From sequence record MN871440.1: a stretch of DNA of 64,000 nucleotides; one strand, written 5' to 3'. Shown here one piece after another: positions 1 to 64,000 of this stretch (positions are counted from its first letter, which is position 1; each line of letters starts with the position of its first letter). The notes below the pieces were generated by a model that did not search any database, was not told the origin of the DNA, and worked only from the letters and a program-made list of their open reading frames with translations. The translations under genes were made by a program, and so were the position numbers.

Positions 1-463
1 GCTCAACCCATGTAACTTCAAACAAGCTGTTATTCAGTGGGAAATAAATCAAGTCACCTTCTTTAGCTCGCTGTCCATCTGTTTGATGCTCAAACAACAT
101 AGGGCTAACTGTAAAGCTAACCTCATCATTTACTTGCATACCAAACTTGGAAAAGAAATCTCGCTGCCCACTATATTCATCGAAACTTTCGAGATACATA
201 GCAACTTTATAAGCTTTCTTAAATTTGGACTGCATATCTTCGCCAAATATTCGATCAAAGTTCACAAATTCACGACGAATATAATAAACCTCAACTCCAT
301 TCATTTGTACCGATTCTGCCACCAACATTTCTTGCAATGATAAAGTCGGACCATATTCATGCTTATTCACATAAGGGTTAAGCACACTGTCTTGATAAGT
401 CTTATTGTACCCAGCTCCCGTTTCGAGCTGGGCGAACATGCTTTTATTTCTAGCGAACATCAT
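1..463 (-). CDS. 14: neck protein gp14, 5' part (runs off the window; not in the ORF track)
   Basis: Manual translation MMFARNKSMFAQLETGAGYNKT...LNPYVN...LVAESVQMNGVEVYYIRREFV...FGED...KFG...EGDLIYFP resembles T4 gp14; ATGA overlap with the upstream endonuclease stop. Confidence 0.9.
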   Translation of the reverse strand, partial: MMFARNKSMFAQLETGAGYNKTYQDSVLNPYVNKHEYGPTLSLQEMLVAESVQMNGVEVYYIRREFVNFDRIFGEDMQSKFKKAYKVAMYLESFDEYSGQRDFFSKFGMQVNDEVSFTVSPMLFEHQTDGQRAKEGDLIYFPLNNSLFEVTWVE

Positions 464-1143
464 AACTCTCCGTTTCGTTTGTGTTTGTTGATATGTTGAG
501 TATATTTTCCTTGACTCTTTATCATTTTTCCACAAACGGGACACTCTAATACTGGCCAATTTGTAGCAATTTCAGATCTCTTTTGTTTATATTCTGGCGT
601 CTGCTTTACTGCCACGACGTTCTCTATCCAACTATCTGGGAATTTTCTGTTCTTCAACCCAGCGTCGTATCTAGCTCTCTTTTCTGGATCGGAAAATTGT
701 AGTTTTGTCATTTTCGATAGATGCGCTCTTTGTTCATCATTTGAAAATCTTCTTTTTGCTCCATCCGATACTTTCTTTCTAAATTCTTCCGAAGTATTAG
801 TCAATATACAAGCCTGTTTATGTTTTTCTCTTATCTTCAAAGAGGTCTGCCCGGACCACATATCACCACCCTTTCCTCCAACGGCGATATTATAAGTATC
901 TTCTCTTAGAACGAACTTCAAGTTAACATATTCTCGTTCTGCACACTCCAGATCATTTCGTGTGTCATATGTCGCAATAACACGCTTCTCAAAGTTTTCT
1001 ATGCCATATTTTGAAATAGCATATTTTATTCTGACACCACTACCCATATACGGGTCATTTTCTATTGGGCACTTGCAAGTGCGAATGCCCACATAGATCA
1101 TGTTGTTTATTACGTTTTTTATTTCATACAAATAATGATTCAT
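460..1143 (-). mobile_element. free-standing Seg-like GIY-YIG homing endonuclease
   Basis: YLYEIKN...IYVG, YMGSG, YNIAVGG motifs; C-terminal CPVC...H...H zinc finger; lies between genes 13 and 14. Confidence 0.85.
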
Positions 1144-1147
1144 TTGA

Positions 1148-2071
1148 TTAACCCATATATACGCCAAGTGGCTCTTCCAAAAGCATAAGCTCCTGTCTCA
1201 ATACTTCTTTTTCTTGTCTTGCTTCTTCGATCAGTCTGGTGCCATCAACAGTAACACCACCCGGCAATTGCATCCCTTGATGTTTAGCTAAGATCTCACC
1301 CCAAATCTCTTTTGTGAGTGTTGTAGAGTAGTCTTTAACCCAGCGCACATTATAGCACCCCTGATCTGGGAACTCGCTCCTAGCCTGCCCTGCGACGTTT
1401 GCCGGCATTCTAGCGTATGGGTTAAGCCATTTGTCTTTATCGTTCGCAGTTGTTGAACCGCCAGCGACGATTCCAGCACCCGCAATACCACGAACAGAAC
1501 GTTCAATCTCGACAAAGTTCTGAACATGAACTTCCATGATGATTAAATCGTTCTCCATGAAATTCTTACCAGTGATCTGAACAATCCCATTAACTGGGTC
1601 TAGCCAATAGTCAGGCAGCGGGTCAAGCTGGTCCATCATCAAGTTTTGATAACTTTGAAACTGTGCAAAGAACCCAATATTACCAAGAGCCCCGAATGGG
1701 CCATGATAACTAATCCCTTGTGGTCCACCGCCTAAGGTAGTTAGAAAGTCGGTGAAAAAGTTCAAAGTTGCGCCACCACCGAGTCCACCCCAAAGCATAG
1801 ACTTTTGACGAATAATCTTGGTAATAGCGAAAATAGGATAAGCAGATACATCAATATATCCAGTTGCTGCTTGTTCTGCTGTTAGTTTAACCGTGATGTA
1901 AGCTTTATTCAAGCCATCATAGTGATATTCTTTATATAGTTCAAGTGCGCGACCGATGCAATCATAAATCTGATCCTCGGTTACTTCAACTTGAATAACA
2001 GGCGCACCAAGACGACGCAGAATAAGATCTTTCAACTCTCTTGGATTTCTAACAAAGTTATTTGACATCAT
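1148..2071 (-). CDS. 13: neck protein gp13
   Basis: NPRELKDLILRRLGAPVIQVEVTEDQIYDCI; WVKDYSTTLTKEIWGEILAKHQGMQLPGGVTVDG. Confidence 0.95.
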   Translation of the reverse strand: MMSNNFVRNPRELKDLILRRLGAPVIQVEVTEDQIYDCIGRALELYKEYHYDGLNKAYITVKLTAEQAATGYIDVSAYPIFAITKIIRQKSMLWGGLGGGATLNFFTDFLTTLGGGPQGISYHGPFGALGNIGFFAQFQSYQNLMMDQLDPLPDYWLDPVNGIVQITGKNFMENDLIIMEVHVQNFVEIERSVRGIAGAGIVAGGSTTANDKDKWLNPYARMPANVAGQARSEFPDQGCYNVRWVKDYSTTLTKEIWGEILAKHQGMQLPGGVTVDGTRLIEEARQEKEVLRQELMLLEEPLGVYMG

Positions 2072-2085
2072 CTTGGTGTCTCTCC

Positions 2086-2283
2086 TTACTCTTTACCGGG
2101 GTGTGAAATTGGTGCAGCAAAAGGATCTTTTGCGACGTCAACACGTTTCTCGATTGCATCAACGTCCTCTGAACCGAAGTTGTTGTCAATACGTTTTTCA
2201 AGAATTTTCACCAACTGTTTCAACATTTGCATCAAAACTTCGGTCCCGATTCTTTTAAGCATGAACAAAATAATTGCTTGCAT
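2086..2283 (-). CDS. small hypothetical protein (65 aa)
   Basis: ORF with AGGA RBS in the late operon. Confidence 0.6.
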   Translation of the reverse strand: MQAIILFMLKRIGTEVLMQMLKQLVKILEKRIDNNFGSEDVDAIEKRVDVAKDPFAAPISHPGKE

Positions 2284-2293
2284 TTTTAAATCC

Positions 2294-2443
2294 TTATGGT
2301 TTGATTTTTATATCCGTGTTAGCGGAGCTAACCGGCTGATACTTCCCATTTATCTTGATATAAGCTATTCCTTGCTTATAAGCCCCATTTACTTTAAGAC
2401 GAACCTCGCAAGGTGTCTGTTTGTTATTTATCTTGATGAACAA
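2294..2443 (-). CDS. 49-aa protein of three (Y/F)IK(I/V)NG-type beta-hairpin repeats (not in the ORF track)
   Basis: TTG start after GGAGG; MFIKINNKQTPCEVRLKVNGAYKQGIAYIKINGKYQPV... Confidence 0.55.
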   Translation of the reverse strand: MFIKINNKQTPCEVRLKVNGAYKQGIAYIKINGKYQPVSSANTDIKIKP

Positions 2444-2482
2444 GTTTGTCGCCCTCCAAATCGGCGGGTTTCCCCGCCGTTA

Positions 2483-3088
2483 TTAATATTTGATGTAAAG
2501 ATGTCCGTCCGGATATCCGTCGTCGTCATTTGGTTCTGTAGTACCTGATGTATAAACAGAATCTATGTGCAACTCGAAATAATCTTTAAAAACACCGGTA
2601 TCAATCAAACGATAGTCTGACCAGTCACCTTTTCCAGGCAGAGATTCACGACGAACACTAATTTCATGATTGGACCCTTGTGTGAATACCAAAGATGATT
2701 TTTCGTCACCAAGCATTACTCTATTATCGCTTCCGATAGAAATTAGTTTCTTTCTTTGTCCCTCAGTTGACATCCCATAATAGCCGGTGTCATTAGGCAC
2801 AGTAATGTTTTTCACTACCATACCAGAAACATCGGCTTGAATAATAGGCATATCAGATTTTGGTCACAAAAAGAATGATTTTCCATCTGGTGCGATCTCA
2901 AGAACGTTATCAAGATGATCGTTATTCTCTGCATGAACAGTATAACCCTTTGGTATGACGAACTTATTATTTGAGTCGGCAAACAACAGCACAGCTTTTC
3001 TATTTTCGCCGTTTTGTATCACTTAGCCGAACTCATTTCCGGTAAATTCGTCTGTCTTCGGCAGATCAGATATTTTTATTGTAGGCAT
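2483..3088 (-). pseudogene. fibre/collar-like gene interrupted by two in-frame stops
   Basis: AGGAGG RBS, then MPTIKISDLP...; TAA at 3025-3023 and TGA at 2866-2864 in one frame that continues into ORF 2483..2851. Confidence 0.7.
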
Positions 3089-3097
3089 ACAGCCTCC

Positions 3098-4702
3098 TTA
3101 GGGGCTTTGAGTTTCGATTAGTTTTTCGTCCTCTGTACCCAACTGATTTCCTTTCTCCGTTTGTAGTAGCTTTTTAGGAGTAGGGAATGCGGAGATTTTT
3201 GTTTTTATTGTACTAACTGAACCAAATCGATTTTTATAAACTGCATTGTATACGAGACTATAATCGTATGTGTCATTGACTGCTACAACGATATTATTCG
3301 TATTCGAGTTCTCGATAGGCCCATATTGAGTTCTCCACTCTATCGCGTCGTAACCACTACCAGCGGATGTTAGTTCAACCTGCATATCGGCACCGCCGGT
3401 ATATTCTTGTGCTGGCTGAGTTGTAATCTTCGGCAATAGCGCGCCGAGCCATTCGTATTTCGTATCGTCAGACCCGAAATCAACCGTCAACGCATCTGGT
3501 GAAGGAGTTTCGCTAGAAATATTTCCAGTCCCTTCCTCGATATTGAAAATGTGATTTCTGTTGTTGACGAACACCCCGAACTGCTCAACAATGACTCCTT
3601 TAACAGGATACTGCTTACTACCGAACACGAAATTAGTAGCAGCAGCAACAGAAGTTGTATCACTTATCTTTGCAATCAATTCTCCGTTTGCATGAAGTCT
3701 GACGTTCTTGATATAAGAACCAGAAACATCATACCAAATACCAGCACCAAAAACTTGATTGATCGGAATTGTTTTTAAAATCGGTGTCTCATGAGTAATG
3801 ACGTTTTCTGCCATCACAAACAGAGTGTTTTTCTTGATGTCAACGCCGATACCAGATGTAGAGATATCATTGTTGTAACCAATAATCATAACTCGATCTG
3901 ATACCGTATCCATTAGCTGAATACTCGATTCGATATGATTTGTACCGGCAATTGGTGGCAAAGTCTTATTCAGTTTCATATAGGAATCTTTCAAGATGAT
4001 CGCGTTATAGTTAGCATCGACCGGAGTTGGCTGATAAGCAAGCATTACACCAGACTTAGTTACCATAGGCTGACTAACTTGAATCTCACCGCTATCATTA
4101 TAATCAACGCCGACACCAATATTAAACTGCACCAAACAATCTTTCAATGCTTTGAATGTGCTCTGTACTCTGGTATTTGCGACCAACTCAGGGACAGTCG
4201 GAAACGCTTTTGTGACTTGAATATAATCCGATTGCTTATTAGAAGGAACATCATCAACGTAAATGTCAAATGACTTTCTACCAACTTGTAGATTAATAGA
4301 ATGAACCCATGCACTTGCGTTGTATGTCTCGCCAGCTTTCAGATAAATTCTGGTTTGAAAGAACATACGACTATTTGAGGCTTTGAATGTATACGCTCTG
4401 CTATATTCATCTTCTCTATTTGAATAATAAGCATAAGCGTTTCCACCAACTTGAGAAGCGTTAGAATAAGCACTCCAACCCGGCGGGGTAAATCCAATGA
4501 CTCTGCCATCGGCGTATGTGAAATAATCGGTTCCGTTCAAGAATCGACTATTGATAAGAAGGTTTTCGTCTTTCGGGTCATATGTTCGACGCCACGCACC
4601 TTGAGAATAAACCCAAGCTATCGCGCTTCTCCAATACCCGTTGTAAAGTTTGGGGGCTGCATAGTGCAGCTCCCCATTTTGATCAGCAACTCTAATTGGC
4701 AT
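3098..4702 (-). CDS. putative neck/whisker-associated fibre with carbohydrate-binding-like and Ig-like domains
   Basis: Directly downstream of wac; beta-rich; NLLINSRF CBM-like start; PKITTQP Ig-like C-terminal domain; LLQTEKG...LGTED tail. Confidence 0.55.
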   Translation of the reverse strand: MPIRVADQNGELHYAAPKLYNGYWRSAIAWVYSQGAWRRTYDPKDENLLINSRFLNGTDYFTYADGRVIGFTPPGWSAYSNASQVGGNAYAYYSNREDEYSRAYTFKASNSRMFFQTRIYLKAGETYNASAWVHSINLQVGRKSFDIYVDDVPSNKQSDYIQVTKAFPTVPELVANTRVQSTFKALKDCLVQFNIGVGVDYNDSGEIQVSQPMVTKSGVMLAYQPTPVDANYNAIILKDSYMKLNKTLPPIAGTNHIESSIQLMDTVSDRVMIIGYNNDISTSGIGVDIKKNTLFVMAENVITHETPILKTIPINQVFGAGIWYDVSGSYIKNVRLHANGELIAKISDTTSVAAATNFVFGSKQYPVKGVIVEQFGVFVNNRNHIFNIEEGTGNISSETPSPDALTVDFGSDDTKYEWLGALLPKITTQPAQEYTGGADMQVELTSAGSGYDAIEWRTQYGPIENSNTNNIVVAVNDTYDYSLVYNAVYKNRFGSVSTIKTKISAFPTPKKLLQTEKGNQLGTEDEKLIETQSP

Positions 4703-4711
4703 GTTTGTTCC

Positions 4712-7700
4712 TTAGTTTACAAACTCAAAGAATACATCACCTTCAATCGGGTTAGCTGGAGCATTAGTAGCAAAGTCACCATAGTAATAACTCTGTACCC
4801 AAGCGCCATTTCTACGTGAGTATCTTGTTCCATTCTCAGGAACATCAAACGCAGAAGTAACAACTTTGTTCCCGTTAACATATGCATCGACGCAGTTAAT
4901 ACGAACTTCGGTTGTTGCATCACCCAAAACAACATGACTGTTACCAGCGACGTTATCTTTGATTGCAATGACGTTTACTTCGGCACCTTTCAACATACCA
5001 GTAATCGCGGTTTGTCCGTTCTGAACTGGTTGTGCCAGTTTAAAATCAAGAACCTTACCTTCAATTTTGGTGTATTGATTTGATTGTCCGACATGAACAA
5101 TATAATCGACGCCTACTAACTCAGCACTACCAACGTTGATGTCATTGGATTTAAATGCCTTTTTAGTATTTACGTCGCTATCTGGGTCCACGCCATTAAA
5201 CACTTTCTGCCAGTTCCCTTGACGTCTTGCGTAATATTCGCCGTCGCTCGGGGCATCAATACCGTCGTGCCATACTCGATAAGACTTCGCGTTGAAACCA
5301 ACGAATGGCTGACGTTCAAAATAAACGGCAGTGTTTTCGTCACCAAGAACAATATCATTTTCGAAGTCAACTTTAACGATTGTTCTAGCTTCGTCCGATG
5401 TGGTCAGACCAACCAACGCTTGCTCGTTTCCGAGTGTCATTGTCTGCAAACGACCTTTAAAGATGATAGGAGATTTGCTGTTGTCGTAACCAATTGCGAT
5501 AGCACCAGTTGACATAGGATTCAATGCATAAACCAGACCGTGATCTGTTGTATTGAACTTGATACCCATGTTTGAACTCATTGCGATATCTTTCGATCCC
5601 AATGCTTCCCAAGTAGCGTTGCCGTTGGTTGATACACGAACATGAGGAAGTCCATTGTTAGGTGCATCATCTGCTAAACCACCACCCGAATCACCGACGT
5701 TGAACGCAGTCCAAACACCATTCTTACGCGCATACATAGCATCGTCTTTTGGTGCATCCAGACCATCGTGCCACACGGTATATAGTGTGTTTGATGTCCC
5801 GCTAACAACTTTAATTGATTTCAGATCATCGCCGTTTGTTCTCAGTGCGGTTCTGGTTTTGGTATCACCAACCTCGACATAATCGTTAGCTGAATAACGA
5901 GTCGCACCGATTTGATTTACGAGAATATTACCGAAAGTATAACCGGTATATTTCGCATCGATAGCAAGACGAATCTTATTAACTTCGCCGTCGATTGATG
6001 TAACCGCGCCGTCTTGTGAGATTCGAACGGTCTTATCAATGAAAGAAGAACCAATGATGTTGATATCACCTACAGCGGTTTCTCCCATGATTTTCTTATC
6101 ACGATTCAATCTGAAACCAACGCGAGGATCGATATCAGAAACGAAATCTTTGATATTCAGAGAGTGAACAACTGTACCAGTTTTTCCGGCGTAATCAACT
6201 GTCAATGATGCGGCATCATCGATAAGGAATTTAACAGGAACACCTTTACCAAATGTATCCTGAGCGTCACCGAACTTAGCTACCGTTTTTGTTCCGTATT
6301 TCAGTCCAGCAACGTCAATTTCATTATTGACTTTGCCGCGAATCTCTACGTCGGTATTTTCTTGACCAAGAACAGTAACTGGCGGTTTATCCAAACGAAG
6401 ACTGAATGAAACTGCGCGTTGACCGTCAAAACTACGAAGTCCTCTGTTTGACCCGATTACCAAGTCATCAGAGAATACGTTTTTCCAGATCCATTTATTA
6501 TCAACATAGCGACGAACGAATGCGGCATCGACGTTTTGATCGTCTGTATCAAGAATAAATCCACTACCGGTTTTAAACGGGATATACATTTCTTCATACA
6601 TCGATTTGTTAGTTGATTTAATGCCAAGTTTTGTAACTGCTGGATCAGCTTCGACGTTTGTTCCATATACATCTGGTTTCAACTTTGCGGCATCTTCTTG
6701 TAAATCTCGAACTGTCGGAGTTGTTTCCAAGTTCAGCGTATCAGTAACAGTTTTAACCAAACCTTCTAGACGAGTTGTGTTGTTTGTCTCACGTAGATCA
6801 AGAGCTTTGATATCACCGCGCATACCGTCAGTCGGTTGAAGTCCAACAATTGTTTCCATGTTATCCAGACGAGAGTCAAGAGTAACACCGTCGTCTTTCA
6901 ATTTCTTGATATCGGCTTTATTTGCTGTTACGTCATTAACAGTTTGATTCAGAATGTTCTGATTGGCACCGACATCACCACGAACAACTTTGGTATATTC
7001 CCAGATGTTATTAACAGTCACTTCGGTACCGCTCTGAGTAACATATTTGATTGGGAAATCAATTTTGCCAGTAGCAATATCCAGATCGCCAAGATGTTTA
7101 TTTGCACCGCCAACATGATCTTCGGCAGTCTTCACTCTTTGATAAATTGTCTTATCGGTTTTTTCTGCGCTTGGACCAATTTCAGCTCGCAGATCTCTTG
7201 TGTTACGAATAAGAATATCTGGAGTATCCCCTTGCCAATATTGCTCAAGACTTGACAAACGATTTTCGTGTTTTACTACGTTTTCCCAGTTGCGCTCAAC
7301 TTGTCCTTTTACACCAAGACCTGGTGCATTTACATCTGGATCTCCGTCTTGATTAAACCCTTTGTAGTTACCAAGCATTTTCTTGATATTAACGATCTGT
7401 GGATCGACAGTTTCAGTAATACGCTTGTTGATTGCTTCGTGACCGGCAACATGAGTAATTTCGTCTTGCTCGATCTTTGTCAATCGATCTTGTTGAGTCT
7501 TATTGATGTTTTCAACGGCGGTAACGCGATCATATAGATTGGTACCATCGCCTTGTGCATTGATAATGCGATCATGAGCTTCAACCAAATCAATGGTTTT
7601 TCCCAGAGAGTCTTTTGATTTATTCAACTCAACGTTAATTTTTTCGACGTTTTTTTGTACCTTAACCGAAGCTCGGTTAAGGGCGCCACCATTGTCGGTG

Positions 7701-7819
7701 GCACTAACAGCACCGTCGGTATATTCACCGTTTTGAATCCAGTCGATTCTTGTTTGTCCAACGGCGGGAACACCGTCAACATACGGTAAAACTGACTGAG
7801 TAGGTTTTTCGATAGCCAT
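4712..7819 (-). CDS. wac: extended fibritin (whisker), 1035 aa
   Basis: N-terminus LPYVDGVPAVGQTRIDWIQNGE matches T4 Wac; heptad coiled coil; several foldon-like DAPxDGxxYxRxxGxW motifs. Confidence 0.9.
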   Translation of the reverse strand: MAIEKPTQSVLPYVDGVPAVGQTRIDWIQNGEYTDGAVSATDNGGALNRASVKVQKNVEKINVELNKSKDSLGKTIDLVEAHDRIINAQGDGTNLYDRVTAVENINKTQQDRLTKIEQDEITHVAGHEAINKRITETVDPQIVNIKKMLGNYKGFNQDGDPDVNAPGLGVKGQVERNWENVVKHENRLSSLEQYWQGDTPDILIRNTRDLRAEIGPSAEKTDKTIYQRVKTAEDHVGGANKHLGDLDIATGKIDFPIKYVTQSGTEVTVNNIWEYTKVVRGDVGANQNILNQTVNDVTANKADIKKLKDDGVTLDSRLDNMETIVGLQPTDGMRGDIKALDLRETNNTTRLEGLVKTVTDTLNLETTPTVRDLQEDAAKLKPDVYGTNVEADPAVTKLGIKSTNKSMYEEMYIPFKTGSGFILDTDDQNVDAAFVRRYVDNKWIWKNVFSDDLVIGSNRGLRSFDGQRAVSFSLRLDKPPVTVLGQENTDVEIRGKVNNEIDVAGLKYGTKTVAKFGDAQDTFGKGVPVKFLIDDAASLTVDYAGKTGTVVHSLNIKDFVSDIDPRVGFRLNRDKKIMGETAVGDINIIGSSFIDKTVRISQDGAVTSIDGEVNKIRLAIDAKYTGYTFGNILVNQIGATRYSANDYVEVGDTKTRTALRTNGDDLKSIKVVSGTSNTLYTVWHDGLDAPKDDAMYARKNGVWTAFNVGDSGGGLADDAPNNGLPHVRVSTNGNATWEALGSKDIAMSSNMGIKFNTTDHGLVYALNPMSTGAIAIGYDNSKSPIIFKGRLQTMTLGNEQALVGLTTSDEARTIVKVDFENDIVLGDENTAVYFERQPFVGFNAKSYRVWHDGIDAPSDGEYYARRQGNWQKVFNGVDPDSDVNTKKAFKSNDINVGSAELVGVDYIVHVGQSNQYTKIEGKVLDFKLAQPVQNGQTAITGMLKGAEVNVIAIKDNVAGNSHVVLGDATTEVRINCVDAYVNGNKVVTSAFDVPENGTRYSRRNGAWVQSYYYGDFATNAPANPIEGDVFFEFVN

Positions 7820-7861
7820 TATTCACCCTTAAAGTTATTTGCTAATACTGTTATTTAGTAA

Positions 7862-9172
7862 TTAGCTGAAATATTTATTCACCCCGAATATGTTCCACAA
7901 ATAGCAGTTTTCTGTTGTTACATAGAAGGTTTTACCATCGCCACCAAACTTACCGTACCAATAATAAGCCTCGTTTGCTACCAAATCCCAGTTTGGATAT
8001 GCGGCTTGCATACGCTCAATTTGATAACGACTGATTTCGCGAGTAAAGAAAACGTGTCCTCCGTCGCGAGAGCCTTCGATAACGAGTGCGTCAAAATTCC
8101 ACCACGGCTGATTGATTGCAAAGTTACCTCTATCGAGTGGCCCTGCCCATAAATGCGTCCAAGTCTCTCTAGGAGTTCCATGTTCGTGCCCATTTGGTGA
8201 TCTTGAGTTGATTAACCCGTCAACATAATCCTTTCTGGTTAGAGAATCACCACGACCATTTTGTCCATTTGCGGTATAGATATTTCTAACAACAAGATCG
8301 CCGGCCATTGTGTCGCCATTTCTGTTAATAAACAGAGTTGCGCCATGTGCGCTCAGTGCTTTATTTGTTACACCCGATTGCGCGTTGTGCAATAGTGCTG
8401 TGATACCATATTGTGTGTCAGAAGCGATTGGGAGCGTCGCTGGCGCAAGAGCTACGTCGGTCGCAGTTCGAGCATTAGATTCAGCTTGTGTTGCCATTCT
8501 AACGGTACCAACGCGATTCTGTGCGGCTCTTGTCTCAATAAATCCTTTTGGAGTAACAGCATACCCATTGTGCAATGCGGCGTTGGTAATAAGAGCCGAC
8601 GAGTTTTTAACTGTTCCGGTAACACTCTCGGTAGCTCCAGAAACGCTAGTTACTGCGAATGTGTCAATTGCTGCTTTGACTTTAGCTGGTGTCATCGCTG
8701 TGGTGTCATCTACGCCTGCTTTGGCAGCGACCAAAGTAGAAAGACTAACAGACCCACGCTTAGACTCAGAGGACGTGGCCTTGTTGCGCACAACGTCCCA
8801 TAGAGTTGTTGTGTTAACAGTGACGTCAACCTTAGCAGCCGCTTCTTCTCGCTCTGCTACGGTATTATATCGAACAAGACCGTATATTGTATCGCTCGCA
8901 TTTGGACGAATCCATTTCTGATTCAAAGCAAATGGAGTAACGATTTTTGTTTTGTCATTTCCCAAAAGAACTTCATCGACGGTAGCCAATTCAGCAATAC
9001 CACTTGCGGTTTCTGTTGCATTTGGCAATGCTTTTGTGGCATGAGCGTCAATCTTTTCTCCGAGTTTTTGCAAATCGGTAATTGTGTTATCGAATGCGGC
9101 AGCTTTAGTGGGGTCGAATACAACCGACCCCGCTTTAGAGCTAATGTGTTGTGTGATATTATTAGTTCTCAC
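7862..9172 (-). CDS. 12: short tail fibre gp12
   Basis: TNNITQHISSKAGSVVFDP; repeated ATE...G/A..AT shaft motifs; position after gene 11. Confidence 0.9.
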   Translation of the reverse strand: MRTNNITQHISSKAGSVVFDPTKAAAFDNTITDLQKLGEKIDAHATKALPNATETASGIAELATVDEVLLGNDKTKIVTPFALNQKWIRPNASDTIYGLVRYNTVAEREEAAAKVDVTVNTTTLWDVVRNKATSSESKRGSVSLSTLVAAKAGVDDTTAMTPAKVKAAIDTFAVTSVSGATESVTGTVKNSSALITNAALHNGYAVTPKGFIETRAAQNRVGTVRMATQAESNARTATDVALAPATLPIASDTQYGITALLHNAQSGVTNKALSAHGATLFINRNGDTMAGDLVVRNIYTANGQNGRGDSLTRKDYVDGLINSRSPNGHEHGTPRETWTHLWAGPLDRGNFAINQPWWNFDALVIEGSRDGGHVFFTREISRYQIERMQAAYPNWDLVANEAYYWYGKFGGDGKTFYVTTENCYLWNIFGVNKYFS

Positions 9173-10143
9173 GAAATTCTCTCCCAGTAATACAGTTTAG
9201 AAACGGCGGCGTCTAAACCAGTGATATTTGTTTCTGCGAACTTCTGCCATTGTCCATATCCCTTTGATGCTGGCGACGCAACAAGACCGGTCATTGTAAT
9301 CCCGCATTGCGTCCACGCAGGAGGAACATGCGACTTGTGATCTCTATGTTCAAATGAAATAGAAGTCGCAGAAGCAGAAATAACGTTCTTAACATATAAA
9401 CCGGCATTCTCATAATCAGCAAGAATAGTCAAAACTCGATCTTTTACTTGAGCAGCAATTGATTTATCAGCGATTTTAATTCTACGACCAAAAGCACTAA
9501 TGATCGCATCTGTTCCACCGACAGGAGAAGCAACGATTCCGTCAAACTGCAATACTGTTTGCTGTGCTTTTCCGCTCGGATCGTTATTCTTTCTTTCGAT
9601 AATAACAGCGCCAATCGGCATAGTCATACCATCAGCAAGATCAACAATCGCAGATTGAACGTTCGGATGCGTAATATTATCTTCGGAGTCTTGCAATGTA
9701 GCAAGACCAATATTATCACTCAAGAAAGTGTTATCGAGTGACGGATGCATTTCAAACTCAGAATGACGACTCAATCTAGAACGAATCAGAACGGCATCAC
9801 TCGTTTTGGTTTTAGCAACATTTGTTCTTCCGTCAAACTTAATACCCTTTGCGATAGCAGAAATCATTTCTGTTTTCTTTGCGCCAAGCGCATTGTATTC
9901 TGTCAAAACACAACGAAAGTCGTTTGTTCCATATACGTTGGCCATAGACGGAATAACAATAACACTCATTAGAGTGGCACTGGGATGCTGAATAGCAGCC
10001 CAGTTTGATGTGCCGGGAGCAGTCCACTCCCAGCGATAAGTAACGTAACCATCATCGATATCTGTGTTTGCACCGATAGAAAATGTAAATCTTGAACCTT
10101 GTGCAAATGTAATCGAAGCGGGTTGTTGATAAATGTTGATCAT
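9169..10143 (-). CDS. 11: baseplate wedge pin gp11 with N-terminal Ig-like extension
   Basis: C-terminal gp11-like block (IRSRLSR..EF, HPNVQSAI, GYGQWQKF, YYWERIS); N-terminal QQPAS...YRWEW...FRCVL. Confidence 0.8.
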   Translation of the reverse strand: MINIYQQPASITFAQGSRFTFSIGANTDIDDGYVTYRWEWTAPGTSNWAAIQHPSATLMSVIVIPSMANVYGTNDFRCVLTEYNALGAKKTEMISAIAKGIKFDGRTNVAKTKTSDAVLIRSRLSRHSEFEMHPSLDNTFLSDNIGLATLQDSEDNITHPNVQSAIVDLADGMTMPIGAVIIERKNNDPSGKAQQTVLQFDGIVASPVGGTDAIISAFGRRIKIADKSIAAQVKDRVLTILADYENAGLYVKNVISASATSISFEHRDHKSHVPPAWTQCGITMTGLVASPASKGYGQWQKFAETNITGLDAAVSKLYYWERIS

Positions 10144-10145
10144 TT

Positions 10146-12299
10146 TTATAGAACCCTTATCCACATATGAACCGTAATAAACGGTTGCAGGTTATTAACT
10201 GGCAACGCGATCTCACTCGGACGCGCTTTAACCAAATCTTCTCTGTAACGCTTAAATCCAGGACCCTCGTCGTCTGGATCAAATTGACATCCACCAACCA
10301 AAACATCACCAGCAGGATCAACAATAAGTGCCTTTTCGCTTGAGCTAATAGGTGGAATATTAGTGATACCGAGTGTGTTTGATGTTGATCCACCAGTATT
10401 ACCGGCAGAATGTCTTGGGTTGCCATTTACGTCTTTATCGTTTACGTTCAAACCGAAGTTGGGGTCGTTAGGATTATCTTCGTTCCAAGAAACTGGAACT
10501 TTACCCTGACCAAAACGTCTCCATTCTCCAAATCCCATATAGCTTCTTGGGTTATTTGGGTTATTTGCATTGATGTAAATTGAGCCTACTGGGTATACAG
10601 ATTCCAGAAGACTATCGACGCTAGTAAATCTAATTGATTCTTCTAATTCCGGATTTGGAACAGCAGTTGATGCACTTGGATCATTTACATCGGTATACAT
10701 GATTTTATTAGAGCGATTGAACTTGTTTTCTGACACAAGATATCTGGCATCTGATTTTTCTTGAATACCGCCGTCTCCATCCCAATCAAGAGTTGTCCCG
10801 ATGTCGTTATTGTACCAACGAATGGTAATAATGTCTTTGTGATTCAAATCTTGGTTAATCACAAATTCACGATATCTATCATTCAGATCGGTAACAGTAG
10901 AGAAGTCACCACCAGACGGCACCCAAGCACCACCTAAAGCGATACAAGAGGTTTCATCGTTAGCACTCGCACCTTCACACACGAAAGCAGGCAAATCGCC
11001 CTCGCCAGCTCTGGTTAGCGCACGACCATTCAAAATGATCTCCATGCTGAATGGATTATAAGTTTCGTTTTCAAGCAAATCAAAGTCGTTCAAACTGAAA
11101 CGAGATTTCTTACTCAAATCACCAACCCAACGCTGACCGGGAACGGTAGTAATATCTTCGGTAGTCATCTTTTCGTCATATACTCTCAGAGTATAACGTT
11201 GATAAGAACTACGATATGACGCAATACCATCCAAGAAAGTAACGATAGTAACGACGTCTCCAGCTTCACAAGGATCATTCAGACGAATAGAATATCCATC
11301 GAGTGTATTAAGCTTGTAGACAGAGACTTTATAAGTTTGACTACCAGTTCCTTTAAGCTTGGTTGTTAGATCGGCAGCAACAACGGTATAAGCGGTGCGA
11401 CTTGAATCATATTGCAAGAACCAAGACCCAGTTCCATTTTCGACGTAAATCACGTTTGCATCCATAGGCTTAACACCACCAGAGAATTGCAACAGCACGG
11501 TATTAGTTGCGATTTCAGCTTTGAAATCAACGATAATAAGACCTTCGACTTTGTTTGATGTTGCGTTAATAGTACCAACAACACCAGTTGAATACCCAGC
11601 AATATTTCCTTTAACACCACCAGTAATAATTACGTTACTAACAGTTGGTGTTTTTGCTGTCATTGAACCATAGTCGGTGTTTTCGTTTATACGATCCCCG
11701 TAATATAGCAAGTTACCGCGACGATATACTTCAACAGCGCCTGGATTATAACTGGTTTCGAAAATGTTCACGAAGTCAGTTTGACCAGCAGTTGCGATAA
11801 TTTCTTTACGAGAAACGGTAGCACCGTTAGCGGTGCTAATTCCGTTCACACGCTTATTATCAGCATATTCCCATTTACCAGGACTGCAATATACCAGCTC
11901 GGCGTCGAGATAGTTTTTCCAAAGCTTATGTTTCTTTGTTGAACCTTTTACAGTATCAGTGCCACCCGGAACAAGACTAACTGGGTTAGTTGCCCACGAA
12001 CCATTGACATCGCGAAGACGAATAACTTTGCCGTAATCAGATGGCTTACCAGCTGGAAGATTTACTGTAATCTGACCGCCAGTTGTATCGATTGTGTATG
12101 CTTTACCAAATACAACTGTGAGTGGTGTTCCTACTGTGGAATAACGTTTCCATGCACCAGCGGCATGAGGCGATGTTCCGTCGCCCAGTTCGTCGTATAA
12201 CTCAGTAAAGTTTCCGTTGATCTTTTGACCACCGCGACGCATATAATCGCCGGTACCATCATCAACAGCATTACCAAGAATAATTAACTGCTTACTCAT
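10146..12299 (-). CDS. 10: baseplate wedge gp10
   Basis: MSKQLIILGNAVDDGTGDYMRRGGQKINGNFTELY; YPVGSIY...NPNNP; NNLQPFITVHMWIRV. Confidence 0.95.
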   Translation of the reverse strand: MSKQLIILGNAVDDGTGDYMRRGGQKINGNFTELYDELGDGTSPHAAGAWKRYSTVGTPLTVVFGKAYTIDTTGGQITVNLPAGKPSDYGKVIRLRDVNGSWATNPVSLVPGGTDTVKGSTKKHKLWKNYLDAELVYCSPGKWEYADNKRVNGISTANGATVSRKEIIATAGQTDFVNIFETSYNPGAVEVYRRGNLLYYGDRINENTDYGSMTAKTPTVSNVIITGGVKGNIAGYSTGVVGTINATSNKVEGLIIVDFKAEIATNTVLLQFSGGVKPMDANVIYVENGTGSWFLQYDSSRTAYTVVAADLTTKLKGTGSQTYKVSVYKLNTLDGYSIRLNDPCEAGDVVTIVTFLDGIASYRSSYQRYTLRVYDEKMTTEDITTVPGQRWVGDLSKKSRFSLNDFDLLENETYNPFSMEIILNGRALTRAGEGDLPAFVCEGASANDETSCIALGGAWVPSGGDFSTVTDLNDRYREFVINQDLNHKDIITIRWYNNDIGTTLDWDGDGGIQEKSDARYLVSENKFNRSNKIMYTDVNDPSASTAVPNPELEESIRFTSVDSLLESVYPVGSIYINANNPNNPRSYMGFGEWRRFGQGKVPVSWNEDNPNDPNFGLNVNDKDVNGNPRHSAGNTGGSTSNTLGITNIPPISSSEKALIVDPAGDVLVGGCQFDPDDEGPGFKRYREDLVKARPSEIALPVNNLQPFITVHMWIRVL

Positions 12300-13225
12300 T
12301 ATTGTCCTCCAATTGATTCAATCGCCTTGACGGTTACGTCAATCGCAGTTGAACCGATGTTTTTAACATACATACGAACCACGCCGCTAACGATTTTGTA
12401 ATCTGCCTCGTATAGCAAATCATCTTTGGAGTTAGCCGTTGATTTTGTTCTAATTCTTGCGTATTCGGTCATATAAACGTTATTGTCGTTTGTGTTGCTG
12501 TTATTTACGAGTACAAGAACTTCACTTGCCTCTTGTTGAATATTGGTACCACGCTCGGTAACAAATACCATGTGCTTAACTGCATTATATTGAAATTTGT
12601 TGAATAACGGGATGTCTTTAGTTACACCAGTACCGATATTCGGGATCGTTGAGTTATATGGCACAGACTCATCACCAAACAAACTCTCAACTTTATAGCT
12701 CCAGTGCGAGCCGGTTGGGTTTGATTTATCAACCCAGAATCGAATCGAGAAATACGATTTCTGAATTTTCATCTGTGTTCCGAGAGTCCCGATACTGTCA
12801 CCAGATCCACTCACACGAATAATAACTTCTTTACCAGTACCAACTCCAACAGAACCGTCGGTATTAATAAAGTGAACATATTCCCCAGCATGAGCATTAC
12901 CAGCTGGCAGAGTTACCACTAGATCGCCAGCACCATCACGAATAACAGACAGATCGTGTAGTGATCCAAATTCAACTGGGTTTCCACTCGGCTGTTCTGC
13001 TCCAGCATAATATGCGCGAGAGTGTTTTTGATAATATCCGCCGGCATGAAGCGTCATTATCTGATTTCCTTGTCCGGCATCAGACTTGAATTGTCTGTAA
13101 TCGCCAAATACGTTATACATACTGTTCAAGTTTCGATTTAGCGAAGTACCACCCTGATATAGAGTGTCGCCAGTACCTTCAACACCTTCTTCGCCGGTAT
13201 CGATCAACAATTTTGTAAGTTGCAT
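12299..13225 (-). CDS. 9: baseplate wedge gp9 (tail fibre connector)
   Basis: LIDTGEEGVEGTGDTLYQGG...N; LHAGGYYQKH. Confidence 0.9.
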   Translation of the reverse strand: MQLTKLLIDTGEEGVEGTGDTLYQGGTSLNRNLNSMYNVFGDYRQFKSDAGQGNQIMTLHAGGYYQKHSRAYYAGAEQPSGNPVEFGSLHDLSVIRDGAGDLVVTLPAGNAHAGEYVHFINTDGSVGVGTGKEVIIRVSGSGDSIGTLGTQMKIQKSYFSIRFWVDKSNPTGSHWSYKVESLFGDESVPYNSTIPNIGTGVTKDIPLFNKFQYNAVKHMVFVTERGTNIQQEASEVLVLVNNSNTNDNNVYMTEYARIRTKSTANSKDDLLYEADYKIVSGVVRMYVKNIGSTAIDVTVKAIESIGGQ

Positions 13226-13297
13226 TATATATTCTCCTGTGTTTCTATACTTTATTTAGTAGATTGCTTACGAAAAAGCCACCCGAAGGTGGCTTGA

Positions 13298-14284
13298 TTA
13301 AAACTCAAACACTAAGTTAAATTCTTCGGTTTGATCTCTCGAACGAATAATAGGCTGTCTATTTTCCATGTAAATCATTTCTCCCGAATGTCTCTCAAGT
13401 TGAGTAGGTAGATAATTAGCTGCCTTTGCTTTAACATCAGCGGTCGCTGGATTATCTTTCAACAAAACTGGGTCCAAAATAACACTCAATTGTCTGAACC
13501 CCTTGTTACCAACCATAGACGCTTCTTTAAAATAGATACTGTCAATGTATGCTCTAAATCGCAAAGTATGACATTTCATTCTAAAAATAACATCGTATTT
13601 GGCAGGGTACCATTTCAATACGTGCTGATATCCCCAGCGAGTTGGATTAGTTACGAGTTCTTGTGGAGTTGGAACAACGATGTGCTCATTCGTACATTCG
13701 TTAATTGCAACATCCGACGGGATCATATAAAGATATTCCCAAATGTAGCCATCTTTCATATCAACGCCATCACTCTTACCGACTGGCAAAAGAGATTCGC
13801 GACTCGGTGTCCAAATACCACCGATTTTCATACATTCTCCCTTCTCAACAATTGTTTTGATACTACATTGTCCGACGTTGGGGACGTCAACGCAACGATA
13901 TACCATCCAACCAGAACCAATCTCAGTTCTGTTATAAGGGGCACTATTGGTTACTACAATATCACCGATGTGATGAATAAACGGGTCTGCGAAACGCTGA
14001 TCACCCCAATCGTCGCGAGGAACGACAGGTCGTAATAGCTCTTGTTGAATTTTAACAGCACCAAGCATTCTTGACCAAACGTCGGCAATACCTTCGATTG
14101 AATCATCTGGATATGGCGGAGCAAACTTAGAATCCGTTTCATTGTCCGCCCATTTATCTGGGCGGCCAAATGTTGCGTAAATCGTATGTTCGTCTGCACC
14201 ATCACCAATCGAGTTGTAAAAGTTCAGAAGGTTTTCGGTTCTGAACTTATTTGTTACTATCGAGCGATAGATAATAGAGGACAC
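13298..14284 (-). CDS. 8: baseplate wedge gp8
   Basis: IYRSIVTNKFRTENLLNFY; GYIWEYLY; SGEMIYMENRQPI. Confidence 0.95.
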   Translation of the reverse strand: MSSIIYRSIVTNKFRTENLLNFYNSIGDGADEHTIYATFGRPDKWADNETDSKFAPPYPDDSIEGIADVWSRMLGAVKIQQELLRPVVPRDDWGDQRFADPFIHHIGDIVVTNSAPYNRTEIGSGWMVYRCVDVPNVGQCSIKTIVEKGECMKIGGIWTPSRESLLPVGKSDGVDMKDGYIWEYLYMIPSDVAINECTNEHIVVPTPQELVTNPTRWGYQHVLKWYPAKYDVIFRMKCHTLRFRAYIDSIYFKEASMVGNKGFRQLSVILDPVLLKDNPATADVKAKAANYLPTQLERHSGEMIYMENRQPIIRSRDQTEEFNLVFEF

Positions 14285-14286
14285 TT

Positions 14287-17200
14287 TTATTCTCCAATTC
14301 TTGTTTGTGACGGTTCTTTCAGTGTTATCAAATGACTAACATCACGCGGATCTTTCATATCATCTTTAAGTCGTTGTTCGACTAATCTACGATAATCACT
14401 AAAACGTGTGCTAAAGTCGCTGAATAACGGGCTCCATTCTAAACGACGTTCTGATGGCTTATAAACTTTGTTGTTCCAAGTCACGTTAGTTTCGTTTGCA
14501 TCATAATTGCGTCCGCCATAAGCAACGCCATTTTCACCTTTGGCGTTTTGCCAAGTTGTGATGTTGAATGCTGTTTGTGGAACAGAGACTTCAATTAATT
14601 CGCCAGTCTTTGCGTCAAACAAAGGATCTGGATCGGTTAATGGAGAATCTGGGTTAACACTCGTTTTCAGTTTCGGAGTAACACTTGGAAGACCGGAATC
14701 CCATCTGTATGTTTTATTTATCTCGATCATTGTTTGCTGTGGAACCATACTAATACCGCCGTTAATGAAAACAGTTAGCATCGCAATTCCGATAAATCCA
14801 AAACCGACTGGGTGAACAAAACGAAGAATATCATCGCGATATCTGGCGGTGTTCAACTCGGAACGAATTTTCATTACATAGTATGAGCGATTGCGGTTGA
14901 TATAGTCGATGTCAGAATAAGCAAGTTCTTTGCCTTTAACGCCACGAACAATTTCACCCTCAAATGCAGTTGATTCGGACTTAATAATCTGACCTTCAAC
15001 ATACTTACCAATCAAGTTATGCAATGTGATTTTCCAGCGAAGCAATCCGTTGTCATAGATACGCTCGATATAAGTCACGTTAGCGCGACCAGTCTTTGTA
15101 TAAATGGTTCTACCGACGAGATCTTGATCGACGTTAGCAGACTTAACCACGATGTCATAATCGATGCCTACCGAGCTTTCAACCTCAATTTCAACATCAG
15201 CATCATACAGCAACTTAAACAAGAATTTATAACTCGCTTCTGTACCCTTTGAGCTATAGAAGTTTGTGGCTTTAGACTCAAAGAATCTAATAACAGCGTC
15301 GCGTTTCTCTTGATCCAGATAGATGTTTCTACGTCTGATTTCCGACCACAAATATTCAAAGTTATCGCTTTCTCTTGGATACTTGTTCTTGATCAGATTG
15401 AGCAATCTATTGTAATAAGTATCAGTACCTTCTGAGATATATTTCAAATAATATTCGCCAAACTTAGTGAAGTTTGATTCATCATCAAAATACGCCTCTG
15501 GACCCATGATGCGAATAAAGTGACTCAGATCGGGGTCAACTAAACCAGTGTCGTCTTCAACGACGGGTGGCAACTCTCTAATTTGATCTTGAAGACTTGC
15601 TTCCATCATAACCAACTCTGGACGCCAGACAATGGCAGCATTATCTCGAACACGATATGGATACTCGTAATAAGCTACGATTTCGCCTCCGGCATTACGT
15701 TCGCGATCAAATCCCTTGTGAATCATGATACCGTTACAGTATTGCGTGAACCCAGCAAATTTCACGTTCTCAAGATAGAACTTAACATTCCCTTTATCCC
15801 AGACTTCTTTGTTTATCTTGAATTCTGGATCAAGTCTATATGTGTGCGACTTTCTCGGGTTAATAACAACAGCTTTATTATCATGTGAGATCCAGCAGCG
15901 TTGACCATGTGTAGCCATCCAGCTAAAGTTCGCTTCGTTGTAATAAGTCTGTGGTCTACGTTCGTATGTCTCTCCATCTTCTGATTTCCACACATAAAAG
16001 TGATGTCTCTTATATGACAGATAAGGATATTCGGAACTATATTTCACGGCAGAACTGACGTCATCTGGATATTTCTGTGGGAGATCTTCATCAATAACAG
16101 TTTCATCAAACTCGTATGCAGCAGAGCTAACAAACACTCTTTCTCCGTCTGTGCTCATGTTACTGAATTTGTGTTCGATACTTTGACGTTCTTTTTCTGT
16201 TTTTCCAAATACTTTAACCCAAGAACCGCCATTTGGGATACCCGGCGCAACAATGACTCCGTTTTCCATAATAAGACTAAACTCGTTGGGGTTAGCAAAT
16301 GCAGCTTTAAATGCATTCACTTTGGATTGAACTAAGTTACCATCAGCATCTTTCAAATCCGCATCAAAAATAAAGGCGTCTTTGTTCTTGCTGCTAATAG
16401 TACGAACTACAGTCATTTGAACACCGTTCTTACCACGAAACACTCTATTTTCCCAAGATGTGTTGACTTTACCAGCATGTGAACCGCCAGCAAAAGTAAC
16501 GATCATTTTATCAAAGTCGATTCCAGTAGTATAACCACCGGTGTTAATATTTCCGAGTTTGAAAACCTCCGGAATATAAACTTCATCAAAGCGATAAATA
16601 CCAGCCTCTGTAGCGGGTAGAACATTATTGGGATTACGACGATCCGTTTCCATTGTCGCAACTTTACCAGTCACAAGCGCATAGCATTTGTCTTTGAATA
16701 CGTCAAGCTTTTTCGTTACACAAAGAGGATTGCCAGTGATATGATAATCAGTTGTGTCCCACATTCTTACGGTGTTACCAGCCCCGTCAGTTCCGATCGG
16801 TGCGTTTTTAACCAGAATGCGTTTGAAATTATCTTCTGCAACTGCATATATCCATTGATTAGACGCTGCCTGAGCCTCTACCTTGCGTCGGATGATGTCT
16901 GGGTATGAGGTGTATCGACCGAACACCAAAGTCTTAAAGGGGATACTGGCATCCACGTCCATACGCACAAACGTGATTTGATCGTCAGACCAATAATGTG
17001 TGTTGCTACTAAAGCGAATTTCATCTGATTGACGACTATAAAAGACATCATCATATCCCAACAAGAAACTACTATTCGAGTTCTGATACATGATTGTTCT
17101 TGCAATAGGATAGCCGATGCGACCAGTCAGAGCTTGATAATACCACCAGTTTTGACCACCATCATTTGATACTTTGGCCATATTCTGATAACGCTCGAAT

Positions 17201-17778
17201 GTATAAAGAACATCATCCTTATATCCCAAGTAAGTGCGATCAACGCTAACACAAACTTTCTCAACTGTGTCCTGAACAAGATGCGATTCTTCATCAGCGG
17301 CGACATAGTTTTCAATGTTTGTGATGTTTGCAATACCCGGGTCATAAACAAAGTTCTCATTCATCAGAGTTGCATAAATCGGGTCCTTGTTGAAATTCAC
17401 ATAAGATTTATTATCAGTCAGTTTGTTTTTAACGAAAACGTTATTCGGAATAAGCTGTGACATTGTGCTGATAGAATAAGCGTTTGTGTCGAATGTCTCA
17501 AGAGATTCAGAATAAACCCAATCTGATGGATCGAATCCTTTAAATGTAGTCGAGATTCTGAAAATGTATTTTGTATTCGGGGCAAGGATTCTATCTTCAA
17601 ACCACTCGGGGTCTGGTGTGACCCCTCGCTGAGTCCATGAATATACGCCATCGTTATTGTCGATAGCGTATTCCACGATATAAAAGAAGTTAGAACCCAC
17701 ATCATCCCATTTTAAGTGCAAGAAGTTTGCACCAAGCTTGAACACTCTCAAGCTGGTAATAGTGGGTGCTTTAATCAT
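14287..17778 (-). CDS. 7: baseplate wedge initiator gp7
   Basis: MIKAPTITSLRVFKLGAN..LKWDDVG.NF; FVHPVGFGFIG. Confidence 0.95.
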   Translation of the reverse strand: MIKAPTITSLRVFKLGANFLHLKWDDVGSNFFYIVEYAIDNNDGVYSWTQRGVTPDPEWFEDRILAPNTKYIFRISTTFKGFDPSDWVYSESLETFDTNAYSISTMSQLIPNNVFVKNKLTDNKSYVNFNKDPIYATLMNENFVYDPGIANITNIENYVAADEESHLVQDTVEKVCVSVDRTYLGYKDDVLYTFERYQNMAKVSNDGGQNWWYYQALTGRIGYPIARTIMYQNSNSSFLLGYDDVFYSRQSDEIRFSSNTHYWSDDQITFVRMDVDASIPFKTLVFGRYTSYPDIIRRKVEAQAASNQWIYAVAEDNFKRILVKNAPIGTDGAGNTVRMWDTTDYHITGNPLCVTKKLDVFKDKCYALVTGKVATMETDRRNPNNVLPATEAGIYRFDEVYIPEVFKLGNINTGGYTTGIDFDKMIVTFAGGSHAGKVNTSWENRVFRGKNGVQMTVVRTISSKNKDAFIFDADLKDADGNLVQSKVNAFKAAFANPNEFSLIMENGVIVAPGIPNGGSWVKVFGKTEKERQSIEHKFSNMSTDGERVFVSSAAYEFDETVIDEDLPQKYPDDVSSAVKYSSEYPYLSYKRHHFYVWKSEDGETYERRPQTYYNEANFSWMATHGQRCWISHDNKAVVINPRKSHTYRLDPEFKINKEVWDKGNVKFYLENVKFAGFTQYCNGIMIHKGFDRERNAGGEIVAYYEYPYRVRDNAAIVWRPELVMMEASLQDQIRELPPVVEDDTGLVDPDLSHFIRIMGPEAYFDDESNFTKFGEYYLKYISEGTDTYYNRLLNLIKNKYPRESDNFEYLWSEIRRRNIYLDQEKRDAVIRFFESKATNFYSSKGTEASYKFLFKLLYDADVEIEVESSVGIDYDIVVKSANVDQDLVGRTIYTKTGRANVTYIERIYDNGLLRWKITLHNLIGKYVEGQIIKSESTAFEGEIVRGVKGKELAYSDIDYINRNRSYYVMKIRSELNTARYRDDILRFVHPVGFGFIGIAMLTVFINGGISMVPQQTMIEINKTYRWDSGLPSVTPKLKTSVNPDSPLTDPDPLFDAKTGELIEVSVPQTAFNITTWQNAKGENGVAYGGRNYDANETNVTWNNKVYKPSERRLEWSPLFSDFSTRFSDYRRLVEQRLKDDMKDPRDVSHLITLKEPSQTRIGE

Positions 17779-19733
17779 TAGCGAACTACCGCCTCCATCT
17801 GGATGTTTGTATATTGTGGTCTGAGGTTATTCTCAAACACAATCATTGTACCGTCGGACGTATAGATATTATCCTCGGTTGGTGTTGCGTGTAATTCGAT
17901 GTAAGCCGCGCTAAACTTGTCGATGTTCTGATTAAGAACGCTCAAGTTAAAACTGATTTCATCTGCTACATAGTCAACTTCTCCAACCACGTAATAAAGA
18001 TTTCTACCGTCAATAATCTTTTTGTCAAAGTCGGTCCCGGCATACGCTGTTAATCCAGTCACATCGCCAGCAGCAAAAGGACCAATCAACATCAAACCGG
18101 CATTCTCATTTACTTTTCCATTAAACACGACCTTGTTCTTCTTTGTGCCGACGTAATGAATAGAATAGCTTGTTCCAACTCTTGGTGTGTATTTAATATC
18201 CGAGCCGTATACAGAACCTTCGTTGATCTTATTCAAGTATTTAATACCAATCATCGGGGCGGAATAGAAGTTCTCAATCTCACGAACAAGTCCAACATTA
18301 GTAGTTGTACCCAAAATAGAAATATCAGAATCATCAATACGACCATTCAATTTGGATGTATAGAAACCCTTGTTGAAAATTTCAACTTCTTCGATGTAAT
18401 AACGATCAATAGCGTCCAACACTTTACCCTGTAACCATTCTTCTGTCTGACTCAAGTTATTCATCGCGTAAGTTACTTTGACGTTTGACTTGACATACAG
18501 GTAATTCGGACTATGAACAACCGGAGTAATAGTAGCGACGTTGTATTCGCGCAAGAAGTTTTGAATATCTTCTTTCTGAACGGTCGTCAGATATAATCCG
18601 TCTCTTGGCTTAATCGCAATGAATGCATACCCTGGCTTTTCTGAGTCTGTATAGCATTGAACAGCTTGCACGATATTACCAAAACGATAGTTCACGAATG
18701 CTTCATAGTCAGAACGAGTAACAGCACGACGCTGAGTTTCACGCATAATTGGACCCAGTTCGCGAAGACGTTCGATGTCTTCTTCTTCACCACCGCCGGC
18801 AGCACCAGTATAATTTGGGTCGTCTTTTCCGAGAGTAGAAGTTGGGTTTTCTTCGATACGCTCAACAACGATATTCTCGATGGTATCAACGTATGCAAAA
18901 TTACGACAACCGTTAGCGGATTTGCCGTCTGTGCTCAAATACTCAAGAACGATTGTGGAACCAACAGATGGTTTCAGCCCGCCAACGAAACTAGACGCAA
19001 GTTGTCCATTTGCTTTAACTGTCTTTTCGCCTTCCCCGAAGAAAATCTCTGTGTATCCGTCGATTGTCTCGCGTTGATAAAATACAGTGCTTGTGCCGCC
19101 AGTATTAACAAGAGGCTTGGTTGTCCAGTCAGTCCAAAGAGCGCCGTCGATATAAACACGAACATAGTTTCGATCAATGCTCTTATCGTTAATCTCAATG
19201 ATGCTATCTTTCTGATAAATCATTTCTTGACGAATGATTCGACCTTGTTTCAGAGCTAAATCGGTAATGTATCTGTTATTGATTCCGCGAATAACTTGAA
19301 CATCGTCCCAAGTAACGTAATCATAGAAATCTACGTTCTCGATGGACCCAGTAAATTTAGTTCCACGTGGAATCGTGATTGAAATAGGACTACTCTTCAT
19401 CGGGCTGTGATAACCAGTAAATCGAACAGTCGTTCCGCTTGCACTGGCAGTTGATGGCAAATAGCCTTGATCTTGAACGTGTTGAACAACAGACGAGCGC
19501 AATTGAGCAAGTCGCAAGAAACTTTCAAAAACAGCAGCATTGCCGAATTGTTGAATATACAGAGTCGCATAAGTCAACAGATCTGTCAATACAGACATTC
19601 TACTACCAGCAAAGTTATAATCTTTAAATTCGTCTTGATTCTGTAGCCACTTAATAAGCTTTGATTTAATTTGCTCAAACGAGGCGCCAGTAAAATCCTT
19701 CGGTAAATCTACCGCATTAATTCTATTAGCCAT
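17778..19733 (-). CDS. 6: baseplate wedge gp6
   Basis: FEQIKSKLIKWLQNQDEFKDYNFAGSRM; ETQRRAVTRSDY. Confidence 0.95.
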   Translation of the reverse strand: MANRINAVDLPKDFTGASFEQIKSKLIKWLQNQDEFKDYNFAGSRMSVLTDLLTYATLYIQQFGNAAVFESFLRLAQLRSSVVQHVQDQGYLPSTASASGTTVRFTGYHSPMKSSPISITIPRGTKFTGSIENVDFYDYVTWDDVQVIRGINNRYITDLALKQGRIIRQEMIYQKDSIIEINDKSIDRNYVRVYIDGALWTDWTTKPLVNTGGTSTVFYQRETIDGYTEIFFGEGEKTVKANGQLASSFVGGLKPSVGSTIVLEYLSTDGKSANGCRNFAYVDTIENIVVERIEENPTSTLGKDDPNYTGAAGGGEEEDIERLRELGPIMRETQRRAVTRSDYEAFVNYRFGNIVQAVQCYTDSEKPGYAFIAIKPRDGLYLTTVQKEDIQNFLREYNVATITPVVHSPNYLYVKSNVKVTYAMNNLSQTEEWLQGKVLDAIDRYYIEEVEIFNKGFYTSKLNGRIDDSDISILGTTTNVGLVREIENFYSAPMIGIKYLNKINEGSVYGSDIKYTPRVGTSYSIHYVGTKKNKVVFNGKVNENAGLMLIGPFAAGDVTGLTAYAGTDFDKKIIDGRNLYYVVGEVDYVADEISFNLSVLNQNIDKFSAAYIELHATPTEDNIYTSDGTMIVFENNLRPQYTNIQMEAVVR

Positions 19734-20155
19734 CAGCCGGTAACTCCCATTTTTAATTCATACAAATAGTTTAAGTCGGTGATCAACCGGTAATAAAGAG
19801 TAACGACATATTCGTTACGATCATAAATTGGAACAACCGATACGTTTTTCATTCTAACTCTCGGCTCATAGTTGCCAATAGCATCATAGATTGAACGCTC
19901 AATCGCGGTTGCTGCCGCTTCGTTCATGTTCTCGAACAGAGAGTTATGAATATCACATCCAAAGTTTGGATCAAATGGACGTTCACCTCGTCTTGTTCCA
20001 ATAATCCCTGCCATTGATTGCTGAACAGCAGAGACGTTTGTAATATTAACGATATCGTTGTCTCGAAAATCTCGACCCATCATAGCGTCGATATCAGAAT
20101 AATATTGTTTCGATTCGACTGCCAACATTCGCAGTCTATTTCCAAATGCACTCAT
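19733..20155 (-). CDS. 25: baseplate wedge gp25
   Basis: YYSDID; IIGTRRGERPFDPNFGCDI; YEPRV. Confidence 0.95.
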   Translation of the reverse strand: MSAFGNRLRMLAVESKQYYSDIDAMMGRDFRDNDIVNITNVSAVQQSMAGIIGTRRGERPFDPNFGCDIHNSLFENMNEAAATAIERSIYDAIGNYEPRVRMKNVSVVPIYDRNEYVVTLYYRLITDLNYLYELKMGVTG

Positions 20156-20165
20156 GATTTCCTCC

Positions 20166-20459
20166 TTATGATGCAAATACGCTACTGGCAGACTTTACCA
20201 ATATTTCACCATCGGTACATATGTCTCCAATTTGTGCTATTGGTTTTCCCTCAATAAAAACTTTGGAAGTTCTTGCAATAACTTTGCCTTGTTTCCAATC
20301 AGGTCCGTCTGGTCTTTCGTGTTTTATTACTTGATCGTCTTGTTTGACTACGATTTGTTGACCCTCTGCGAATACCGTAGAGCTTGTGCCAACAACTTTA
20401 GATGGTTTCCATGGCCCCGGTCCAATTGTAGGGGCCATGTTTAATACTATGCCTGCCAT
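20166..20459 (-). CDS. 5.4: PAAR-like spike tip protein gp5.4
   Basis: GPGPWKP, VFAEG, VFIEGKPIAQIGD...GSASSVFA pattern; position after 5.1. Confidence 0.8.
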   Translation of the reverse strand: MAGIVLNMAPTIGPGPWKPSKVVGTSSTVFAEGQQIVVKQDDQVIKHERPDGPDWKQGKVIARTSKVFIEGKPIAQIGDICTDGEILVKSASSVFAS

Positions 20460-20461
20460 AT

Positions 20462-21013
20462 TTAAATCCTCGGAAATGGTCCACTCTTATTTATGTAATC
20501 AACGAGTTTATTGGCCCACCCCTGATATGTTCCATGGAGCGTTTGAGTGTATTTCGCAGTTACGATATACACGGTTGGAGGTAATGCGGGATTCAGTAAA
20601 TCAATCTTTCTTATTGTTGCTGTTGGTGTGTATACAATTTGAGCAGTCAATTCTCCCGGTGGGTTGAACTCAATAACGTCACACGACGACGCATCAGCCG
20701 GAAGATTATTGAAACCGTTGACAGTCTTTATTTCTAAGGTTTTTCTGTCTCGATATTTAAGTGTCATAACAGCACCATTTCTTTCGAAATAATCAACAAA
20801 CTTAGATACCACTTTCGTTCCGAGGCGAGAGCCTCCATATGTTTCGATTGGGATTGATATTTGAACAGATTTAGACGCTATTGATTCTCCGGGGTCTAAA
20901 CTGACTCCAAATTCAAATTCATGAGAAACGGGCAAAGCGCCCGCTCCTTCATAGAACTCATAGATGTTGGCATATTGATCCCAACCACCAATCGGCGGTG
21001 TTATTGTAGCCAT
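20462..21013 (-). CDS. 5.1: gp5.1-like protein
   Basis: C-terminus YTQTLHGTYQGWANKLVDYI resembles T4 5.1; position after gene 5. Confidence 0.7.
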   Translation of the reverse strand: MATITPPIGGWDQYANIYEFYEGAGALPVSHEFEFGVSLDPGESIASKSVQISIPIETYGGSRLGTKVVSKFVDYFERNGAVMTLKYRDRKTLEIKTVNGFNNLPADASSCDVIEFNPPGELTAQIVYTPTATIRKIDLLNPALPPTVYIVTAKYTQTLHGTYQGWANKLVDYINKSGPFPRI

Positions 21014-21022
21014 TATTTCCTC

Positions 21023-22837
21023 TTAGTTCATGTTAATTGTTGCGCCACTAATTTGAGCGGTGCCTTGTGCTTCCATAGTAGCGTTGGCTCCTTTCATTTT
21101 GGCATTACCAGTTGCAGCGACATCATAGTTTCCCTTAACAGAGAGTTTATAATCGCCATCAACGTTAGCAGTCTGATTCCCTTTGATTCGCTGAGTCACA
21201 TTACCGTCAATAGATTGACCGACGTTCCCTTTGATTAACTGGTTAACGTTTCCATCAATAGATTCATCGACGTTACCATGAACAGTTTGAAACACGTTTC
21301 CGTCAATTGTTTCTGTCACGTTTCCTCTAATCAACTGAGTCATATTCCCATCAACAGTCTGTGTCACATTACCCATGTAATACAGTTCAGCATTACCCTC
21401 GATAACAACTTTCAGATTACCCTTGACATTCACGTTTCTACCGTTCTTGACGATCAAATAATCTTCGCCAACGATCTTGATTAATCTTGAGCCATCTGGT
21501 CGAATTTCTTCAAAAGTCCCAGTTGGGTGTTTTCTGTGATAACGCTCTTTGCCTGGAGTATCGTCAAACTCTTGAATATGTCCACTCTCAGACTCATAAA
21601 CGTGATTGTACGGATATTGAGCACCATAACTCGACTTTGGTTCCTCAAACATAATTCTCGATTTAGCTTCTACTGGCGGGTTTTCTGGATCATCACCAAC
21701 ATCTACAGCTTTAAAGCTCGCGGTTGACCCGCTGGCATCTTCTTTACTTCGCTTTGATAGCTTGGGTGCTGCATCTGGTACCATCACGCCATACGACTCT
21801 AGGTTGCCAGTAAGAATGATCTTTGCGACTCTCGCAGAACGACCGGGTGTTTGTCTAGCCCATAGTGAATCTCGCAATCCAGAATAAGCGGCTGGCCAAT
21901 CTTCTCTTGCCATTGCTGCTAATGTGTTCTTGAACTTAGCAAGACCACCCGCACCCATTTGGAAGCACATGTTCTCAATTGCCATCTGACGAGATCTATT
22001 GGCTTTCATATAGACTTGAGCGATGGAAGTGAATCGCATAATATCAGCTCGAACTTTATTCAAGTCTTGCGCAAATAACTTGCTTATTTCTTCTTTTGTA
22101 ATAGTCCCACCAGTAACAACTCGTCCAAGTTGAGCACTCAGAATAGAGTTGATGGTTACAAGATTGCTTGTATTCTGATGAATAATCAAATGTCCGATAC
22201 CGATAGTTGGGTAGCCTTCTGAGTCAAGATACCATTTATTCCGAACACCTTCATCTTGAACTAACATTTTCTCGATTGTGAAATTGGGATCATCATCAGC
22301 GACATAATCACCAACCGGCGTATCGTCTGGCTTAATCGCGATACCAGCGTTTTCGTTCTGAGTGTATACAGACAGTGGCGTCTCATCCTCACCAACCATG
22401 GCACCACTGCCGGTGCCGCCAGAACCAGCTTGACCACCACCCGCTAGAATATTGACATCGTTGCCAACATATCGAGGGTATTGACCATTCGGGTCGCTGA
22501 ATCCTTTACTAGAATCCGGTTTATTTTTGTAAATCCCAGGCAGAGATCCGATAATAACGCCATCTTGGCAGAACTTATCTCTGAAATATCCGACAACGTG
22601 TGAACCCTCTACTAATCCAGTTGGACTCTGACCAATGCCAGACATCGAAGCAGATGTAATAGGCATCATCGGATGCATCCACAACAGTTCATCAGTTGGA
22701 ATACCATCTACGTCATTTTTTGCTTTTTGATCGCTATGAATTCCCATTACACGAACGCGAACGCGACCGAGATCGAGTGGGTCGAAACGATCTTCGACCA
22801 CACCCTCAAACCATTTATAATTTAATCCGTAAAACAT
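21023..22837 (-). CDS. 5: baseplate hub/tail lysozyme gp5
   Basis: WFEGVVEDRFDPLDLGRVRVR OB-fold; DEGVRNKWYLDSEGYPTIGIGH lysozyme; C-terminal 8-residue beta-helix repeats. Confidence 0.97.
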   Translation of the reverse strand: MFYGLNYKWFEGVVEDRFDPLDLGRVRVRVMGIHSDQKAKNDVDGIPTDELLWMHPMMPITSASMSGIGQSPTGLVEGSHVVGYFRDKFCQDGVIIGSLPGIYKNKPDSSKGFSDPNGQYPRYVGNDVNILAGGGQAGSGGTGSGAMVGEDETPLSVYTQNENAGIAIKPDDTPVGDYVADDDPNFTIEKMLVQDEGVRNKWYLDSEGYPTIGIGHLIIHQNTSNLVTINSILSAQLGRVVTGGTITKEEISKLFAQDLNKVRADIMRFTSIAQVYMKANRSRQMAIENMCFQMGAGGLAKFKNTLAAMAREDWPAAYSGLRDSLWARQTPGRSARVAKIILTGNLESYGVMVPDAAPKLSKRSKEDASGSTASFKAVDVGDDPENPPVEAKSRIMFEEPKSSYGAQYPYNHVYESESGHIQEFDDTPGKERYHRKHPTGTFEEIRPDGSRLIKIVGEDYLIVKNGRNVNVKGNLKVVIEGNAELYYMGNVTQTVDGNMTQLIRGNVTETIDGNVFQTVHGNVDESIDGNVNQLIKGNVGQSIDGNVTQRIKGNQTANVDGDYKLSVKGNYDVAATGNAKMKGANATMEAQGTAQISGATINMN

Positions 22838-24063
22838 TATGTTCTCCTAATGTCAGAATCACTCAATAATTCCAGGTCCATTGTATATCTTTCTCTTGTC
22901 ATGATATGACGAATGGAAAACACCAGCCATTTGCCTGTGTCTCTCATGTTATTATTCCCACCCATACTTGGAACTTTCAAGTCAATGACATTACCACTTG
23001 TGATATCTGTATTTCCGCCAATGCGAGCGAATGCGCGTTTAGCGTTTAAGTTTGCTCTATTTACACGTTGAATACCAAGACTGTTACCATTTGATCCCAT
23101 GTTCAAGAATTGATACATCTGATCTTCACAGCTCATTACTACACAAGCTTTACGATTGTTCCCGATAGTACCACCGTACCATTTGTCGGTGTTGAGAGTT
23201 TTATAAACATCTTTCACACTCTCGACCTCAAGAGGTGTGACTTTATAACTCTTGTCAACAAGACTATTCGAAATAACAGTTAATCCAAATGCACCACTTC
23301 TGGCTTGATCTCTCAAGTTATATCCGCGATCACGAACAAACTTAATGACTTTGCCATTAAAATTTTGATCGCTTGTCATGCTATAAACATAACTCGCAAC
23401 GGGATCGGTATTAACAAGACTTGACCCACTAACAAAGTTAACAGCGTCTCTATTTTCAAAGAAATAGAAATTACTATCGCCTTTACTTGTGGACTCTCCA
23501 GACTGAGAGTTATCAACCAAATGCGAAATCACCTCAACTGGTGTAATATTTGGGATCACGATGTCTTTGTTATAAAGCGTTTGCTCAACCTTGATCTGAT
23601 CTTCTCTATATCCAAGCAATTTCAGCATATCAGCCACGATAATATGAGTACCAACACTTGAATAAGACTTAGACACTCGAACAAAATCATTCTCTACCGA
23701 TCCAGCACTCTCAAAATGAAACTCAATTAACCCACGATTCATCGTGTTTGCATCTGTCAACTCTTTATAAGAGTTAATACGAAACAACTTGGTGAACTTT
23801 TTGCCGGGACTTCCACCCGGATATTTGTGATAAAAACTTAGTTCGATGTATTCATCGCCACGTGGGTTCATTGCACTATCCAAAAAGTCCATATCGTTCT
23901 TGATTGTAAGAACGCCAGTCATGAATCCTTTTGTCATTCCCTCGTTTATTTCCAACGAGTAGAAAGCTTCACTGGCTTCATAGCCAGTGTCGCCTTGCAT
24001 AATAAGAATACGCTCGATTGTGAAGTTCTCTAAGGAACTGGCACTAACTCTTTCAACTGCCAC
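22837..24063 (-). CDS. baseplate hub protein (gp27-like)
   Basis: About 400 aa between 53 and 5; FYFFEN...F.S and G.WLV.SIRH motifs of the gp27/VgrG-N type hub. Confidence 0.7.
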   Translation of the reverse strand: MAVERVSASSLENFTIERILIMQGDTGYEASEAFYSLEINEGMTKGFMTGVLTIKNDMDFLDSAMNPRGDEYIELSFYHKYPGGSPGKKFTKLFRINSYKELTDANTMNRGLIEFHFESAGSVENDFVRVSKSYSSVGTHIIVADMLKLLGYREDQIKVEQTLYNKDIVIPNITPVEVISHLVDNSQSGESTSKGDSNFYFFENRDAVNFVSGSSLVNTDPVASYVYSMTSDQNFNGKVIKFVRDRGYNLRDQARSGAFGLTVISNSLVDKSYKVTPLEVESVKDVYKTLNTDKWYGGTIGNNRKACVVMSCEDQMYQFLNMGSNGNSLGIQRVNRANLNAKRAFARIGGNTDITSGNVIDLKVPSMGGNNNMRDTGKWLVFSIRHIMTRERYTMDLELLSDSDIRRT

Positions 24064-24619
24064 GACGTACTTTCTCCATTCGTCTGGTCAACATATCGAG
24101 AAACGTTTGCAGATCGCTCGGACTCAGAATGAGAATATTACGCTTGTTCTCATTCTCGTTTAGTTCGTGCTCAATAGCACTAACGGGTGCTAATGCTCCA
24201 GTGTGCTGGATAAAGCGATGCGCTGTGTCTCCGATGTCATACCAGTTTTTAGAACCGACTGGGAATTCAGTCAGTCTCCAATAAACCTTACCATTTGCAT
24301 CTACGTGATAAAGAACTGTGTTTTCTTTATCAGGCATGTTTTTATATTTCTGAATAGCAGAGCTGTGTACCTGTTCTTGAGACTTAATCCATCCGTGAAA
24401 TGGGTCATAGATGTTATTAAGCATCAACAAGATCCAATAATAGTTTACGTCGCCATATAGATTATGCGCTAATAGCTCGGGTCTGGGGTCACCAGAAACG
24501 AAATACTTGCGCAACACAAAGCTACCAGCTACTTCGTTAAAATATTTGCCATAGCTCTTGAAAATATTAGCTGTTGGTATACCGTTATATTTGATTGGGT
24601 CAAAAAATTGCATCAACAT
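24053..24619 (-). CDS. 53: baseplate wedge gp53
   Basis: FFDPIKY; RPELLAHNLYGDVNYYWILLMLNNIYDPF; HELNENENKRNI. Confidence 0.95.
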   Translation of the reverse strand: MLMQFFDPIKYNGIPTANIFKSYGKYFNEVAGSFVLRKYFVSGDPRPELLAHNLYGDVNYYWILLMLNNIYDPFHGWIKSQEQVHSSAIQKYKNMPDKENTVLYHVDANGKVYWRLTEFPVGSKNWYDIGDTAHRFIQHTGALAPVSAIEHELNENENKRNILILSPSDLQTFLDMLTRRMEKVRRGS

Positions 24620-25692
24620 TATTTGCTATCCTTACCACTAAATGAACCAAAGAAGAATTGTCCAGAGTCCTGTCCACCCAAGTTGGCAGTCAACGATTCC
24701 CAATATTCTCTGAAAACTGGGCGCAGTTCTGTGAATGTCAGCTCAAGATCAATTGCAATAGGATCACCAGCGGTACCAGCGAACGAGTTGTAAATCTGTT
24801 CTGGCGTGCTTGTGATTCGAATATTCGACAACGCACAGGGCCCCATTGCGAATTTTGGAGTGTATCTGATCTCGGCAACATCAGACTGACTATTAACACG
24901 CTCTTCCAAATACCACAGAGGTGGCACTTTTAGAACTTGAATACTTTCTGTACCGCCTGTATTACCAGCTTCGGTTTTCAGTGATGTAGCAGCACCGCCG
25001 ATTTTATCGAGCATCTGATTGACAGATGTCACTCCAGCATTTGACGGCGAACTATAGATTAAGAACGCACGAATAATTTGTCCAACTTCTTTGAGTTCAG
25101 CAACGTTTTTTGGTCGAAAGTTATACAAGAATGTCTGAGTTCTAAGTGATGTATTTTTATACATATTAGCAGAGCGATTCCCAAGAACTTTGCCGGAGAT
25201 CTGTGAGTTGTATTGTTGTGATGCTTTACCAATATTAACACTGATTTGTTGCATTGCGGTTGTCATGAATGCGTTGCCAAGATCTTTCGCGCCCTCGATA
25301 ACACCGGAGCCCGCGGAGCCCGCATAATTCATTGCCATATCCTGCAAGAAACCGCCGTCATTATCGCTATATTCGTGACTGACGTTTTGGTTTAAGTTCG
25401 GCATATACATTTGAATGACTGCTAATGTCTTTTCGTTGAACTTACCAGTAACGCTGTTCAGACTTCGTTTTTGAATATCAGCGTTTGATAGTCCTTGTCC
25501 CATTGCTTCGACGCAATAGAAACATAGATAGTTTTTGTGTCGCTCTATTTCGCCTTTCATGGCCAATGGATATTGTAGAGCTTGAATGCCAGCATCGCCG
25601 GCGGGTGAACTCAGAAAGTTGCCGATGAATTTACCAGCAGCATCCGAGATCGTCTTCACGCCATTATTGAGCATGGTGATTTTCTGTGCCAT
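24619..25692 (-). CDS. 48: baseplate-tail tube junction gp48
   Basis: LQYP, IQMYMP, RTQTFLYNFRPKNVAE, IDLELTFTEL motifs. Confidence 0.8.
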   Translation of the reverse strand: MAQKITMLNNGVKTISDAAGKFIGNFLSSPAGDAGIQALQYPLAMKGEIERHKNYLCFYCVEAMGQGLSNADIQKRSLNSVTGKFNEKTLAVIQMYMPNLNQNVSHEYSDNDGGFLQDMAMNYAGSAGSGVIEGAKDLGNAFMTTAMQQISVNIGKASQQYNSQISGKVLGNRSANMYKNTSLRTQTFLYNFRPKNVAELKEVGQIIRAFLIYSSPSNAGVTSVNQMLDKIGGAATSLKTEAGNTGGTESIQVLKVPPLWYLEERVNSQSDVAEIRYTPKFAMGPCALSNIRITSTPEQIYNSFAGTAGDPIAIDLELTFTELRPVFREYWESLTANLGGQDSGQFFFGSFSGKDSK

Positions 25693-25714
25693 TATTAACG
25701 ACTCCTTTTATGAT

Positions 25715-25728
25715 TATTTAGCTAAATA
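25715..25728. promoter_or_regulatory. back-to-back late promoters (TATTTAG|CTAAATA palindrome)
   Basis: Perfect 14-bp palindrome between divergent genes 48 and 4. Confidence 0.7.
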
Positions 25729-25746
25729 CATATAAAGAGGTTAATT

Positions 25747-26217
25747 ATGTCACAAGCATACAAGGGTAAATTTGTACCCGAAAATAAAGAAAAATACAGA
25801 GGTGATTACTCCAAAATCACATACAGAAGTAGCTGGGAGCTTTTTATCATGAAAATGCTTGATAGAAACACAGAAGTTAAATGGTGGGGAAGTGAGATCA
25901 CAGTAATACCTTATTTCTCAGAATCAGATGGAAAGAAAAGAAGATATTTTATTGATATGACTATCTGTTGGAAAGACGGTAACATTTCACTCTGGGAAGT
26001 CAAGCCAGCCGCAGAGACTCGTCCGCCTGCTATACCATCACGAAATACAGCAGCAGCAAAGAAACGATTCGCGGATCAAGTTTATACTTGGGGTGTGAAT
26101 ACATCGAAATGGAAAGCGACAATCGATGTGTGTCAGAAAAAAGGTTGGAAATTTAATATCATAACCGAAGATGTTCTAAAGAGAATGGGATTTAAAGGAG
26201 TGAAGGATGATATTTGA
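25747..26217 (+). CDS. 4: head completion nuclease gp4
   Basis: AYKGKFVPENKEKYRGD...YRSSWE; WWGSE; RRYFID; EVKP. Confidence 0.95.
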   Translation: MSQAYKGKFVPENKEKYRGDYSKITYRSSWELFIMKMLDRNTEVKWWGSEITVIPYFSESDGKKRRYFIDMTICWKDGNISLWEVKPAAETRPPAIPSRNTAAAKKRFADQVYTWGVNTSKWKATIDVCQKKGWKFNIITEDVLKRMGFKGVKDDI

Positions 26218-27205
26218 AGAGATTGAAATTCCAGAGACTCCAGCAGAAAAACGAAATCGTTCTTCGTGGGTGGCGATTGGAGTGAAGTTCCTCGATGCTA
26301 AGAAAAAGACACCAAGCTTAACAGTCAAGAAGTTCGCAGACGACAACGGACTGAAATATGAAACGTTTGGTCGCGCTATGCGTCGATATAAAGACGACAT
26401 CAAGGAATATTATAGCGCGATTAACCCGAACAAAAATAAAGCTCAATGGGTAGAGTTGGGAGTTGCTTATCTGAGAGCGAAAGAAAAGGGAATGACTCCT
26501 GCGAAATTCGCAGCAGAAAAGAAACTCAATCAAGAGACAATGAGTAGAGCATTCAGAAAATTCAGGGATGATATTATCATCAAGAAGAATCTGGAAGACT
26601 CGATGAAAAATAAATCCAAGTTGACTGCGAAGCAGAAATATGATTTGTTGAAACAAGATTTCAACGCTCAAGTTAAATCAAGAACTCGGGACTCTGTTCA
26701 GAAGAATGAGAAAAAGTCCTCAGAATGGTTTAGCGACGTTATCAAGAAAAACGTTCGCGGTTTCAAACCGAATAAACCGACTATTGGAAAGCTTTATACT
26801 TACATATATGACGCGAAACATAAAGACACACTTCCATATTGGGACGTATATCCACTAATCGTATATCTTGGCCCAAGTCTGAGATACCCGGGATTGATGA
26901 TGGGTTTGAACTTGCACTATATTCCGCCGAAAGCTCGTAAAGACTTTTTGGAAGAATTGTTGAAATACGCAAGCACAGATCGTATTACCAACAAAACTAC
27001 GTTGAAGATTAACTGGGACAAGGTTAAATCGATGCGTGGTGCAGAGCATATGATCAAGGCATATATTCCTCAGAGAATTAAAGGTGGAATGATTGAGATC
27101 AAACCACAAGACTGGGTAAATGTTATCTACTTACCATCACAAAAATTTGTTTCTGGACCACAGAGCAAATCGTTTGGTGCGCAGAAAGTTTGGAAGGGTT
27201 ATTAA
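26207..27205 (+). CDS. 2: DNA end protector gp2
   Basis: YDAKHKDTLPYWDVYPL; GLNLHYIPP; duplicated N-terminal WVxLG...KFA repeat. Confidence 0.95.
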   Translation: MIFEEIEIPETPAEKRNRSSWVAIGVKFLDAKKKTPSLTVKKFADDNGLKYETFGRAMRRYKDDIKEYYSAINPNKNKAQWVELGVAYLRAKEKGMTPAKFAAEKKLNQETMSRAFRKFRDDIIIKKNLEDSMKNKSKLTAKQKYDLLKQDFNAQVKSRTRDSVQKNEKKSSEWFSDVIKKNVRGFKPNKPTIGKLYTYIYDAKHKDTLPYWDVYPLIVYLGPSLRYPGLMMGLNLHYIPPKARKDFLEELLKYASTDRITNKTTLKINWDKVKSMRGAEHMIKAYIPQRIKGGMIEIKPQDWVNVIYLPSQKFVSGPQSKSFGAQKVWKGY

Positions 27206-27212
27206 TTTACAC

Positions 27213-27237
27213 AAGGGCGGCATATGCCGCCTTTTTA
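27213..27237 (+). terminator. intrinsic terminator
   Basis: GGCGGCA-TA-TGCCGCC followed by a T-run. Confidence 0.7.
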
Positions 27238-27251
27238 TTAGGAGAATCATA

Positions 27252-28241
27252 ATGGGCTTATTAGATACAGCCGCAGGTTATATTAAAGAGATTCCCGGTA
27301 AGATTCCGGGATTAGCGAGTAAAGCGATGTCAGATGGCATTGATTACATTGCTGATAGATTAGCAGACGATCCAAATTCAACGCCGGACTTTGCTCGCTT
27401 CATGAGAGTGATTGAGAATAAAGATCTGGCTCGCGCCAATACGTTTCTGGTGCGCTTTGGTGACTTCCGCAGTGTAGCAGCGTCTGATGGTATTCTAAAT
27501 CATCTTGGACCTCTTGGTGATGCGATTGGTGGCGTCGGTGACGCAATCAACAAGTCAACTGGTGGTTTCTTTGGTGGTACAAGTTTTCAGTGGCATCGAA
27601 TTCAAGATATCGCGATGAATCAAGGGAAGAAACTGCTTAGTCCAAAGATCAAGAATATTATGGGGGCGATTGACCCAACATTAGTTAGAATGATTCCGGG
27701 TGCTGGTGAGTTGTTAGATGGTTTCTTGGGTTCTGATTATGATGTCAACCGAGATTTAGCGTTGATGGTAAAATCAGTCAACTTGCCGGGAACGAATTTC
27801 GATACGCAAGTCAATTATAACGAACGCAAGCCATTTACCGAAGTAAGAAACAGATCAGTCGATAACATCAGAATGACTTTCTATTGTTCGTCCGATTATG
27901 CAGAGCGTATTTGGTTCTTAACTTGGATGAACTCTATTCATAATCCGAAGAACGGGACATTCGGGTTTTATAGCAACTATGCGAGAGATATCGATATTGT
28001 GACATTGAACAGACGAGGTGTAATGACATCGGTTGTTCATAGCGATGGATGTTTCCCAGTTCATGTTGGCGATGTTCAGCTTGATTATGAGAATAATAAT
28101 CAAATCGCTACCTTTGAAGTAGAGTTCACGGTCAGTACCATGACACAAGCAGCACATGCTGGTAAAGATAATCTGGTCAATAGTGTTGAGTCCTTCTATA
28201 ATCGTGCTAAAGGCATGATTCGTGGGATCAAAAACGCATAA
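27252..28241 (+). CDS. 54: baseplate tail tube initiator gp54
   Basis: KDLARANTFLV; MVKSVNLPG; CFPVHVGDVQLDYENNNQIATFEVEF (gp19-like fold). Confidence 0.85.
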   Translation: MGLLDTAAGYIKEIPGKIPGLASKAMSDGIDYIADRLADDPNSTPDFARFMRVIENKDLARANTFLVRFGDFRSVAASDGILNHLGPLGDAIGGVGDAINKSTGGFFGGTSFQWHRIQDIAMNQGKKLLSPKIKNIMGAIDPTLVRMIPGAGELLDGFLGSDYDVNRDLALMVKSVNLPGTNFDTQVNYNERKPFTEVRNRSVDNIRMTFYCSSDYAERIWFLTWMNSIHNPKNGTFGFYSNYARDIDIVTLNRRGVMTSVVHSDGCFPVHVGDVQLDYENNNQIATFEVEFTVSTMTQAAHAGKDNLVNSVESFYNRAKGMIRGIKNA

Positions 28242-28274
28242 TCAGTTGACAACGGTACAAATAGTATACTTCTC

Positions 28275-28348
28275 TAGGAAGTCGCGCCAGCGACTGCGTA
28301 GCTAACCTATTGAAATTAAAGGTGAAGAGAAGATAGATCTTCATTAAA
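28275..28348 (+). repeat. 74-bp intergenic element, copy 1
   Basis: 32-nt and 25-nt blocks, 17 nt apart, identical to 57625-57698. Confidence 0.9.
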
Positions 28349-28422
28349 GGTATATAAGGAACTTTATCTTAAAAAATCGACACGATTTATCTAAATAAGT
28401 TTACAAAACGAAGGAGTTATGA

Positions 28423-29199
28423 ATGGCTAAGTTCACTAAAGATATGCTATTGGAAGCAGTTCAACAATCATCTGTCAAGCTGTCTAATGGTAAAAAAATG
28501 AAAGTACGTGCTTTCTTAATGAAAGAGTACAAAATTATGATGTTGGCTAATGAGAGCGAATCTTCTATGGAAGACGCAATGATGCAGGTATTGAAAAATT
28601 GCATTGTAGATAATGCTGGTATCGACGTAGAGACGTTGCCGATCTTTGACATAGAGACGTTATACTTGACAGTATGGAAGCTGTCTAAGGGCACCTCAGT
28701 GGTTCCTGTGTCGTTTATCTGTCAGAACATGGTTGACGAACTTGACGACGAAGGTAATCCGGTTATGCATGGAGATCACGTTGCGCAACGTCAGTGCTCA
28801 ACGCCGATTAAAGTCAACGCTAACTTGGCTCGCGCTAAGTTGTCAAGAGTTCCAGAGAGCATGATTAAACTGAGTGACAAGATTAATGTCAAGATGCGCT
28901 ATCCAACCGTATATGAATCTGAATTCTTTAACGTAGAAAAAGAGTCAGATCTATTTGATATCACAATGCGCTGTGTCGAAGAAGTTCACATGAACGGCGA
29001 GATTATGAAAGTCGGAGAAGATATTCAGCCGAATGAGTTGATCGAATTGCTGGATTATATTGATGCGAACGGCTATGAAAAAATGGCTAAGTTTGTAAAC
29101 GATATTCCACAGACGACTCTTGATGTTGCTGTTAAATGTCCACACTGCGGTCATTCAGAGGCGTATACATTGCGAGGATTGTCTGATTTTTTCGATTGA
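28423..29199 (+). CDS. 26: baseplate hub assembly protein gp26
   Basis: VRAFLMKEYKIMM; LPIFDIETLY; MRYPT; CPHCGH...LRGLSDFF. Confidence 0.9.
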   Translation: MAKFTKDMLLEAVQQSSVKLSNGKKMKVRAFLMKEYKIMMLANESESSMEDAMMQVLKNCIVDNAGIDVETLPIFDIETLYLTVWKLSKGTSVVPVSFICQNMVDELDDEGNPVMHGDHVAQRQCSTPIKVNANLARAKLSRVPESMIKLSDKINVKMRYPTVYESEFFNVEKESDLFDITMRCVEEVHMNGEIMKVGEDIQPNELIELLDYIDANGYEKMAKFVNDIPQTTLDVAVKCPHCGHSEAYTLRGLSDFFD

Positions 29200-29369
29200 C
29201 CCTCGTTAATGATTCGATTTACGATCTATTCACCGTAAATTTCGAAATGCATAAAGAGGGATGGGCAATTGACGAGTTGGAATTAACAACTCCTTTTGAA
29301 CGTGCCATTTATCGTACTCTATTCGTTAATGACAGAAATAAACGAGCTAAGGAGGCTAGTGAGTCATGA
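29196..29369 (+). CDS. 51: baseplate hub assembly catalyst gp51 (not in the ORF track)
   Basis: TTG start overlapping the gene 26 stop; MTLVNDSIYDLFTVNFEMHKEGWAIDELELTTPFERAIY. Confidence 0.7.
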   Translation: MTLVNDSIYDLFTVNFEMHKEGWAIDELELTTPFERAIYRTLFVNDRNKRAKEASES

Positions 29370-31222
29370 AAGAATCAAATGAAATCTTAGAAGACTCTAG
29401 TTTGAAGCTCGCTGTTCAGCTTGATGATACCAGAAAACAAGCAAGAGACTTAGAAACGGCATTCGATATGACTACCGATTCGAGTCTCGATGTTGCTAAA
29501 GCGGAAGACAAGTTGGTCAAGTCAATTACAGATAAGACCAAAGCAACAGAACGAGCTACCGAGTATATTGATACGGTAGCTTATTCTCAACGCAATAGCG
29601 CGGCAATAGAGGACGATTATCAAAAGGCATTACAGCGTAGAACAGAGTTAGAAAATAAGATCAGTAAACAATCTCCGATTGTTAGATATTCGGAACAAGT
29701 TGCTAGTGGTGAAAGTCAACCGACATCGCCAGATACAGCGCCTGAGCCGTCGCCTGCCAAGCCCGCTGATGATGTTGATGCAGCACTAGCGAAGTATCTC
29801 AAAGAGCGCGGTATGACGTCCAGAAAAGAACGGGACGACAAACGAGTTAGCGACAAGAAAGACAAAGATGCCAAGATGAATTTCATTGTTCGTGAAGTTC
29901 GCGACGCCGGAATCGCTGGAATTCAATATATTGCCAAAGGTGCAATGAGCACAGTTAGCAACGCGATTGGTACAATGGTGTCTGGTGTTGAAAGTGCTGT
30001 GTTCAAAGATATTCCCGGATATGGCATGGCTAAAGGTGCTGTACTCGGTGCCGCTGGCGCGACTGGTAAAATGGTCAAGACTGGTGGAAGTAAGCTTATT
30101 GAGAAATATAAAGAGAGTAGCTTTCAACGAGACAAGCAGAAAGAGATCAGTAAGTTTCACGAAGAACGTGGTACATCTGGTCAAGAACGAACTCAAGATG
30201 AACAAGCTAATACCGAGGCTAAAGAACAGAAACAAGAGAGAAACGAAAACAGACAAGAACGTGGCGAGAACGACAAACGTCATAAATCGTTAATCACTGT
30301 GTTGAAAGATCTTGGTAAAATGATCTTGATCGGTGGTATTATGAAAATGTTCAGCGGTTTGTTGGGTAGTCTTTCTATGTTGGGAACTGGTCTATTCTCT
30401 CGATTTGGATTATTGATTACGACTCTTGGTGGTTTAGCTGCTAAATTTGCTGGTGCGATGAAAACAGCATTGGCTGGTATGTTCGACAAAGTATTCCCAG
30501 ATTTCAAAAAGAAAATGGGAAAAACTCCAGACGTTGATAAGAATGGAAAACCAAAACCGAAACCCGATGTTGATGCCGATGGTAAAACAAAGACTGATGC
30601 AAAAGGGAAACCAAAGCCTAATGTTGAAATTGACGCTGATGGGAAACCGAAGACAGTTGAACCCGGAAAGCCAAATGCACCAGAAATGAAACCGGGTAAA
30701 GCTCTTGGCGAAGCTGCGGAGACTGTAGAAGGTAAAGCTGGGTCAAAAGCCGCTGCCGCTGGAACAAAAGGCGTTATGGAGAGACTCGGCGGGAAAGCTG
30801 CATTAAAAGGAGCTGCTAAAGTTGTCGGTTCTGTCGCTGCTAGATTTATCCCATTCGTTGGTACGGCATTATTGCTTAGTGATCTGTATGACATCGCGGA
30901 TTATGTATCTGGTGGCAAAGTCACCGAAATGGTAGAAGATGCTGGATCGGCTATTAAAGAGAAATTATCTCCGGTTGCTAATATTCAAAGTGGCATGGCA
31001 CCAGAAAGTGCTTCTGTAGAACAGAGTGGCGAAAATCTGAAACGCGCTGAGACTGAAAAGAAAGAGCGCGACCGTCAGAGAGAAGCTGCCGCAACTCAAG
31101 CAAGAATGGCAATGGTCAGTAATGTGAGCAACAATAATACCAGCGTCTATACCAGCGGATTTGGGTTCCAGTCAGATCACCCATATTCCAACTCAACACC
31201 ACATGGAGTACAAAATAGATGA
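29366..31222 (+). CDS. tail length/hub protein (gp29-like tape measure)
   Basis: Long helical, Gly/Ala-rich and low-complexity protein following 26-51. Confidence 0.6.
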   Translation: MKESNEILEDSSLKLAVQLDDTRKQARDLETAFDMTTDSSLDVAKAEDKLVKSITDKTKATERATEYIDTVAYSQRNSAAIEDDYQKALQRRTELENKISKQSPIVRYSEQVASGESQPTSPDTAPEPSPAKPADDVDAALAKYLKERGMTSRKERDDKRVSDKKDKDAKMNFIVREVRDAGIAGIQYIAKGAMSTVSNAIGTMVSGVESAVFKDIPGYGMAKGAVLGAAGATGKMVKTGGSKLIEKYKESSFQRDKQKEISKFHEERGTSGQERTQDEQANTEAKEQKQERNENRQERGENDKRHKSLITVLKDLGKMILIGGIMKMFSGLLGSLSMLGTGLFSRFGLLITTLGGLAAKFAGAMKTALAGMFDKVFPDFKKKMGKTPDVDKNGKPKPKPDVDADGKTKTDAKGKPKPNVEIDADGKPKTVEPGKPNAPEMKPGKALGEAAETVEGKAGSKAAAAGTKGVMERLGGKAALKGAAKVVGSVAARFIPFVGTALLLSDLYDIADYVSGGKVTEMVEDAGSAIKEKLSPVANIQSGMAPESASVEQSGENLKRAETEKKERDRQREAAATQARMAMVSNVSNNNTSVYTSGFGFQSDHPYSNSTPHGVQNR

Positions 31223-31788
31223 TTCACAGTAACCCAGCTCATGTAACGAACTTTAGATTGGATATTCCAGACTCTGGTGGTACCATTGCGTTTGAAATGG
31301 CAGTGCAGGGGGTCGCGATCCCCGGCATTAATATCAACCCAATCGAAATTCCAGTTAACCCAATGACAGTCGGTAAAATACCCGGAACTGCCGTTGACTT
31401 TGAGCCGCTGAATATTAGAGTGCTCATGGACGAGAATCTATCCGCATATGTGGAAGTTTACAAATGGATGCTTTCTGTAGTAGACTATGCAAAGATGAAC
31501 AGCACAGCACAGATTGATGGAACAGTTCCTCGAACTCTGTTGTTGCACGTTTTAGACAACTCAAAGAAAAAGATCGTACTAACGTTCAAGTTTATTGATG
31601 CTTGGCCCTCTAATTTGGGTGAAGTTGAATTTACTTATACGGACGAGAGTAATAGTCCTATTGTGTTGCCTGTAACATTTATGTATAAGTCGTTTGTGAT
31701 TGAGAAAGACGGGATTGAAATTAGACCGTACATCGCTGGCTCAAACGGCAGTGCACCTAAATTACACCCATTTTATTCTCACGCATAA
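31219..31788 (+). CDS. 3: tail completion/sheath stabiliser gp3
   Basis: NFRLDIPD; QGVAIPGI; FEPLNIRVLMDENL..Y.EVYKWM. Confidence 0.9.
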   Translation: MIHSNPAHVTNFRLDIPDSGGTIAFEMAVQGVAIPGININPIEIPVNPMTVGKIPGTAVDFEPLNIRVLMDENLSAYVEVYKWMLSVVDYAKMNSTAQIDGTVPRTLLLHVLDNSKKKIVLTFKFIDAWPSNLGEVEFTYTDESNSPIVLPVTFMYKSFVIEKDGIEIRPYIAGSNGSAPKLHPFYSHA

Positions 31789-31796
31789 GGCTTATA

Positions 31797-32486
31797 ATGC
31801 TTCTTGGAATACACGGTAAGAAACGGAGCGGCAAAGATACTGCCGCTCGTTTTGTTAGAAATTACGAAGTTGATATTGGTGGCAATGCAGAGATTTATTC
31901 TCTGGCGTTTCCTATTAAGCTCGCATTGAATTTTGGCATCGGTAGAACAATCGGTCTTACATTCGATGATTTCGATGGAAAAACTAATGTCAATCGAGAC
32001 ACTGATTTGTTTACTATTGATTTCGGTATGATGCTTGATTGTCTCAGATATTTGCATCTGTCATATAACAGAATGGAAATCGAAGACTGGTATAAAGCTT
32101 GTGAGATCGCGGAGAAACTCGATTATAACGAGCCTTGGACCATTCGTCAGATGATGCAGACTCTAGGCACCGATATCATGGTACAAGTCAAGACTAATTA
32201 CTGGCTTATACCGCTAATGAAAGAGTCACTAAATAAAGATATAATTATTCCTGATGTTCGTCAGACTCATGAAATTGAGTTCATACGCAATAACGGGAGT
32301 ATGATGTTTGTTTATCGCGACACAAAACTGTGTGATAATCACATTACAGAACGGGGATTAGATCCGTTAGAACATGAACCAATCATTCACAATGATGCCG
32401 ATTTGACGTCATTTTGTGAGAAAGTCTTAACTACATATAAGGAATTGAAATGCAAGAACAAGTTCAACAACTGCAAGCACAACTGA
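31797..32486 (+). CDS. 1: deoxynucleoside monophosphate kinase gp1
   Basis: GIHGKKRSGKDT P-loop; RQMMQTLGTD; IIPDVRQTHE. Confidence 0.95.
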   Translation: MLLGIHGKKRSGKDTAARFVRNYEVDIGGNAEIYSLAFPIKLALNFGIGRTIGLTFDDFDGKTNVNRDTDLFTIDFGMMLDCLRYLHLSYNRMEIEDWYKACEIAEKLDYNEPWTIRQMMQTLGTDIMVQVKTNYWLIPLMKESLNKDIIIPDVRQTHEIEFIRNNGSMMFVYRDTKLCDNHITERGLDPLEHEPIIHNDADLTSFCEKVLTTYKELKCKNKFNNCKHN

Positions 32487-32683
32487 ACAGTCTGAAAGTT
32501 CGTCTGTTTGATGCTCAAGAAGCTCGCACTCAAGAATCTGAGTTTTATCAAGGTTTCTTCGCCCAACTGGCTAAAGAGCTGGGACTGGAAGGCGAAGCTG
32601 CAACTCAACCGGAAGCATATCTGGCTAAGATTGCAGAGCTGAAAGCTCCGAAAGCAGTTGAAGGCGAGCTGGTAAGCGAGTAA
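32450..32683 (+). CDS. 57A: tail fibre chaperone gp57A
   Basis: Coiled coil LKVRLFDAQE; position. Confidence 0.85.
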   Translation: MQEQVQQLQAQLNSLKVRLFDAQEARTQESEFYQGFFAQLAKELGLEGEAATQPEAYLAKIAELKAPKAVEGELVSE

Positions 32684-32684
32684 T

Positions 32685-33182
32685 ATGATGCTGTCGTTTT
32701 CAGAATTCACTGAGACGACGGAGCAAAAAGAAACGCGAGGCACTTATGTAGCAGTTCGTTACAAGCCTCGCACTGCTATGGCTATTGTTAGAAGATGTCG
32801 CGAAATGGGTATCCCTAATCTGGTACCCTATGATAAGATGCACACCACGTTGGTTTACTCCAGAAAATACTTGCCTGATTTCAAAGCGTATGGTACTATG
32901 GAAAAAACGTTGCAAGGTGTCATGATTCCTGATATCTTCGAAACACAAAGCGGCAAACGTGCTCTTGTGCTAAAGCTCACAGACCCTTGGTTTGGCGCTA
33001 GACACAAAGAGATCAGAGAGAAACATGGGGCAACTCATGATTATCCTGATTATCATCCACACATTACCGCTAGTTATGATGTTGGCCCTGATTTTGTTTT
33101 GCCAAAGTCGTTTACAATCGATTACAACTTGCGTATACTTGAAGAGTATACAGAAGATTTAAATTTTGACTGGAGTCCTTGA
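32685..33182 (+). CDS. 57B: gp57B (2H phosphoesterase fold)
   Basis: GTYVAVR; HTTLVYS and PHITASY (two HxT motifs). Confidence 0.9.
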   Translation: MMLSFSEFTETTEQKETRGTYVAVRYKPRTAMAIVRRCREMGIPNLVPYDKMHTTLVYSRKYLPDFKAYGTMEKTLQGVMIPDIFETQSGKRALVLKLTDPWFGARHKEIREKHGATHDYPDYHPHITASYDVGPDFVLPKSFTIDYNLRILEEYTEDLNFDWSP

Positions 33183-33197
33183 TTCCAGTCTATTAGA

Positions 33198-33315
33198 ACA
33201 CATTGTCGGGGCGTAGCTCAGACGGATAGAGCAAGTGCCTTCTTATGAACTTTTACGAGAGCACATAAGAAGCACTCGGTCGCTGGTTCGAATCCAGTCG
33301 CCTCGACAATGTGTT
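33198..33315 (+). ncRNA. tRNA-Arg(UCU)-like RNA with a 26-nt anticodon insertion and extended acceptor stem
   Basis: D arm, T arm and acceptor stem intact (33205-33308); AGTGC-CT-TCT-[26 nt]-AA-GCACT; no CCA. Confidence 0.75.
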
Positions 33316-33398
33316 TTACACAACAGAAAAAGTCGCGTCGGAACTGACACTCGTAAAGTCCAATTTTATACAAGAGAGTTCCGGACGCGCATTATTTT

Positions 33399-33480
33399 GG
33401 GAGATTGGTGTAATTGGTAGCCGCAGTGGATTCAAAATCTACCGTCTTCTGACGTACCGGTTCGAGTCCGGTATCTCCCA
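33399..33480 (+). tRNA. tRNA-Leu(CAA)
   Basis: Cloverleaf, GTGGA-TT-CAA-AA-TCTAC, long variable arm; CCA not encoded. Confidence 0.9.
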
Positions 33481-33488
33481 CGAATTTC

Positions 33489-33573
33489 GCGGATATGGCG
33501 TAATCGGTAGCCGCAGGGGATTTAAAATCCCAAGTCTTCGGGCGTGTGGGTTCGAGTCCCACTATCCGCACCA
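33489..33573 (+). tRNA. tRNA-Leu(TAA)
   Basis: Cloverleaf, TT-TAA-AA loop, CCA. Confidence 0.92.
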
Positions 33574-33594
33574 AACAAAAAAGAGATTGACACG

Positions 33595-33831
33595 TTGAAA
33601 TTGATCTGTATACTAGACCAAGATGAAGACGGAACCTTTAGCGGTCGCGTCTACGGTTTAAACGGCATCTGTATCTTTGCAGGTGAACGTCATGAATACC
33701 CGAGTGTTGTCGCGCTAGAAGCTGCGAACGCTCACATCGAAATGTCAAAGGAAATGAATTTTAAAGTTTTCGTTGACGACAACGTTGGAATCATTCAGAA
33801 TGACCAACACGTATTTTCTATAACTGTTTAA
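33595..33831 (+). CDS. hypothetical protein
   Basis: ORF; TTG start inferred. Confidence 0.55.
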   Translation: MKLICILDQDEDGTFSGRVYGLNGICIFAGERHEYPSVVALEAANAHIEMSKEMNFKVFVDDNVGIIQNDQHVFSITV

Positions 33832-33840
33832 GGAATTATA

Positions 33841-34230
33841 ATGTCTCGTTTTATCGTATCTCCGGTTGCTGGTAACATCACTCGTTTCGTAGTCAACTCC
33901 GAAAAAGTAGTTGGTCTGGTTAAAACTCACGGCGGTCAGACTCTAATCACTGTTAAAGTTGAAGGTCAACTGCCGACTGTTTATCAAGTTGCCGAGAAGT
34001 TCGAAGATCTGGCACTCAAGCTGAAAGACTGCTTTATCAAACGAACTGTTGTTACTCCGGTCGAAAGTCGCGGTGTCGCCAAGTTCGTTGTGAATGCCGA
34101 AAAGATCGTCGGTCTGCATGAAAACGTGCAAGGCGAAGTTATGCTGAGTATTCGCGTCGCTGAGTTCGAGCGTCCGACCCGTCTGATGATTGAAGAATCC
34201 ATCGACGCTGTTCTGGAAGCTATTGCTTAA
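33841..34230 (+). CDS. protein with two tandem FlbD/SwrD-like repeats
   Basis: FVVNSEKVVGL... and FVVNAEKIVGL...EESIDAVLEAI; strong RBS; followed by a terminator. Confidence 0.55.
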   Translation: MSRFIVSPVAGNITRFVVNSEKVVGLVKTHGGQTLITVKVEGQLPTVYQVAEKFEDLALKLKDCFIKRTVVTPVESRGVAKFVVNAEKIVGLHENVQGEVMLSIRVAEFERPTRLMIEESIDAVLEAIA

Positions 34231-34238
34231 CAATTTGG

Positions 34239-34262
34239 AAGCCCCTTAACTGGGGCTTTTTT
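34239..34262 (+). terminator. intrinsic terminator
   Basis: AAGCCCC-TTAACT-GGGGCTTTTTT. Confidence 0.8.
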
Positions 34263-34286
34263 GTAACTTATCAAAGGGAAAATATC

Positions 34287-35390
34287 GTGGGTTCTTTCAA
34301 TACTATTTGTGGTGTCAGTCGTCATATCGTGACTTGTGGTGAGCCGGTTGTTTTACTCGCGCTTGTCTGTCACGGCGAAACAATTCCAGCCGCTCCGGGT
34401 TGCTATAACTGGGATCGATACCAGCTTGCCATGCATCTTCCACTGTATGCGACTTATGATGACTATGGCAACTTCGATATCGAAGACAACGACGCATATC
34501 AAGCGTTTCAAGACATGGTAAAGACGCATATCGTTTGTGACGAAGATCGCAAGATCAACATTGATGATCTGTTTGATCCGAACAAGCTGATTTATCAGGA
34601 CTTAATGCACGAGGAACAATTGTTTATTCAACCGGCTTCCTCGTTTATGGGTTCAAAGAAATCGCCAGTCATGTTCATGGTAATCAAGCGCAAAGTCTAT
34701 GATCTGATGGTAGCGGAGTACGACCGCACATTGGAACAATCTTGGAACAAAGATTACGCTATCGAGTCTCACAAAAAGATTCGTGAAGTCTTCGCCAAGC
34801 TTGAAATTCGAGATCCAGATAAAAAACGCTTGACTAAAGAAGAATTACAGTTGAGAATGGAAGAAATCGAGAAAGCGCCTGAAATCATTCGTGCTGAACT
34901 GACAAATGATCTGTGTAATGAATATCTCAGTATGGGTTTCTCTTGGGAATACGATAGTGTTATCAACATTGGAATGGGTCCTTACTCTAAAAACAATTTG
35001 ACAAATCGTGTTATTAAATTCACTGCCGCTAATGCAGAGCTGCATATCGGACTTCGTAAGTTTGTTAGCATGTTGTGTGAACTTAACATCGAGTTTAACC
35101 CGCAGCAATACGGCAGTCAGGACAATGATCATCTTTATCACGCCGATCTGATGACTCGAATCGTGGTAGCTGGTGCTGAGAATGATCAGTCTCGCGAATA
35201 CCCGCTGAAAATTCATCCGAAATTAGTTGTTGACTTGAATGCGGATGCTGTGTCAGAATACGTATCAGCTAATAAGTGGAAAGAAAACCCGGATCTGATT
35301 CATGACGAGAACGGTAATCTTGTTCCGTCAATGAGGAAATACGGTGAGTTCAACGAGATTTCAAATATCGTGGAGTTCAAGGAGGTCTAA
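34287..35390 (+). CDS. hypothetical protein (367 aa)
   Basis: Long ORF, GTG start with RBS. Confidence 0.75.
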   Translation: MGSFNTICGVSRHIVTCGEPVVLLALVCHGETIPAAPGCYNWDRYQLAMHLPLYATYDDYGNFDIEDNDAYQAFQDMVKTHIVCDEDRKINIDDLFDPNKLIYQDLMHEEQLFIQPASSFMGSKKSPVMFMVIKRKVYDLMVAEYDRTLEQSWNKDYAIESHKKIREVFAKLEIRDPDKKRLTKEELQLRMEEIEKAPEIIRAELTNDLCNEYLSMGFSWEYDSVINIGMGPYSKNNLTNRVIKFTAANAELHIGLRKFVSMLCELNIEFNPQQYGSQDNDHLYHADLMTRIVVAGAENDQSREYPLKIHPKLVVDLNADAVSEYVSANKWKENPDLIHDENGNLVPSMRKYGEFNEISNIVEFKEV

Positions 35391-35465
35391 TCGTGAAAGA
35401 CGAATGGCCTGATTTCTAAGAGGTGGCTCGAAAGAGCCGCCATATTAATGCGATAACGTATTACT

Positions 35466-35792
35466 ATGGCTAATGAGGAAATGAAAATGAAAATTGATAA
35501 TCTGTTTGACTTTATGGACGCTTTGCGTAAGCAAGACGCACCGGAAGACTTTATCGACTCCGACGGTATTGATACCGCATTGGAAGAGGTCGTAAATTAT
35601 GAGCTGGGCAAACCAAATCATGGCAGTCGTCACTTCTACGGATACGGATACAAGCTTGACATGAACTGGATCACCGTTTACTATGAACAAGGTTGTTCTT
35701 GCTGCAACGAAAAGGAAGATTATTCAATCCCTTATCAAAAGTTGTGGGATCATCTTGTAAAAACAAATCGAGTTGTGGAGATTGAAGAATGA
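35466..35792 (+). CDS. hypothetical protein
   Basis: ORF. Confidence 0.65.
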   Translation: MANEEMKMKIDNLFDFMDALRKQDAPEDFIDSDGIDTALEEVVNYELGKPNHGSRHFYGYGYKLDMNWITVYYEQGCSCCNEKEDYSIPYQKLWDHLVKTNRVVEIEE

Positions 35793-35938
35793 AAACTGCC
35801 GCGATTCTGCCTAAGTCTGAGGCGATTGTTGATAAAGTGTTGGACTCTGAGTCTCGCTGGTATCAGGGTAGCTCCATTAACGTTACCAAACGTTCTGTAA
35901 CTCGCGCGAAAGAAGTGTATTCCTGCGAAACTCGTTAA
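35789..35938 (+). CDS. hypothetical protein (49 aa)
   Basis: ATGA-coupled ORF. Confidence 0.5.
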   Translation: MKTAAILPKSEAIVDKVLDSESRWYQGSSINVTKRSVTRAKEVYSCETR

Positions 35939-35965
35939 ATGTTTACTACTAAATAAAGGTGTAGT

Positions 35966-36190
35966 ATGATTAAGTTCTTGTTGATTACTTCGTTGTTCGT
36001 TAACTTTGGTACCAATTATGGCTCACATAGTCATGCAATTGAGAAGTTCGACACCGAAGCAGAGTGCAGAGCCGCGCTGAAAGTCGCGGAAGAAAATGCA
36101 CAAGATACATATGGCGAGAATCGCGTTGGATTCTTCGGTGGTCAAACCAAGTTCGAAGGTCAATGCAAGCCATATTATTACGACAAGTAA
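35966..36190 (+). CDS. small exported protein, probably late
   Basis: Hydrophobic N-terminus; CTAAATA at 35949. Confidence 0.6.
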   Translation: MIKFLLITSLFVNFGTNYGSHSHAIEKFDTEAECRAALKVAEENAQDTYGENRVGFFGGQTKFEGQCKPYYYDK

Positions 36191-36348
36191 AGATTTCGAG
36201 ATTCGAGAAACCGTAAGATCTTTCCGAGCATGTATTGGTGGCATCATGCTCGTATGAACGGGACCAGCGCCCACCTAGCTAGTTGACAGTAGACACTAAA
36301 TAACTTAGTGACAGTGGAACCCCTTGCGCTAACACTGTGATGCGGACT

Positions 36349-36456
36349 GTCTTTTTCTCGGTATGCCGTAAACCTAACGTGGAAGTGAACCCTTATTCGG
36401 TCTTCGGACTCAACCGGCAGTAGCATGAAACAATGTGGGGATATCGAGAAAAAGAT
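36349..36456 (+). ncRNA. structured ncRNA, family B copy 1
   Basis: 16-bp terminal stem; motifs shared with 39086-39216. Confidence 0.6.
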
Positions 36457-36526
36457 TGTTTACTCTATTAAAACACTGTGCTATCATTATCACATGCTCT
36501 TAAAGTAGAGCATAAATAAAAGATAG

Positions 36527-36555
36527 TTTACAGCGTTGATAAACCGTGATACAAT
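36527..36555 (+). promoter_or_regulatory. sigma70-like promoter
   Basis: TTTACA-17-TACAAT; predicted start coincides with the RNA at 36563. Confidence 0.75.
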
Positions 36556-36562
36556 CTTTATA

Positions 36563-36616
36563 AGGCTCCGTTCAGCAATCAAAACTTTTCTGCGGATGAA
36601 AAACAAAAGTGAGCCT
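36563..36616 (+). ncRNA. family A (helix + TTCAGCAA) RNA, copy 1
   Basis: AGGCTC-CG-TTCAGCAATC...AAAAGT-GAGCCT. Confidence 0.65.
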
Positions 36617-36644
36617 GTTAGAGTAAAGATTTAAGAAGTCTTTA

Positions 36645-36673
36645 TTTACAATCACTAAATAGTAGTGTATAGT
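36645..36673 (+). promoter_or_regulatory. sigma70-like promoter with an overlapping CTAAATA
   Basis: TTTACA-17-TATAGT. Confidence 0.7.
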
Positions 36674-36685
36674 AAACAAAGATAA

Positions 36686-36748
36686 AGAGTGATTTCAGCA
36701 ACCAACTTAAAAAGCCATTATTTTGAAATAGCCTATAAAGTTCACTCT
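36686..36748 (+). ncRNA. family A RNA, copy 2
   Basis: AGAGTGA-T-TTCAGCAACC...TAAAGT-TCACTCT. Confidence 0.65.
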
Positions 36749-36774
36749 GTTTCTTATTTGCAAGTTGTTATTTG

Positions 36775-36855
36775 GGAGACGTGGCTCAAAGGTTGAGCGA
36801 CGGACTGTTAATCCGTGAGGTTAACTCTATGCTGGTTCGAGTCCAGCCGTCTCCG
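36775..36855 (+). tRNA. tRNA-Asn(GTT) with a long variable arm
   Basis: ACGGA-CT-GTT-AA-TCCGT; 14-nt variable region; ends G-CAA. Confidence 0.88.
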
Positions 36856-36878
36856 CAAATAACAATTTACCGTGCTAC

Positions 36879-36985
36879 GGAAGATTTCAGCAAACCATTC
36901 GAATTTTTCTATTAACAAGAAAACAGTGAGGTTCGATTCCTCAACTCTCTAGCACAAGAGTCCAGGTGGCAGTTAAAAGTCTTCT
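36879..36985 (+). ncRNA. family A RNA, copy 3, with an internal T arm
   Basis: GGAAGA-T-TTCAGCAAACC...TGAGG-TTCGATT-CCTCA...AAAAG-TCTTCT. Confidence 0.7.
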
Positions 36986-36992
36986 AGTTTAT

Positions 36993-37067
36993 AGCCATGT
37001 AGCTCAGTGGTAGAGCACACCCCTGATAAGGGTGGGGTCGGCAGTTCAATCCTGCCCATGGCTACCA
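36993..37067 (+). tRNA. tRNA-Ile(GAT)
   Basis: Cloverleaf with CCA. Confidence 0.95.
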
Positions 37068-37073
37068 GTTTCT

Positions 37074-37150
37074 AGTGACGTAGTTTAGTTGGTTAAAATT
37101 CCGGCCTGTCACGTCGGAGAGCGCGGGTTCGAGCCCCGTCGTCACTGCCA
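37074..37150 (+). tRNA. tRNA-Asp(GTC)
   Basis: Cloverleaf with CCA. Confidence 0.95.
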
Positions 37151-37213
37151 GTTTCTACCTAGTAGGAAAAATGAACTTACCCGACAGTAGTTCAATGTTC
37201 TTTGAAAATGCAT

Positions 37214-37356
37214 GGATTCACTTCTGCAACCAATACAAAACTTCAAATCTACTATTAAAAGATAGCACTCCTTTACTTCGGTAGTTGGATGTGCGGCTGA
37301 GAGGGAACAGCAGGTAAAAGTAACGTGGGTTAGTCACCACTCCCGTATGTGAATCC
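37214..37356 (+). ncRNA. family A RNA, copy 4 (multi-hairpin)
   Basis: GGATTCAC-TTCTGCAACC...GTGAATCC. Confidence 0.55.
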
Positions 37357-37425
37357 GAAGACTTGCGTAGGTACTTGCATAAAGTGCCTATTCTAATGTA
37401 TACTTGCGAGTATCTATTAGAATTT

Positions 37426-37499
37426 GGGGGTTTAGCTCAGTTGGAACGAGCGACTGGTTTGCAACCAGTAGGTCAAGGGTTCGAGCCCCTTAACCTCCA
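37426..37499 (+). tRNA. tRNA-Ala(TGC)
   Basis: Cloverleaf; ends A-CAA. Confidence 0.93.
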
Positions 37500-37568
37500 C
37501 AAATTTTTAGAGTAGCTATCAGCTCACCGTTGAAAGAATACGGATAAGTCGGCTCGACTACTCGAAGT

Positions 37569-37642
37569 GCCTCATTGGTGTAGTGGTCACATACCGTCCT
37601 TCCAAGTCGTAGTGTCGGGTTCGATTCCCGAATGAGGCTCCA
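37569..37642 (+). tRNA. tRNA-Gly(TCC)
   Basis: Cloverleaf with CCA; weak anticodon stem. Confidence 0.85.
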
Positions 37643-37651
37643 ATTTAACAT

Positions 37652-37726
37652 GCGCAGGTAGCCAAGAGGTAAGGCAAGTGATTGCAAATCACTTTATCGT
37701 CTGTTCGATCCAGATCCTGTGCTCCA
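37652..37726 (+). tRNA. tRNA-Cys(GCA)
   Basis: Cloverleaf with U73-CCA. Confidence 0.95.
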
Positions 37727-37742
37727 AATTGAGAAATAAGTT

Positions 37743-38165
37743 ATGAGCGCACCTAGTTGGGCGCTGTTCATGAAGAACGGCGATTGTGTTGGACACTGCT
37801 TTATCAACTGCGGTTGGTTTCAAGATGATGTTCGAACACTGAGGCAGATCATTAGATATACAGAAACGCCTGAATGTCCTATTGACTTTGATAGCGTAAT
37901 CGCGTATGGTGTTGTCTATAGCGATGATTTGGAATTCGAACTTCTGAAAGCAGAAGAGACGGAAATCAAGTCTAAGCAGATTTCGGCGATTAAAAGACAA
38001 CAGTATTGGGATAAAGGAAATCAAGTGATCTTCAATAGACTTTCTGTTAGTCCTAGACTCGCTCCAAAGCTGATTGCTGATGAAATTTGCGGTGTTCAGC
38101 CTATGTCTGAACATACTTCGAAAATCTATACGCTAAGGGTTGACACCGATGTTGTTTCTTGCTAA
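37743..38165 (+). CDS. hypothetical protein
   Basis: ORF between tRNAs. Confidence 0.65.
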   Translation: MSAPSWALFMKNGDCVGHCFINCGWFQDDVRTLRQIIRYTETPECPIDFDSVIAYGVVYSDDLEFELLKAEETEIKSKQISAIKRQQYWDKGNQVIFNRLSVSPRLAPKLIADEICGVQPMSEHTSKIYTLRVDTDVVSC

Positions 38166-38175
38166 GATACGTTAT

Positions 38176-38349
38176 ATGAAAAGCGAATACATGGGATCAT
38201 CTAAGTCATTCGATACCATTAAGTTGGTAGAAGCGGAAGATGTGGATGATGCCGATTGTAAAGTTCGCGCACATTACAACGATAAAAGTTCGGATTACGG
38301 CACGTATTATTCCGTTCTTGATGTCACAATCGAAGCTCCTATTCTGTAG
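38176..38349 (+). CDS. hypothetical protein
   Basis: ORF. Confidence 0.55.
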   Translation: MKSEYMGSSKSFDTIKLVEAEDVDDADCKVRAHYNDKSSDYGTYYSVLDVTIEAPIL

Positions 38350-38356
38350 GTGAAAA

Positions 38357-38536
38357 ATGAATAAAGTAAGGTTTACAAAGCTTGAGGTTCAGCGTATGAT
38401 GGAACTCATGCAGATGCACGAAACGAACTTGATTGATGTTGAATATCAAAGCGGTTCAATCGGTACTGTAGTTAGTGCTAAAGCTGTCAAAGATGGAGCA
38501 AAGAGCGTTCCTATTACGGATTTTGATAGCTGGTAA
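38357..38536 (+). CDS. hypothetical protein (59 aa; not in the ORF track)
   Basis: AGGTG RBS; MNKVRFTKLEVQRMMELMQ... Confidence 0.55.
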   Translation: MNKVRFTKLEVQRMMELMQMHETNLIDVEYQSGSIGTVVSAKAVKDGAKSVPITDFDSW

Positions 38537-38542
38537 GAATAT

Positions 38543-38613
38543 AGGGGCGTAGCAAATCGGTTATGCGGCGGATTCCAAATCCGTTGAGGTGGGTTCGACT
38601 CCTACCGCCCCTG
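38543..38613 (+). tRNA. tRNA-Trp(CCA)
   Basis: GCGGA-TT-CCA-AA-TCCGT; ends G-CAA. Confidence 0.9.
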
Positions 38614-38622
38614 CAAAACAAT

Positions 38623-38698
38623 GCGCTGTTAGCTCAATTGGTAGAGCTGCGGACCTTTAACCGATAGGTTGGTGGATCATACCCACCACGGCGGACCA
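38623..38698 (+). pseudogene. degenerate tRNA-Lys(TTT)
   Basis: Good D arm and CCA, but the anticodon stem is out of register (apparent 1-nt deletion), T loop is ATCATAC and 1:72 is G-G. Confidence 0.7.
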
Positions 38699-38890
38699 AA
38701 TAGTCGAGTCAAGCAATAGGCTATATACTTATTGCGTGGCGATAGGCTATAAAAAGCGGTGATTGTTGTGTGGGGCGAATAACTTAAACGTTACTATTGA
38801 CACCAACGCGCTTCTTATACTGCGGCCTATATAGCGGTAGTATAAGTTAAATCAATATTATTGCCTCGGTATCGACTCTTGATACCGTAT

Positions 38891-38965
38891 AGTGAATTAG
38901 CTCAGTGGTAGAGCAAGTGCTTCATACGCACTGGGTCACTGGTTCGAATCCAGTATTCACTACCA
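38891..38965 (+). tRNA. tRNA-Met(CAT), elongator type
   Basis: Cloverleaf with CCA. Confidence 0.9.
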
Positions 38966-39012
38966 AATTCAATCGCGCTTAAACCTCTGACTCGTTACGT
39001 TTAAGCCTTCTC

Positions 39013-39085
39013 GGGGACGTAGATAACTTCATAATCGCAGGTCACTGGGATCTGAGATACGAGTGGAAATCCCGCCGTCTCCACC
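39013..39085 (+). ncRNA. degenerate tRNA-like RNA with CCA
   Basis: GGGGACG/CGTCTCC-A-CCA acceptor stem; non-canonical D and T arms; 5-nt central loop. Confidence 0.5.
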
Positions 39086-39216
39086 AAATTTAAGTGCATT
39101 GCCCTAACCTAAATGGGACGAGATAAGCCCTCGTATGTAGCTAAGAGCCGCAAGCTTGTGCGAACAAAGGCTAGTAGGTGGGAACCACCTGCGGGGATCG
39201 CGACAGTGCATTTAAA
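39086..39216 (+). ncRNA. structured ncRNA, family B copy 2
   Basis: 16-bp terminal stem AAATTTAAGTGCATTG/CAGTGCATTTAAATTT; internal hairpins. Confidence 0.65.
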
Positions 39217-39257
39217 TTTGGTACTAAATAGACTTGCTATTAAAGGAGTTTATAGAA

Positions 39258-39497
39258 ATGAGCAATGATTTAGACGCTCGCGCCAATCGTGGCTCGGGTA
39301 ATCAGTGTAGTGCAGCATGGTACAATGCCCCTTTGTGGAAGAACGTTGGACCGCTTGCTAGAAAGAAAGCTGCGGAAGCAGCAGAAAAAGAAAAACAAAA
39401 AGATGTTTACTCTACTGCGGAAACATGCGATAATGTCTCTGTTGTCGAAGAAGACTTAAAAGCAAAACAAAGACGATTGTTTAGTTTCGCTTACTGA
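39258..39497 (+). CDS. hypothetical protein, probably late
   Basis: AAGGAG RBS; CTAAATA at 39224. Confidence 0.6.
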   Translation: MSNDLDARANRGSGNQCSAAWYNAPLWKNVGPLARKKAAEAAEKEKQKDVYSTAETCDNVSVVEEDLKAKQRRLFSFAY

Positions 39498-39501
39498 CAG
39501 A

Positions 39502-39577
39502 TCTCCGTTCGTCTAGTGGACTAGGACACTGCCCTTTCACGGCGGTAACATGGATTCGAATTCCATACGGAGAACCA
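39502..39577 (+). tRNA. tRNA-Glu(TTC)
   Basis: Cloverleaf with CCA. Confidence 0.95.
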
Positions 39578-39597
39578 AATTGATTAGTGCGCTAAGA

Positions 39598-39671
39598 TGC
39601 GAGTTGGAGGAGAGGCCGTCCTCGCTGGGCTCATATCCCAGAGATCACCTGTTCGAATCAGGTACTCGCTT
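39598..39671 (+). tRNA. initiator-type tRNA-Met(CAT) without CCA, inside an extended stem
   Basis: 1:72 mismatch and three G-C pairs in the anticodon stem; flanks AGTGCGCTAAGA/TCTTAGCGTACT pair. Confidence 0.75.
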
Positions 39672-39696
39672 CTTAGCGTACTAAATAAAGAATAAT

Positions 39697-39788
39697 GGAT
39701 GTGCTGCAATGACGGTGGTATTGCACCAGACTGTAAATCTGGCCCCACAGGGTAAACGTTGTAGGTTCGAATCCTACCGCATCCACCA
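39697..39788 (+). tRNA. tRNA-Tyr(GTA)
   Basis: Cloverleaf, long variable arm, CCA. Confidence 0.95.
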
Positions 39789-39797
39789 ATTTAAAAC

Positions 39798-39882
39798 GCT
39801 CGGTTGGCAGAGTGGTTGAATGCACTGGTTTTGTAATCCAGACCGAAAGGCATCGCAAGTTCGAATCTTGTGCCGAGCACCA
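39798..39882 (+). tRNA. tRNA-Thr(TGT) on a Ser/Leu-like type II body
   Basis: Loop TT-TGT-AA; long variable arm; G1-C72, C2-G71; CCA. Confidence 0.75.
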
Positions 39883-39963
39883 TAAGAGGGATCCAGATGC
39901 CCCGTTTGTAGCATCTGGTGTGTAACTCGTTACATAAATGCTTTCTTTCGAGTGATCATTTAT

Positions 39964-40039
39964 GTGGCGGTAGTTCAGTTGGTAGAACTCCAGGTTGTGA
40001 TCCTGGTAGTCACGGGTTCGAAGCCCGTCCGTCACCCCA
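39964..40039 (+). tRNA. tRNA-His(GTG)
   Basis: Cloverleaf, C73-CCA; position -1 is T rather than G. Confidence 0.93.
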
Positions 40040-40046
40040 AAATTTT

Positions 40047-40123
40047 GCATCGGTAACTCAGTATGGTAGAGTGGCGGATTGAAAATCCGCTGGTCACTGG
40101 TTCAAGTCCAGTCCGATGCACCA
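40047..40123 (+). tRNA. tRNA-Phe(GAA)
   Basis: Cloverleaf with CCA. Confidence 0.95.
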
Positions 40124-40148
40124 AGTTCAATCGCTTTGAAAGGTGAAA

Positions 40149-40256
40149 TCGCTAATGCTTTTAAGTGCAATGAGATAGCTTCTCGAAAGTCGGGATATAG
40201 ATTGCCCCGTCGGTATTGATTTCATGTGGAGTTCGATTCTCTACCTTAGCGTCCCA
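40149..40256 (+). ncRNA. tRNA-like RNA with an expanded anticodon domain and CCA
   Basis: CGCTAA/TTAGCG acceptor stem; T arm GTGGAG-TTCGATT-CTCTAC; ATGAGAT/ATTTCAT stem enclosing about 40 nt. Confidence 0.65.
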
Positions 40257-40271
40257 TTTTATAAGAATATT

Positions 40272-40345
40272 CCGTCATTAGCGCAGTCCGGTAGCGCATC
40301 TGGTTTGGGATCAGAGGGTCATAGGTTCAAATCCTATATGACGGA
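40272..40345 (+). tRNA. tRNA-Pro(TGG)
   Basis: Cloverleaf; ends A-CAA. Confidence 0.93.
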
Positions 40346-40458
40346 CAAAATTGATTCAGCGTTGCGTTGAATGATGTGGGGTTACACAAAGTAGGATTAA
40401 GTTACCGAAACGATAAGACGATGACCCACGTTAAACGTTCATATTCGTCCCAGTTTAT

Positions 40459-40531
40459 AGGGGTATAGCCAAGTTGGTAAGGCAACGGACTTTGATTCCG
40501 TCATGCACTGGTTCGAGCCCAGTTACCCCCG
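40459..40531 (+). tRNA. tRNA-Gln(TTG)
   Basis: Cloverleaf; CCA not encoded. Confidence 0.9.
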
Positions 40532-40672
40532 CATTTTTAGCTTGCTAAAGGCTAAATGAGCTGCTATGATTCCCGTAGCTCGTTAAATTATCAAACGGGA
40601 AGGTGATGCGCGTGTGTAGCCAGAACGTAATGTTCAAGAGTCATGACGACATAAAGCCGTGTCGAAGAATTT

Positions 40673-40767
40673 GGAAGCGTGGCAGAGTCCGGCTTATTGC
40701 ACCAGTCTTGAAAACTGACGGCGAGGTATCCCCTCGTCCATCCGTTCGAATCGGATCGCTTCCGCCA
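40673..40767 (+). tRNA. tRNA-Ser(TGA)
   Basis: Type II cloverleaf, G73-CCA. Confidence 0.95.
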
Positions 40768-40791
40768 AATCAAACAATAGAGAGTTATATC

Positions 40792-41013
40792 ATGAAAGCA
40801 ACAAAACAAGATCTTGAGCTGGCATCCCGTTTCGCTGATAAAGCTGATTCATACGGTTTCGCTACTACTCAAGGTGATGCTAAGTGTACCAATCAACAGA
40901 TTGAAAAGCTGTTAAAACTTGGACTTATCAAAGTTAGTCGCGGTGTTCATTGCATTGGACAAAAAGACTTTGGCGGTTTTGTTCGAAGAGGAACTCACTA
41001 TTGCAAAGCTTAA
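40792..41013 (+). CDS. hypothetical protein
   Basis: ORF, AGAG RBS. Confidence 0.55.
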   Translation: MKATKQDLELASRFADKADSYGFATTQGDAKCTNQQIEKLLKLGLIKVSRGVHCIGQKDFGGFVRRGTHYCKA

Positions 41014-41123
41014 AACAAGAGATCGAGGAAAACGTAAGAGCCTCGTTCGTGTTATCCGGTCAGCGTGTTACTGATTCTCAATGGGAACAGATTAAACGAG
41101 CTGCTGAATACATCAAAGAACAT

Positions 41124-41211
41124 GGAGAAATGACAGAGAGGCCGAACGTAGCGGATTGCTAATTCGTAGGCCCGCAAGGGTCCGTGGGTTCGAATCCCAC
41201 TTTCTCCTCCA
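41124..41211 (+). tRNA. tRNA-Ser(GCT)
   Basis: Type II cloverleaf with CCA; discriminator is T. Confidence 0.9.
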
Positions 41212-41217
41212 AATAAT

Positions 41218-41302
41218 GCGGATGTGGTGAAATTGGCAGTCACACTAGATTTAGGATCTAGCGCCTCCGGGCATGTCGGTTCGAGTCCGACCATCCGTAC
41301 CA
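41218..41302 (+). tRNA. tRNA-Leu(TAG)
   Basis: Type II cloverleaf with CCA. Confidence 0.95.
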
Positions 41303-41310
41303 GATAAATA

Positions 41311-41334
41311 AAGGGGAGCTTCGGCTCCCTTTTT
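41311..41334 (+). terminator. intrinsic terminator ending the tRNA run
   Basis: GGGGAGC-TTCG-GCTCCC-TTTTT. Confidence 0.85.
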
Positions 41335-41349
41335 CATTAGGAGAATACA

Positions 41350-41742
41350 ATGAGTAGTTCATTTAAAGATTTCAAAGGCGATACGAACTCAAGCGTTGGT
41401 GATCTAATCTGCAAGCTGTTGAAAAGCGTGGCCTACGTTCACCACAATCATCTGGTGACGACCGTCTATAGCAGACATATGGCACTAAACGAATATTACA
41501 CAAGCTTACCTGAGTTGGTAGATGCGTTTGCCGAGGCTTCTATTGCTCGCGGTTATGCTCAGACATTTTCTGTGTCACATGCGGAAGTTGAAGTTGAAAT
41601 GTTGATTGACAATTTCCTGCAAGAGTGTACTATGGTGCATGAGTATCTGGAAACCAAACGTCATTTCGATCTGGTAAATCTGTTGGAAGACATCATGAGT
41701 TTCATGAGTTCTATTCGATACAAACTGAATCTTAAAGGTTGA
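41350..41742 (+). CDS. ferritin/Dps-like four-helix protein (DUF5856-like)
   Basis: HHNHL...YSRHMALNEYY..LPELVDAFAE; YKLNL C-terminus. Confidence 0.6.
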   Translation: MSSSFKDFKGDTNSSVGDLICKLLKSVAYVHHNHLVTTVYSRHMALNEYYTSLPELVDAFAEASIARGYAQTFSVSHAEVEVEMLIDNFLQECTMVHEYLETKRHFDLVNLLEDIMSFMSSIRYKLNLKG

Positions 41743-41767
41743 CAACAAATAGGGACTATGTAATAAT
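41739..41767 (+). promoter_or_regulatory. early promoter for the split tRNA; -10 box flanked by an inverted repeat
   Basis: TTGACA...TAATAAT with ATAGGGAC/GTTCCTAT flanks. Confidence 0.75.
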
Positions 41768-41784
41768 GGTTCCTATAAACAAAC

Positions 41785-42550
41785 GGCCCCGTAGCTAGAG
41801 GGTTCAAGCAGGCGGCTCACATCGTCTCTTAGATGTATAAATAGATTCATAATCTAGGAGACATTAAATGAACTGCGTATATTGCGACAAAACATGTAAG
41901 AACACAAATTCACTGAGACAGCATGAAATCAGGTGCTCGAAAAATCCAAATAAAATACAGTTTCATTGTCCGAGTAGAAAAGGACAGAAAGGCGGAAATA
42001 AGTACACAAAAGCCGCGAAACTTGGATTGGATAAGCCGATTATCTCAGAAGAAACCAGAAAACGATTATCGGAATCCTCTAAGATGCAAAACCAATTTAG
42101 ATGGACACCCGAAGCTAGACAAAAGTTTTCTGATGTTATGAAAGCGGTTGTTAGAAACAATCCGGATTCTTACAGTAAAAATAACGTATCTGGTCGCGTT
42201 AAGATGTATACGTTTGAAGGACAAACTTTCAAAGGAAAGTGGGAATTATTGGTTGCAAAGTGCCTTAGTTCTGTTAAGATTGAATACACAAACGATGTTT
42301 CTCCATTTGAGTATGAGTGGGAAGGAAACAAACACTTATATTTTCCTGACTTTTATCTACCTTCTCTCGATCTTTATATCGAAGTAAAAGGTTACGAGAG
42401 GGAAAGAGACAGATGTAAGTGGAAATCGGTTGACAATCTCGTTGTCCTTAAAAGTTCACATATTAAAGAACTGGAAAGTGGTAAATCCATAATCGAGTTC
42501 TTGTGAAGAATAACCGCTCGTTGTGGGTTCGATTCCCACCGGGGCAACCA
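41785..42550 (+). tRNA. tRNA-Ile2(CAT) split in the anticodon by a 691-bp insertion (exons 41785-41819 and 42511-42550)
   Basis: Joined halves give GGCCCCG...GGCGG-CT-CAT-AA-CCGCT...CGGGGCA-A-CCA, an ileX-like cloverleaf. Confidence 0.85.
41868..42506 (+). mobile_element. putative homing endonuclease, PD-(D/E)xK type, with an N-terminal Zn finger and NUMOD3-like motifs
   Basis: CxxC...H...C; ISEETRKRLS; YFPDFYLP...YIEVKG; lies inside the tRNA gene. Confidence 0.8.
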
Positions 42551-42571
42551 AATTCATTTGAGGAAATAATT

Positions 42572-42778
42572 ATGTTTTATGTTGTAATTCGCTCATTCTT
42601 TGATATAGAATACGGTGGAGAATATAAAGAGTTCTATGCCGTTCGCACCAACAAAAAGATCGCTGAATCTGTTGTTGCTCGCGCTACAGTCGAGTATTCT
42701 GAAAAGGGATACAGCGAAAGCTACCGTTTCTCAATGGAAGAACATACCGAAGAAAGCTTTGGTGATTTGGATGTATAA
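42572..42778 (+). CDS. hypothetical protein
   Basis: GAGG RBS. Confidence 0.6.
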   Translation: MFYVVIRSFFDIEYGGEYKEFYAVRTNKKIAESVVARATVEYSEKGYSESYRFSMEEHTEESFGDLDV

Positions 42779-42780
42779 TT

Positions 42781-43092
42781 ATGCATTATATCGACGTTGA
42801 CAAGGACAAGAAAGTCCGATTATCTCAGTTTCAACGACTCTATCTATCTCGACTATTCCACAACGGAGATCGAGTATGTCGTTATATCAACGAAATGCAT
42901 CAACAAAACAAAGTTGTCTTTGTTGCACAATCTCCGTTTAACGCGGTAGAAGACAAAAAGATGTTGATTGCCTGTGCTAGTGAGTTCGCATTCAATCGAG
43001 AACTGGCTAGACAGAAAGACGATTTCAACTTTAAAATGCACAAGGCTTTGCACAAAGCAAACTGGGAATACGAACATGATTCTGATGATTGA
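42781..43092 (+). CDS. hypothetical protein
   Basis: ORF. Confidence 0.6.
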   Translation: MHYIDVDKDKKVRLSQFQRLYLSRLFHNGDRVCRYINEMHQQNKVVFVAQSPFNAVEDKKMLIACASEFAFNRELARQKDDFNFKMHKALHKANWEYEHDSDD

Positions 43093-43345
43093 AGGCTACA
43101 AAAAGAAAGTTGTTCATCAACGCTGGCAAATCGTGGCATTTCTCGCCAGAAAAGATATCGTGGACGAAGATTATCTGGAAGATTGTGCGGATGAAATTCG
43201 CGACATCATGAAAAGTGGTGCTGAATACTGCTATGGTGATTTGGATCCATATCGCCGTGAGATCAACGAAGCTCGTTGTTTGATTGTTAGTGATAACGAA
43301 GAGAAGTTAGCAGAAATGGTGGCAGACGCTGCCGAAGAGATCTAA
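43085..43345 (+). CDS. hypothetical protein
   Basis: ORF; start uncertain. Confidence 0.55.
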   Translation: MIEGYKKKVVHQRWQIVAFLARKDIVDEDYLEDCADEIRDIMKSGAEYCYGDLDPYRREINEARCLIVSDNEEKLAEMVADAAEEI

Positions 43346-43353
43346 TAAATAAT

Positions 43354-43438
43354 AGGTGTTAGTTGTAAGTCTCAATTGGAAGAGCTACTGGGCAGAAACC
43401 CAGTGGGGTGCGGGTTCGAGTCCCGCCTTCTGACGCCT
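43354..43438 (+). ncRNA. tRNA-like RNA with a 6-nt anticodon loop and no CCA
   Basis: D arm; ACTGGG-CAGAAA-CCCAGT; canonical T arm GCGGG-TTCGAGT-CCCGC; offset 9-bp terminal stem. Confidence 0.65.
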
Positions 43439-43520
43439 CTATAAGGAATATATGATTAGACATAAGTTTTCACACAAGGGACAGTTTTTTCATTGTTTTA
43501 ACTAACAATGGAGATCCAAA

Positions 43521-43901
43521 ATGTCAAGAACTACCCGAGTTAAGAACAAGAATGAAGTCAAGTATCTGATCGGACACAACTTCTGGAAAGCGAACTGTAA
43601 CGCATATTACCGAATTGGTAAGTACGATTTCTGGCGTTATCACATTCAGCAAGAACGTATCAATATGAACGTTTATGAAGAATATGATCGTGAGAAAAAT
43701 CAGATCGTCCGTGGATACGACTGCGAAGTTTGCAAAACCGGCAATTACTCAAACAAGAGCTGCCGAGAGTATGTCAATCTGAGTCGCGCTAAAGTGAGAG
43801 ATCAACTTAAAGCTATCACTTTGGAAAATTCCGATTGTGCTGACATCATTGATGACAGAAAACAAAGAACATGTACCTTCCGCTGGACCGTACAATGGTA
43901 A
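43521..43901 (+). CDS. hypothetical basic protein
   Basis: GGAG RBS; followed by a terminator at 43906-43927. Confidence 0.65.
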   Translation: MSRTTRVKNKNEVKYLIGHNFWKANCNAYYRIGKYDFWRYHIQQERINMNVYEEYDREKNQIVRGYDCEVCKTGNYSNKSCREYVNLSRAKVRDQLKAITLENSDCADIIDDRKQRTCTFRWTVQW

Positions 43902-44007
43902 ACAGAACCCGCTTCGGCGGGTTTTTTATTGGAAAAATTCCTTGCATTGTCCCGCTGTTCTGATAAGATAGCTCTATCGAAACAACGAATCACTTGAGGA
44001 ATACATT

Positions 44008-45452
44008 ATGGCTACAATTCACGATTTTCTGTTTCCGTTTGAACTCAATGAAGGTTACCATGTTGCAATTATTGATGATCTTCGTGATACACTTTTGAAA
44101 TGCACATACAGCCGCAAGATCTCACAGTATATCTTAGATCGTTTCGGCTATAAATCTGGCGTGTATATCAACAAAGGTAAATCTCCAGAACTGTATATCA
44201 TTACCGAACGTGGTTACACTACCGTTGATAAAGCGTCCGATATCGATGTGTTTTTTGATAAAACTTGTGTTGACACACTAGACGATCTTGTGTATGCTGA
44301 AATTGATGATAGCGTTACCGAGATCGAAACGTCCGATTGTGTATACGAGCGCAGTCGTCAACTTGAACAGGAGTGGAAACCAATGTTCGGTGAGTGCATG
44401 ATCTTTGGTTACGAAGATTCAACACTGGTAGTCAAGAAAGACCACTATTTCGTTCTGAATGGTTTCTTTAACGTAGATATCAACAAACGAGGTTAATTAT
44501 GCGCAACATGACGTTTAACTCGGCAAAAGAGTTCTGGGATTTTACTCTTGAGGAACTAGCTCAGTTTGACACAATCACGGTATCATTCGCGAATGAATGT
44601 GAACTGTATAAGCGGGATCGTGGTCTAGAACTTTACTACCACATTCACCGCAAACAAAAAGTGATTGCATTCAGCCACGATTATGGCTATGATAGTATTA
44701 TTCGAACTGAAAACGAGGAATCGAAATGAAAGTCTTTGTAAAGAATATGGAAGAACTGTTGACCATGAATCTGATCGGGATTCGCATCGTTGATTGTCTT
44801 GGTAAGATCTACAATCGCAACGATGATGCCGAACAACTGTTTGAAAACGTCTTTGGCGTTCGTCCATTCGTTTTCGTGAAAGACATGTATCACGACTGTG
44901 GTAGCATCATGTCCGAGTATGGCACAATGTATACAATCGTTGGCCAACGCTTTATCAAGTTCTACGGCGCTGATAATCTGTTTATGGACGTACAGGGCGA
45001 ATGATGAAAAAAGTTCTTGCGTTTGTCGCTCTGATGTTGTTTAATAGCTCTGTGTTCGCATCATATGAAGGTGTTATTACTTGCTGGTTCCAAACCGGTG
45101 TGTATGTGAAAACACCGGATGGCACGTTGATCAACAATCTTCAATCCGATAGTATGGATCGAATTGATATTGGATGAGTATTCAGATACAACAATAAATT
45201 GTATTATGTTACCAACGCTGTGTGTTCTGTAATGAGGAATCAATAATGAAGCATGTAATTTCGCTGTATAAAGAGTATTTCAATACCGAGTCTATGTTCT
45301 ATCGTCTGCCAGCAGTCGATAAAGTCGGTGAAGTTGTAAAAGACATAATTGTGGATGATTTGTCCTTTACGCAAAACTATATCTCATTCAAATACAAAAA
45401 TGAAACCTATCTGGTTTCTGGCTGCAAACTTATTGCTAAGGAAATGAAATGA
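44008..45452 (+). CDS. run of small early hypothetical genes (44008-44496, 44499-44729, 44726-45004, 45001-45177, 45246-45452)
   Basis: Translationally coupled ORFs after the early promoter at 43942-43969. Confidence 0.6.
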
Positions 45453-45874
45453 AAAAGATTATTCAAAACGTGATGTTCGTGTGTGCCATGCTGGCTGTTG
45501 GTGCCGTTAAAGCTGATACTCTGTATGAAGTAGAAACCTCAGGTCTGATCTTCAAAGATACTCTGAGTGTAGAAGTATTCAGCGACCCGGACTATCCGAA
45601 CATTACTTGTTACGTCAACCTGCCGTCTCGCTCTATGAGCATCGAAGACCAGACTGATGTTGACATGCAGTGTGTGACCGCACCGTTCGAATCTGGCGTT
45701 GAACTGACTTCTCGCAAAAACATCTTCTCACAGAAGAAAAGCTGGTTCTTCAAAAACATGGTAATCGACCGTGTTTATGACAAAGAGCATATGAACATGG
45801 TTTACGTAAGTTACACCAAGAAAATGGATGGCGACAACGCTAGTTCCGCTATCACCGTGGTGCCTGTTCTGTAA
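45449..45874 (+). CDS. CreA-family periplasmic protein
   Basis: Signal peptide; VEVFSDPDYPNITCYV; FFKNMVIDRVYD; SAITVVPV. Confidence 0.8.
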   Translation: MKKIIQNVMFVCAMLAVGAVKADTLYEVETSGLIFKDTLSVEVFSDPDYPNITCYVNLPSRSMSIEDQTDVDMQCVTAPFESGVELTSRKNIFSQKKSWFFKNMVIDRVYDKEHMNMVYVSYTKKMDGDNASSAITVVPVL

Positions 45875-45883
45875 GGGAATTCT

Positions 45884-46210
45884 ATGATCCGTGTTCTGTT
45901 TCTTGTGTTCGTCGCGCTGTTATCTGGGTGCGGCGAACCAGAAAAGCCAATCGTGGTTCGAGAAGTGACGGCACAAGCAGCGCGATATAAGCCACAAGAG
46001 TGGAGAGGCAAGTTCTATCAAGAAGCTCGCGTTGAGTTTGATTACAACGGCATTCAAGTGTATACTATAGAAACCGGTAGCTGTACGATTGTGCCTGAGT
46101 TCAAACAAGAAACCGTTGTGTTGCTGAAAGCCGTTTATTCGAATGGAATCAAATACTACATCAAGGACGACAAATACCAAGCTAACTTTTTAGCGAAATA
46201 TTGTTACTGA
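45884..46210 (+). CDS. putative lipoprotein
   Basis: Lipobox LSGC. Confidence 0.65.
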   Translation: MIRVLFLVFVALLSGCGEPEKPIVVREVTAQAARYKPQEWRGKFYQEARVEFDYNGIQVYTIETGSCTIVPEFKQETVVLLKAVYSNGIKYYIKDDKYQANFLAKYCY

Positions 46211-46260
46211 TGTTTACTTGCCACGGAAGGCGAGCTATAGTAACAGAAAACGAGGAACTA

Positions 46261-46839
46261 ATGGCAAAGCTGTTTTTTACACATGCCGCGATGAATGTTG
46301 GTAAGAGTACACAACTGTTACAAGTTGCATACAACTACAACGAGCGCGGTCAAAACGTACTGTTGTTTAAACCTGCTTTTGATACCAGAACTGAGGGAAC
46401 AATCGGTTCTCGAATCGGGATCAATCGCGAATGTCGTTGTGTGCATCACAACGAAAATATGTTTACTTTGATTGAGAAAGAGAGTAAACTACAGAAAATT
46501 GATTGTGTACTTATTGACGAAGCACAGTTTCTAACTGAAACTCAGATCTGGCAACTGTCTGATGTAGTCGATAAGCTCGATGTCCCTGTTATGTGTTACG
46601 GACTAAGAACTGACTTTCTTGGTAATTTGTTTGAGGGTTCAAGAACTCTTTTAGCAATCGCTGATGAAATCAGACAGTTATCCGGGATCTGTGACTGTGG
46701 AAGAAAGTCATGTATGGTAGCTCGCATTGACGACGATGGTCGAGTTATTAAACGTGGTGAACAAATTTGCATTGGGGCTGAACAACGATATATTTCGTTC
46801 TGCCGCAAGTGTTGGAAAGAAAAACTGTCTCACGAATGA
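46261..46839 (+). CDS. tk: thymidine kinase
   Basis: AAMNVGKST; LIDEAQFL; CYGLRTDF; C-terminal Zn-binding Cys pairs. Confidence 0.97.
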   Translation: MAKLFFTHAAMNVGKSTQLLQVAYNYNERGQNVLLFKPAFDTRTEGTIGSRIGINRECRCVHHNENMFTLIEKESKLQKIDCVLIDEAQFLTETQIWQLSDVVDKLDVPVMCYGLRTDFLGNLFEGSRTLLAIADEIRQLSGICDCGRKSCMVARIDDDGRVIKRGEQICIGAEQRYISFCRKCWKEKLSHE

Positions 46840-46874
46840 GACTATTTTAAACAAACCTGAAAGAGGTAATTTCT

Positions 46875-48317
46875 TTGTCTAAGTTTATGAATGCAATGAC
46901 TCAAGCGCAAGCACTGGCACGTACCGCTAACGGTGCAGTTACTAACTATACCACTGGTGATAAGTGTCTGAATCTGTTTTCTCAAATCGGTTCCGCTCGC
47001 GGTAAAGATCTGAGTTCCATGTTTGTGGAAGCTTACACCGAATCTCCGGATTGGGCAGTTCGTATTCTGCAATGGGCTCGCGATATTCGCGGTGGTGCTG
47101 GTGAGCGTGAACAGTTCATTCGTCTGCTGAAACTGCTGGCACATCGTCATCAAGTTGACGCTACCGTCGTTCTGATGAACACACCGGAAATCGGTCGTTA
47201 TAAGGACGTTGTTTCAATGATTGGTACTCCAATCGAAGATGCTGCGGTCGCTATCATGGTGGACGCGATTCTGATCAAACAGAACGGTCTTGCTGCTAAG
47301 TGGGCTCCTCGCAAAGGCAAAGAAGCTGGTATTCTGGCCAAAGCTATGCGTATGACTGCTAAAGAGTATCGTCAGACAATCGTCCGTATGTCGAACACCG
47401 TTGAACAAAAAATGTGTGCTCGTCAGTGGGATGGAATTGATTTCGGTAAACTGCCGTCTGTTGCATCTGCCCGATATCAGAAAGCATTCCTGAAAAATGC
47501 GAATGAGCGTTATGTTGCTTATCTTGAGTCTCTGAAAAAGGGCGAAGCTAAGATCAACGCTGGTGCTGTGTACCCGTATGACATGATCAAATCATTGCGT
47601 ACCGGTTCTTCTGTTGCTGCTGATGCACAATGGAAAGCACAACGCGACTGGATGGCTGGCTCTACTGAAAACGTAATCGCAATGGTTGACGTTTCTGGCT
47701 CTATGAGCACCCCGACTGCCGTCGCTGGTCTGTCTGCTATGGATATCGCGATCTCTTTGGGTCTGTATATCGGTGAACGCTCTGGTGGTGTGTTCAAGAA
47801 CGAAGTGATTACCTTCGATGATAATCCTCAGTTCTACAACATCAAAGCGAAAGGCGATGATCTGCAAAGCATGGTGAATCATCTGGGACGCGCTCCGTGG
47901 GGTGGTTCTACCAACTTCGCTGGTGCATTCAAGATCATTCTTGATCGTGCCGTGAAACATCGAGTTCCGCAGTCTGATATGCCGTCTATGATGGTTGTAT
48001 TGTCTGACATGGAATTCAACGTTGCAGACGGCGGTTATAGCGGATACTATCGTATGCGTGACCGCGAACGTACCAACTTTGAGGTGATTCGTCAGACTTA
48101 CCGCGATGCTGGTTACGAAATGCCGAAACTTGTGTTCTGGAATCTTTGCCCGCGCCCGACTAACAATCCGGTGACCAAAGACGATCAAGGCACTGCGTTG
48201 GTATCTGGTTTTAGTCCTGCAATCATGGAGACAATCCTGAGTGCAAAAGAGTTTAACCCGATGCAAATCATGCTTGACAAGATCATGAGCGACCGATACG
48301 TCGGTATTGATTTCTAA
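46875..48317 (+). CDS. DUF2828-family Ro60/TROVE-like protein with a C-terminal vWA domain
   Basis: RTANGA, WARDIRGGAGERE, LAAKWAPR, KINAGAVYPYD; MIDAS DVSGSM...GSTNF...LSDMEF. Confidence 0.85.
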   Translation: MSKFMNAMTQAQALARTANGAVTNYTTGDKCLNLFSQIGSARGKDLSSMFVEAYTESPDWAVRILQWARDIRGGAGEREQFIRLLKLLAHRHQVDATVVLMNTPEIGRYKDVVSMIGTPIEDAAVAIMVDAILIKQNGLAAKWAPRKGKEAGILAKAMRMTAKEYRQTIVRMSNTVEQKMCARQWDGIDFGKLPSVASARYQKAFLKNANERYVAYLESLKKGEAKINAGAVYPYDMIKSLRTGSSVAADAQWKAQRDWMAGSTENVIAMVDVSGSMSTPTAVAGLSAMDIAISLGLYIGERSGGVFKNEVITFDDNPQFYNIKAKGDDLQSMVNHLGRAPWGGSTNFAGAFKIILDRAVKHRVPQSDMPSMMVVLSDMEFNVADGGYSGYYRMRDRERTNFEVIRQTYRDAGYEMPKLVFWNLCPRPTNNPVTKDDQGTALVSGFSPAIMETILSAKEFNPMQIMLDKIMSDRYVGIDF

Positions 48318-48321
48318 AATT

Positions 48322-48345
48322 AAGCCACCTTCGGGTGGCTTTTTT
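48322..48345 (+). terminator. intrinsic terminator (identical copies at 13273 on the minus strand, 51276 and 61347)
   Basis: AAGCCACCTTCGGGTGGCTTTTTT. Confidence 0.9.
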
Positions 48346-48393
48346 ATTGACATTATTTTCGTGATCTGAGAGAATACATAAAAGGAGAACAAT

Positions 48394-49490
48394 ATGTTCA
48401 TAAACAAAAATGATTGCGAAAAATTAAAACGGTGGGCAGATAGCGCACGATTCAAATGGAATCAAGATATTGCTACCGTTGAAACTTATCTCAAAGTGAG
48501 AACTACCACAATTGATATCCGATTCTCTTATTTGGATGTCCACGTGGCATTTGATCATATGTGGTGGGAAGATGGCGCCGTGTTCTGCGTTGAAACTGAC
48601 ATCGGAACGAAAGACATCGATACCATTATCAACGATCTGAATTCTAAGTTCGGGGATCGATTGAAAGCAAAGCTTGACGAACGCAAGAAAAAGAGCAAGA
48701 TAGACTAAATCAAATTGCTCAAAGAGAGCAACAAGAACGCGAAACCTATCTTAAACTGAAAGAGAAATTCGGAGAATAACATGTTCAAAAGTGAAGATTG
48801 CAAACGTATCGTGACGAAAGTCGAGGAACTGCGGATTGATTGGAACGCAAAAGTTTCTCAGTTCCATGATAAAGATAACATTCGTAAGTTGACAGGCAAA
48901 TATTTGAATGTTAACATGGATCTCGAAGATATGACGATTAGCGTCACGTATGAGACTGGCTGGGACGACGACTTCCACGTTTGTAGCATTGACGTAAATG
49001 TTGATGATCGGGAAATTGATGATGTTCTGGAAGATATCGAATCCGAGATTGCTCGTTCATTCCAGCATATCAAACAACGAGACGAAGAATATCGAGTCAA
49101 GAAAGAAGCGTGGGAAGCTAATCAGAAGCAACAACGCTTAGAACAATACAAGCGACTGCAAGCCGAATTCGGTCAAATTTCAACTCCAATGTAAGGATTA
49201 AAATGCGAAACGTAAACGAGTTGGTCTATAACATCAAGACTTTCAAACAAGCTATTGTCGAACACGCGAATGAAATCAAAGTGAACGGTGATTCCAACTG
49301 GGAATCAAATGATGCTATCATTGATGATGCTGGCAACGTGGAGTTCTGGTTTCACTCGCACAAAGGCGAAGGTGATCACTATCGTACCAGTTTGAATCTG
49401 AAACTGTTTACCGATGATCGTGTTATCGATCATCATTTGGCAAACTGTAAAACAGAGCTGAAAGAGAAAATCGAACATGATGGCGTCTGA
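48394..49490 (+). CDS. tandem, probably paralogous early genes (48394-48708/48779, 48781-49194, 49203-49490)
   Basis: The first two share an MFxxxDC start and a C-terminal (Y)xxL(K/Q)x(K/E)FG; promoter at 48347. Confidence 0.6.
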
Positions 49491-49680
49491 AAATCTGACT
49501 CGAATTCTCAGAACCATTGATTGCATCGGCTATGATGAAGTGAGTACAGATCCACAAGATCGACATGATTTCATTAGTCAGCATGATCATGTTGAGTTGT
49601 TGAAACGTGGATACAATTTCCACATAAGACAGATCAAACAGAACGGTTATCATGTTTTCTTGGTGATGTCAAATGTTTGA
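49477..49680 (+). CDS. hypothetical protein
   Basis: ORF. Confidence 0.55.
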   Translation: MMASENLTRILRTIDCIGYDEVSTDPQDRHDFISQHDHVELLKRGYNFHIRQIKQNGYHVFLVMSNV

Positions 49681-49993
49681 AATGCTCTATCTGCTGATAA
49701 TCGGTCATTTTGTGGCCGATTACGTCTTGCAAACTGATAGCATTGCAAGAGGAAAGAATCCTATCAACTCACCGCTCTATGGAGTGCATTGGCTTTACTG
49801 GCTAACTGCGCATAGTGCTACTCATGCGCTCGTTGTTTACATTGCAACCAAGAGCGTCTGGCTGAGTTTGACAGAGCTTGTAAGTCACTGGATCATCGAT
49901 TATGCTAAGTGTAATGGCAAAATCGGATTACACCAAGATCAGGCGCTACATATTTTTTGTAAAATTTTGATTGCTGCCTGTTTTATCGCTTGA
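49673..49993 (+). CDS. DUF3307-family membrane protein
   Basis: GHFVADYVLQ; AHSATH; HWIIDYAK; DQALH. Confidence 0.8.
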   Translation: MFEMLYLLIIGHFVADYVLQTDSIARGKNPINSPLYGVHWLYWLTAHSATHALVVYIATKSVWLSLTELVSHWIIDYAKCNGKIGLHQDQALHIFCKILIAACFIA

Positions 49994-50044
49994 CAACTAA
50001 ATCGATGTCTCTATAATGGGGACATCAACTAAGAGGAAGTTAAT

Positions 50045-50521
50045 ATGAGTATGAAAGCTTTGGCAAAACTGTTGTTCCCGAATACTTATACCGCAATCGT
50101 AGAAGAAGGCAAGTGGGCTGGGATCGAACAGAAGCGCAAAGAGTACGAAGAACAGAAAGAGAAAGATCGTTTGATCATGCTTTCATACAAACGTCCTCTT
50201 GGTATTCCCATGATCTCGTTTGATGGTTCTGGTAATGTTCGCGTCGTTGTTAACACGGATTACATGTATGACGGTGCCGTGACTAAATGTGTAGATCTGA
50301 TTTCTGGTGAAGAGTTCATTGACTTCACTACTCAGATCCGATACAGTGAGGAATTCGCGGAGCTAGTCGCACGTAATCAGATCGAAGATGTTTACGCTTT
50401 GATTCATCGCGGTAACGCCAAGATCATGAAAATGAATCCGAATCGTGAGCCGTGTGTTCGTTTGAAATTCAAGCTGGCAGTGAAAAATTTCAACGAAAAG
50501 GGTTTACCTTCTAAGAAATAA
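50045..50521 (+). CDS. hypothetical early protein
   Basis: Promoter TTGACA-16-TATAAT at 49990; GAGG RBS. Confidence 0.7.
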   Translation: MSMKALAKLLFPNTYTAIVEEGKWAGIEQKRKEYEEQKEKDRLIMLSYKRPLGIPMISFDGSGNVRVVVNTDYMYDGAVTKCVDLISGEEFIDFTTQIRYSEEFAELVARNQIEDVYALIHRGNAKIMKMNPNREPCVRLKFKLAVKNFNEKGLPSKK

Positions 50522-50531
50522 GTGTTAAGAT
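50503..50531 (+). promoter_or_regulatory. sigma70-like promoter for the tRNA-like RNA triplet
   Basis: TTTACC-17-TAAGAT with an extended TG. Confidence 0.65.
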
Positions 50532-50534
50532 AGT

Positions 50535-50665
50535 TTTGTTGTCGCGATTAGTTCAGTGGGAGAACACCTTTGATCGCAAAGAAGTATCGAGTACGGTTCG
50601 AATCCGTTATAGTGTGGGCACATCGAGAAACGTCGTTGGTTCGAATCCAACATCGCGACAACAAA
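50535..50665 (+). ncRNA. tRNA-like RNA with two T arms
   Basis: 14-bp terminal stem; D arm; GGTTCGAATCC occurs twice. Confidence 0.7.
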
Positions 50666-50666
50666 C

Positions 50667-50799
50667 AACATTATGCTGGCGGTTCGTCTAGTGGTAGGAC
50701 ACTGTAAAATTCATTCTGACAAGAATGTTTTCCGCAATAAATAATCGCCTGTTAAGCCTGTAACGCTCGGTTCGAATCCGGCACCGCCAGCATAGTGTT
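50667..50799 (+). ncRNA. tRNA-like RNA carrying the permuted family A motif
   Basis: 17-bp terminal stem, Glu-like D arm, T arm; insert CATTCT-GACA-AGAATG-TTTTCCGCAA. Confidence 0.7.
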
Positions 50800-50809
50800 G
50801 TGAAAATTT

Positions 50810-50929
50810 GGGGAAGTAGCTCAGTGGTAGAGCAGTAGACGCAAAAAGCGGAATCTGAGAAGATTCTTTACAGCAAGCCAACGCAAATTAAACTATTGGT
50901 CGCGGGTTCGAGTCCCGTCTTCCCCGCCA
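50810..50929 (+). ncRNA. tRNA-like RNA with CCA and a 54-nt anticodon insert carrying the permuted family A motif
   Basis: Canonical acceptor, D and T arms; insert GAATCT-GAGA-AGATTC-TTTACAGCAA. Confidence 0.78.
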
Positions 50930-50979
50930 AAATCTGTCATTCGTGATAGTGTATTAAAAACCACCTGTAGGAAACAAAG

Positions 50980-51258
50980 ATGGAATTTCTGACTGAGAAA
51001 AAACTCCGCAATCTGACCACCGAACGTCTGAATGCACTGCGTAAAACCGTGTTGAAGTCTCGCGCTGCTGCACAATATCATGCAGACAATCAAGACTGTT
51101 CTGATGCGGATATGGAACGCGCTCACAATCTGGCCGAGTATTACGATCTGATCAAGTCTATCATGGACGAACGTGAACACATCGAAAAACCGGTAAAAGA
51201 CAAATCTCGCCCTCGTCGTGATGGACGTAACGTAAAACGTTCTTGGGATAGTGAGTGA
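50980..51258 (+). CDS. hypothetical protein
   Basis: ORF followed by a terminator. Confidence 0.65.
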   Translation: MEFLTEKKLRNLTTERLNALRKTVLKSRAAAQYHADNQDCSDADMERAHNLAEYYDLIKSIMDEREHIEKPVKDKSRPRRDGRNVKRSWDSE

Positions 51259-51375
51259 TCAGTTAAGATAAATTTAAGCCACCTTCGGGTGGCTTTTTTG
51301 TTTTTAGTGCTTGACGTTGATATCGTGATATGAGAATATAGCTACATCGAAACGAAACACTCTGAGGAAAACATC

Positions 51376-51630
51376 ATGACCTATATTCAAGAAGTTATCG
51401 CAACTCGCCCGGCAGACCACGAATTCAAATACATGCTGCTGAGTCGTATGAAATCCGATTGTGAGTTCTTTCTGGGATACGGCAATCGTTCTGAATCTCG
51501 TCTGTGGGCTGGTAGTGTTGATGAACAAATCGAAAGCATGAAAGCACTGTTCGAAAGCTTTGAAACCAAGCCTGAGTGGATCACCATGCAGATGATCGAG
51601 AAATACGAAACTGATATGAAGGCGGAATGA
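51376..51630 (+). CDS. stand-alone LPD11 domain protein
   Basis: FKYMLLSRMKSDCEFFLGYGNR...LWAGSVDEQIESMKAL...KPEWIT. Confidence 0.8.
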   Translation: MTYIQEVIATRPADHEFKYMLLSRMKSDCEFFLGYGNRSESRLWAGSVDEQIESMKALFESFETKPEWITMQMIEKYETDMKAE

Positions 51631-52022
51631 TGAAAAATCAAAAACTCGTTAAACAAATGGATTAAGAGTACAAGAAGGCCGTTGGCCTTCTTCGTGTGAC
51701 TTATTGGTCACAGATCATGAATCGTCGTATGCCCAGAGCATTCGAACTAGACCGACTCATGATGATTCTGAAAGGGTATTATTCGGATTTCTCCGATCAA
51801 GATGAAAGCTTTGTTCCTGTTACTATGATCGAGTTTCTGAAAAACGAAAAACGACCGTTCGGTAGTAAAGCAAAATGGCAGTCAATCGCTTATAATCTCG
51901 GTTGTGATTACGGTCGTTGTCTATGTTTCGATTTACTCGATTTGCCTGATTTTGTTGAACTCGAAGCCAAATCACTATATAATGGACTTATTGAACAATT
52001 GGAGAAACAAAATGAACACTAA
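51627..52022 (+). pseudogene. hypothetical gene with an in-frame TAA at 51663-51665
   Basis: ATGA-coupled start is in frame with ORF 51696..52022. Confidence 0.55.
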
Positions 52023-53530
52023 AGCAACCGATAGCATTGCCGAAATGCTGAAAGAACACGGTGTCACGTTCCGTTATCGTGATATTATCACGGGGTCAGG
52101 CAATCCAAAGAACGTTTACGCGATCTCTCAAGTAGTAGAAGGTCAATCGGTTTACCACGTTTGCTTCTTCGATCTTGATGGTAAGTTTGACGGGCGTTAT
52201 CTGGGTCGAGTACCGTTAGCATTTCTCTCGTCTCTACAAACGGATGATACCGTGCTGATTGACGTTGACGTACCGAACGAAAGTAACTGTGATTGGGTAC
52301 ACATTCGAGTTACTGCTGATTCTCGCGGTACCAGCGCACAAAATAGTCCGGTTCGTATCCCGTCAGAAAACATGAAGAATGTTAACATCGTCAACGGAAT
52401 GGTAACAACTTCCGTTTCTCAAGCGGTGTTGAAATCTGATGTTGAAGAAGCAACGGAGAAATTAGTTGAAATTGCTGCCAACTCGTTCTATACTCGAATG
52501 GTGATTGAGACTCGTCTTGATCGAGAAGAACGACTGAAAACTATCGCCGAAAAGTTAGGAGTAAAATATGTTTCTTAATGAAATGTTACCAGAAAATGCT
52601 CGCAATGGACTTCGGATTCAAGGTAAACCCAAGTCAATGAGCGACAATGATTTTAAAAATGCGCGTCGCGTTATGATGAACATGATTAAACATCATGATA
52701 TCATCATGCGACTGATTGAAGATGCTGCGTTTGAATGCAAAGATGACAACGAACTGACTGCATTATCTCAGATTCATCGAGATCTTACCGTATGATTCTA
52801 TTCGGTTGGATTGTTCTTGTTGTCATTGCTGTTGTTGTATCTTTCGCTACCGCGTTTGGTGCATACGCTCAACTAGCATTGAGCGGCAAGATTGATATCG
52901 GTACTCTTATCCCAGTGGCAGCAAGTGGCGCGCTTTGGTACGCTGTTTGTGTAAACTGTCCATTCATATTAGTAATGAGCTAAGGAAAATAAATGATTGA
53001 CACACGAATGAAAGTAGATGGCAAATGGAATTTCAGCATGGATAACGTTTGGTACGGGATTGTCATGTTGACCTGTTCTTTGTTCATCGCGTTGGAACTG
53101 CTGGCAACGTATCTGGTATTTTCAAATACCGGCGAGTTTAGAATCGGTGGCTTGATGATCGGCGCGATTCTGGTAATCGAACTCGCAAACACTCGTCGTC
53201 TTGCCGATAAACTGGCGGTTCGAGTAAAAGCACTGGAGAGCGGGAAGTAATTCCCGCTTTTTGCTCATGAATCTACTTAACTACTTCAAGCGCAAACCGA
53301 AACTCAAGAAGTACGATGTCACCGTTTGTGTAAAACGTCGCGATTTTATGAGTTGCATTGTTCAAATCGGTGAGATAAAATTCACTATAGATTCCGCAGT
53401 CGAGCCACATGCCGACAAAATGCGAAATCATCAAGACGTTATCGACTGTATTCAAGCGGATTTGAAACGTCGAAACAAAGACTCAGACAACTACTGGTTA
53501 GAAGAATATCACGAGGAAGTAAATGATTAA
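52012..53530 (+). CDS. run of hypothetical genes (52012-52578, 52568-52795, 52792-52983 membrane, 52993-53250 membrane, 53264-53530)
   Basis: Coupled ORFs with RBSs. Confidence 0.6.
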
Positions 53531-54164
53531 AGTAATCAAAGCAAGTGCTAATGGCGGTAAAACTACCAAAGCAATTGAAATCGCAATCGAAGAAGCAAAG
53601 AAAGGACGTCATGTTGTTTTTCTGAACAACGAAGAAACTCAAGAAAGCCTGATTGAGAAAATGGCTGATATCGAAACTGACTTTGGCACTGGCGAGATCG
53701 CTGTTGGTGAGGTTGACGGATCTACTATGACATCTCTACAGGATGCAGTTCACAAAGCTGCGGTAGAGCTTGGCAGTCAGCGTAAAATCGATGTAATGGT
53801 ACTGGACTTCTCCGGTTATGCTGATTTCAATGGCACAGAAGCTCGTTTGGAGCAACTTCGTTCTTATCTGAAACGAATTGAAGTTGTTCACGAAATCGAT
53901 GTTATTTTCACGATTCAAGTAATTCGTAAGACTAAAGGAGTAACTCGTCCGACTGTTACCGAGATCTGGAAAGATCGTGAAGTCAAGTCGAAAGACGGTA
54001 AAACTCCTCCGTGTTTTGATAACATTGATGTAGTTTCAATTGATGTAACTAAGGCGAGTCCGATGTTGCAACATCGAGAAACACAAACCGTTATCTATCA
54101 AGAATTGACTGGTAACTATATCGGCAAGTACGTCGATTTCAAATACTACGGTTTCAAAGCATGA
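53523..54164 (+). CDS. small RecA/DnaB-like P-loop ATPase
   Basis: Walker A ASANGGKT; VVFLNNEE; Walker B VMVLD. Confidence 0.6.
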   Translation: MIKVIKASANGGKTTKAIEIAIEEAKKGRHVVFLNNEETQESLIEKMADIETDFGTGEIAVGEVDGSTMTSLQDAVHKAAVELGSQRKIDVMVLDFSGYADFNGTEARLEQLRSYLKRIEVVHEIDVIFTIQVIRKTKGVTRPTVTEIWKDREVKSKDGKTPPCFDNIDVVSIDVTKASPMLQHRETQTVIYQELTGNYIGKYVDFKYYGFKA

Positions 54165-56646
54165 TTCATAAGCGCCTTGATGATCCAAAAATGAATCTCA
54201 TTAACTATATGTCGAGTGGAATAACAGGCTATACGTTTTTGGGATTCATAGAAATTCAGAAAGACGATTATTGGGGCATGAAAGTTGGCGAACGGACCTT
54301 CGCCGCTTGTCATTTGCTCAACGAACGTTCAAAATGGCCTGTTTCTGAGGAAGAAGAAAAAGAGCAAAAATTCATTGACAGCGGGCACAATACCGTTCTG
54401 TATTTCAAGGGAACCGATAACACCAGTTATCTGAAACGATTCAAATCTAAAGATATGGCAATCAAATGGTTTTATAAAACCAAAGTTTTTATTACCGATA
54501 ACTCCTCTTGCTGGGTGAATAGCTAATGAGAATAGAACGAATTCGAGATCACGACGAATATTGCGACATCGGAGAAGTAACACACGATTATGTGGAAGTA
54601 AGCAAAGAAGAGTTTGACAAACTGCGAGATCAAGCAGAAGATCGCGATGTCACTGGATTGTGTTCTCCTCCGATTGAGTTTCTTTATTCAAAAGAGCTTC
54701 ATTCGGAAGGTTGTGAGATTCTTGGTAAAGCTTACCTCTATGAATCTGAGAAACGTCCGGGGGCGCCAGAAGAAAATCGGTATTTGAAGTTGACAGAAAT
54801 GCCGAAACCATATAAGCTGGTAACACTGATGAAAGATGATTTGACTCTGGAGCAACGTCGAGCTTATCGTGAACGAGTCAAATCTGGTTACTACAAAACA
54901 AAAGGATAAGAAATGTTTTATCGTATTTCGAACATCAAAGACGTTCCTACCGAACTGGTAGAGATCAACAAAATGGAAAAGCCGTACAAAGACGAAACTA
55001 ACGGTATTATGTTTAAACCGTTCGCTCGTTTTGGTATCGGTTCTGGTAGTGATGCTTATTCCACTATCTATCGAACTGTTTCCGAAGACGGTAAAATGGA
55101 AATGCAGTTCCGTTTGTACGGCGCTTATGACGTCGAAGTGATTCGGTTTGATCTTACCAATGGTGTTTACAAAATCAGCCGTCATAACGTCAAATCGCTT
55201 GGGATGAGCCGCAAGCCAAATAGCAGTGGTTTGTTCTGCGTAAAAGACGCATATCGAATTGGTGTTGGTCCGACTCTTGCTATTGGTGATGGAGTTACCA
55301 GTCGAAATGGAAACTGCAAAGTTCTTCTGATCACAGAGGACGCTGTTGTTCTTAGCGATGACAAGAACAAAACCATTCTGATTCGTAAGAACGATCTCGG
55401 CGCATTGGAAGCACACGGTATCGGTTATATCGATGAACTGTTGTAATCACGATTAAGGGCCTTCGGGCCCTTTTTGGAGATAAGATGAAAGCATATGAAA
55501 CGAGACACTACATTGAACACCCAGTATTACATAATCGATTGTTGTATCTGCTTAACGTTCTGAACAACTACTATCCCAAATCCAAAAAGATAGCAGAATC
55601 ACAGGAGTTCGCGAATTTCAAGAGCGACACTTATTGGTTGTTTGACAAGCTTTGTCCAGAGTTGAGCTGTGCCAACAGCGAAGATTTTGTAGAAAGTTTC
55701 AATCGCGAACGTCACGCGAAAGGATATTTTCAGATTTATGTGAGAATAATTCCTAAAGTCGCTTGACATCAAATTCAGTTCTGTTAAGATAGCTACATCG
55801 AAACAAACTGAGGAACAAATCATGATGACTACCGCTGAACTGAAAGCAAAACGCGCCAAACGTGGATTCGCAACCGAGAAAGATGTTTTGATCGAATCTC
55901 ATGCATTCGCACAACGCGCACTGTCACAAGCTGTTATCATGGAACACGCCGAGAACATCGATCTGTTCCGCAGTAAAATCAAAGTTTACGAAACTCGTAT
56001 TAACGAAATCACAATCTAAGGAAATATTATGGCTTATTATCTGAAACACCAAGTAACTCTTCCAAAAGTCGAATACAACTATATCCGACTGATTGATATG
56101 AAACCAGGAGAATCGATTACGATTAAAGATCGCTCTTATGTCCTACTGAACATCGAGCGAACTGGCACCAATGTTGAGCCCGTATATAATCTGGAAGCAA
56201 GTGATGAACGTGTTTCTATGCGTATTGTCAACGGTAACGCTCTGATCACCCGAGTCAACAAAGTTAACTTCGGCATCACCAACGAAAGTATCGAAGTCGG
56301 GAAAATGGGCTGGGTGAAACGTGGTGGATTCTATTCCCACAAAGTAAGAAAAGTAATGAATCCTGGTCTGATTACCGGTCGTGCTATCATCGAAGGTGAT
56401 ATGATCGAACTGCACCGGAATAGCGGTACTCGGATCGAAGTTCTGAAAATGGGCGGTGAGCCTATGATCGACCCGATGACACAAGAATACATCCTGCTGA
56501 AAATTATCAGCAAAGACAACAGCAAAGATCAAGTTGTGTTACACTCTGTCAAATCCGAAATGGATGATTGCAACCTGCAACGTGTTGCTGGTGATGTTGT
56601 CTATGTCAACAACTACATGGAATCAATTATTCCACATCGTCGTTGA
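54161..56646 (+). CDS. run of hypothetical genes (54161-54526, 54526-54909, 54913-55446, 55485-55766, 55822-56019, 56029-56646)
   Basis: ORFs with RBSs; terminator at 55455; promoter at 55763. Confidence 0.6.
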
Positions 56647-56714
56647 TTTACATAGAAAGTTGAAGTACAATCTGTGCCTATCGAGTAAGGCCCTTTTTCA
56701 TTTATGAGGATATC

Positions 56715-57617
56715 ATGATCGACATTATCAAAAACACCACACAAGCTGCAATCATTGGCGATTGCGTAGGCGCATTCAACGAATTCAATTTCGGCACTAA
56801 AGGAAAGAAAAGACTGCGTAACGTAGATCTCGAACTCCTGAAAACAAAACGCGATGTTTTTAACAATCAATACGGTAACTTCACAGACGATACCACTTGT
56901 GCGCTGATCACCATGCGCAACTTCAAATATGGTGAGTTTGATGTTCCAGCTATTAAGCGCGATATGAAGCGTTGGATCGAGCGTGGTGCGTTTTCTTCCA
57001 CTGGCGAGTGCTTTGATGTTGGTACAGGTACTGCCTATGCCATACTCAAGGACCAACCGGTAACAGACCCATCTAAAGGTGCCGGTAACGGCGCGCTCAT
57101 GCGTATGTATCCAGTCGCGATTGCAACTTACGGTAGAAGTCCAGAAGATATCGAGCGAATCGTTAAATACATGACGGAGTTTACCCATCCGGTTCCGTTG
57201 TGTCTGCATTACTCTATGCTATATGTTCGTATCATGCATCGGATATTCGACGGAGTAAACAAAAGGACGCTATCCAAAGAGTTTGGAGCGTATTTCGATG
57301 AAGACTCATGCTTGACTACTGGCTACGTTAAGGACTCGCTCACAATCGCTTGGAGAGTGTTCCTAGAGTTCGAACACAAAGAGTATGGGATTTTTCTCAT
57401 AGCAAACATGGGATTAGATAGCGACACAATCGCAAGTATCTATGGATCAATGATTGGCGCATATACAACTGTCCAGAACAAAAGTCAAGAGTTTACTCCT
57501 TGGCTAGTAGAGAATATCAAACGACAAGATCTAGTTGATAGTATTGTTAAAGAGTTCACTCACCGAGTTGTTTGTACAATGATTGATCATTTACCAAGTT
57601 ATTTGCACAAAAGTTAA
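56715..57617 (+). CDS. ADP-ribosylglycohydrolase (ARH/DraG family)
   Basis: GDCVG, TDDT, FDVG, GNGALMR, DSDT motifs; TTGATT-17-TACAAT at 56643. Confidence 0.92.
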   Translation: MIDIIKNTTQAAIIGDCVGAFNEFNFGTKGKKRLRNVDLELLKTKRDVFNNQYGNFTDDTTCALITMRNFKYGEFDVPAIKRDMKRWIERGAFSSTGECFDVGTGTAYAILKDQPVTDPSKGAGNGALMRMYPVAIATYGRSPEDIERIVKYMTEFTHPVPLCLHYSMLYVRIMHRIFDGVNKRTLSKEFGAYFDEDSCLTTGYVKDSLTIAWRVFLEFEHKEYGIFLIANMGLDSDTIASIYGSMIGAYTTVQNKSQEFTPWLVENIKRQDLVDSIVKEFTHRVVCTMIDHLPSYLHKS

Positions 57618-57624
57618 TCAGTTG

Positions 57625-57698
57625 TAGGAAGTCGCGCCAGCGACTGCGTAGCTAACTCGTTGATATCATTAAAGAAGAGAAGATAGATCTTCATTAAA
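57625..57698 (+). repeat. 74-bp intergenic element, copy 2
   Basis: Same two blocks and 17-nt spacing as 28275-28348; followed by an A12 run. Confidence 0.9.
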
Positions 57699-57781
57699 AA
57701 AAAAAAACTCGTTAGTTTAGCGGCTTACGCCGCAGTGCGAACGCACTAAATATAATAAATCAGTTCATTAAGAGGGACAAA

Positions 57782-60700
57782 ATGTTAACAACTAAACAAT
57801 TATTCGAACGTCAAGAAGAACAAGGTTATGATCGCTTCTTGACTGAAAATACCTTGTATGATAAAGACACTAAATTGGCATTCATCAATGATGAAACTGC
57901 TATCATCAATGCCTTTACATTCAACTTCTTGGGTATTCTCGGGAGCTTTAACGCTGCTCGTCAACTGAACGATCAAACCACTCTGAAATTCATTCAGCGT
58001 TATTTCAAAACCGACGGTCAACTTCGTCTTGGTAATATCGAGGACAAGAACCACAACATTTCGCTGATCATCAAACTGATGAATGACAAGCAAATGTTTA
58101 TCAGTACAGCTAAAGTAAACGAAATGACTCGTTTTCTGGTACTGTGTAAGTCCGGTGTTATTAACACTATCGATGATGATATTGTTCGCGCTTGGGTTGC
58201 TAATATCAAGAATACCGCTTTGTTGAAAGCAGATACAAAACTGCGTGACGTTCTACTGAAATTCAAGAACGGCGCAATCAGTATGATTGATGCTTCTAAA
58301 GAAATGCGTCGTCAACGCACCAAACACGAAGAAATCAGCATGGAATATTGGGACGTTAGCAAGCGTATTCGTTTCAAGAACATGGATACCATGACCACTG
58401 GCACTGCTGCTGGTAACGCTCAGGACGCTGATGCTGCGATTTCTCAAGTTGACACTAGCGTTGATACTGTCGATAGCGTAGAAGATGCCACAGACGCACC
58501 TGAACCGGTTCCCGTTGTTGCGCCTGAACCAGTCAAACCCGCGTATCTGACCTATAATCACGATGCTGGATTTGCTGATGCTGTTATTTCAATCGTAGAA
58601 CAACACATCAATCAGAAAGGTCAAGGTATTTCTGGTATGAATGATTTTGATCCGAATGAATACATCATGGGAGATGACTTTAGCCCAACTGCTTTTGAAT
58701 TTGATCTTGATGATCCCGCACAGAAAGAGATCTATGATCGATATACAACTCAGTTTGCCGAAGTGACAAACAAACTCGCGTCGTACTGCCGTCAGTTTAA
58801 GTTGCATTCGTCTTCAATTGATAATATTCAGTCTGATGTCGGTACCTATCATCTGAACGATGAAACGTTCTTCATTAAGAATCGCGCTGAATTTGAAAAT
58901 CTTTACAAGAAATACGGATTGTATGGCATCGCAGATCCATTTAACGGTACAATCGAAATGTTTACCGTGATCTATGGGATTGCCGGTAGCAAAGTTGATA
59001 ATAAATCTTGGCTGTTTGGCTTTAGTGCTGATGATATTCTTCGTGAACTGTTCAACGACAAACTCGGCAGCAAAGTTGAAGCTCATAGTTATGGCATGAC
59101 ACAAGACATGATTATCACTCTTGCCATTCGTCTTGAGAACGCACCAGATGAACGTAGAATCGCTATCGTTGATCAATTTGCTGTTAGTTTCATCACAGTT
59201 TCAACTGTGCTTATGGGACATCAAGGCACGGACATGAAACAGAACCCACTGTTTGGTTCTGAGTTTGATATTTTCACCAATACCAAGGCACAAGCCACAT
59301 TGGTTAAAGTCTGTAACGAAGAGATTGCCAAGATTTACCCAACAATCCCGGGTCTGCCGACATGGGGCAAGGGTACCGAGCCGACTAACAAGTTCCGCAA
59401 TATGGTTGTTTATCTGACTCGCGATTATATTACTGGTGCTAACTTTGATTTCATTTCCGAATATTGGCTCAAGAAAATGTATCTTGATGATACCGAATTC
59501 GTTTACGAATACAAGATGACCGCAGGCGCAAAACCAAATGAAATGACGCATATTCCATTGCGTTTCATGCCGTCTATTGCAGTTGCTCAATTGGCCAAGG
59601 CAGTTGTTCGTTATACAAAACTGAACAGCGCGAATTATCCGCCGCTTGAGGCGCTGAAACTGTCAATGACTAAGTTCCCAGAAGTGACCAAAGAAATTCA
59701 AGAAATGATTTTGCAGAAGATTGATAATCCTGCCGAAGTGCATTACGCTATGCAACTGATGCCGACCTATCTTGACTCTGCTACAACAGAAACTCAGGTA
59801 GAAGAGCGTGTTAATTTCTTGCTTAATAACATCAAAACAAAAGATGGCGTTAGACGCTTTGTGTCTCGTATTGGTCAATGTGAACCACACGTTCGTGTTC
59901 CGATGTTGCTTGCAGCATATGAGCACTTTGGCGATGACATGGACGCACAGTATGTTGGTGACTTTACATATGACTTCATCAACAAGATTGATTTCGATGA
60001 AAAATCATCAGCTAAGTTTATGGCTCTTGAGGTCGAATTCGGATTTAAGTTCATGAACAAAGAAAATCTGACCGGTATTAGACGTCGTGATGATAAAGCG
60101 AAAGCACAACAAACTCTGGTTGATATCATTTATAATGGTATGAAAGAAGATGAAGCGGTTGCTAACGCATTCTTTGAAGAACTGGAAACTTATTACAAGA
60201 CCAAAGTTCGCAATACTTTGACTGGTGTTAAGTTCATCTATAACCAAGTATCTGGTGGTCCGATCAACATGTTTGATACCCCTGATATGCGTCGCGTTAA
60301 GAAGATGTTCGAGTTTAACGAGATTGACCCAGACGAACTGGTAAAAGCTGCTAAGATTCGCGCTAAGAAAGGCGAAAACTTTAGTGATTATATTCGTCGT
60401 GTTGAATCTGCTGCTGATTCAAGCACAGTTGTTCCGCCTTGTGCTGTTAGCGATGACAATATCAGCGACGAACAGAAATATTTGATTGGTAAGCATCTGG
60501 TTGATACCTACTATGCAGGCAAACACGGTAACACTTACCCATTGATTCACAAGTCTTTCACTGTTAACTTGTCTTATCCAGAATATAACGAGTTCTTGAA
60601 AGCTCAAGAATCTATTGGCAAACTGGAACAAATTGTGCCAGCTTTCCACGGTACTGGTGGTATCGCTGCTAACATGGTTCTTCGCTATGGTTTCAAGATC

Positions 60701-61342
60701 ATCCCGAGTAAGGATAAATCGGTTGTTGGTCGTATGCTTGGCGATGGTCTTTACTTTAGTAACAAAATCGATAAGATTTTGCAATACGTGAGTAACGATG
60801 GTTATGGTCGTCATGCTGGGACTCGTGGTTATGTGTTCGAAATGGAAACCATTCTTGGTGAGCGCAGACAAGATTATCGTTCTGCTGGTTGTCCGAATCC
60901 AACCGATCATCATGCAGTTCGTTCACCAGAATGGGCCGTGTTTGATCCGAAGAAGCAAGTCAAGATCTTGAAATGCTATGAAGTTGAGCTGAACACTTTC
61001 AGCAAATACAAAGAGCATCAAATCAAAATGAAGGGAAGCATGAACGAAAGCAAAACAATGAAGTTCGGTGAAATGCTGACCGAAGCCAAGATGGCCAAGA
61101 CTAGCGATTATGCGATTTATACTTTCTATGACGGTATGATCCCGATGCGCAAGAACGGAATTCTTGAGTATGTTGACCCGAAAGAGTTCGTTCCGGCTAA
61201 CGGCGTAGAACTTGAGTATGGCGAAGACTCATATGTTTCTGTGTATATTCCATCGAAGTCAACAGAATACAATAGATATTCTATGTGTAAGAAACTTAAA
61301 GGAAAAGACTTGGAGAAATTCTTGTCCAGAGCCTGTAAGTAA
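57782..61342 (+). CDS. 1186-aa late protein with a C-terminal PARP-like (H-Y-E) ADP-ribosyltransferase domain
   Basis: FHGTG, GDGLYFS...KILQY, PEWAVFD; CTAAATA at 57746; terminator at 61347. Confidence 0.8.
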   Translation: MLTTKQLFERQEEQGYDRFLTENTLYDKDTKLAFINDETAIINAFTFNFLGILGSFNAARQLNDQTTLKFIQRYFKTDGQLRLGNIEDKNHNISLIIKLMNDKQMFISTAKVNEMTRFLVLCKSGVINTIDDDIVRAWVANIKNTALLKADTKLRDVLLKFKNGAISMIDASKEMRRQRTKHEEISMEYWDVSKRIRFKNMDTMTTGTAAGNAQDADAAISQVDTSVDTVDSVEDATDAPEPVPVVAPEPVKPAYLTYNHDAGFADAVISIVEQHINQKGQGISGMNDFDPNEYIMGDDFSPTAFEFDLDDPAQKEIYDRYTTQFAEVTNKLASYCRQFKLHSSSIDNIQSDVGTYHLNDETFFIKNRAEFENLYKKYGLYGIADPFNGTIEMFTVIYGIAGSKVDNKSWLFGFSADDILRELFNDKLGSKVEAHSYGMTQDMIITLAIRLENAPDERRIAIVDQFAVSFITVSTVLMGHQGTDMKQNPLFGSEFDIFTNTKAQATLVKVCNEEIAKIYPTIPGLPTWGKGTEPTNKFRNMVVYLTRDYITGANFDFISEYWLKKMYLDDTEFVYEYKMTAGAKPNEMTHIPLRFMPSIAVAQLAKAVVRYTKLNSANYPPLEALKLSMTKFPEVTKEIQEMILQKIDNPAEVHYAMQLMPTYLDSATTETQVEERVNFLLNNIKTKDGVRRFVSRIGQCEPHVRVPMLLAAYEHFGDDMDAQYVGDFTYDFINKIDFDEKSSAKFMALEVEFGFKFMNKENLTGIRRRDDKAKAQQTLVDIIYNGMKEDEAVANAFFEELETYYKTKVRNTLTGVKFIYNQVSGGPINMFDTPDMRRVKKMFEFNEIDPDELVKAAKIRAKKGENFSDYIRRVESAADSSTVVPPCAVSDDNISDEQKYLIGKHLVDTYYAGKHGNTYPLIHKSFTVNLSYPEYNEFLKAQESIGKLEQIVPAFHGTGGIAANMVLRYGFKIIPSKDKSVVGRMLGDGLYFSNKIDKILQYVSNDGYGRHAGTRGYVFEMETILGERRQDYRSAGCPNPTDHHAVRSPEWAVFDPKKQVKILKCYEVELNTFSKYKEHQIKMKGSMNESKTMKFGEMLTEAKMAKTSDYAIYTFYDGMIPMRKNGILEYVDPKEFVPANGVELEYGEDSYVSVYIPSKSTEYNRYSMCKKLKGKDLEKFLSRACK

Positions 61343-61451
61343 ACTAAAGCCACCTTCGGGTGGCTTTTTTGTGTAAAAGTCCTTGCGTCGATCTGCCGTT
61401 GTGTTACTATACACACATCGAAACGAAATACACAACTGAGGAAAACATCAT

Positions 61452-61752
61452 GGATATGGCAATTCAAGCACAGTTCGACGCAATCGCAAAGCAGTTCAAT
61501 GTTAATCGTGACGCGCTTGAGCGTATGGCAAATGGTGTTGTGTCTCGTATCAAATACTTCGGTATCGAGAAGTTCAAGAAACTCCCGGAAGCTGAACAGC
61601 GTGTTATTCTGAGTGAAGCTGTTGCTCACTGGTTTCACGCTCAACAAAAGATCACCAACGATTATCTGATGAATCGTAATGGTTGTCGCGAAAAGCTGCA
61701 AAAGCAAGTCTGGAAAGAAATCCAGAAAAATCAGAAAAAAGTTCAAAAATAA
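61452..61752 (+). CDS. hypothetical early protein
   Basis: Promoter 61383-61410 and GAGG RBS. Confidence 0.65.
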
Positions 61753-61823
61753 GTTTGACACGACTAAGAGGCCATGTAATAATGGCCTCATTGAAACGAA
61801 ACAATCACTCTGAGGAAAACATC

Positions 61824-62051
61824 ATGAACAACATCGAAATCAAAGCCTACTTCGCTGTAACTGCTGCTAAGAAAACCAAAGCTCAAGTAGCTCGCGAACT
61901 GAACGTTTCCCCGCGTACCATCGGTCGTTACATCGACAAGACTGTGGAAATGGTTCGCGATCAAGTCGCTGCTAAACTGGAAGCTCAGTTCGCCGGTAAA
62001 GTACAACGTCGCAAAACCTACGTTTACAATAACCCGAAAAAATCAGCGTAA
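61824..62051 (+). CDS. small HTH DNA-binding protein
   Basis: TKAQVARELNVSPRTIGRYI; promoter at 61755. Confidence 0.75.
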   Translation: MNNIEIKAYFAVTAAKKTKAQVARELNVSPRTIGRYIDKTVEMVRDQVAAKLEAQFAGKVQRRKTYVYNNPKKSA

Positions 62052-62061
62052 GGAGAAAATC

Positions 62062-63311
62062 ATGAATCAAGCTCTTGTTGAACAAGTAAAGTCCAAAATC
62101 GATTCTCGTCTGGTAGAATACGTGCGCGTTAAGTCTCGCAAGTCACTCGGCGAAGAGACAATGGAAGTGATCATGGTTGGTGCTAAGATTGGTTGTTCTG
62201 ATCTTGAGTATTTCAACAATCGTTGGGCTCACTTCATGCTTCATGCTGGTGAAACCAAGTTTGAAGCTATCTGTGGTGATTGCAAGTGGAAATCCGGTGT
62301 GAAGTTTCCAGTTCTGCGGAAACAGAAAACCAGAGAACTGGCTTGTGATAAAATTGTTGAGTTCATCAACAAAAACACTCAGGCTTTCATTGACTGCTAC
62401 AAACTGGAGGTATAATTGACGTCGATTGATGTAATCGGTATTGTCGCTGGTGTTATTCTTGCTGTTGTTTCGCTGATGACTATGTTCATTGAGTTCTATA
62501 GCTCTCGGCGAATCAAGAAAAACTGGGATATCATTCAGCACAATTCCAAAAAACAAGGGTATGAACTCAAACAAAAGAATATTCTAACGTTCTATTTTGA
62601 GTCCGAAACTCGAATGAGTCGTGAGCTTTATCCATCGGAAGTGTTTGACTTCTGGGTACAGTGCGCCGACGATCTCGATACTCATACTCTTCCAAAAAAC
62701 GAAACTGGAGAATAAAATGGCTTACGCTGCCGCTATGATGACAACTCTTTTCATTGCTTTTGCTGCCATCGTTTACTTTGTTGCCAGCTATTTCAAAGAA
62801 CGTTCGCAAACTCAGTTCAATATGCGCCGTTCTTGGATTCGCGAACACTGGAACGAGATCTTTGCCGCAATGCAAAGCAAGAGTATCACCGTTCGAATTC
62901 ACGATTCGTATGGTATCCCGAAAATTCCGACCGATACCACTAACGGATATTCTTTTATTAGTGACGCTGGTCAACAAACTCGGGTTCTGTCGATTGACGA
63001 AACCTATAATCTGCTTCGAAAGGCGGAGAATGCCAAAGATCTGAACAAGCTGATCTTTGGCAAGTATCTGTATCGTCAGTTTAATGTCAAGTAAGTATCA
63101 AGACATTAGCGGACCGAATAAAGATATTGTGTTGCGCAATTTCGAGAAAATGTTACAAGGTCAAGATTTCAGTCAGAAATACATCCCTGTATATGCTACT
63201 CTCGAAACAAAAATAATGGAAAAACCACTTGTAACTTCCTCTCCCGTTGTGATAAGATCTAATACATCAAATGACATGAGAGACGACGACAAATGGTGGC
63301 GAAAGGATTAA
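62062..63311 (+). CDS. run of hypothetical genes (62062-62415, 62416-62715, 62717-63094, 63084-63311)
   Basis: Coupled ORFs; two have an N-terminal TM helix. Confidence 0.6.
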
Positions 63312-63429
63312 ATGTAATATGTGATATTGCGTTAGTTCTGAACGTGATAATCTGGGCCATGATCGGGAGTAACGACTTCATGATCATGGTTCTCAAAGCG
63401 ATTTTACCTATACTGAAGTGGCTTGAAAT

Positions 63430-63756
63430 ATGAAAAAATTTGCTGTAATTGCTCTTGCATTTGCTCTAATGGGATGCGATACTGTAACAACTGAGACCAC
63501 GAACGCATATCAAATGCCGGAAGGTCTAACTGGCTGTAAAGTGTTTTATCTACGGTCCAAATCAGATCAAAATCTATATGTGACTCGTTGCCCAGATACA
63601 ACTTCGACTCATTGGTCTGTGAATCATGGCAAATCGACATCACATTATGATTCGACCGCTGATAATTATGATCCGAATGCTGAGACTATGGATCAAGCTA
63701 TCGAGCGACTGAACAAAAACTTGGCTGAACTCTATCAACAAAAGGCGATGCAGTAA
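63430..63756 (+). CDS. putative lipoprotein
   Basis: Lipobox LMGC; MPEGLTGCKVF...LYVTRCP. Confidence 0.7.
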   Translation: MKKFAVIALAFALMGCDTVTTETTNAYQMPEGLTGCKVFYLRSKSDQNLYVTRCPDTTSTHWSVNHGKSTSHYDSTADNYDPNAETMDQAIERLNKNLAELYQQKAMQ

Positions 63757-64000
63757 TGAACGTTATTGAAATTGGTCTGAAAGAAGTTATTATTCTTTTC
63801 GTGTTCCTGCTCGTTTGTCGTCTTGTCTACGTCAAGATCATGAACTATCTGGATCGCGATAAATTCTTGAGCAAGCTGCCGGTTCTGAATAAGAATCTGC
63901 TTCGATATGGGATTCAGATTCAAGAACAAGAGAAGTATTTCGTTTTTCTGGGTTGGAATCGGACTACCGGTCCAATGACGATAAGCCAAGCAAAAATGTT

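Follow-up and report, generated by a model that had tools for sequence, protein, structure and literature searches.

Two predicted structured RNA families in the tRNA region of an Aeromonas T4-like phage, one of them abutting tRNA 3' ends

RNA C and RNA D of phage T4, the species 1 and 2 RNAs (rnaC and rnaD), have been known since the 1970s. In the T4 record, their genes stand in tandem right behind tRNA-Arg. The T4 tRNA region gives rise to these two small RNAs (PMC3014915, PMC9697503), whose role is still unknown after 50 years (PMC3014915, PMC9697503, PMC12685909). GOLLD and ROOL are ornate structured RNAs of phages and prophages that are often found near tRNA genes, and their function is unknown as well (PMC5737381).

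We analyzed a DNA stretch of 64,000 nucleotides (record MN871440.1; hereafter the window). Its sequence matches that of Aeromonas phage AsFcp_1 with 100% identity; this T4-like phage belongs to the Aeh1/PX29 group. Two elements, designated A and B, are surrounded by about 22–23 tRNA genes (at least 22) and are unannotated in all GenBank records examined. A sequence-only reading had located both of them at the positions given below, apart from the end of B, which is amended here from 39216 to 39219, and all strings that it quoted are present in the window. The likeness to T4 RNA C and RNA D lies in the size of the latter (119–139 nt), the tRNA gene region, and the head-to-tail arrangement after a tRNA CCA end. 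A position directly behind a tRNA 3' end, as in rnaC and rnaD, is occupied by B in three lineages but not by A, and T4 rnaC, unlike A and B, is tRNA-like and has a T-arm. The covariance models of B (R1) and A (R2) found nothing in the T4 region, and blastn and nhmmer comparisons of rnaC and rnaD with the window returned tRNA T-arms only. A 10/11 match (UGCCGUAAGCC / UGCCGUAAACC) was considered as a sign of kinship with rnaC/rnaD and rejected, being chance-like (estimated p about 0.1) and differing in structural context. GOLLD and ROOL are 500–800 nt long with many junctions, in contrast to the 108–134 nt of A and B, which have no match to them in Rfam.

Element A is located upstream of the three promoters of the tRNA operon, outside the operon proper, and has no adjoining tRNA. 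The ORFs adjoining A and B have no recognizable function. The parts of A and its neighbors are as follows.

Stop at 36190: 74-aa ORF, 5' of element A
36349..36456, + strand: element A, whole RNA, 108 nt (covariance model R2, pair counts)
36349..36364, + strand: P1 5' strand GUCUUUUUCUCGGUAU, pairs with 36441-36456
36366..36367, + strand: P1b 5' strand CC, pairs with GG 36438-36439 across a 1x1 mismatch
36368..36382, + strand: junction J1 GUAAACCUAACGUGG (alignments)
36383..36394, + strand: putative weak P2 hairpin AAG-UGAACC-CUU
36399..36410, + strand: P3 hairpin GGUC-UUCG-GACU (covariation)
36423..36436, + strand: P4 hairpin GCAU-GAAACA-AUGU (paired variants in relatives)
36441..36456, + strand: P1 3' strand AUAUCGAGAAAAAGAU, pairs with 36349-36364
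36459-36673: three tandem early-type promoters, 3' of element A

The fold of A, which is partly resolved, is built on a 16-bp stalk that leads through a short inner helix to three hairpins. Its folding on the + strand gave z = -2.7 against shuffles; 96.3% of cells were paired with 7 compensatory pairs, and 0 of 500 shuffles were as good. Stalk P1, with 16 bp including G-U pairs, has changed on both sides at 5 pairs among relatives, and in the Ahp1 lineage its sequence is unrelated with the pairing kept. The CC/GG pairs of P1b are replaced by CU/AG in phiAS5 (both sides changed) and by CU/GG in L183. P3 covaries as CCUC/GAGG in phiAS5 and GC/GC in the Ahp1 lineage, and P4 is represented by UAGCAU/AUGUUG in avDM12, AGUAUCA-GAAG-UGAUGCU in phiAS5, and ACGC-GAG-GCGU in the Ahp1 lineage. 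In this third lineage, the stalk, P3, and P4 are all new in sequence and still paired. The P2 hairpin is a weakly supported assignment: its stem measures 2–3 bp in Aeh1-group phages and 6 bp (UAGUUG-AAA-CAGCUA) in those of the Ahp1 lineage, and its loop is unconserved. The J1 motif GUAA..C(N)UAA is kept across all three lineages, and the conserved interior loops across lineages are GUAA, AGU.GAA, and UUCG.

Element B is 134 nt long, or 133 nt if its start is counted after the A of the upstream CCA.

39013..39086, + strand: tRNA-like gene directly 5' of B (read from the sequence)
39083..39086, + strand: ACCA 3' end of the tRNA-like gene, can pair with UGGU 39219-39222
39086..39219, + strand: element B, whole RNA, 134 nt (covariance model R1, pair counts)
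39086..39101, + strand: P1 5' strand AAAUUUAAGUGCAUUG, pairs with 39204-39219
39102..39105, + strand: P1b 5' strand CCCU, pairs with GGGG 39193-39196
39118..39134, + strand: P2 hairpin ACGAG-AUAAGCC-CUCGU, 5-bp stem and 7-nt loop
39126..39129, + strand: pseudoknot 5' strand AGCC in the P2 loop, pairs with GGCU 39169-39172
39140..39161, + strand: P3 hairpin GCUAAGAGC-CGCAA-GCUUGUGC (covariation)
39162..39173, + strand: junction J3/4 GAACAAAGGCUA, carries the pseudoknot 3' strand
39174..39192, + strand: P4 hairpin GUAGGUGG-GAA-CCACCUGC, both-sided change in 5 of 8 pairs
39197..39203, + strand: 7-nt bulge AUCGCGA between P1b and P1, includes a 6-nt palindrome
39204..39219, + strand: P1 3' strand CAGUGCAUUUAAAUUU, pairs with 39086-39101

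Element B is composed of a 16-bp stalk, a 7-nt bulge, a short CCC/GGG helix, and three hairpins on a four-way junction, and also has a loop-to-junction pseudoknot. Its folding on the + strand gave z = -2.9 against shuffles. Among nine sequences from three phage lineages, 95.2% of cells were paired with 18 compensatory pairs; 0 of 500 shuffles paired as well, and the value fell to 28–43% when the partners were slid. In P1, 8 of the 16 pairs have changed on both sides and 99% of cells are paired. Because the CCC/GGG pairs of P1b are invariant (9/9 sequences) and show no covariation, this helix is a predicted one. P2 is 100% paired, with A-U replaced by G-C in two lineages, and its loop, (A/C)UAAGC(C/A), is nearly invariant. 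The pseudoknot changes from AGCC:GGCU to AGCA:UGCU in the Ahp1 lineage and is 100% paired, the change amounting to one evolutionary event only. The inner helix of P3 (GAGC/GCUU) becomes GGAC/GUCU in Ahp1 and its outer helix AUGGU/ACCAU in Aswh_1, around an invariant CGCAA pentaloop. In PX29 and Aeh1, the bulge carries UCUAGA in place of the UCGCGA of most phages; each of the two is self-complementary, and the switch again amounts to a single evolutionary event. The invariant interior of B (UAAGC, CGCAA, and, in J3/4, CAAA.GCUA) is kept across lineages whose stalks are unrelated in sequence.

The compensatory changes in A and B bear out the earlier proposal of functional RNA folds with conserved loops on variable stems. 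Among the hairpins then proposed, covariation supports the AUAAGCC hairpin of B, the UUCG hairpin of A, and the 3' hairpin of both, but not a GCGA tetraloop arm in B (UUGU-GCGA-ACAA), which is lost in relatives and replaced by the covarying P3 hairpin. Many conserved G-U pairs in A and B would be A-C mismatches on the other strand, and the pairing evidence indicates that both are real structured RNAs of the + strand. The alignments also indicate that they are non-coding: relatives differ by indels of 1–3 nt, and the substitutions within stems are compensatory.

R2 matched A in every Aeh1-group phage with 109–128 bits; in the Ahp1 lineage, it matched divergent copies (E about 1e-3) that occupy the same genomic position. 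R1 matched B at 11 loci in three lineages, one copy per genome, with 120–158 bits and on the + strand only. The distribution is narrow and patchy: A and B are confined to a few Aeromonas T4-like phages, and neither was found in the tRNA regions of phages 65, avDM6, AS-zj, and AP1.

In all three lineages, B starts exactly at the CCA end of a preceding tRNA or tRNA-like gene. In the window this is the gene at 39013-39086, which has a 7-bp acceptor stem, an ACCA end, and a non-standard T loop; it gives a weak tmRNA match (E = 0.0056), is conserved in relatives, and was not called by ARAGORN. Pairing of its ACCA end with UGGU is predicted to lengthen the B stalk up to 19 bp in the precursor. The stalk gains 3 bp of outward pairing with the CCA in both the Aeh1 group and Aswh_1, and 2 bp in the Ahp1 lineage, and the stalks so extended are unrelated in sequence between lineages. 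B adjoins a tRNA-Leu ending at L007:4919 in Aswh_1; in L183 it begins at 1780, directly behind a tRNA-Met (1704-1779), and L184 has the same arrangement. In Ahp1, an inserted 47-aa ORF with a 13-bp duplication keeps the CCA plus the start of the stalk at both junctions. Three tRNAs of the cluster are flanked by flush leader-trailer helices of 12–15 bp, compared with 7.8 +/- 1.7 pairs at random positions. The public runs that contain AsFcp_1 DNA are wastewater and other environmental libraries only, and their reads mapped on this region are cross-mapping tRNA fragments that are uninformative over A and B. A scan for intrinsic terminators (G+C-rich hairpin plus U-run) gave none at A or B.

We lean, by a modest degree, toward the interpretation that A and B are independent, stalk-bounded, stable RNAs, which host RNases would excise from transcripts of the tRNA region and whose cores would act in trans. 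The stalks would have a role in both processing and protection. In the precursor, the B stalk would be continuous with the CCA end of the preceding gene, and the cut that forms the tRNA 3' end would therefore also form the 5' end of B. The 18–19-bp helix is a plausible target of host nucleases, either double-strand-specific or tRNA-3'-end enzymes, such as RNase III, RNase BN/Z, or RNase E with trimming. The released RNA would persist because both of its ends are buried in the helix, and the conserved core, at least 16 bp from the ends, may bind a protein or another RNA in trans. In both elements, this core consists of three hairpins at a four-way junction; in B, the P2 loop pairs with the P3/P4 junction in a pseudoknot that locks the core, and B may also dimerize through its palindromic bulge. 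Because A lies upstream of the operon promoters without an adjoining tRNA, the tRNA-linked part of this model is inapplicable to A, which could be a 3'-UTR structure of the preceding ORF.

A credible but rather unlikely alternative is that both elements act purely in cis, as RNase III-type processing or insulator sites that separate tRNAs from mRNAs and whose excised pieces have no function. The helices of 18–19 bp flush with the tRNA end, the comparable stalks around three tRNAs of the same cluster, and the placement of A exactly between an ORF and the promoter cluster are all consistent with such a role. However, a helix alone suffices for cleavage, yet both interiors contain invariant loops, with a pseudoknot in addition in B, and all of these are kept across lineages with unrelated stalk sequences.

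The earlier reading had further taken A and B as two copies of a single family, that is, diverged versions of one RNA with a common fold and function, which we regard as distinctly unlikely. The two are similar in size, lie in the same genome region, and share the order of their parts: a 16-bp stalk, an inner helix of 2–4 bp, a junction of 12–15 nt, and three hairpins. The 16-bp terminal stems were correctly described as unrelated in sequence (A, 36349-36364/36441-36456; B, 39086-39101/39204-39219). In contrast, the ordered motifs said to be shared are at chance level, the local alignment of the interiors giving z = 0.01 against shuffles; AACCUAA is variable among the relatives of B, and AGUAG is part of a stem and variable in both families. 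Neither covariance model detects the other element: R1 scores A with 7.8 bits (+ strand) and 8.0 bits (- strand), through the generic terminal stem only, and R2 gave no match to B at E <= 10. No conserved nucleotides are common to both, the invariant positions differ, and the pseudoknot and the 7-nt bulge of B have no counterpart in A. As far as sequence comparison can tell, A and B constitute separate RNA families, both of them new; common ancestry in the very distant past is conceivable.

That neither belongs to a known class, as had been suspected, agrees with the Rfam 15 covariance models, which include twister, pistol, hatchet, HDV-like and hammerhead ribozymes, raiA, GOLLD, ROOL, YrlA, and riboswitches. 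Nothing overlapped A or B in the window at E <= 10, and the divergent copies had no match at E <= 1 or E <= 5. ARAGORN and Rfam RF00005 recognized no cloverleaf with a T-loop in A or B; P2 of B has the geometry of an anticodon arm (5-bp stem, 7-nt loop), but its loop is engaged in the pseudoknot. The lack of a match to the ribozyme models also makes it very unlikely that B, or A, is a new small self-cleaving ribozyme cutting the polycistronic transcript, although the compact pseudoknotted core and invariant junction nucleotides are placed where a cut is needed. The tRNA junction, judged from the geometry, lies at the far end of a 16–19-bp helix, too distant from the core, and the other tRNA junctions of the cluster have no such elements. 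It is highly improbable that B is a riboswitch or leader of the small ORF 39258-39497, which starts 38 nt downstream. Its four-way junction and loop-to-junction pseudoknot resemble the layout of an aptamer, but the ORFs 3' of B are unrelated among the three lineages, a 16-bp P1 is too stable for switching, and B overlaps neither a Shine-Dalgarno sequence nor a terminator. A DNA-level feature (miniature inverted-repeat element or protein-binding palindrome) or a chance inverted repeat, suggested by the 16-bp terminal inverted repeats around about 100 bp, can practically be dismissed in view of the conserved G-U pairs, the compensatory changes in four or five helices, terminal repeats that differ between lineages yet pair, and the single copy per genome at a fixed position.

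A bolder form of the trans-acting interpretation, which we consider doubtful, holds that B represents a new tRNA-linked RNA class whose pseudoknotted four-way-junction core is a binding site for a host factor, such as an enzyme of tRNA processing or tRNA repair or an anti-phage enzyme that targets tRNAs, and which forms a homodimer via the bulge, with A as a second, independent class, analogous in build. That B is a new ribozyme or ligand sensor is less likely than this form. If the host-factor reading is true, it would give a first handle on the purpose of the small RNAs in T4-type tRNA clusters, and cores that bind host tRNA-processing or defense factors would add RNA players to the phage-bacteria tRNA arms race. 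If A and B are mere processing cassettes, they would illustrate how maturation is organized in a phage that has more than 20 tRNA genes. To our knowledge, no other small RNA from a T4-type tRNA cluster has been structurally defined; the fold of B is supported by covariation and includes a pseudoknot and invariant loops, and the link of B to a tRNA 3' end is fixed. Both elements are of a size that suits probing, pull-downs, crystallography, and cryo-EM, and they provide two new RNA families for annotation.

Functional RNAs located directly 3' of a tRNA are known from Escherichia coli (3'ETS-leuZ) and from the tRNA-miRNA units of gammaherpesvirus 68, in which one end of the RNA is made by the tRNA 3'-end cut. 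These units differ from B in organism, size, and fold, and the corresponding processing of B is a putative one. SAM-I-type aptamers consist of a four-way junction P1–P4 with a pseudoknot from the P2 loop to the P3/P4 junction. The layout of B is alike, but B has no sequence or model match to them, a P1 of 16 bp, and no conserved downstream gene or expression platform. In the RNase III stalks of rRNA operons and of the early RNA sites of phage T7, the flanks of the cargo form a helix of ~20 bp that in some cases contains an internal loop (PMC3867540). A helix of about two turns is likewise found in B (16 bp plus 2–3 bp into the CCA) and in A (16 + 2 bp across the mismatch). The cargo of the rRNA operon stalks is rRNA, whereas that of A and B appears to be a conserved folded core.

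Over bases 36200-39300, identity is 100% with Aeromonas phage AsFcp_1, 98% with PX29 and 80-89% with Aeh1, Ah1, avDM12-TAAL, phiAS5 and phiWae14, all of which are T4-like Straboviridae. The region belongs to a large phage tRNA gene cluster (22 tRNAs by ARAGORN and 23 by Rfam), in which two elements were analyzed.

36349-36456, plus strand, element A
39086-39219, plus strand, element B

No feature is annotated at either element in the GenBank records examined, and the neighbouring ORFs gave no pointer to function. The public runs that contain this DNA are environmental libraries; in four of them, the reads over this region were cross-mapping tRNAs only. Elsewhere, Rfam tRNA matches at 33207-33306 (100 nt) and 50810-50926 (117 nt), which ARAGORN does not call, are possibly tRNAs with insertions; the former is recorded in PX29 as a tRNA-Lys joined from two pieces. 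A 140-aa ORF within the cluster (37743-38165) has a short stretch (Pfam PF07068, residues 104-134) similar to the N-terminal end of gp23, the major capsid protein.

The sequence-only reading had placed both elements correctly and recognized their 16-bp terminal stems, except that the stalk of element B ends at 39219 and not at 39216, 3 bases further on. The ends of B pair as AAAUUUAAGUGCAUUG with CAGUGCAUUUAAAUUU. Its plus strand folds better than dinucleotide shuffles (z = -2.9), and the minus strand does so less well. Three lineages carry a single copy in each genome, as detected by BLAST, a covariance model of element B (R1) and one metagenome scan: the Aeh1/PX29/phiAS5 group, Aswh_1/ZPAH1, and Ahp1_CNU-2021 together with two metagenome contigs. 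Across nine sequences, the structure listed here has 95.2% of its cells paired, with both-sided changes in 18 of 44 pairs.

P1, terminal helix (stalk), 16 bp
39197-39203, bulge AUCGCGA, 7 nt, on the 3′ side
P1b, short inner helix, CCC(U)/GGGG, invariant
Four-way junction, bearing the three hairpins P2, P3 and P4
P2, ACGAG-AUAAGCC-CUCGU
P3, GCUAAGAGC-CGCAA-GCUUGUGC
P4, GUAGGUGG-GAA-CCACCUGC
Pseudoknot, AGCC (P2 loop) with GGCU (P3/P4 junction)

None of 500 shuffles matched this structure, and sliding the partners lowered pairing to 28-43%. P1b, being invariant, is inferred without support from covariation. The pseudoknot AGCC:GGCU becomes AGCA:UGCU in the Ahp1 lineage. B is assigned to the plus strand because of its conserved G-U pairs and because R1 matches on that strand only, and a coding reading is ruled out because indels of 1-3 nt separate the relatives. 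The hexamer within the bulge is self-complementary in both its forms, UCUAGA in PX29 and Aeh1 and UCGCGA in most phages. This double substitution, a single event, preserves the palindrome and hints at a dimerisation site. A kissing interaction of the CGCAA loop with a CUUGCG loop upstream of A was rejected, as neither phiAS5 nor Aeh1 keeps it.

The ends of element A also pair as a 16-bp helix (GUCUUUUUCUCGGUAU with AUAUCGAGAAAAAGAU), and its plus strand folds better than dinucleotide shuffles (z = -2.7; the minus strand less well). The covariance model of element A (R2) matches it in all Aeh1-group phages. With E values of about 1e-3, it also picks up divergent copies at the same place in the genome, upstream of tRNA-Asn, in both metagenome contigs and in Ahp1. 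In the Aeh1 group, 96.3% of cells are paired, with 7 compensatory pairs, over the stalk, an inner helix of 2 bp that follows a 1x1 mismatch, the UUCG hairpin P3 and the 3′ hairpin P4. In the third (Ahp1) lineage, the stalk (GCUUA(G)UCUCUGUAUA / UAUACAGAGAUAAGU) and both hairpins (GC-UUCG-GC and ACGC-GAG-GCGU) have new sequences and keep their pairing. Sequence is conserved through the 5′ third (GUAA..C(N)UAA ... AGU(N)GAA), where the pairing, a P2 of 2-6 bp, is only weakly defined. We prefer a three-hairpin model to the rod-like consensus of RNAalifold, because P3 and P4 are retained in the Ahp1-lineage copies and the short helices of the rod are not. An alternative hairpin, CCGU/GUGG, fits the Aeh1 group but is impossible in the Ahp1 lineage. 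Covariation among relatives in both elements (18 both-sided pairs in B and 7 in A) supports the earlier proposal that they are functional RNA folds.

Element A has no adjoining tRNA and is placed between the stop codon of a 74-aa ORF and a promoter array that starts 3 nt past its stalk.

36459-36673, three tandem sigma-70/T4-early-type promoters with GTTTAC-type -35 boxes, after A and before tRNA-Asn

The Ahp1 lineage likewise has a GTTTAC -35 box, which overlaps the end of A. Just upstream of A, at about 36205-36300, we observed a second structured piece, in which the loop GGUGG of a hairpin CGAGCAUG/CAUGCUCG can pair with the CCACC loop of the hairpin that follows it (ACCAGC/GCU(A/G)GU). The two stems show covariation in Aeh1, avDM12 and phiAS5 (alignment A6). 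Element A may belong to a larger structured 3′ region, some 250 nt long.

The sequence-only reading had treated A and B as one two-copy family with shared, ordered motifs. The evidence says that they are not. The two covariance models do not cross-detect: R1 scores 7.8 bits on A, from the terminal helix alone, and 8.0 bits on the wrong strand, while R2 finds no B at E ≤ 10. Local alignment of the two interiors in the window gave z = 0.01, and over 36 lineage pairs the scattered p values of 0.01-0.05 match chance expectation. The supposed motifs fall on variable positions. Relatives have UACCAUC, AAACAUC, AGACAUC, AUACACC, UACUAAU or AACACGCC in place of the AACCUAA of B. AGUAG, which forms the 5′ strand of P4 in each family, varies; GGGGAU covers P1b and bulge in B and P1b and stalk in A. 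The GCGA-capped arm proposed for B does not survive comparison, as relatives read GCAA, AGCAAU or CAUAA there, and its bases instead form the covarying P3 with the invariant CGCAA loop. What A and B have in common is their build, with three hairpins and a short inner helix on a stalk of 16 bp; any common origin would be a distant one. We conclude that A and B are two new, real small RNA families, structurally well supported, in a T4-type tRNA cluster.

In every lineage, B starts at the nucleotide right after a tRNA-type CCA end.

39013-39086, tRNA-like gene upstream of B in the window, with a 7-bp acceptor stem and an ACCA end
Aswh_1, tRNA-Leu before B, ending at L007:4919
Ahp1-like contigs, tRNA-Met at 1704-1779, then B from 1780

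The tRNA-like gene at 39013-39086 has a 5-bp anticodon-like stem with the loop CACUGGG and a non-standard T loop (UGGAAAU versus UUCRANY). It was missed by ARAGORN and the Rfam tRNA model and gave a weak tmRNA match (E = 0.0056); it is kept in all relatives, including Ahp1. In Ahp1_CNU-2021 (L008 3489-3690), a 47-aa hydrophobic ORF lies between tRNA-Met and B. A direct duplication of 13 bp, CCAATTTCAAAAC, flanks this ORF, and both junctions keep the CCA followed by the start of the stalk. The metagenome relatives L183 and L184 are without this insertion. The B stalk can be extended by 2-3 bp, pairing CCA with UGG just 3′ of B, in all lineages, although the stalk sequences are unrelated. The ORFs 3′ of B are unrelated among the three lineages, and therefore B is linked to the tRNA that precedes it and not to any downstream gene. 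In Aswh_1, the annotated CDS ASwh1_266 (5029-5421) begins within element B (4920-5057); a likelier start is the ATG at 5080.

Flush leader-trailer helices of 12-15 bp, compared with 7.8 +/- 1.7 pairs at random positions, also flank other genes of the cluster.

36762-36774 / 36856-36868, helix flanking tRNA-Asn
39584-39604 / 39664-39684, helix flanking a tRNA-Met(CAU)
33194-33213 / 33299-33318, helix flanking a 100-nt tRNA-like gene

These helices are partly kept, with changes, in avDM12 and phiWae14. Because such stalks recur in the tRNA cluster, we interpret P1 as a module for processing and protection. Within the precursor, P1 would form an 18-19-bp helix; in B it would take in the upstream CCA, and a single cut would finish the tRNA and start B. 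The excised RNA would have both ends buried. Candidates for the putative processing enzyme are RNase III, RNase BN/Z, or RNase E with trimming. A riboswitch is disfavoured by the unrelated genes downstream of B, the long P1 and the lack of an expression platform. The invariant core and the ends are separated by at least 16 bp. This distance speaks against self-cleavage where B joins the tRNA and for a separate job of the core, most likely trans binding of protein or RNA.

Both families are known only from a handful of Aeromonas T4-like phages. One alignment (A7), which contained a reverse-strand match and long inserts, was left out. At the stringency used, pattern scans of IMG/VR, JGI metagenomes and GTDB returned only known Aeromonas phages, the two Ahp1-like contigs and chance matches; BLAST with the divergent copies gave no further homologues, and model searches found neither element in the fetched tRNA regions of phages 65, AS-zj, AP1 and avDM6.

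The sequence-only reading could assign the elements to no class, and indeed no known class fits. Searches of the window and the divergent copies with Rfam 15 at gathering and permissive thresholds, including the ribozyme, raiA, GOLLD, ROOL and YrlA models, found tRNAs only, with nothing over A or B at E ≤ 10. The setting of B resembles that of T4 rnaC and rnaD, which lie in tandem right after tRNA-Arg in the T4 record and are still without known function (PMC3014915, PMC9697503, PMC12685909). Kinship with them was rejected: the UGCCGUAAGCC likeness between A and rnaC (10/11 matches) falls, in rnaC, on one strand of a long hairpin, a different structural setting. Blastn and nhmmer of rnaC/rnaD against the window matched tRNA T-arms only, and R1 and R2 had no match in the T4 region. 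GOLLD and ROOL likewise occur in tRNA and phage neighbourhoods (PMC5737381), but they are several times larger than A and B.

Follow-up and report, generated by a model that had tools for sequence, protein, structure and literature searches.

Six handle-bearing RNAs and a Ro60-like DUF2828 protein in Aeromonas phage AsFcp_1 suggest a phage form of the Ro/Y-RNA particle

The T4-like Aeromonas phage AsFcp_1 is the source of the 64,000-nt stretch of DNA analysed here (the window), which encodes six copies of an RNA element, the "handle," together with a DUF2828 protein that is predicted to fold like Ro60. Because the handle adjoins a Ro60-shaped DUF2828 gene on the same strand in many unrelated phages, we think it likely that the protein and the RNAs represent an undescribed phage form of the Ro/Y-RNA particle, for which there are as yet no binding data. 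The DUF2828 protein family has already been called Ro-like by annotators and in three papers. Partner RNAs for it are defined in no paper or Rfam family found in our searches, and the sequence-only reading of the window that preceded this work had known of none either.

The handle and the RNAs that carry it

The sequence-only reading had placed one motif copy in each of the six RNAs listed in Table 1, and all six were found where it had put them, with their sequences confirmed. The register is identical in six of six copies: a 7-bp helix, a 1-nt spacer, and then T[T/A]CNGCAA (U-[U/A]-C-N-G-C-A-A in the RNA), with an A-rich strand opposite. Within the helix, G2:C is near-invariant and U5:A is present in most. 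In the intergenic copies 1 to 4, the claimed terminal helix with TTC(A/T)GCAA directly 3' of its 5' strand held, as did the claim that helix sequence varies while pairing is kept; comparison with relatives showed compensatory changes in every handle helix. The AAAGT reported before the 3' strand held only in part, being a local form of the general A-rich stretch. The permuted motif claimed for two tRNA-like RNAs also held: circularly permuting the handle reproduces tRNA-embedded copies 5 and 6 exactly.

Table 1. Features of the AsFcp_1 window that bear on the proposed protein-RNA system
Feature	Coordinates	Strand	Remarks
Sigma70-like promoter of S1	36527..36555	+	TTTACA-17-TACAAT, 10/12 matches, TG before second hexamer
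S1 (copy 1), small handle RNA, 54 nt	36563..36616	+	helix AGGCTC/GAGCCT
Sigma70-like promoter of S2	36645..36673	+	TTTACA-17-TATAGT, 10/12 matches
S2 (copy 2), small handle RNA, 63 nt	36686..36748	+	helix AGAGTGA/TCACTCT, then TTCAGCAA
Copy 3, T-class permuted tRNA-like RNA, 107 nt	36879..36985	+	helix GGAAGA/TCTTCT
Copy 4, L-class RNA, 145 nt	37213..37357	+	(T)GGATTCAC/GTGAATCC(G), then TTCTGCAA
DUF2828/DUF7788 protein, 480 aa	46875..48317	+	Ro60-like helical domain (predicted) + vWA
Terminator-like hairpin	48322..48346	+	GCCACC-ttcg-GGTGGC + T run; read from sequence, directly 3' of DUF2828 gene
E1 (copy 5), tRNA-shaped RNA	50675..50792	+	acceptor, D and T arms
E2 (copy 6), tRNA-shaped RNA	50810..50929	+	encoded CCA end

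The sigma70-like promoters that had been proposed just upstream of copies 1 and 2 were confirmed. The handle helix of S1 opens at A 36563, 8 nt past the second hexamer of its promoter; after it come TTCAGCAA, an inner hairpin, and a 3' junction rich in A. A compensatory change converts this helix to GGCTG/CAGCC in the related locus L005, and two such changes convert that of S2 to GGAATGA/TCATTCC in L002-L005. Under R1, our covariance model of the small RNA, S1 scored 43.4 bits and S2 41.3 bits, both being training sequences.

Besides the handle helix and TTCAGCAA, copy 3 contains a variable hairpin. Its T arm spans 36928-36942 and its closed acceptor-like hairpin 36944-36961, and the D region, which has GG, is degenerate; YrlA shows the same arrangement (PMC4201824). 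Its handle helix covaries in L003, L004, L005, and L006, with an outer pair that is G.U in the window and G-C in relatives, and the T arm and acceptor-like hairpin show covariation in relatives too. The permuted tRNA-like core is clear in L039, L079, L095, L102, L138, L192, L210, and L212; class-T relatives possess the T arm, closed acceptor stem, and D arm that define the permuted core of YrlA. The Rfam YrlA family (RF02553) gave zero matches at E<=10 in window positions 36400-37450 or 50500-50960, copy 3 included. In many relatives the core resembles YrlA below threshold, but the handle differs from YrlA's: positions 8785-8845 of L039 scored 41.9 bits against a gathering score of 69, with the match limited to model positions 24-84. 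U[U/A]CNGCAA occupies the position of the YrlA motif GNCGAA(N)G in all RNA classes, and that YrlA criterion is not met.

Of the nine pairs in the terminal helix of copy 4, the outermost is U.G and the other eight (GGATTCAC/GTGAATCC) are Watson-Crick; the sequence GGGTTAG...CCC forms a 3' hairpin immediately ahead of the 3' strand. The homologue in L006 keeps the helix and contains TACAGCAA, and RNAs of the L-class build lie 18-67 nt past DUF2828 genes in at least nine other loci.

E1 and E2 have acceptor, D, and T arms, which covary. The handle hairpin, with a GNNA loop, was said to lie inside the anticodon region; we correct this, since it replaces the anticodon arm. In E1 the hairpin (50712-50727, GACA loop) is followed by TTCCGCAA up to 50737, and covariation across L002-L009 is seen in its acceptor, its T arm, and the hairpin. 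In E2 the hairpin (50850-50867, GAGA loop) is followed by TACAGCAA up to 50876, and covariation was likewise found in relatives. Neither RNA was called as a tRNA by ARAGORN or meets the tRNA criterion (RF00005) of a 5-bp anticodon stem, a 7-nt loop, and a conserved anticodon. E2 did score 54.3 bits under the Rfam tRNA model, with a 54-nt insertion, and is annotated in relatives as an intron-bearing tRNA-Leu (PX29) or as tRNA-Val (Aeh1).

A helix followed by CNGCAA is so common, with 88 raw matches in the window, that this criterion alone proves nothing, and the single-sequence folding energies of the handle RNAs are unexceptional. What lifts the pattern beyond chance is the set of compensatory changes, the exact six-copy register, and the strand-specific recurrence beside DUF2828 genes elsewhere. 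When 73 distinct RNAs were aligned to the model, 98.8% of cells were paired, and changes on both sides of a pair occurred in 171 cells vs 52 in shuffles; slid controls were merely 30-51% paired. Note that the R1 training sequences were picked for having the helix, so the pairing percentage is partly built in; strand and position were not selection criteria.

The DUF2828 protein and its fold

Based on Pfam, the protein matches DUF7788 (1.5e-50) and DUF2828 (6e-29), with a weak VWA_2 match. The sequence-only reading had called it TROVE-like with a vWA domain; the fold held, and TROVE failed by sequence, there being no Pfam match to it. Searches of the PDB by sequence gave only E 0.84 with phmmer and, with a profile, a best E of 0.045 confined to the vWA MIDAS region. 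The AlphaFold2 model (pLDDT 87.5, pTM 0.87) supplied the structural comparison with Ro60 that had been suggested at the outset. Its top ten Foldseek matches in the PDB are exclusively Ro60/TROVE structures, aligned over the full length (E 4e-9 to 1.5e-7, TM 0.54-0.62, 507-583 aligned columns), and include 1yvr, 9kop, and 9l5y (Ro60 of phage phiLo). This similarity of the model to Ro60 is a plain result. The domain order, an N-terminal alpha-helical repeat domain followed by vWA as in Ro60, is predicted from the model, in which ring closure and the cavity were not assessed; the helical domain is shorter than in Ro60. The MIDAS motif is complete, with D272, S274, S276, T346, and D378 invariant in 40 homologues (alignment A1). 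That Y RNA would bind on the outer surface, with single-stranded ends entering the cavity, is inferred for this protein, and genomic linkage is its sole support.

The family occurs in 710 of 50,697 records and comprises over 7,000 protein clusters. In AsFcp_1, no handle RNA lies directly 3' of the gene. The ATG at 46887 is a possible alternative start.

Linkage of handle RNAs to DUF2828 genes

We examined 82 loci with DUF2828 homologues that are 41-65% identical, and used R1 for the co-occurrence check that had been proposed for the motif. At E<=0.1, R1 gave 87 matches in 61 of the 82 loci, every one of the 87 on the gene strand and 61 of them <=700 nt from the DUF2828 gene; no R1 match was present in the other 21 loci. 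In the 250 nt past the DUF2828 stop, the motif was counted 70 times on the gene strand vs 5 on the opposite strand. The strict tRNA-embedded form occurred 24 times on the gene strand vs once on the other. This strand-specific linkage is shown.

Starting instead from the RNA, a scan of IMG/VR found at least 120 stretches with it. Among the 80 examined, 30 contained DUF2828, always on the same strand and with the RNA usually 30-90 nt off the gene start; DUF2828 was unseen in the remaining 50, which are short stretches and hence not decisive. The handle also flanks the DUF2828 gene in Listeria phage LP-083-2, Mycobacterium phage Wilder, and Felixounavirus CL1. Tight co-directional adjacency holds across phages that infect Proteobacteria, Firmicutes, and Actinobacteria. 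The RNAs of most loci start 7-90 nt past the stop or end 30-90 nt before the start, with no terminator in the gap. Genomes carry up to five or six copies, some 5-9 kb from the gene. In L017 and L019, handle RNAs lie directly 3' of the gene with zero tRNA genes within 21 kb. In AsFcp_1, copies 1-4 lie 10 kb upstream of the gene; downstream, on its strand, E1 and E2 follow at 2.4-2.6 kb. E1, E2, and RNAs of other loci thus meet the YrlA criterion of lying within ~4 kb of a Ro gene on the same strand.

Proposed explanation, rivals, and known systems

We consider the six handle RNAs likely to be the cognate non-coding partners (Y-RNA analogues) of the DUF2828 protein. The sequence-only reading had taken the motif to be the binding handle of this protein; linkage and fold support that claim, and physical binding and role remain inferred. 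The proposal came through the checks run against it, on Ro60 likeness of the fold, retention of the motif beside DUF2828, and resemblance of the RNAs to Y RNAs. In this view, the handle would be the protein-binding element common to all six RNAs and the rest of each a variable module: a bare hairpin in S1 and S2, a permuted tRNA mimic in copy 3, a larger domain in copy 4, and in copies 5 and 6 a complete tRNA-shaped body with natural ends, including the encoded CCA of E2. If the system works as Ro60/Rsr and Y RNA do, the protein would grip the handle, and the module would gate it or tether tRNA-binding enzymes, nucleases, or repair enzymes to it. The probable role, also inferred, is RNA surveillance or repair, or counter-defence, in infection. 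Against the partner reading, binding data exist for no family member, the protein falls outside TROVE by sequence, copies 1-4 of the RNA are 10 kb away from the gene, a terminator follows the gene, and the handle is unlike the Y-RNA GNCGAA.

Several rivals can be set against the partner reading. The handle could be a processing or stability signal of tRNA-operon transcripts (a host RNase site or 5'-end protection), with DUF2828 nearby merely from the gene's habit of adjoining tRNA clusters. In favor of this, copies 1-4 stand at the head of or inside a tRNA cluster, copies 5 and 6 are tRNA-shaped, and the gene borders the tRNA block in Felixounavirus and Listeria phages. However, the RNAs of L017 and L019 directly follow the gene far from any tRNA gene, RNA-first matches usually sit close to the gene start, and sequence-specific conserved positions with four module classes are more readily explained by a dedicated partner than by a generic RNase site, which leaves this account very unlikely.

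We give equally little credence to cis-acting UTR operators, perhaps protein-bound, that control the DUF2828 mRNA rather than act in trans. The close, terminator-free spacing in most loci favors them. Against them, S1 and S2 are each preceded by a promoter of their own, 10 kb away from DUF2828, copies 3-6 lie among tRNAs or have tRNA ends that tRNA processing would excise, genomes hold several copies, some distant, and the rsr-yrlA operon is likewise co-transcribed and later processed (PMC4201824).

It is also improbable, to a similar degree, that the RNAs act alone as decoys or regulators and that they lie near DUF2828 through co-regulation or a common pathway, without forming a complex. The tRNA-shaped modules could bind tRNA-directed host factors unaided, and evidence of binding to the protein is nil; yet the element common to the four classes is the handle and not the module, the adjacency is to one gene family across phages of three bacterial groups, and the fold of that family is one known from a Y-RNA-binding protein. 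Finally, that copies 5 and 6 are ordinary tRNA genes with short introns and the other four unrelated hairpins is all but excluded: tRNAscan-type annotation in PX29 and Aeh1 as intron-bearing or long tRNAs and the Rfam tRNA score of E2 favor it, but the assigned anticodon differs among close relatives (Leu vs Val), the conserved 7-nt anticodon loop is absent, the insert is the most conserved piece and an exact permutation of the S1-S3 handle, and the embedded motif is strongly strand-biased.

The partner reading has its closest parallel in bacterial Rsr (Ro60) with YrlA and YrlB (Salmonella, Deinococcus; Chen et al. 2014, PMC4201824; RF02553). Shared features are the helical-repeat domain with vWA (predicted here), several co-directional small RNAs beside the protein gene, a terminal stem whose 5' strand is closely followed by a short conserved single-stranded motif, a permuted tRNA-mimic class (T arm, closed acceptor stem, D arm) as in YrlA, and a small class without a tRNA part as in YrlB. 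Unlike Rsr, the DUF2828 protein is undetected as TROVE by Pfam or sequence profiles; its candidate partners carry U[U/A]CNGCAA instead of GNCGAA(N)G, score below the Rfam gathering threshold, and include extra classes, namely unpermuted tRNA-shaped RNAs (handle for anticodon arm, several CCA-ended) and the large class.

Phages also encode TROVE-type Ro60, in Thermus phage phiLo with the Y-like RNAs Yrl1 and Yrl2 (PMC12135203) and in mycobacteriophages, CcrColossus, and Bacillus phage G (PMC4201824). There too, at least two Y-like RNAs adjoin the gene of a Ro-type protein, and the phiLo structures 9l5y and 9kop are among our best fold matches (~16% identity in the structural alignment). Unlike the DUF2828 system, their proteins are annotated TROVE and their RNAs bear a CGAA motif, and DUF2828 proteins occur far more widely among phages.

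A lead on function comes from gp130 of the Felixounavirus Bas63, whose Ro60-like fold has been recognised and which is reported to counter the Ppl defence (bioRxiv 10.1101/2024.10.10.617714). It lies directly upstream of a tRNA block, the same place as the DUF2828 gene of CL1; orthology is inferred from position and fold only, not sequence. Its authors speculated that some annotated tRNAs are Y RNAs and left the RNA partner undefined. In Listeria phage CKA15, CKA15_055 has an HHpred match to Rsr and was detected in virions; its gene lies downstream of a tRNA cluster and is preceded on its own strand by genes for abundant non-coding RNAs (PMC12282133). The related LP-083-2 has three handle RNAs directly upstream of its DUF2828 gene. 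The very abundant CKA15 transcripts may come from a different region, ~490 nt long, rather than being the small handle RNAs.

A bolder reading, which we regard only as possible, is that DUF2828 and its handle RNAs form a modular phage RNP, distinct from TROVE-type Ro, that is used for counter-defence or RNA repair by phages whose hosts span at least three bacterial phyla. If so, a single protein would accept exchangeable RNA modules, among them complete tRNA-shaped RNAs, several CCA-ended, that could engage tRNA-directed host enzymes or defence nucleases. In some phages the protein may travel in the virion, which would make it available from the onset of infection.

The tRNA cluster of T4 encodes small stable non-tRNA RNAs (species 1 and 2, rnaC/rnaD) of unknown function. 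By location, the handle RNAs of the T4-like AsFcp_1, which likewise accompany tRNA genes, may be comparable to them.

A common handle in the six RNA copies

A query with 36400-41400 of the window matched Aeromonas phage AsFcp_1, a T4-type phage of the PX29/Ah1/Aeh1 group (Straboviridae), at 100% identity. The sequence-only reading had proposed a motif family with four intergenic copies and two further copies circularly permuted inside tRNA-like RNAs, with sigma70-like promoters ahead of copies 1 and 2. All six motif sequences were confirmed, the permutation is a true circular one, and each promoter matches 10/12 consensus positions. The accompanying claim that AAAGT precedes the 3' strand held only in part, as this is a local version of a general A-rich junction. 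Aligned in exact register, the six copies share one element, which we call the handle: a 7-bp helix, one spacer nucleotide, and T-[T/A]-C-N-G-C-A-A. The free-standing RNAs make this helix by pairing their own two ends. In E1 and E2, the tRNA-shaped copies 5 and 6, a GNNA loop caps it and the termini of the RNA lie elsewhere; this helix begins with AG and finishes with CT, as it does in the small RNAs.

A helix beside CNGCAA is frequent by chance. A scan for this combination was noisy, with 88 raw matches in the window, and we therefore discarded it as evidence. Folding Z-scores of single sequences (-0.8 to -3.2) were uninformative. The case for more than chance rests on compensatory changes, on covariation, and on strand- and position-specific recurrence in other genomes. 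In relatives, the helix of copy 1 changes from GGCTC/GAGCC to GGCTG/CAGCC and that of copy 2 from AGAGTGA/TCACTCT to GGAATGA/TCATTCC. The GGAAGA strand of copy 3 becomes GAAAGA, GGAACA, GGATCA or GGATTGC, with the partner strand changing to match each time, and in a more distant relative copy 4 retains its helix while TTCTGCAA becomes TACAGCAA. Across distant phages there is covariation both in the embedded hairpins and in the arms (acceptor, D, and T) of the same tRNA-like bodies.

Immediately after the 3' strand of the handle, G-T(-T) is very common, giving ...CCTGTT (36617-36619 and 36749-36751 in the window, and many other loci). This is unexplained; it could reflect conserved processing at the 3' end or a longer helix.

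Coordinates of the RNAs, genes, and neighboring features discussed in the text
Feature	Record	Position	Description
RNA A	AsFcp_1 window	33207-33309	tRNA-like RNA
Copy 1 (S1)	AsFcp_1 window	36563-36616	Small class, ~50-65 nt; commonest form after the gene
Copy 2 (S2)	AsFcp_1 window	36686-36748	Small class
Large tRNA cluster	AsFcp_1 window	36775-41302	
Copy 3	AsFcp_1 window	36879-36985	Permuted tRNA-like class (T)
Copy 4	AsFcp_1 window	37213-37357	Large class; TTCTGCAA or TACTGCAA plus 3' GGGTTAG...CCC hairpin
140-aa ORF	AsFcp_1 window	37743-38165	Within the tRNA cluster
Weak tRNA	AsFcp_1 window	38623-38695	
212-aa ORF	AsFcp_1 window	41868-42506	Just past the tRNA cluster
Small early-type genes	AsFcp_1 window		Block in the span from the tRNA cluster to the odd tRNA-like trio
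DUF2828 gene	AsFcp_1 window	46875-48317	
Three odd tRNA-like RNAs	AsFcp_1 window	50540-50929	RNA B, E1, and E2
RNA B	AsFcp_1 window	50540-50661	Directly upstream of E1/E2
Copy 5 (E1)	AsFcp_1 window	50675-50792	Unpermuted tRNA-shaped class; handle replaces the anticodon arm
Copy 6 (E2)	AsFcp_1 window	50810-50929	Unpermuted tRNA-shaped class; handle replaces the anticodon arm
Five tandem handle RNAs	L051	9438-9990	One large, one tRNA-shaped, three small
Small handle RNA	Wilder (L212)	6472-6521	
Permuted tRNA-like handle RNA	Wilder (L212)	6533-6654	122 nt
Small handle RNA	Wilder (L212)	6667-6728	
RtcB-like ligase gene and putative RNA ligase gene	LP-083-2 (L211)	7857-9068, 10628-11512	Same strand as the DUF2828 gene

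Linkage of the handle RNA to the DUF2828 gene

In the window, 4/6 copies (1-4) lie ~10 kb away from the DUF2828 gene. We examined linkage in 82 non-redundant loci with homologues 41-65% identical. On the gene strand, the 8-mer of the handle peaks right after the stop codon: the 250 nt nearest the stop contain 70 copies and the following 250 nt contain 38. Counts in the remaining bins and on the opposite strand are ~1-18 per bin; the exceptions are two intragenic bins, one on the gene strand with 30 and one on the opposite strand with 21. The 8-mer occurs within 700 nt downstream of the gene in 66/82 loci, and a Watson-Crick helix of at least 7 bp adjoins 47% of those downstream matches, versus 7% on the opposite strand.

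A covariance model of the small handle RNA, R1, was built from 28 small RNAs and searched against both strands of 1.39 Mb at E<=0.1. It returned 87 matches in 61/82 loci, all on the gene strand, 61 of them at most 700 nt from the gene; about a quarter of the 82 loci had no match at this threshold. In the alignment fitted to R1, 98.8% of cells are paired (30-51% in slid controls) and 6/7 pairs covary, pair 2 being an invariant G:C and pair 5 mostly U:A. The pairing is partly built in, because the training sequences were chosen for a helix; strand and position were not selection criteria.

We also approached the linkage from the RNA side. A pattern for one helix variant retrieved at least 120 stretches from IMG/VR, and 30 of the 80 examined hold a DUF2828 gene, on the same strand every time, with the RNA usually 30-90 nt ahead of the start or ~110 nt past the stop. 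The remaining stretches are short bits of longer contigs and thus do not show the absence of DUF2828.

Two tests were not retained. A strict embedded motif (CUG..AAG apex) was split 24 versus 1 between strands yet missed most DUF2828 loci, giving the first impression that most of them lack the RNA; this was rejected once the relaxed 8-mer and its position exposed small RNAs directly after the gene. A lenient test for a motif plus helix within 3.8 kb was set aside for its high chance rate (28/82 loci were positive on the wrong strand), and the covariance-model result was used in its place.

The arrangement recurs in distant phages. Three handle RNAs lie directly upstream of the DUF2828 gene in Listeria phage LP-083-2, and three lie directly downstream of a gene annotated "Ro-like RNA binding protein" in Mycobacterium phage Wilder, where small RNAs occur on either side of a permuted tRNA-like one, part of which is annotated as tRNA-Asn. 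Felixounavirus CL1 has four, in the tRNA block after the gene. A rival explanation is that the handle is merely a signal of tRNA clusters. In two loci (L017, L019), however, the handle adjoins the gene with no tRNA gene present at all, which argues against this.

RNA module classes and neighboring features

Four module classes carry the common handle. In the permuted tRNA-like class, many relatives have a textbook T arm, a loop-closed acceptor stem, and a D arm. One permuted tRNA-like relative matched model positions 24-84 of the Rfam YrlA family at 41.9 bits. This is under the gathering score of 69 because the RNA ends, inferred to be the protein-binding part, differ. We give no pair counts for class T, whose 3' ends aligned poorly in MAFFT. 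The large-class build lies 18-67 nt past the gene in at least nine loci. The unpermuted tRNA-shaped form is found 0.3-2.8 kb from the gene in five loci (L007, L009, L011, L051, L087); a CCA end is encoded in E2 and in the L007 and L009 copies, and relatives' annotations call these RNAs intron-bearing tRNAs with inconsistent anticodons. The tandem array of L051, the densest seen, lies within the 600 nt immediately before its DUF2828 gene.

Rfam scans of the window and seven related loci, by gathering score and by E-value, found only tRNA and no ribozyme or Y RNA family, and no family in Rfam 15 covers the handle RNAs. Small self-cleaving ribozymes, a kink-turn, and an archaeal-type bulge-helix-bulge intron signal were dropped for lack of a match or of defining sequence features.

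Two further tRNA-like RNAs of the window, A and B, were tested for the handle and none was found. RNA A has normal acceptor, D, and T arms and an anticodon arm of ~14 bp with a 16-nt loop. PX29, Ah1, Aeh1, avDM12, and phiWae14 have conserved, covarying counterparts, annotated as an intron-containing tRNA-Lys or as tRNA-Glu. RNA A lies just past a 57B-type gene that relatives label RNA ligase. The anticodon arm of RNA B, a short stem capped by a 4-nt loop, covaries in relatives, and the long variable region of this RNA holds a second T-arm-like hairpin; ARAGORN cuts it down to "tRNA-Ala". RNA B may be an additional module-type RNA of the handle system.

Other features of the region were observed in passing. 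The C-terminal end of the 140-aa ORF is similar to the beginning of Gp23, the major capsid protein family (Pfam E 6.9e-07); relatives annotate it "major head protein", and it resembles a gene fragment or small paralogue. The weak tRNA (Rfam 31.4 bits) was not called by ARAGORN, and its counterpart is annotated tRNA-Lys in PX29, Ah1, and Aeh1. The 212-aa ORF has weak matches to a zinc finger, DUF7487, and phage endonuclease I and may encode a homing-type endonuclease; this region varies among relatives.

The DUF2828 protein and its putative role

Pfam assigned DUF7788, DUF2828, and, weakly, VWA_2 to the window protein, with no match to TROVE. Sequence-only comparison to solved structures was also weak (E 0.045) and confined to the vWA part, and we rejected the protein as a TROVE member by sequence. 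An AlphaFold2 model from 40 homologues (pLDDT 87.5, pTM 0.87) was compared with the PDB using Foldseek. The ten best matches were all Ro60/TROVE structures aligned over the whole length (E 4e-9 to 1.5e-7, TM 0.54-0.62), including RNA-bound frog Ro60, human Ro60 complexes, and the Ro60 of Thermus phage phiLo; isolated vWA domains ranked below them. Within the vWA domain, the MIDAS residues do not vary across the 40 homologues. The protein is thus predicted, by this model, to be Ro60-like in fold, with a shorter helical domain that may or may not close into a ring. The failed TROVE and YrlA membership tests lower the claim of membership, not the claim that the system works like Ro and Y RNA.

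Phage Ro60 proteins with Y RNAs are known for the TROVE type, in mycobacteriophages, CcrColossus, and Bacillus phage G (PMC4201824), and in phiLo, with Yrl1 and Yrl2 and a CGAA motif (PMC12135203). The layout described here parallels that of Rsr with YrlA/YrlB (PMC4201824): a Ro-shaped protein with several co-directional neighboring RNAs, a terminal stem whose 5' strand is closely followed by a short conserved single-stranded motif, and a tRNA-mimic module present in some RNAs and absent from others. Because of this parallel, we propose that the DUF2828 protein likely binds the handle, and that the modules would, by analogy, act as gates or tethers. It is important to note that we have no binding data, and that both binding and expression of the handle RNAs in AsFcp_1 are inferred without data for this phage.

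The literature we searched held no defined RNA partner for DUF2828, only annotation labels and speculation, and searches on YrlA and on Ro-like proteins in phages yielded nothing further on partner RNAs. Gp130 of phage Bas63 has a Ro60-like fold, is encoded directly upstream of a tRNA block, and is reported to counter the Ppl defense (bioRxiv 10.1101/2024.10.10.617714); we infer that it is a DUF2828 orthologue from position and fold only. Listeria phage CKA15 has a virion-associated Rsr-like homologue beside abundant non-coding RNAs (PMC12282133). Both studies guessed at Y RNAs and left the protein unexplained.

DUF2828 is among the commoner unexplained phage protein families, found in 710/50,697 phage records and more than 7,000 protein clusters, with hosts including Escherichia (E. 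coli), Mycobacterium, Salmonella, Vibrio, Listeria, Staphylococcus, Campylobacter, Enterococcus, and Bacillus. The RNA family is now defined by its conserved handle, by four module classes, and by a usable covariance model, so the Y-RNA guess can be checked directly against existing RNA-seq data and by structure. If the inferred binding holds, the Ro/Y-RNA principle would extend to a second protein family that looks unrelated in sequence and recognizes a different motif, and the tRNA-mimicking Y RNAs known so far would be joined by an unpermuted tRNA-shaped form. The "intron-bearing tRNAs" of Aeromonas phages and the mycobacteriophage "tRNA-Asn" should be reannotated as tRNA-shaped or permuted tRNA-like non-coding RNAs.

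For the biological role, we have leads only, the Bas63 and CKA15 reports among them. A published listing groups the Ro-like protein with RNA ligase and polynucleotide kinase. In Listeria phage LP-083-2, the RtcB-like and putative RNA ligase genes follow the DUF2828 gene by 1.3-4 kb, recalling the rsr-yrlA-rtcBA operon of Salmonella.

What the first reader, a model, noticed from the sequence alone, without database searches (positions are those of the whole stretch)
36879..36985. Family A copy 3 contains a circularly permuted tRNA-like module (YrlA-like topology)
Inside the motif helix the order is: a hairpin with a 7-nt loop (TTTTCT-ATTAACA-AGAAAA), CAG, a perfect T arm (TGAGG-TTCGATT-CCTCA, 36927-36943), a hairpin ACTCT-CTAGCACA-AGAGT where an acceptor stem would be but closed by a loop, then CCAGGTGGCAG with a D-loop-like GG. 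Established: YrlA RNAs are permuted tRNA mimics with a loop-closed acceptor stem. Inference: this is an analogous uncharged tRNA mimic, attached through a different arm.
Basis: partly seen in the sequence, partly recalled or inferred. Interest (0 to 1): 0.75.

Follow-up and report, generated by a model that had tools for sequence, protein, structure and literature searches.

The report
Phage Y RNA with permuted tRNA-like domain
The spacer between two tRNA genes of this T4-like Aeromonas phage encodes a conserved small RNA shaped like a circularly permuted tRNA, and it most likely partners a Ro60-like protein encoded 10 kb away, so it is a phage version of the bacterial YrlA/Y RNAs rather than a new kind of element.

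Summary
The window is Aeromonas phage AsFcp_1, a T4-like phage of the Aeh1/PX29 group.

The element (36879-36985) is a four-way junction:
- an outer stem;
- a variable-arm-like (V) hairpin;
- a canonical T arm;
- a loop-closed, acceptor-like hairpin joined directly to the T arm.

It is conserved in seven diverged Aeromonas phages, with compensatory changes in all four helices.

A covariance model built only from non-Aeromonas phage RNAs matches it full length (40 bits, E 4e-6). Those RNAs have the same outer stem, an ACAGCAA motif and a complete T arm, closed acceptor and D arm. Rfam YrlA hits them below its threshold.

These RNAs sit next to 455-510 aa DUF2828/DUF7788 proteins, annotated "Ro-like RNA binding protein" in mycobacteriophages. 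The window encodes one at 46875-48317, and its predicted fold matches Ro60 best.

The YrlA-like reading is therefore supported. One detail is not: the arm order is exactly YrlA's, so it is not attached through a different arm.

It departs from canonical YrlA in three ways. It has no D stem (only GG...GG remains), it carries ACAGCAA instead of GNCGAA, and Rfam YrlA does not hit it. I rate it a new variant of a known kind.

Binding to the Ro-like protein and the function are inferred, not shown.

The parts
36879..36887 (+). Outer (basal) stem, 5' strand GGAAGAUUU
   Evidence: Pairs with 36977-36985. Pair types vary among relatives: G-C, C-G and U-A at one position, A-U and U-A at another, G-C and A-U at a third.
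36887..36893 (+). UCAGCAA, the local form of the family hallmark ACAGCAA, directly 3' of the stem
   Evidence: CAGCAA is invariant in 8 Aeromonas phage homologues. ACAGCAA is present in 25 of 27 distinct family members that my search pattern did not select. It is also present in the mycobacteriophage and Listeria phage RNAs.
36905..36923 (+). V (variable-arm position) hairpin: 6 bp, loop AUUAACA
   Evidence: The hairpin is kept in all relatives, with a C-G/U-A to U-A/C-G swap in avDM12. Loop sequence and length vary.
36927..36943 (+). T arm: 5 bp plus loop UUCGAUU
   Evidence: GGTTCGA-TCC is invariant. Stem positions 2 and 3 covary: G-C/A-U/G-U and A-U/G-C.
36944..36961 (+). Acceptor-like (AS) hairpin: 5 bp closed by an 8-nt loop, no spacer after the T arm
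   Evidence: Relatives show ACUCU/AGAGU, GCUCG/CGAGU, GCUCU/AGAGU and CCAG/CUGG. It aligns to the AS helix of model R1.
36962..36976 (+). 3' junction CC-AGGUGGCAG-UUAA: D-loop remnant with two GG dinucleotides and no D stem, then an A-rich tract
   Evidence: GG..GG followed by Y-R-G is kept in all relatives. Model R1 aligns this region with the 17 D-arm positions deleted.
36977..36985 (+). Outer stem, 3' strand AAGUCUUCU
36563..36616 (+). Family A copy 1: short Y-like RNA (stem AGGCUC/GAGCCU, UCAGCAA, hairpin with loop UGCGGAU, A-rich tract)
   Evidence: It is conserved in L001-L006. A promoter-like site at 36527-36555 places the transcript start at its 5' end. The same UGCGGAU occurs in the short RNA next to the Ro-like gene of a mycobacteriophage.
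36684..36750 (+). Family A copy 2: short Y-like RNA (stem AGAGUGA/UCACUCU, UUUCAGCAA ... AAAGU)
   Evidence: It is conserved, with the stem changed to GGAAUGA/UCAUUCC in relatives. A promoter-like site lies at 36645-36673. R1 scores it 20.5 bits.
46875..48317 (+). Gene for a 480-aa Ro60-fold protein (DUF2828 + DUF7788/vWA), the proposed partner
   Evidence: tblastn E 1e-70 to 1e-140 against proteins beside family RNAs. AlphaFold2 model: pLDDT 85, pTM 0.84. The nine best PDB fold matches are all Ro60, E 5.5e-8 to 4.7e-6; eight have TM 0.59-0.63 and the ninth, human Ro60 9nen, has 0.45.
50676..50792 (+). U2: unpermuted tRNA-like RNA. It has an open acceptor stem, a D arm and a T arm. The anticodon arm is replaced by AAAAU-CAUUCU-GACA-AGAAUG-UUUUCCGCAA.
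   Evidence: Conserved in Aeh1, avDM12 and phiAS5 with T-arm covariation.
50810..50929 (+). U3: unpermuted tRNA-like RNA. Acceptor GGGGAAG/CUUCCCC plus an encoded G-CCA. The anticodon arm is replaced by AAAAAG-C-GGAAUCU-GAG-AAGAUUC-UUUACAGCAA.
   Evidence: Rfam scores it as a tRNA at 54 bits with a 46-nt insert. Fold. The closed stem covaries in phiAS5 and NCCA is kept in all four phages. Aeh1 annotates it as a 122-nt tRNA-Val.

Best explanation
36879-36985 encodes a Y RNA of the YrlA type: a non-coding RNA whose ends pair into a stem and whose interior is a circularly permuted tRNA mimic.

What the evidence shows:
- The fold is conserved and covaries.
- The element belongs to a large phage RNA family marked by a terminal stem, ACAGCAA and an A-rich 3' junction.
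- That family co-occurs with Ro60-fold DUF2828 proteins in unrelated phage groups.
- This phage has such a gene.

How it most likely works (inferred):
1. It is transcribed with the tRNA operon from the early-type promoters at about 36.46-36.67 kb.
2. It is released when tRNA-Asn and tRNA-Ile are matured, and the outer stem protects its ends.
3. The stem with its ACAGCAA/A-rich junction binds the phage Ro60-like ring protein.
4. The T arm stacks on the closed acceptor hairpin, and the junction GG caps the T loop. This gives a tRNA-like elbow without a D stem, as in the tRNA-like domain of tmRNA.
5. The elbow docks a tRNA-recognising factor and so tethers or gates the Ro-like protein. This is by analogy with the Rsr-Y RNA-PNPase complex.
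6. The likely purpose is surveillance, turnover or repair of tRNA and other structured RNA during infection.
For: Structure and conservation:
- Searches show conservation and compensatory changes in the Aeromonas group.

Homology to complete YrlA-like RNAs:
- Model R1 was built from 16 non-Aeromonas RNAs, and 17 of its 21 pairs show compensatory changes.
- R1 hits the element and its seven orthologues full length at 33.7-43.4 bits.
- On 98 family hits, 92.7% of pair cells are paired against 37-55% when the partners are slid. The covariation score is 0.646 against 0.185, with 0 of 500 shuffles reaching it.
- Rfam YrlA hits the complete relatives at 33.6-37.7 bits.

Protein partner:
- DUF2828/DUF7788 proteins lie beside the RNAs in 6 of the 10 large flanking ORFs I scanned in IMG/VR loci that carry a family RNA.
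- 705 phage records hold a homologue, annotated 'Ro-like RNA binding protein' in mycobacteriophages.
- The window has a copy with a Ro60 fold.

The same RNA-protein pairing elsewhere:
- Mycobacteriophage MkaliMitinis3 has three tandem RNAs right after the gene.
- Listeria phage LMTA-148 has three tandem RNAs right before the gene.
- E. coli phage wV8 has an R1 hit of 73.7 bits in the tRNA cluster after the gene.

Expression in a relative's family:
- A P100-like Listeria phage has three very highly transcribed unannotated regions within 2 kb upstream of its Rsr-like gene. The authors proposed Y RNAs (PMC12282133).

Precedents:
- YrlA has V, T, AS and D arms, and D. radiodurans Yrn1 lacks a full D arm (PMC4201824).
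- Phage phiLo Ro60 binds phage Y-like RNAs and host PNPase (PMC12135203).
Against: - There is no expression, end-mapping or binding data for this phage.
- Rfam YrlA gives no hit on the element even at E<=10.
- The D stem is absent, so the elbow is inferred only from a conserved GG..GG.
- The GNCGAAN0-1G motif proposed for Rsr binding is absent.
- The Ro-like gene is 10 kb away, not adjacent.
- The protein reaches the TROVE entries of the PDB only at E 0.32 by sequence. The link to Ro60 rests on the predicted fold and on depositors' annotation.
- The single-sequence fold is not unusually stable.
- My IMG/VR pattern required CAGCAA and AAAGT, so those two motifs are ascertained in the 29 pattern-found members.
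Confidence: 0.78

Rival explanations
1. It is a decaying tRNA pseudogene or tRNA fragment left in the spacer. It has no function of its own, and the T arm is a relic.
For: The T arm is tRNA-identical and the element lies in a tRNA cluster. The D stem is lost. Other orphan tRNA-like pieces occur in the window at 39063-39093 and about 42520-42552.
Against: The whole architecture is kept in phages whose flanks are only about 73% identical. All four helices show compensatory changes, including helices that no tRNA has in that order. The outer stem and CAGCAA are shared with non-tRNA-like copies 1 and 2. It matches a model of complete permuted RNAs from unrelated phages.
Confidence: 0.04
2. It is a cis-acting processing or stability element of the tRNA operon. 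For example, it could be a structured spacer that guides RNase E, RNase III or RNase P cleavage or sets the tRNA-Asn/tRNA-Ile stoichiometry, with no link to the Ro-like protein.
For: It sits exactly between two tRNAs and has no promoter of its own. Stems flanking tRNAs are common processing signals (background knowledge).
Against: Copies 1 and 2 carry the same stem and motif, yet each has its own promoter-like site and no flanking tRNA on the 5' side. In the mycobacteriophage and the Listeria phage, the same stem-plus-ACAGCAA RNAs lie directly beside the Ro-like gene and are not flanked by tRNA genes. A processing spacer would have no evident need for a canonical T loop or a closed acceptor hairpin.
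Confidence: 0.08
3. It is a free-standing tRNA decoy. The elbow mimic would soak up a host tRNA-targeting defence nuclease or a tRNA-modifying enzyme, independently of the Ro-like protein.
For: tRNA-rich phages are thought to counter tRNA-cleaving defences (background knowledge). The mimic has no anticodon and no free CCA end, so it cannot decode.
Against: Anticodon nucleases recognise the anticodon loop, which is missing here. The conserved stem and ACAGCAA module, shared with short copies that have no tRNA-like part, points to a common protein partner. The module co-occurs with the Ro-like gene across phage groups.
Confidence: 0.07

Closest known systems
YrlA (Y RNA-like A; Rfam RF02553) of Salmonella, Mycobacterium and other bacteria, partner of Rsr/Ro60
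   Same: The ends pair into a stem. The interior runs V arm, T arm, loop-closed acceptor stem-loop and D region, which is a circularly permuted tRNA. There is no CCA end and no anticodon loop. A Ro60-fold protein is encoded in the same genome, and several Y RNAs occur per genome (YrlA plus the short YrlB, as here copy 3 plus copies 1 and 2).
   Different: There is no D stem. The motif after the stem is ACAGCAA rather than GNCGAAN0-1G. Rfam YrlA does not hit it. The partner is of the DUF2828/DUF7788 class rather than Pfam TROVE. The element is embedded between tRNA genes, 10 kb from the protein gene.
Y-like RNAs beside 'Ro-like RNA binding protein' genes of mycobacteriophages (phage YrlA candidates of Chen et al. 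2014)
   Same: They share the same stem plus ACAGCAA hallmark and the same protein family (about 32% identity to the window protein). Both have three tandem RNAs, including a short one with a UGCGGAU loop. R1 scores the mycobacteriophage RNA at 81 bits, though it was one of the model's seed sequences.
   Different: The mycobacteriophage YrlA-like RNA has a full D arm and lies directly after the protein gene, outside any tRNA cluster.
Deinococcus radiodurans Yrn1
   Same: It is a Y RNA with a T arm but no full D arm, only D-loop-like features (PMC4201824).
   Different: It has a different arm order, an anticodon-like arm, and a canonical Rsr partner. Its PNPase tethering is shown experimentally.
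tRNA-like domain of tmRNA
   Same: It has a T arm stacked on an acceptor helix, and the T loop is capped by a GG from a D-loop analogue without a D stem (background knowledge). Two-piece tmRNAs are circularly permuted.
   Different: tmRNA has a free, alanine-charged CCA end, an mRNA-like part and SmpB as partner. Rfam tmRNA matches only the T loop here (7 bits).
T4 stable RNAs species 1 and 2 (rnaC, rnaD) of the T4 tRNA cluster
   Same: They are small stable RNAs of unknown function co-encoded with phage tRNAs. rnaC carries a T arm.
   Different: They show no match to model R1 beyond the T loop (11.7 bits) and lack the stem plus ACAGCAA module.
Class I RNAs of dictyostelid amoebae (Rfam RF01414)
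   Same: [quoted passage not shown] The interior is variable and CUG follows the stem. RF01414 is the best Rfam match of window copy 1 (17.1 bits). It also gives an 18.9-bit match to the 5' part of the mycobacteriophage YrlA-like RNA, second only to YrlA's 21.4-bit match to that RNA's tRNA-like core.
   Different: The scores are far below threshold (41.5 bits; E about 1). They are eukaryotic, reported as unique to Dictyostelia and bound by the RRM protein Rnp1A (PMC7919456). No link to DUF2828 proteins has been tested.

Membership tests
YrlA (Chen et al. 2014; Rfam RF02553) | Scores at or above the Rfam gathering threshold (69 bits) | tested here: not met
   No YrlA match at E<=10 on 36600-37450. 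Complete relatives reach only 33.6-37.7 bits.
YrlA (Chen et al. 2014; Rfam RF02553) | 5' and 3' ends pair into a stem that carries the protein-binding site | tested here: met
   A 9-bp outer stem with covariation.
YrlA (Chen et al. 2014; Rfam RF02553) | GNCGAAN0-1G motif near the 5' end | tested here: not met
   The conserved motif is (A/U)CAGCAA. A TTCGAA at 36898-36903 is present in AsFcp_1, AsFcp_4 and Ah1 but absent from the other five homologues.
YrlA (Chen et al. 2014; Rfam RF02553) | Canonical T arm (G53-C61 closing pair, UUCRANY loop) | tested here: met
   TGAGG-TTCGATT-CCTCA; the loop and closing pairs are invariant.
YrlA (Chen et al. 2014; Rfam RF02553) | Loop-closed acceptor-like stem-loop directly after the T arm | tested here: met
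   36944-36961, no spacer, 5 bp, covarying.
YrlA (Chen et al. 2014; Rfam RF02553) | D arm (4-bp stem, loop with GG) after the acceptor-like stem-loop | tested here: not met
   Only CC-AGGUGGCAG is present, with no stem. R1 aligns it with the D arm deleted. The GG dinucleotides are conserved.
YrlA (Chen et al. 2014; Rfam RF02553) | V region or arm before the T arm | tested here: met
   A 6-bp hairpin at 36905-36923, 3 nt before the T arm, is kept in all relatives.
YrlA (Chen et al. 2014; Rfam RF02553) | Encoded near a Ro60/Rsr (TROVE) gene | tested here: inconclusive
   A Ro60-fold protein is encoded 10 kb downstream. Pfam assigns DUF2828/DUF7788, not TROVE. In relatives the RNAs are adjacent to the gene.
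YrlA (Chen et al. 2014; Rfam RF02553) | tRNA-type tertiary contacts and modifications (pseudouridine 55, dihydrouridine); bound by Ro60 in vivo | not testable with these tools
   This needs probing, modification mapping and immunoprecipitation.
   40.2 bits, E 4e-6 in 96 kb; orthologues score 33.7-43.4 bits.
   UCAGCAA, UUAAAAG, and UAG after the stem (CAG in the relatives).
   Window 46875-48317.
Functional (decoding) permuted tRNA gene, as in Cyanidioschyzon merolae | 7-bp acceptor stem, D arm, anticodon arm and processing to a CCA end | tested here: not met
   The acceptor-like stem is 5 bp, there is no D stem, there is no conserved 7-nt anticodon loop, and no tRNA is called.

The most novel reading that the evidence does not exclude
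The terminal stem plus ACAGCAA module may be the recognition element of DUF2828-class Ro60-fold proteins wherever these occur. Three consequences would follow:
- Phages carry a very large, unannotated Y RNA family distinct from the GNCGAA-type Y RNAs.
- One genome shows the same tRNA scaffold built around that module in both circular permutations. Copy 3 has an open stem and a closed acceptor. U2 and U3 have a closed stem and an open acceptor, and U3 has an encoded CCA end, so it might even be charged.
- The dictyostelid Class I RNAs have the same architecture and the same ACAGCAA, and no mechanism is given for them in the paper read here. They would be the eukaryotic members of this family, working with eukaryotic DUF2828 proteins.
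Probability: 0.2. Interest if true: 0.85.

Novelty: new variant of a known kind. Interest (0 to 1): 0.55.

Why it matters
Y RNAs with a tRNA-like domain are known from bacteria and a few phages. Their effector and purpose are still open questions.

This case places such an RNA inside the tRNA operon of a T4-like phage, a tractable lytic system. Its Ro60-like partner is in the same genome. The tRNA-like domain is trimmed to a T arm, a closed acceptor hairpin and a GG. This shows which parts selection keeps and points to the elbow as the working surface.

The family appears widespread. The partner protein has 705 homologous phage records and thousands of metagenomic homologues. It is linked to tRNA clusters and, in Listeria phages, to RtcB ligase genes.

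It therefore offers a direct route to test whether phage Ro-Y complexes police, repair or protect tRNAs during infection. It also explains several odd 'tRNA-OTHER' and over-long tRNA annotations in these phage genomes.

Tried and rejected
- ARAGORN and Rfam at gathering threshold found nothing in the spacer.
- Rfam at E<=10 gave only a 7-bit tmRNA T-loop match.
- The single-sequence fold of the AsFcp_1 copy prefers an alternative pairing and is not significant. I therefore used comparative data.
- MAFFT misaligned the 3' half of the acceptor-like hairpin by two columns. I tabulated the helices per sequence with a script instead.
- T4 rnaC/rnaD as homologues: rejected.
- A decoding permuted tRNA: rejected (see membership test).
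- Conserved pairing between the two junction strands, as an anticodon-stem analogue: I compared them by eye across the seven phages and found no consistent pairing, so this is unresolved.
- PDB sequence searches with the protein and with its profile gave only E 0.32 to TROVE entries. The fold search was needed.
- A literature search for DUF2828 returned only plant and tardigrade papers.
- The supplementary phage list of Chen et al. 2014 and the 2020 Ro60 review are not held.
- A regex scan of the whole window for further open-stem copies found none beyond copies 1-3.
- R1 hits at junctions of ordinary tandem tRNAs (about 15-25 bits) are the known tRNA-dimer artefact and were ignored.
Full report
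**Source and setting**

The window is 100% identical to Aeromonas phage AsFcp_1 (MN871440), a T4-like phage of the Aeh1/PX29 group in Straboviridae. It holds a cluster of more than 20 tRNA genes. The finding fills the 136-nt spacer between tRNA-Asn (36775-36856) and tRNA-Ile (36993-37067). No GenBank record of any related phage annotates anything there.

**The observation**

- a 9-bp outer stem, 36879-36887 with 36977-36985;
- CAGCAA at 36888-36893;
- a 6-bp hairpin with a 7-nt loop at 36905-36923;
- CAG;
- a perfect T arm at 36927-36943 with loop UUCGAUU;
- directly after it, a 5-bp hairpin closed by an 8-nt loop at 36944-36961;
- then CC-AGGUGGCAG.

ARAGORN and Rfam call no tRNA here. On its own the sequence does not fold unusually well (z -1.07). 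Significance therefore has to come from comparison.

**Conservation in Aeromonas phages**

The same spacer in Aeh1, Ah1, AsFcp_4, avDM12, phiWae14, phiAS5 and Ahp1_CNU carries the same element. The flanks of the more distant of these phages are only about 73% identical.
- Five of the eight sequences fold by themselves into the same four helices.
- The outer stem shows G-C, C-G and U-A at one position, A-U and U-A at another, and G-C and A-U at a third.
- The T stem shows G-C/A-U/G-U and A-U/G-C.
- The acceptor-like hairpin is ACUCU/AGAGU, GCUCG/CGAGU, GCUCU/AGAGU or CCAG/CUGG.
- The first hairpin swaps C-G/U-A for U-A/C-G.
- Invariant features are CAGCAA, the T loop with its closing G-C pairs, and two GG dinucleotides in the 3' junction.
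- The loop of the first hairpin varies in sequence and in length (6-8 nt), so it is not an anticodon loop.

**Family A in the window**

Three tandem elements share a terminal stem, (U)UCAGCAA after the 5' strand and AAAAGU before the 3' strand:
- copy 1 at 36563-36616;
- copy 2 at 36684-36750;
- copy 3, the finding.

Copies 1 and 2 are short and have no tRNA-like part. Each is preceded by a sigma-70-like promoter match that would start transcription at the foot of its stem (36527-36555 and 36645-36673). The number of promoter matches is not above chance; what is informative is their position. Both copies are conserved in the relatives, and copy 2 has a compensated stem.

**Relatives elsewhere**

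A pattern scan of IMG/VR (CAGCAA, a T arm, AAAGT) returned 108 loci. About 32 of them hold RNAs with the following architecture:
- a 7-9 bp terminal stem and ACAGCAA;
- an optional V hairpin and a T arm;
- a loop-closed acceptor hairpin;
- two nucleotides, then a textbook D arm (GCUC-AAUGGUA-GAGC);
- an A-rich tract and the 3' strand.

Most of these RNAs lie inside phage tRNA clusters. This is the arm order of YrlA as defined by Chen et al. 2014 and in the crystal-structure preprint.

Rfam YrlA hits these RNAs, one of them full length, but below its threshold (33.6-37.7 bits). E-values are 1.6e-5 to 2.4e-4 in the 9-kb search. The full-length hit has E 3.2e-7 in the 181-nt search.

I aligned 15 of them plus one mycobacteriophage RNA. 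RNAalifold recovers the stem, T arm, acceptor hairpin and D arm, with compensatory changes in 17 of 21 pairs. The resulting model R1 contains no Aeromonas sequence. It hits the finding full length at 40.2 bits, E 4e-6, and its seven orthologues at 33.7-43.4 bits. In each case the 17 D-arm positions are deleted.

On 98 hits (56 distinct) in the IMG/VR loci, 92.7% of pair cells are standard pairs, against 37-55% for slid partners. No shuffle of 500 reaches the observed covariation.

My pattern forced CAGCAA and AAAGT on the members it found. However, 25 of the 27 distinct members found only by the model also carry ACAGCAA right after the stem. So do the RNAs found through the protein, described below.

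**The protein partner**

Six of the ten large ORFs I scanned in the flanks of loci that carry these RNAs carry Pfam DUF2828 plus DUF7788. By tblastn the family is in 705 phage records. It is annotated 'Ro-like RNA binding protein' in mycobacteriophages and 'RNA-binding protein' or 'vWFA protein' elsewhere.

The window encodes one at 46875-48317:
- tblastn E is 1e-70 to 1e-140.
- Pfam scores are DUF7788 1.5e-50, DUF2828 6e-29 and VWA_2 1.4e-5.
- Sequence search against the PDB barely reaches TROVE entries (E 0.32).
- An AlphaFold2 model (pLDDT 85, pTM 0.84) has Ro60 structures as its nine best PDB matches, at E 5.5e-8 to 4.7e-6. Eight have TM 0.59-0.63 and the ninth, human Ro60 9nen, has 0.45. 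After these come only isolated vWA domains.

The pairing of RNA and protein recurs in unrelated phages:
- In mycobacteriophage MkaliMitinis3, three tandem stem-plus-ACAGCAA RNAs follow the gene. The first is short with a UGCGGAU loop like window copy 1, the second is YrlA-like with a full D arm, and the third is short.
- In Listeria phage LMTA-148, three such RNAs (58, 58 and 107 nt) precede the gene, and RtcB ligase genes lie downstream.
- In E. coli phage wV8, a Felix O1 relative, the gene is followed by the tRNA cluster, which holds an R1 hit of 73.7 bits.

For a P100-like Listeria phage, a multi-omics study reported the following. There are three extremely abundant transcripts from unannotated regions within 2 kb upstream of the Rsr-like gene. 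The protein is present in virions. The authors proposed that the transcripts are Y RNAs (PMC12282133).

**Interpretation**

The finding is a Y RNA of the YrlA type. It belongs to a phage family whose hallmark is a terminal stem plus ACAGCAA and whose partner is a Ro60-fold DUF2828 protein.

Shown here:
- the conserved, covarying four-way junction;
- homology to complete permuted tRNA-like RNAs;
- co-occurrence with the protein family;
- the Ro60 fold of the window's protein.

Inferred:
- co-transcription with the tRNAs and release by tRNA processing;
- binding of the stem/ACAGCAA module to the protein;
- stacking of the T arm on the closed acceptor hairpin, with the junction GG capping the T loop as in the D-stem-less tRNA-like domain of tmRNA;
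- recruitment of a tRNA-elbow-binding factor, by analogy with Rsr-Y RNA-PNPase and with phage phiLo Ro60, its Y-like RNAs and host PNPase.

A 5-bp acceptor-like stem is a poor RNase P substrate, since M. smegmatis YrlA needs 7 bp. The loop therefore probably stays closed.

The YrlA-like topology is right. 'Attached through a different arm' is not. The hairpin with the 7-nt loop is in the V position, and the module joins the stem where YrlA's does.

**Differences from YrlA**

The element has no D stem, carries ACAGCAA instead of GNCGAAN0-1G, gets no Rfam hit, has a DUF2828-class partner, and lies inside a tRNA operon 10 kb from the protein gene. D. radiodurans Yrn1 is a precedent for a Y RNA without a full D arm.

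Because two defining features fail, I do not file it as a member of Rfam YrlA. I file it as a variant of the same kind.

**Unpermuted siblings**

R1 also hit 50610-50989. Read directly, this region holds three tandem tRNA-like units with open acceptor stems:
- U1: 50541-50659
- U2: 50676-50792
- U3: 50810-50929

In U2 and U3 the anticodon arm is replaced by the same module closed by a loop. U3 has AAAAAG-C-GGAAUCU-GAG-AAGAUUC-UUUACAGCAA, and U2 has UUUUCCGCAA.

U3 has a 7-bp acceptor stem followed by an encoded G-CCA. The array is conserved in Aeh1, avDM12 and phiAS5, with compensatory changes in the T arms and in the closed stem. It lies 2.2 kb downstream of the Ro-like gene.

So the genome holds the same scaffold in both circular permutations. 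Public annotations call these units tRNA-Val (122 nt), tRNA-Leu, tRNA-Ala or tRNA-OTHER.

**Caveat on R1**

Junctions of ordinary tandem tRNAs give weak false hits of about 15-25 bits, as Chen et al. warned. The hit on the finding is not of that type, because no tRNA overlaps it.

**A lead, not a result**

Among all Rfam families, the best match of window copy 1 is the Dictyostelium Class I RNA model (17.1 bits). For the mycobacteriophage YrlA-like RNA, the same model gives an 18.9-bit match to the 5' stem-plus-motif part. That is second only to YrlA's 21.4-bit match to the tRNA-like core. The E-values are about 1, so neither match is significant.

The Class I consensus reads stem-CCUUACAGCAAU...A-rich-stem-CUG. 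Class I RNAs are about 60 nt long. They have a terminal stem, an unpaired 11-nt motif next to the 5' strand and a variable interior. They are reported as unique to Dictyostelia. DUF2828 proteins are mentioned for plants and a tardigrade. Whether dictyostelids have one could not be tested here.

Noticed in passing
window 36563-36616 and 36684-36750: These are two short Y-like RNAs (Family A copies 1 and 2). They share the stem, UCAGCAA and A-rich junction with the finding but have no tRNA-like part. Each lies behind its own promoter-like site. The UGCGGAU loop of copy 1 also occurs in the short RNA next to the Ro-like gene of a mycobacteriophage (L117:4471-4512).
   Followed up: partly
window 46875-48317: This is a 480-aa DUF2828/DUF7788 protein just downstream of thymidine kinase (46201-46839). 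Its predicted fold matches Ro60. The family has more than 6,000 metagenomic homologues and 705 phage records, most of them labelled hypothetical.
   Followed up: yes
window 50541-50929: This region holds three tandem unpermuted tRNA-like RNAs (U1-U3). In U2 and U3 the anticodon arm is replaced by the loop-closed stem plus (A/C)CNGCAA module, and U3 ends in an encoded G-CCA. ARAGORN's tRNA-Ala(cgc) at 50542-50616 looks like an artefact of U1. U1 contains two T-arm-like hairpins, and I did not resolve its interior.
   Followed up: partly
window 33190-33322: This is a tRNA-like RNA (Rfam tRNA 52 bits, 100 nt; ARAGORN is silent). Flanking sequence extends its acceptor stem to a 20-bp helix. Its anticodon stem continues into an 8-bp helix and a small hairpin instead of an anticodon loop. 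MFE is -58.4 kcal/mol, z -7.6.
   Followed up: no
window 36564-36617; L117:4536-4582: For window copy 1, the Dictyostelium Class I RNA model (RF01414) is the top Rfam match (17.1 bits). For the mycobacteriophage RNA it gives an 18.9-bit match to the 5' part, second to YrlA's 21.4 bits on the tRNA-like core. Neither is significant (E about 1). Both share a terminal stem, ACAGCAA(U) next to the 5' strand, an A-rich 3' junction and CUG after the stem.
   Followed up: partly
L122 (Listeria phage LMTA-148) 3162-3427 and 6352-7562: Three tandem stem-plus-ACAGCAA RNAs lie directly upstream of the Ro-like gene, and two RtcB ('tRNA splicing ligase') genes lie downstream. In the related phage CKA15, the Ro-like protein was detected in purified virions (PMC12282133).
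   Followed up: partly
window 36775-36856: tRNA-Asn(GUU) is 82 nt long, with an 11-nt insertion in the variable region. The orthologues in six related phages are also 82-85 nt; Ah1's is 75 nt. Several other tRNAs of the cluster are also over-long, for example Thr at 85 nt.
   Followed up: no
window about 42520-42552 and 39063-39093: These are orphan tRNA 3'-half-like pieces, each a T arm plus an acceptor 3' strand and CCA, with no tRNA called around them.
   Followed up: no
window 36190-36450: This is a non-coding stretch, richer in G+C, between the last ORF and the promoters of the RNA/tRNA cluster. It contains an 18-nt inverted repeat (36350-36367 with 36438-36455) and looks structured.
   Followed up: no
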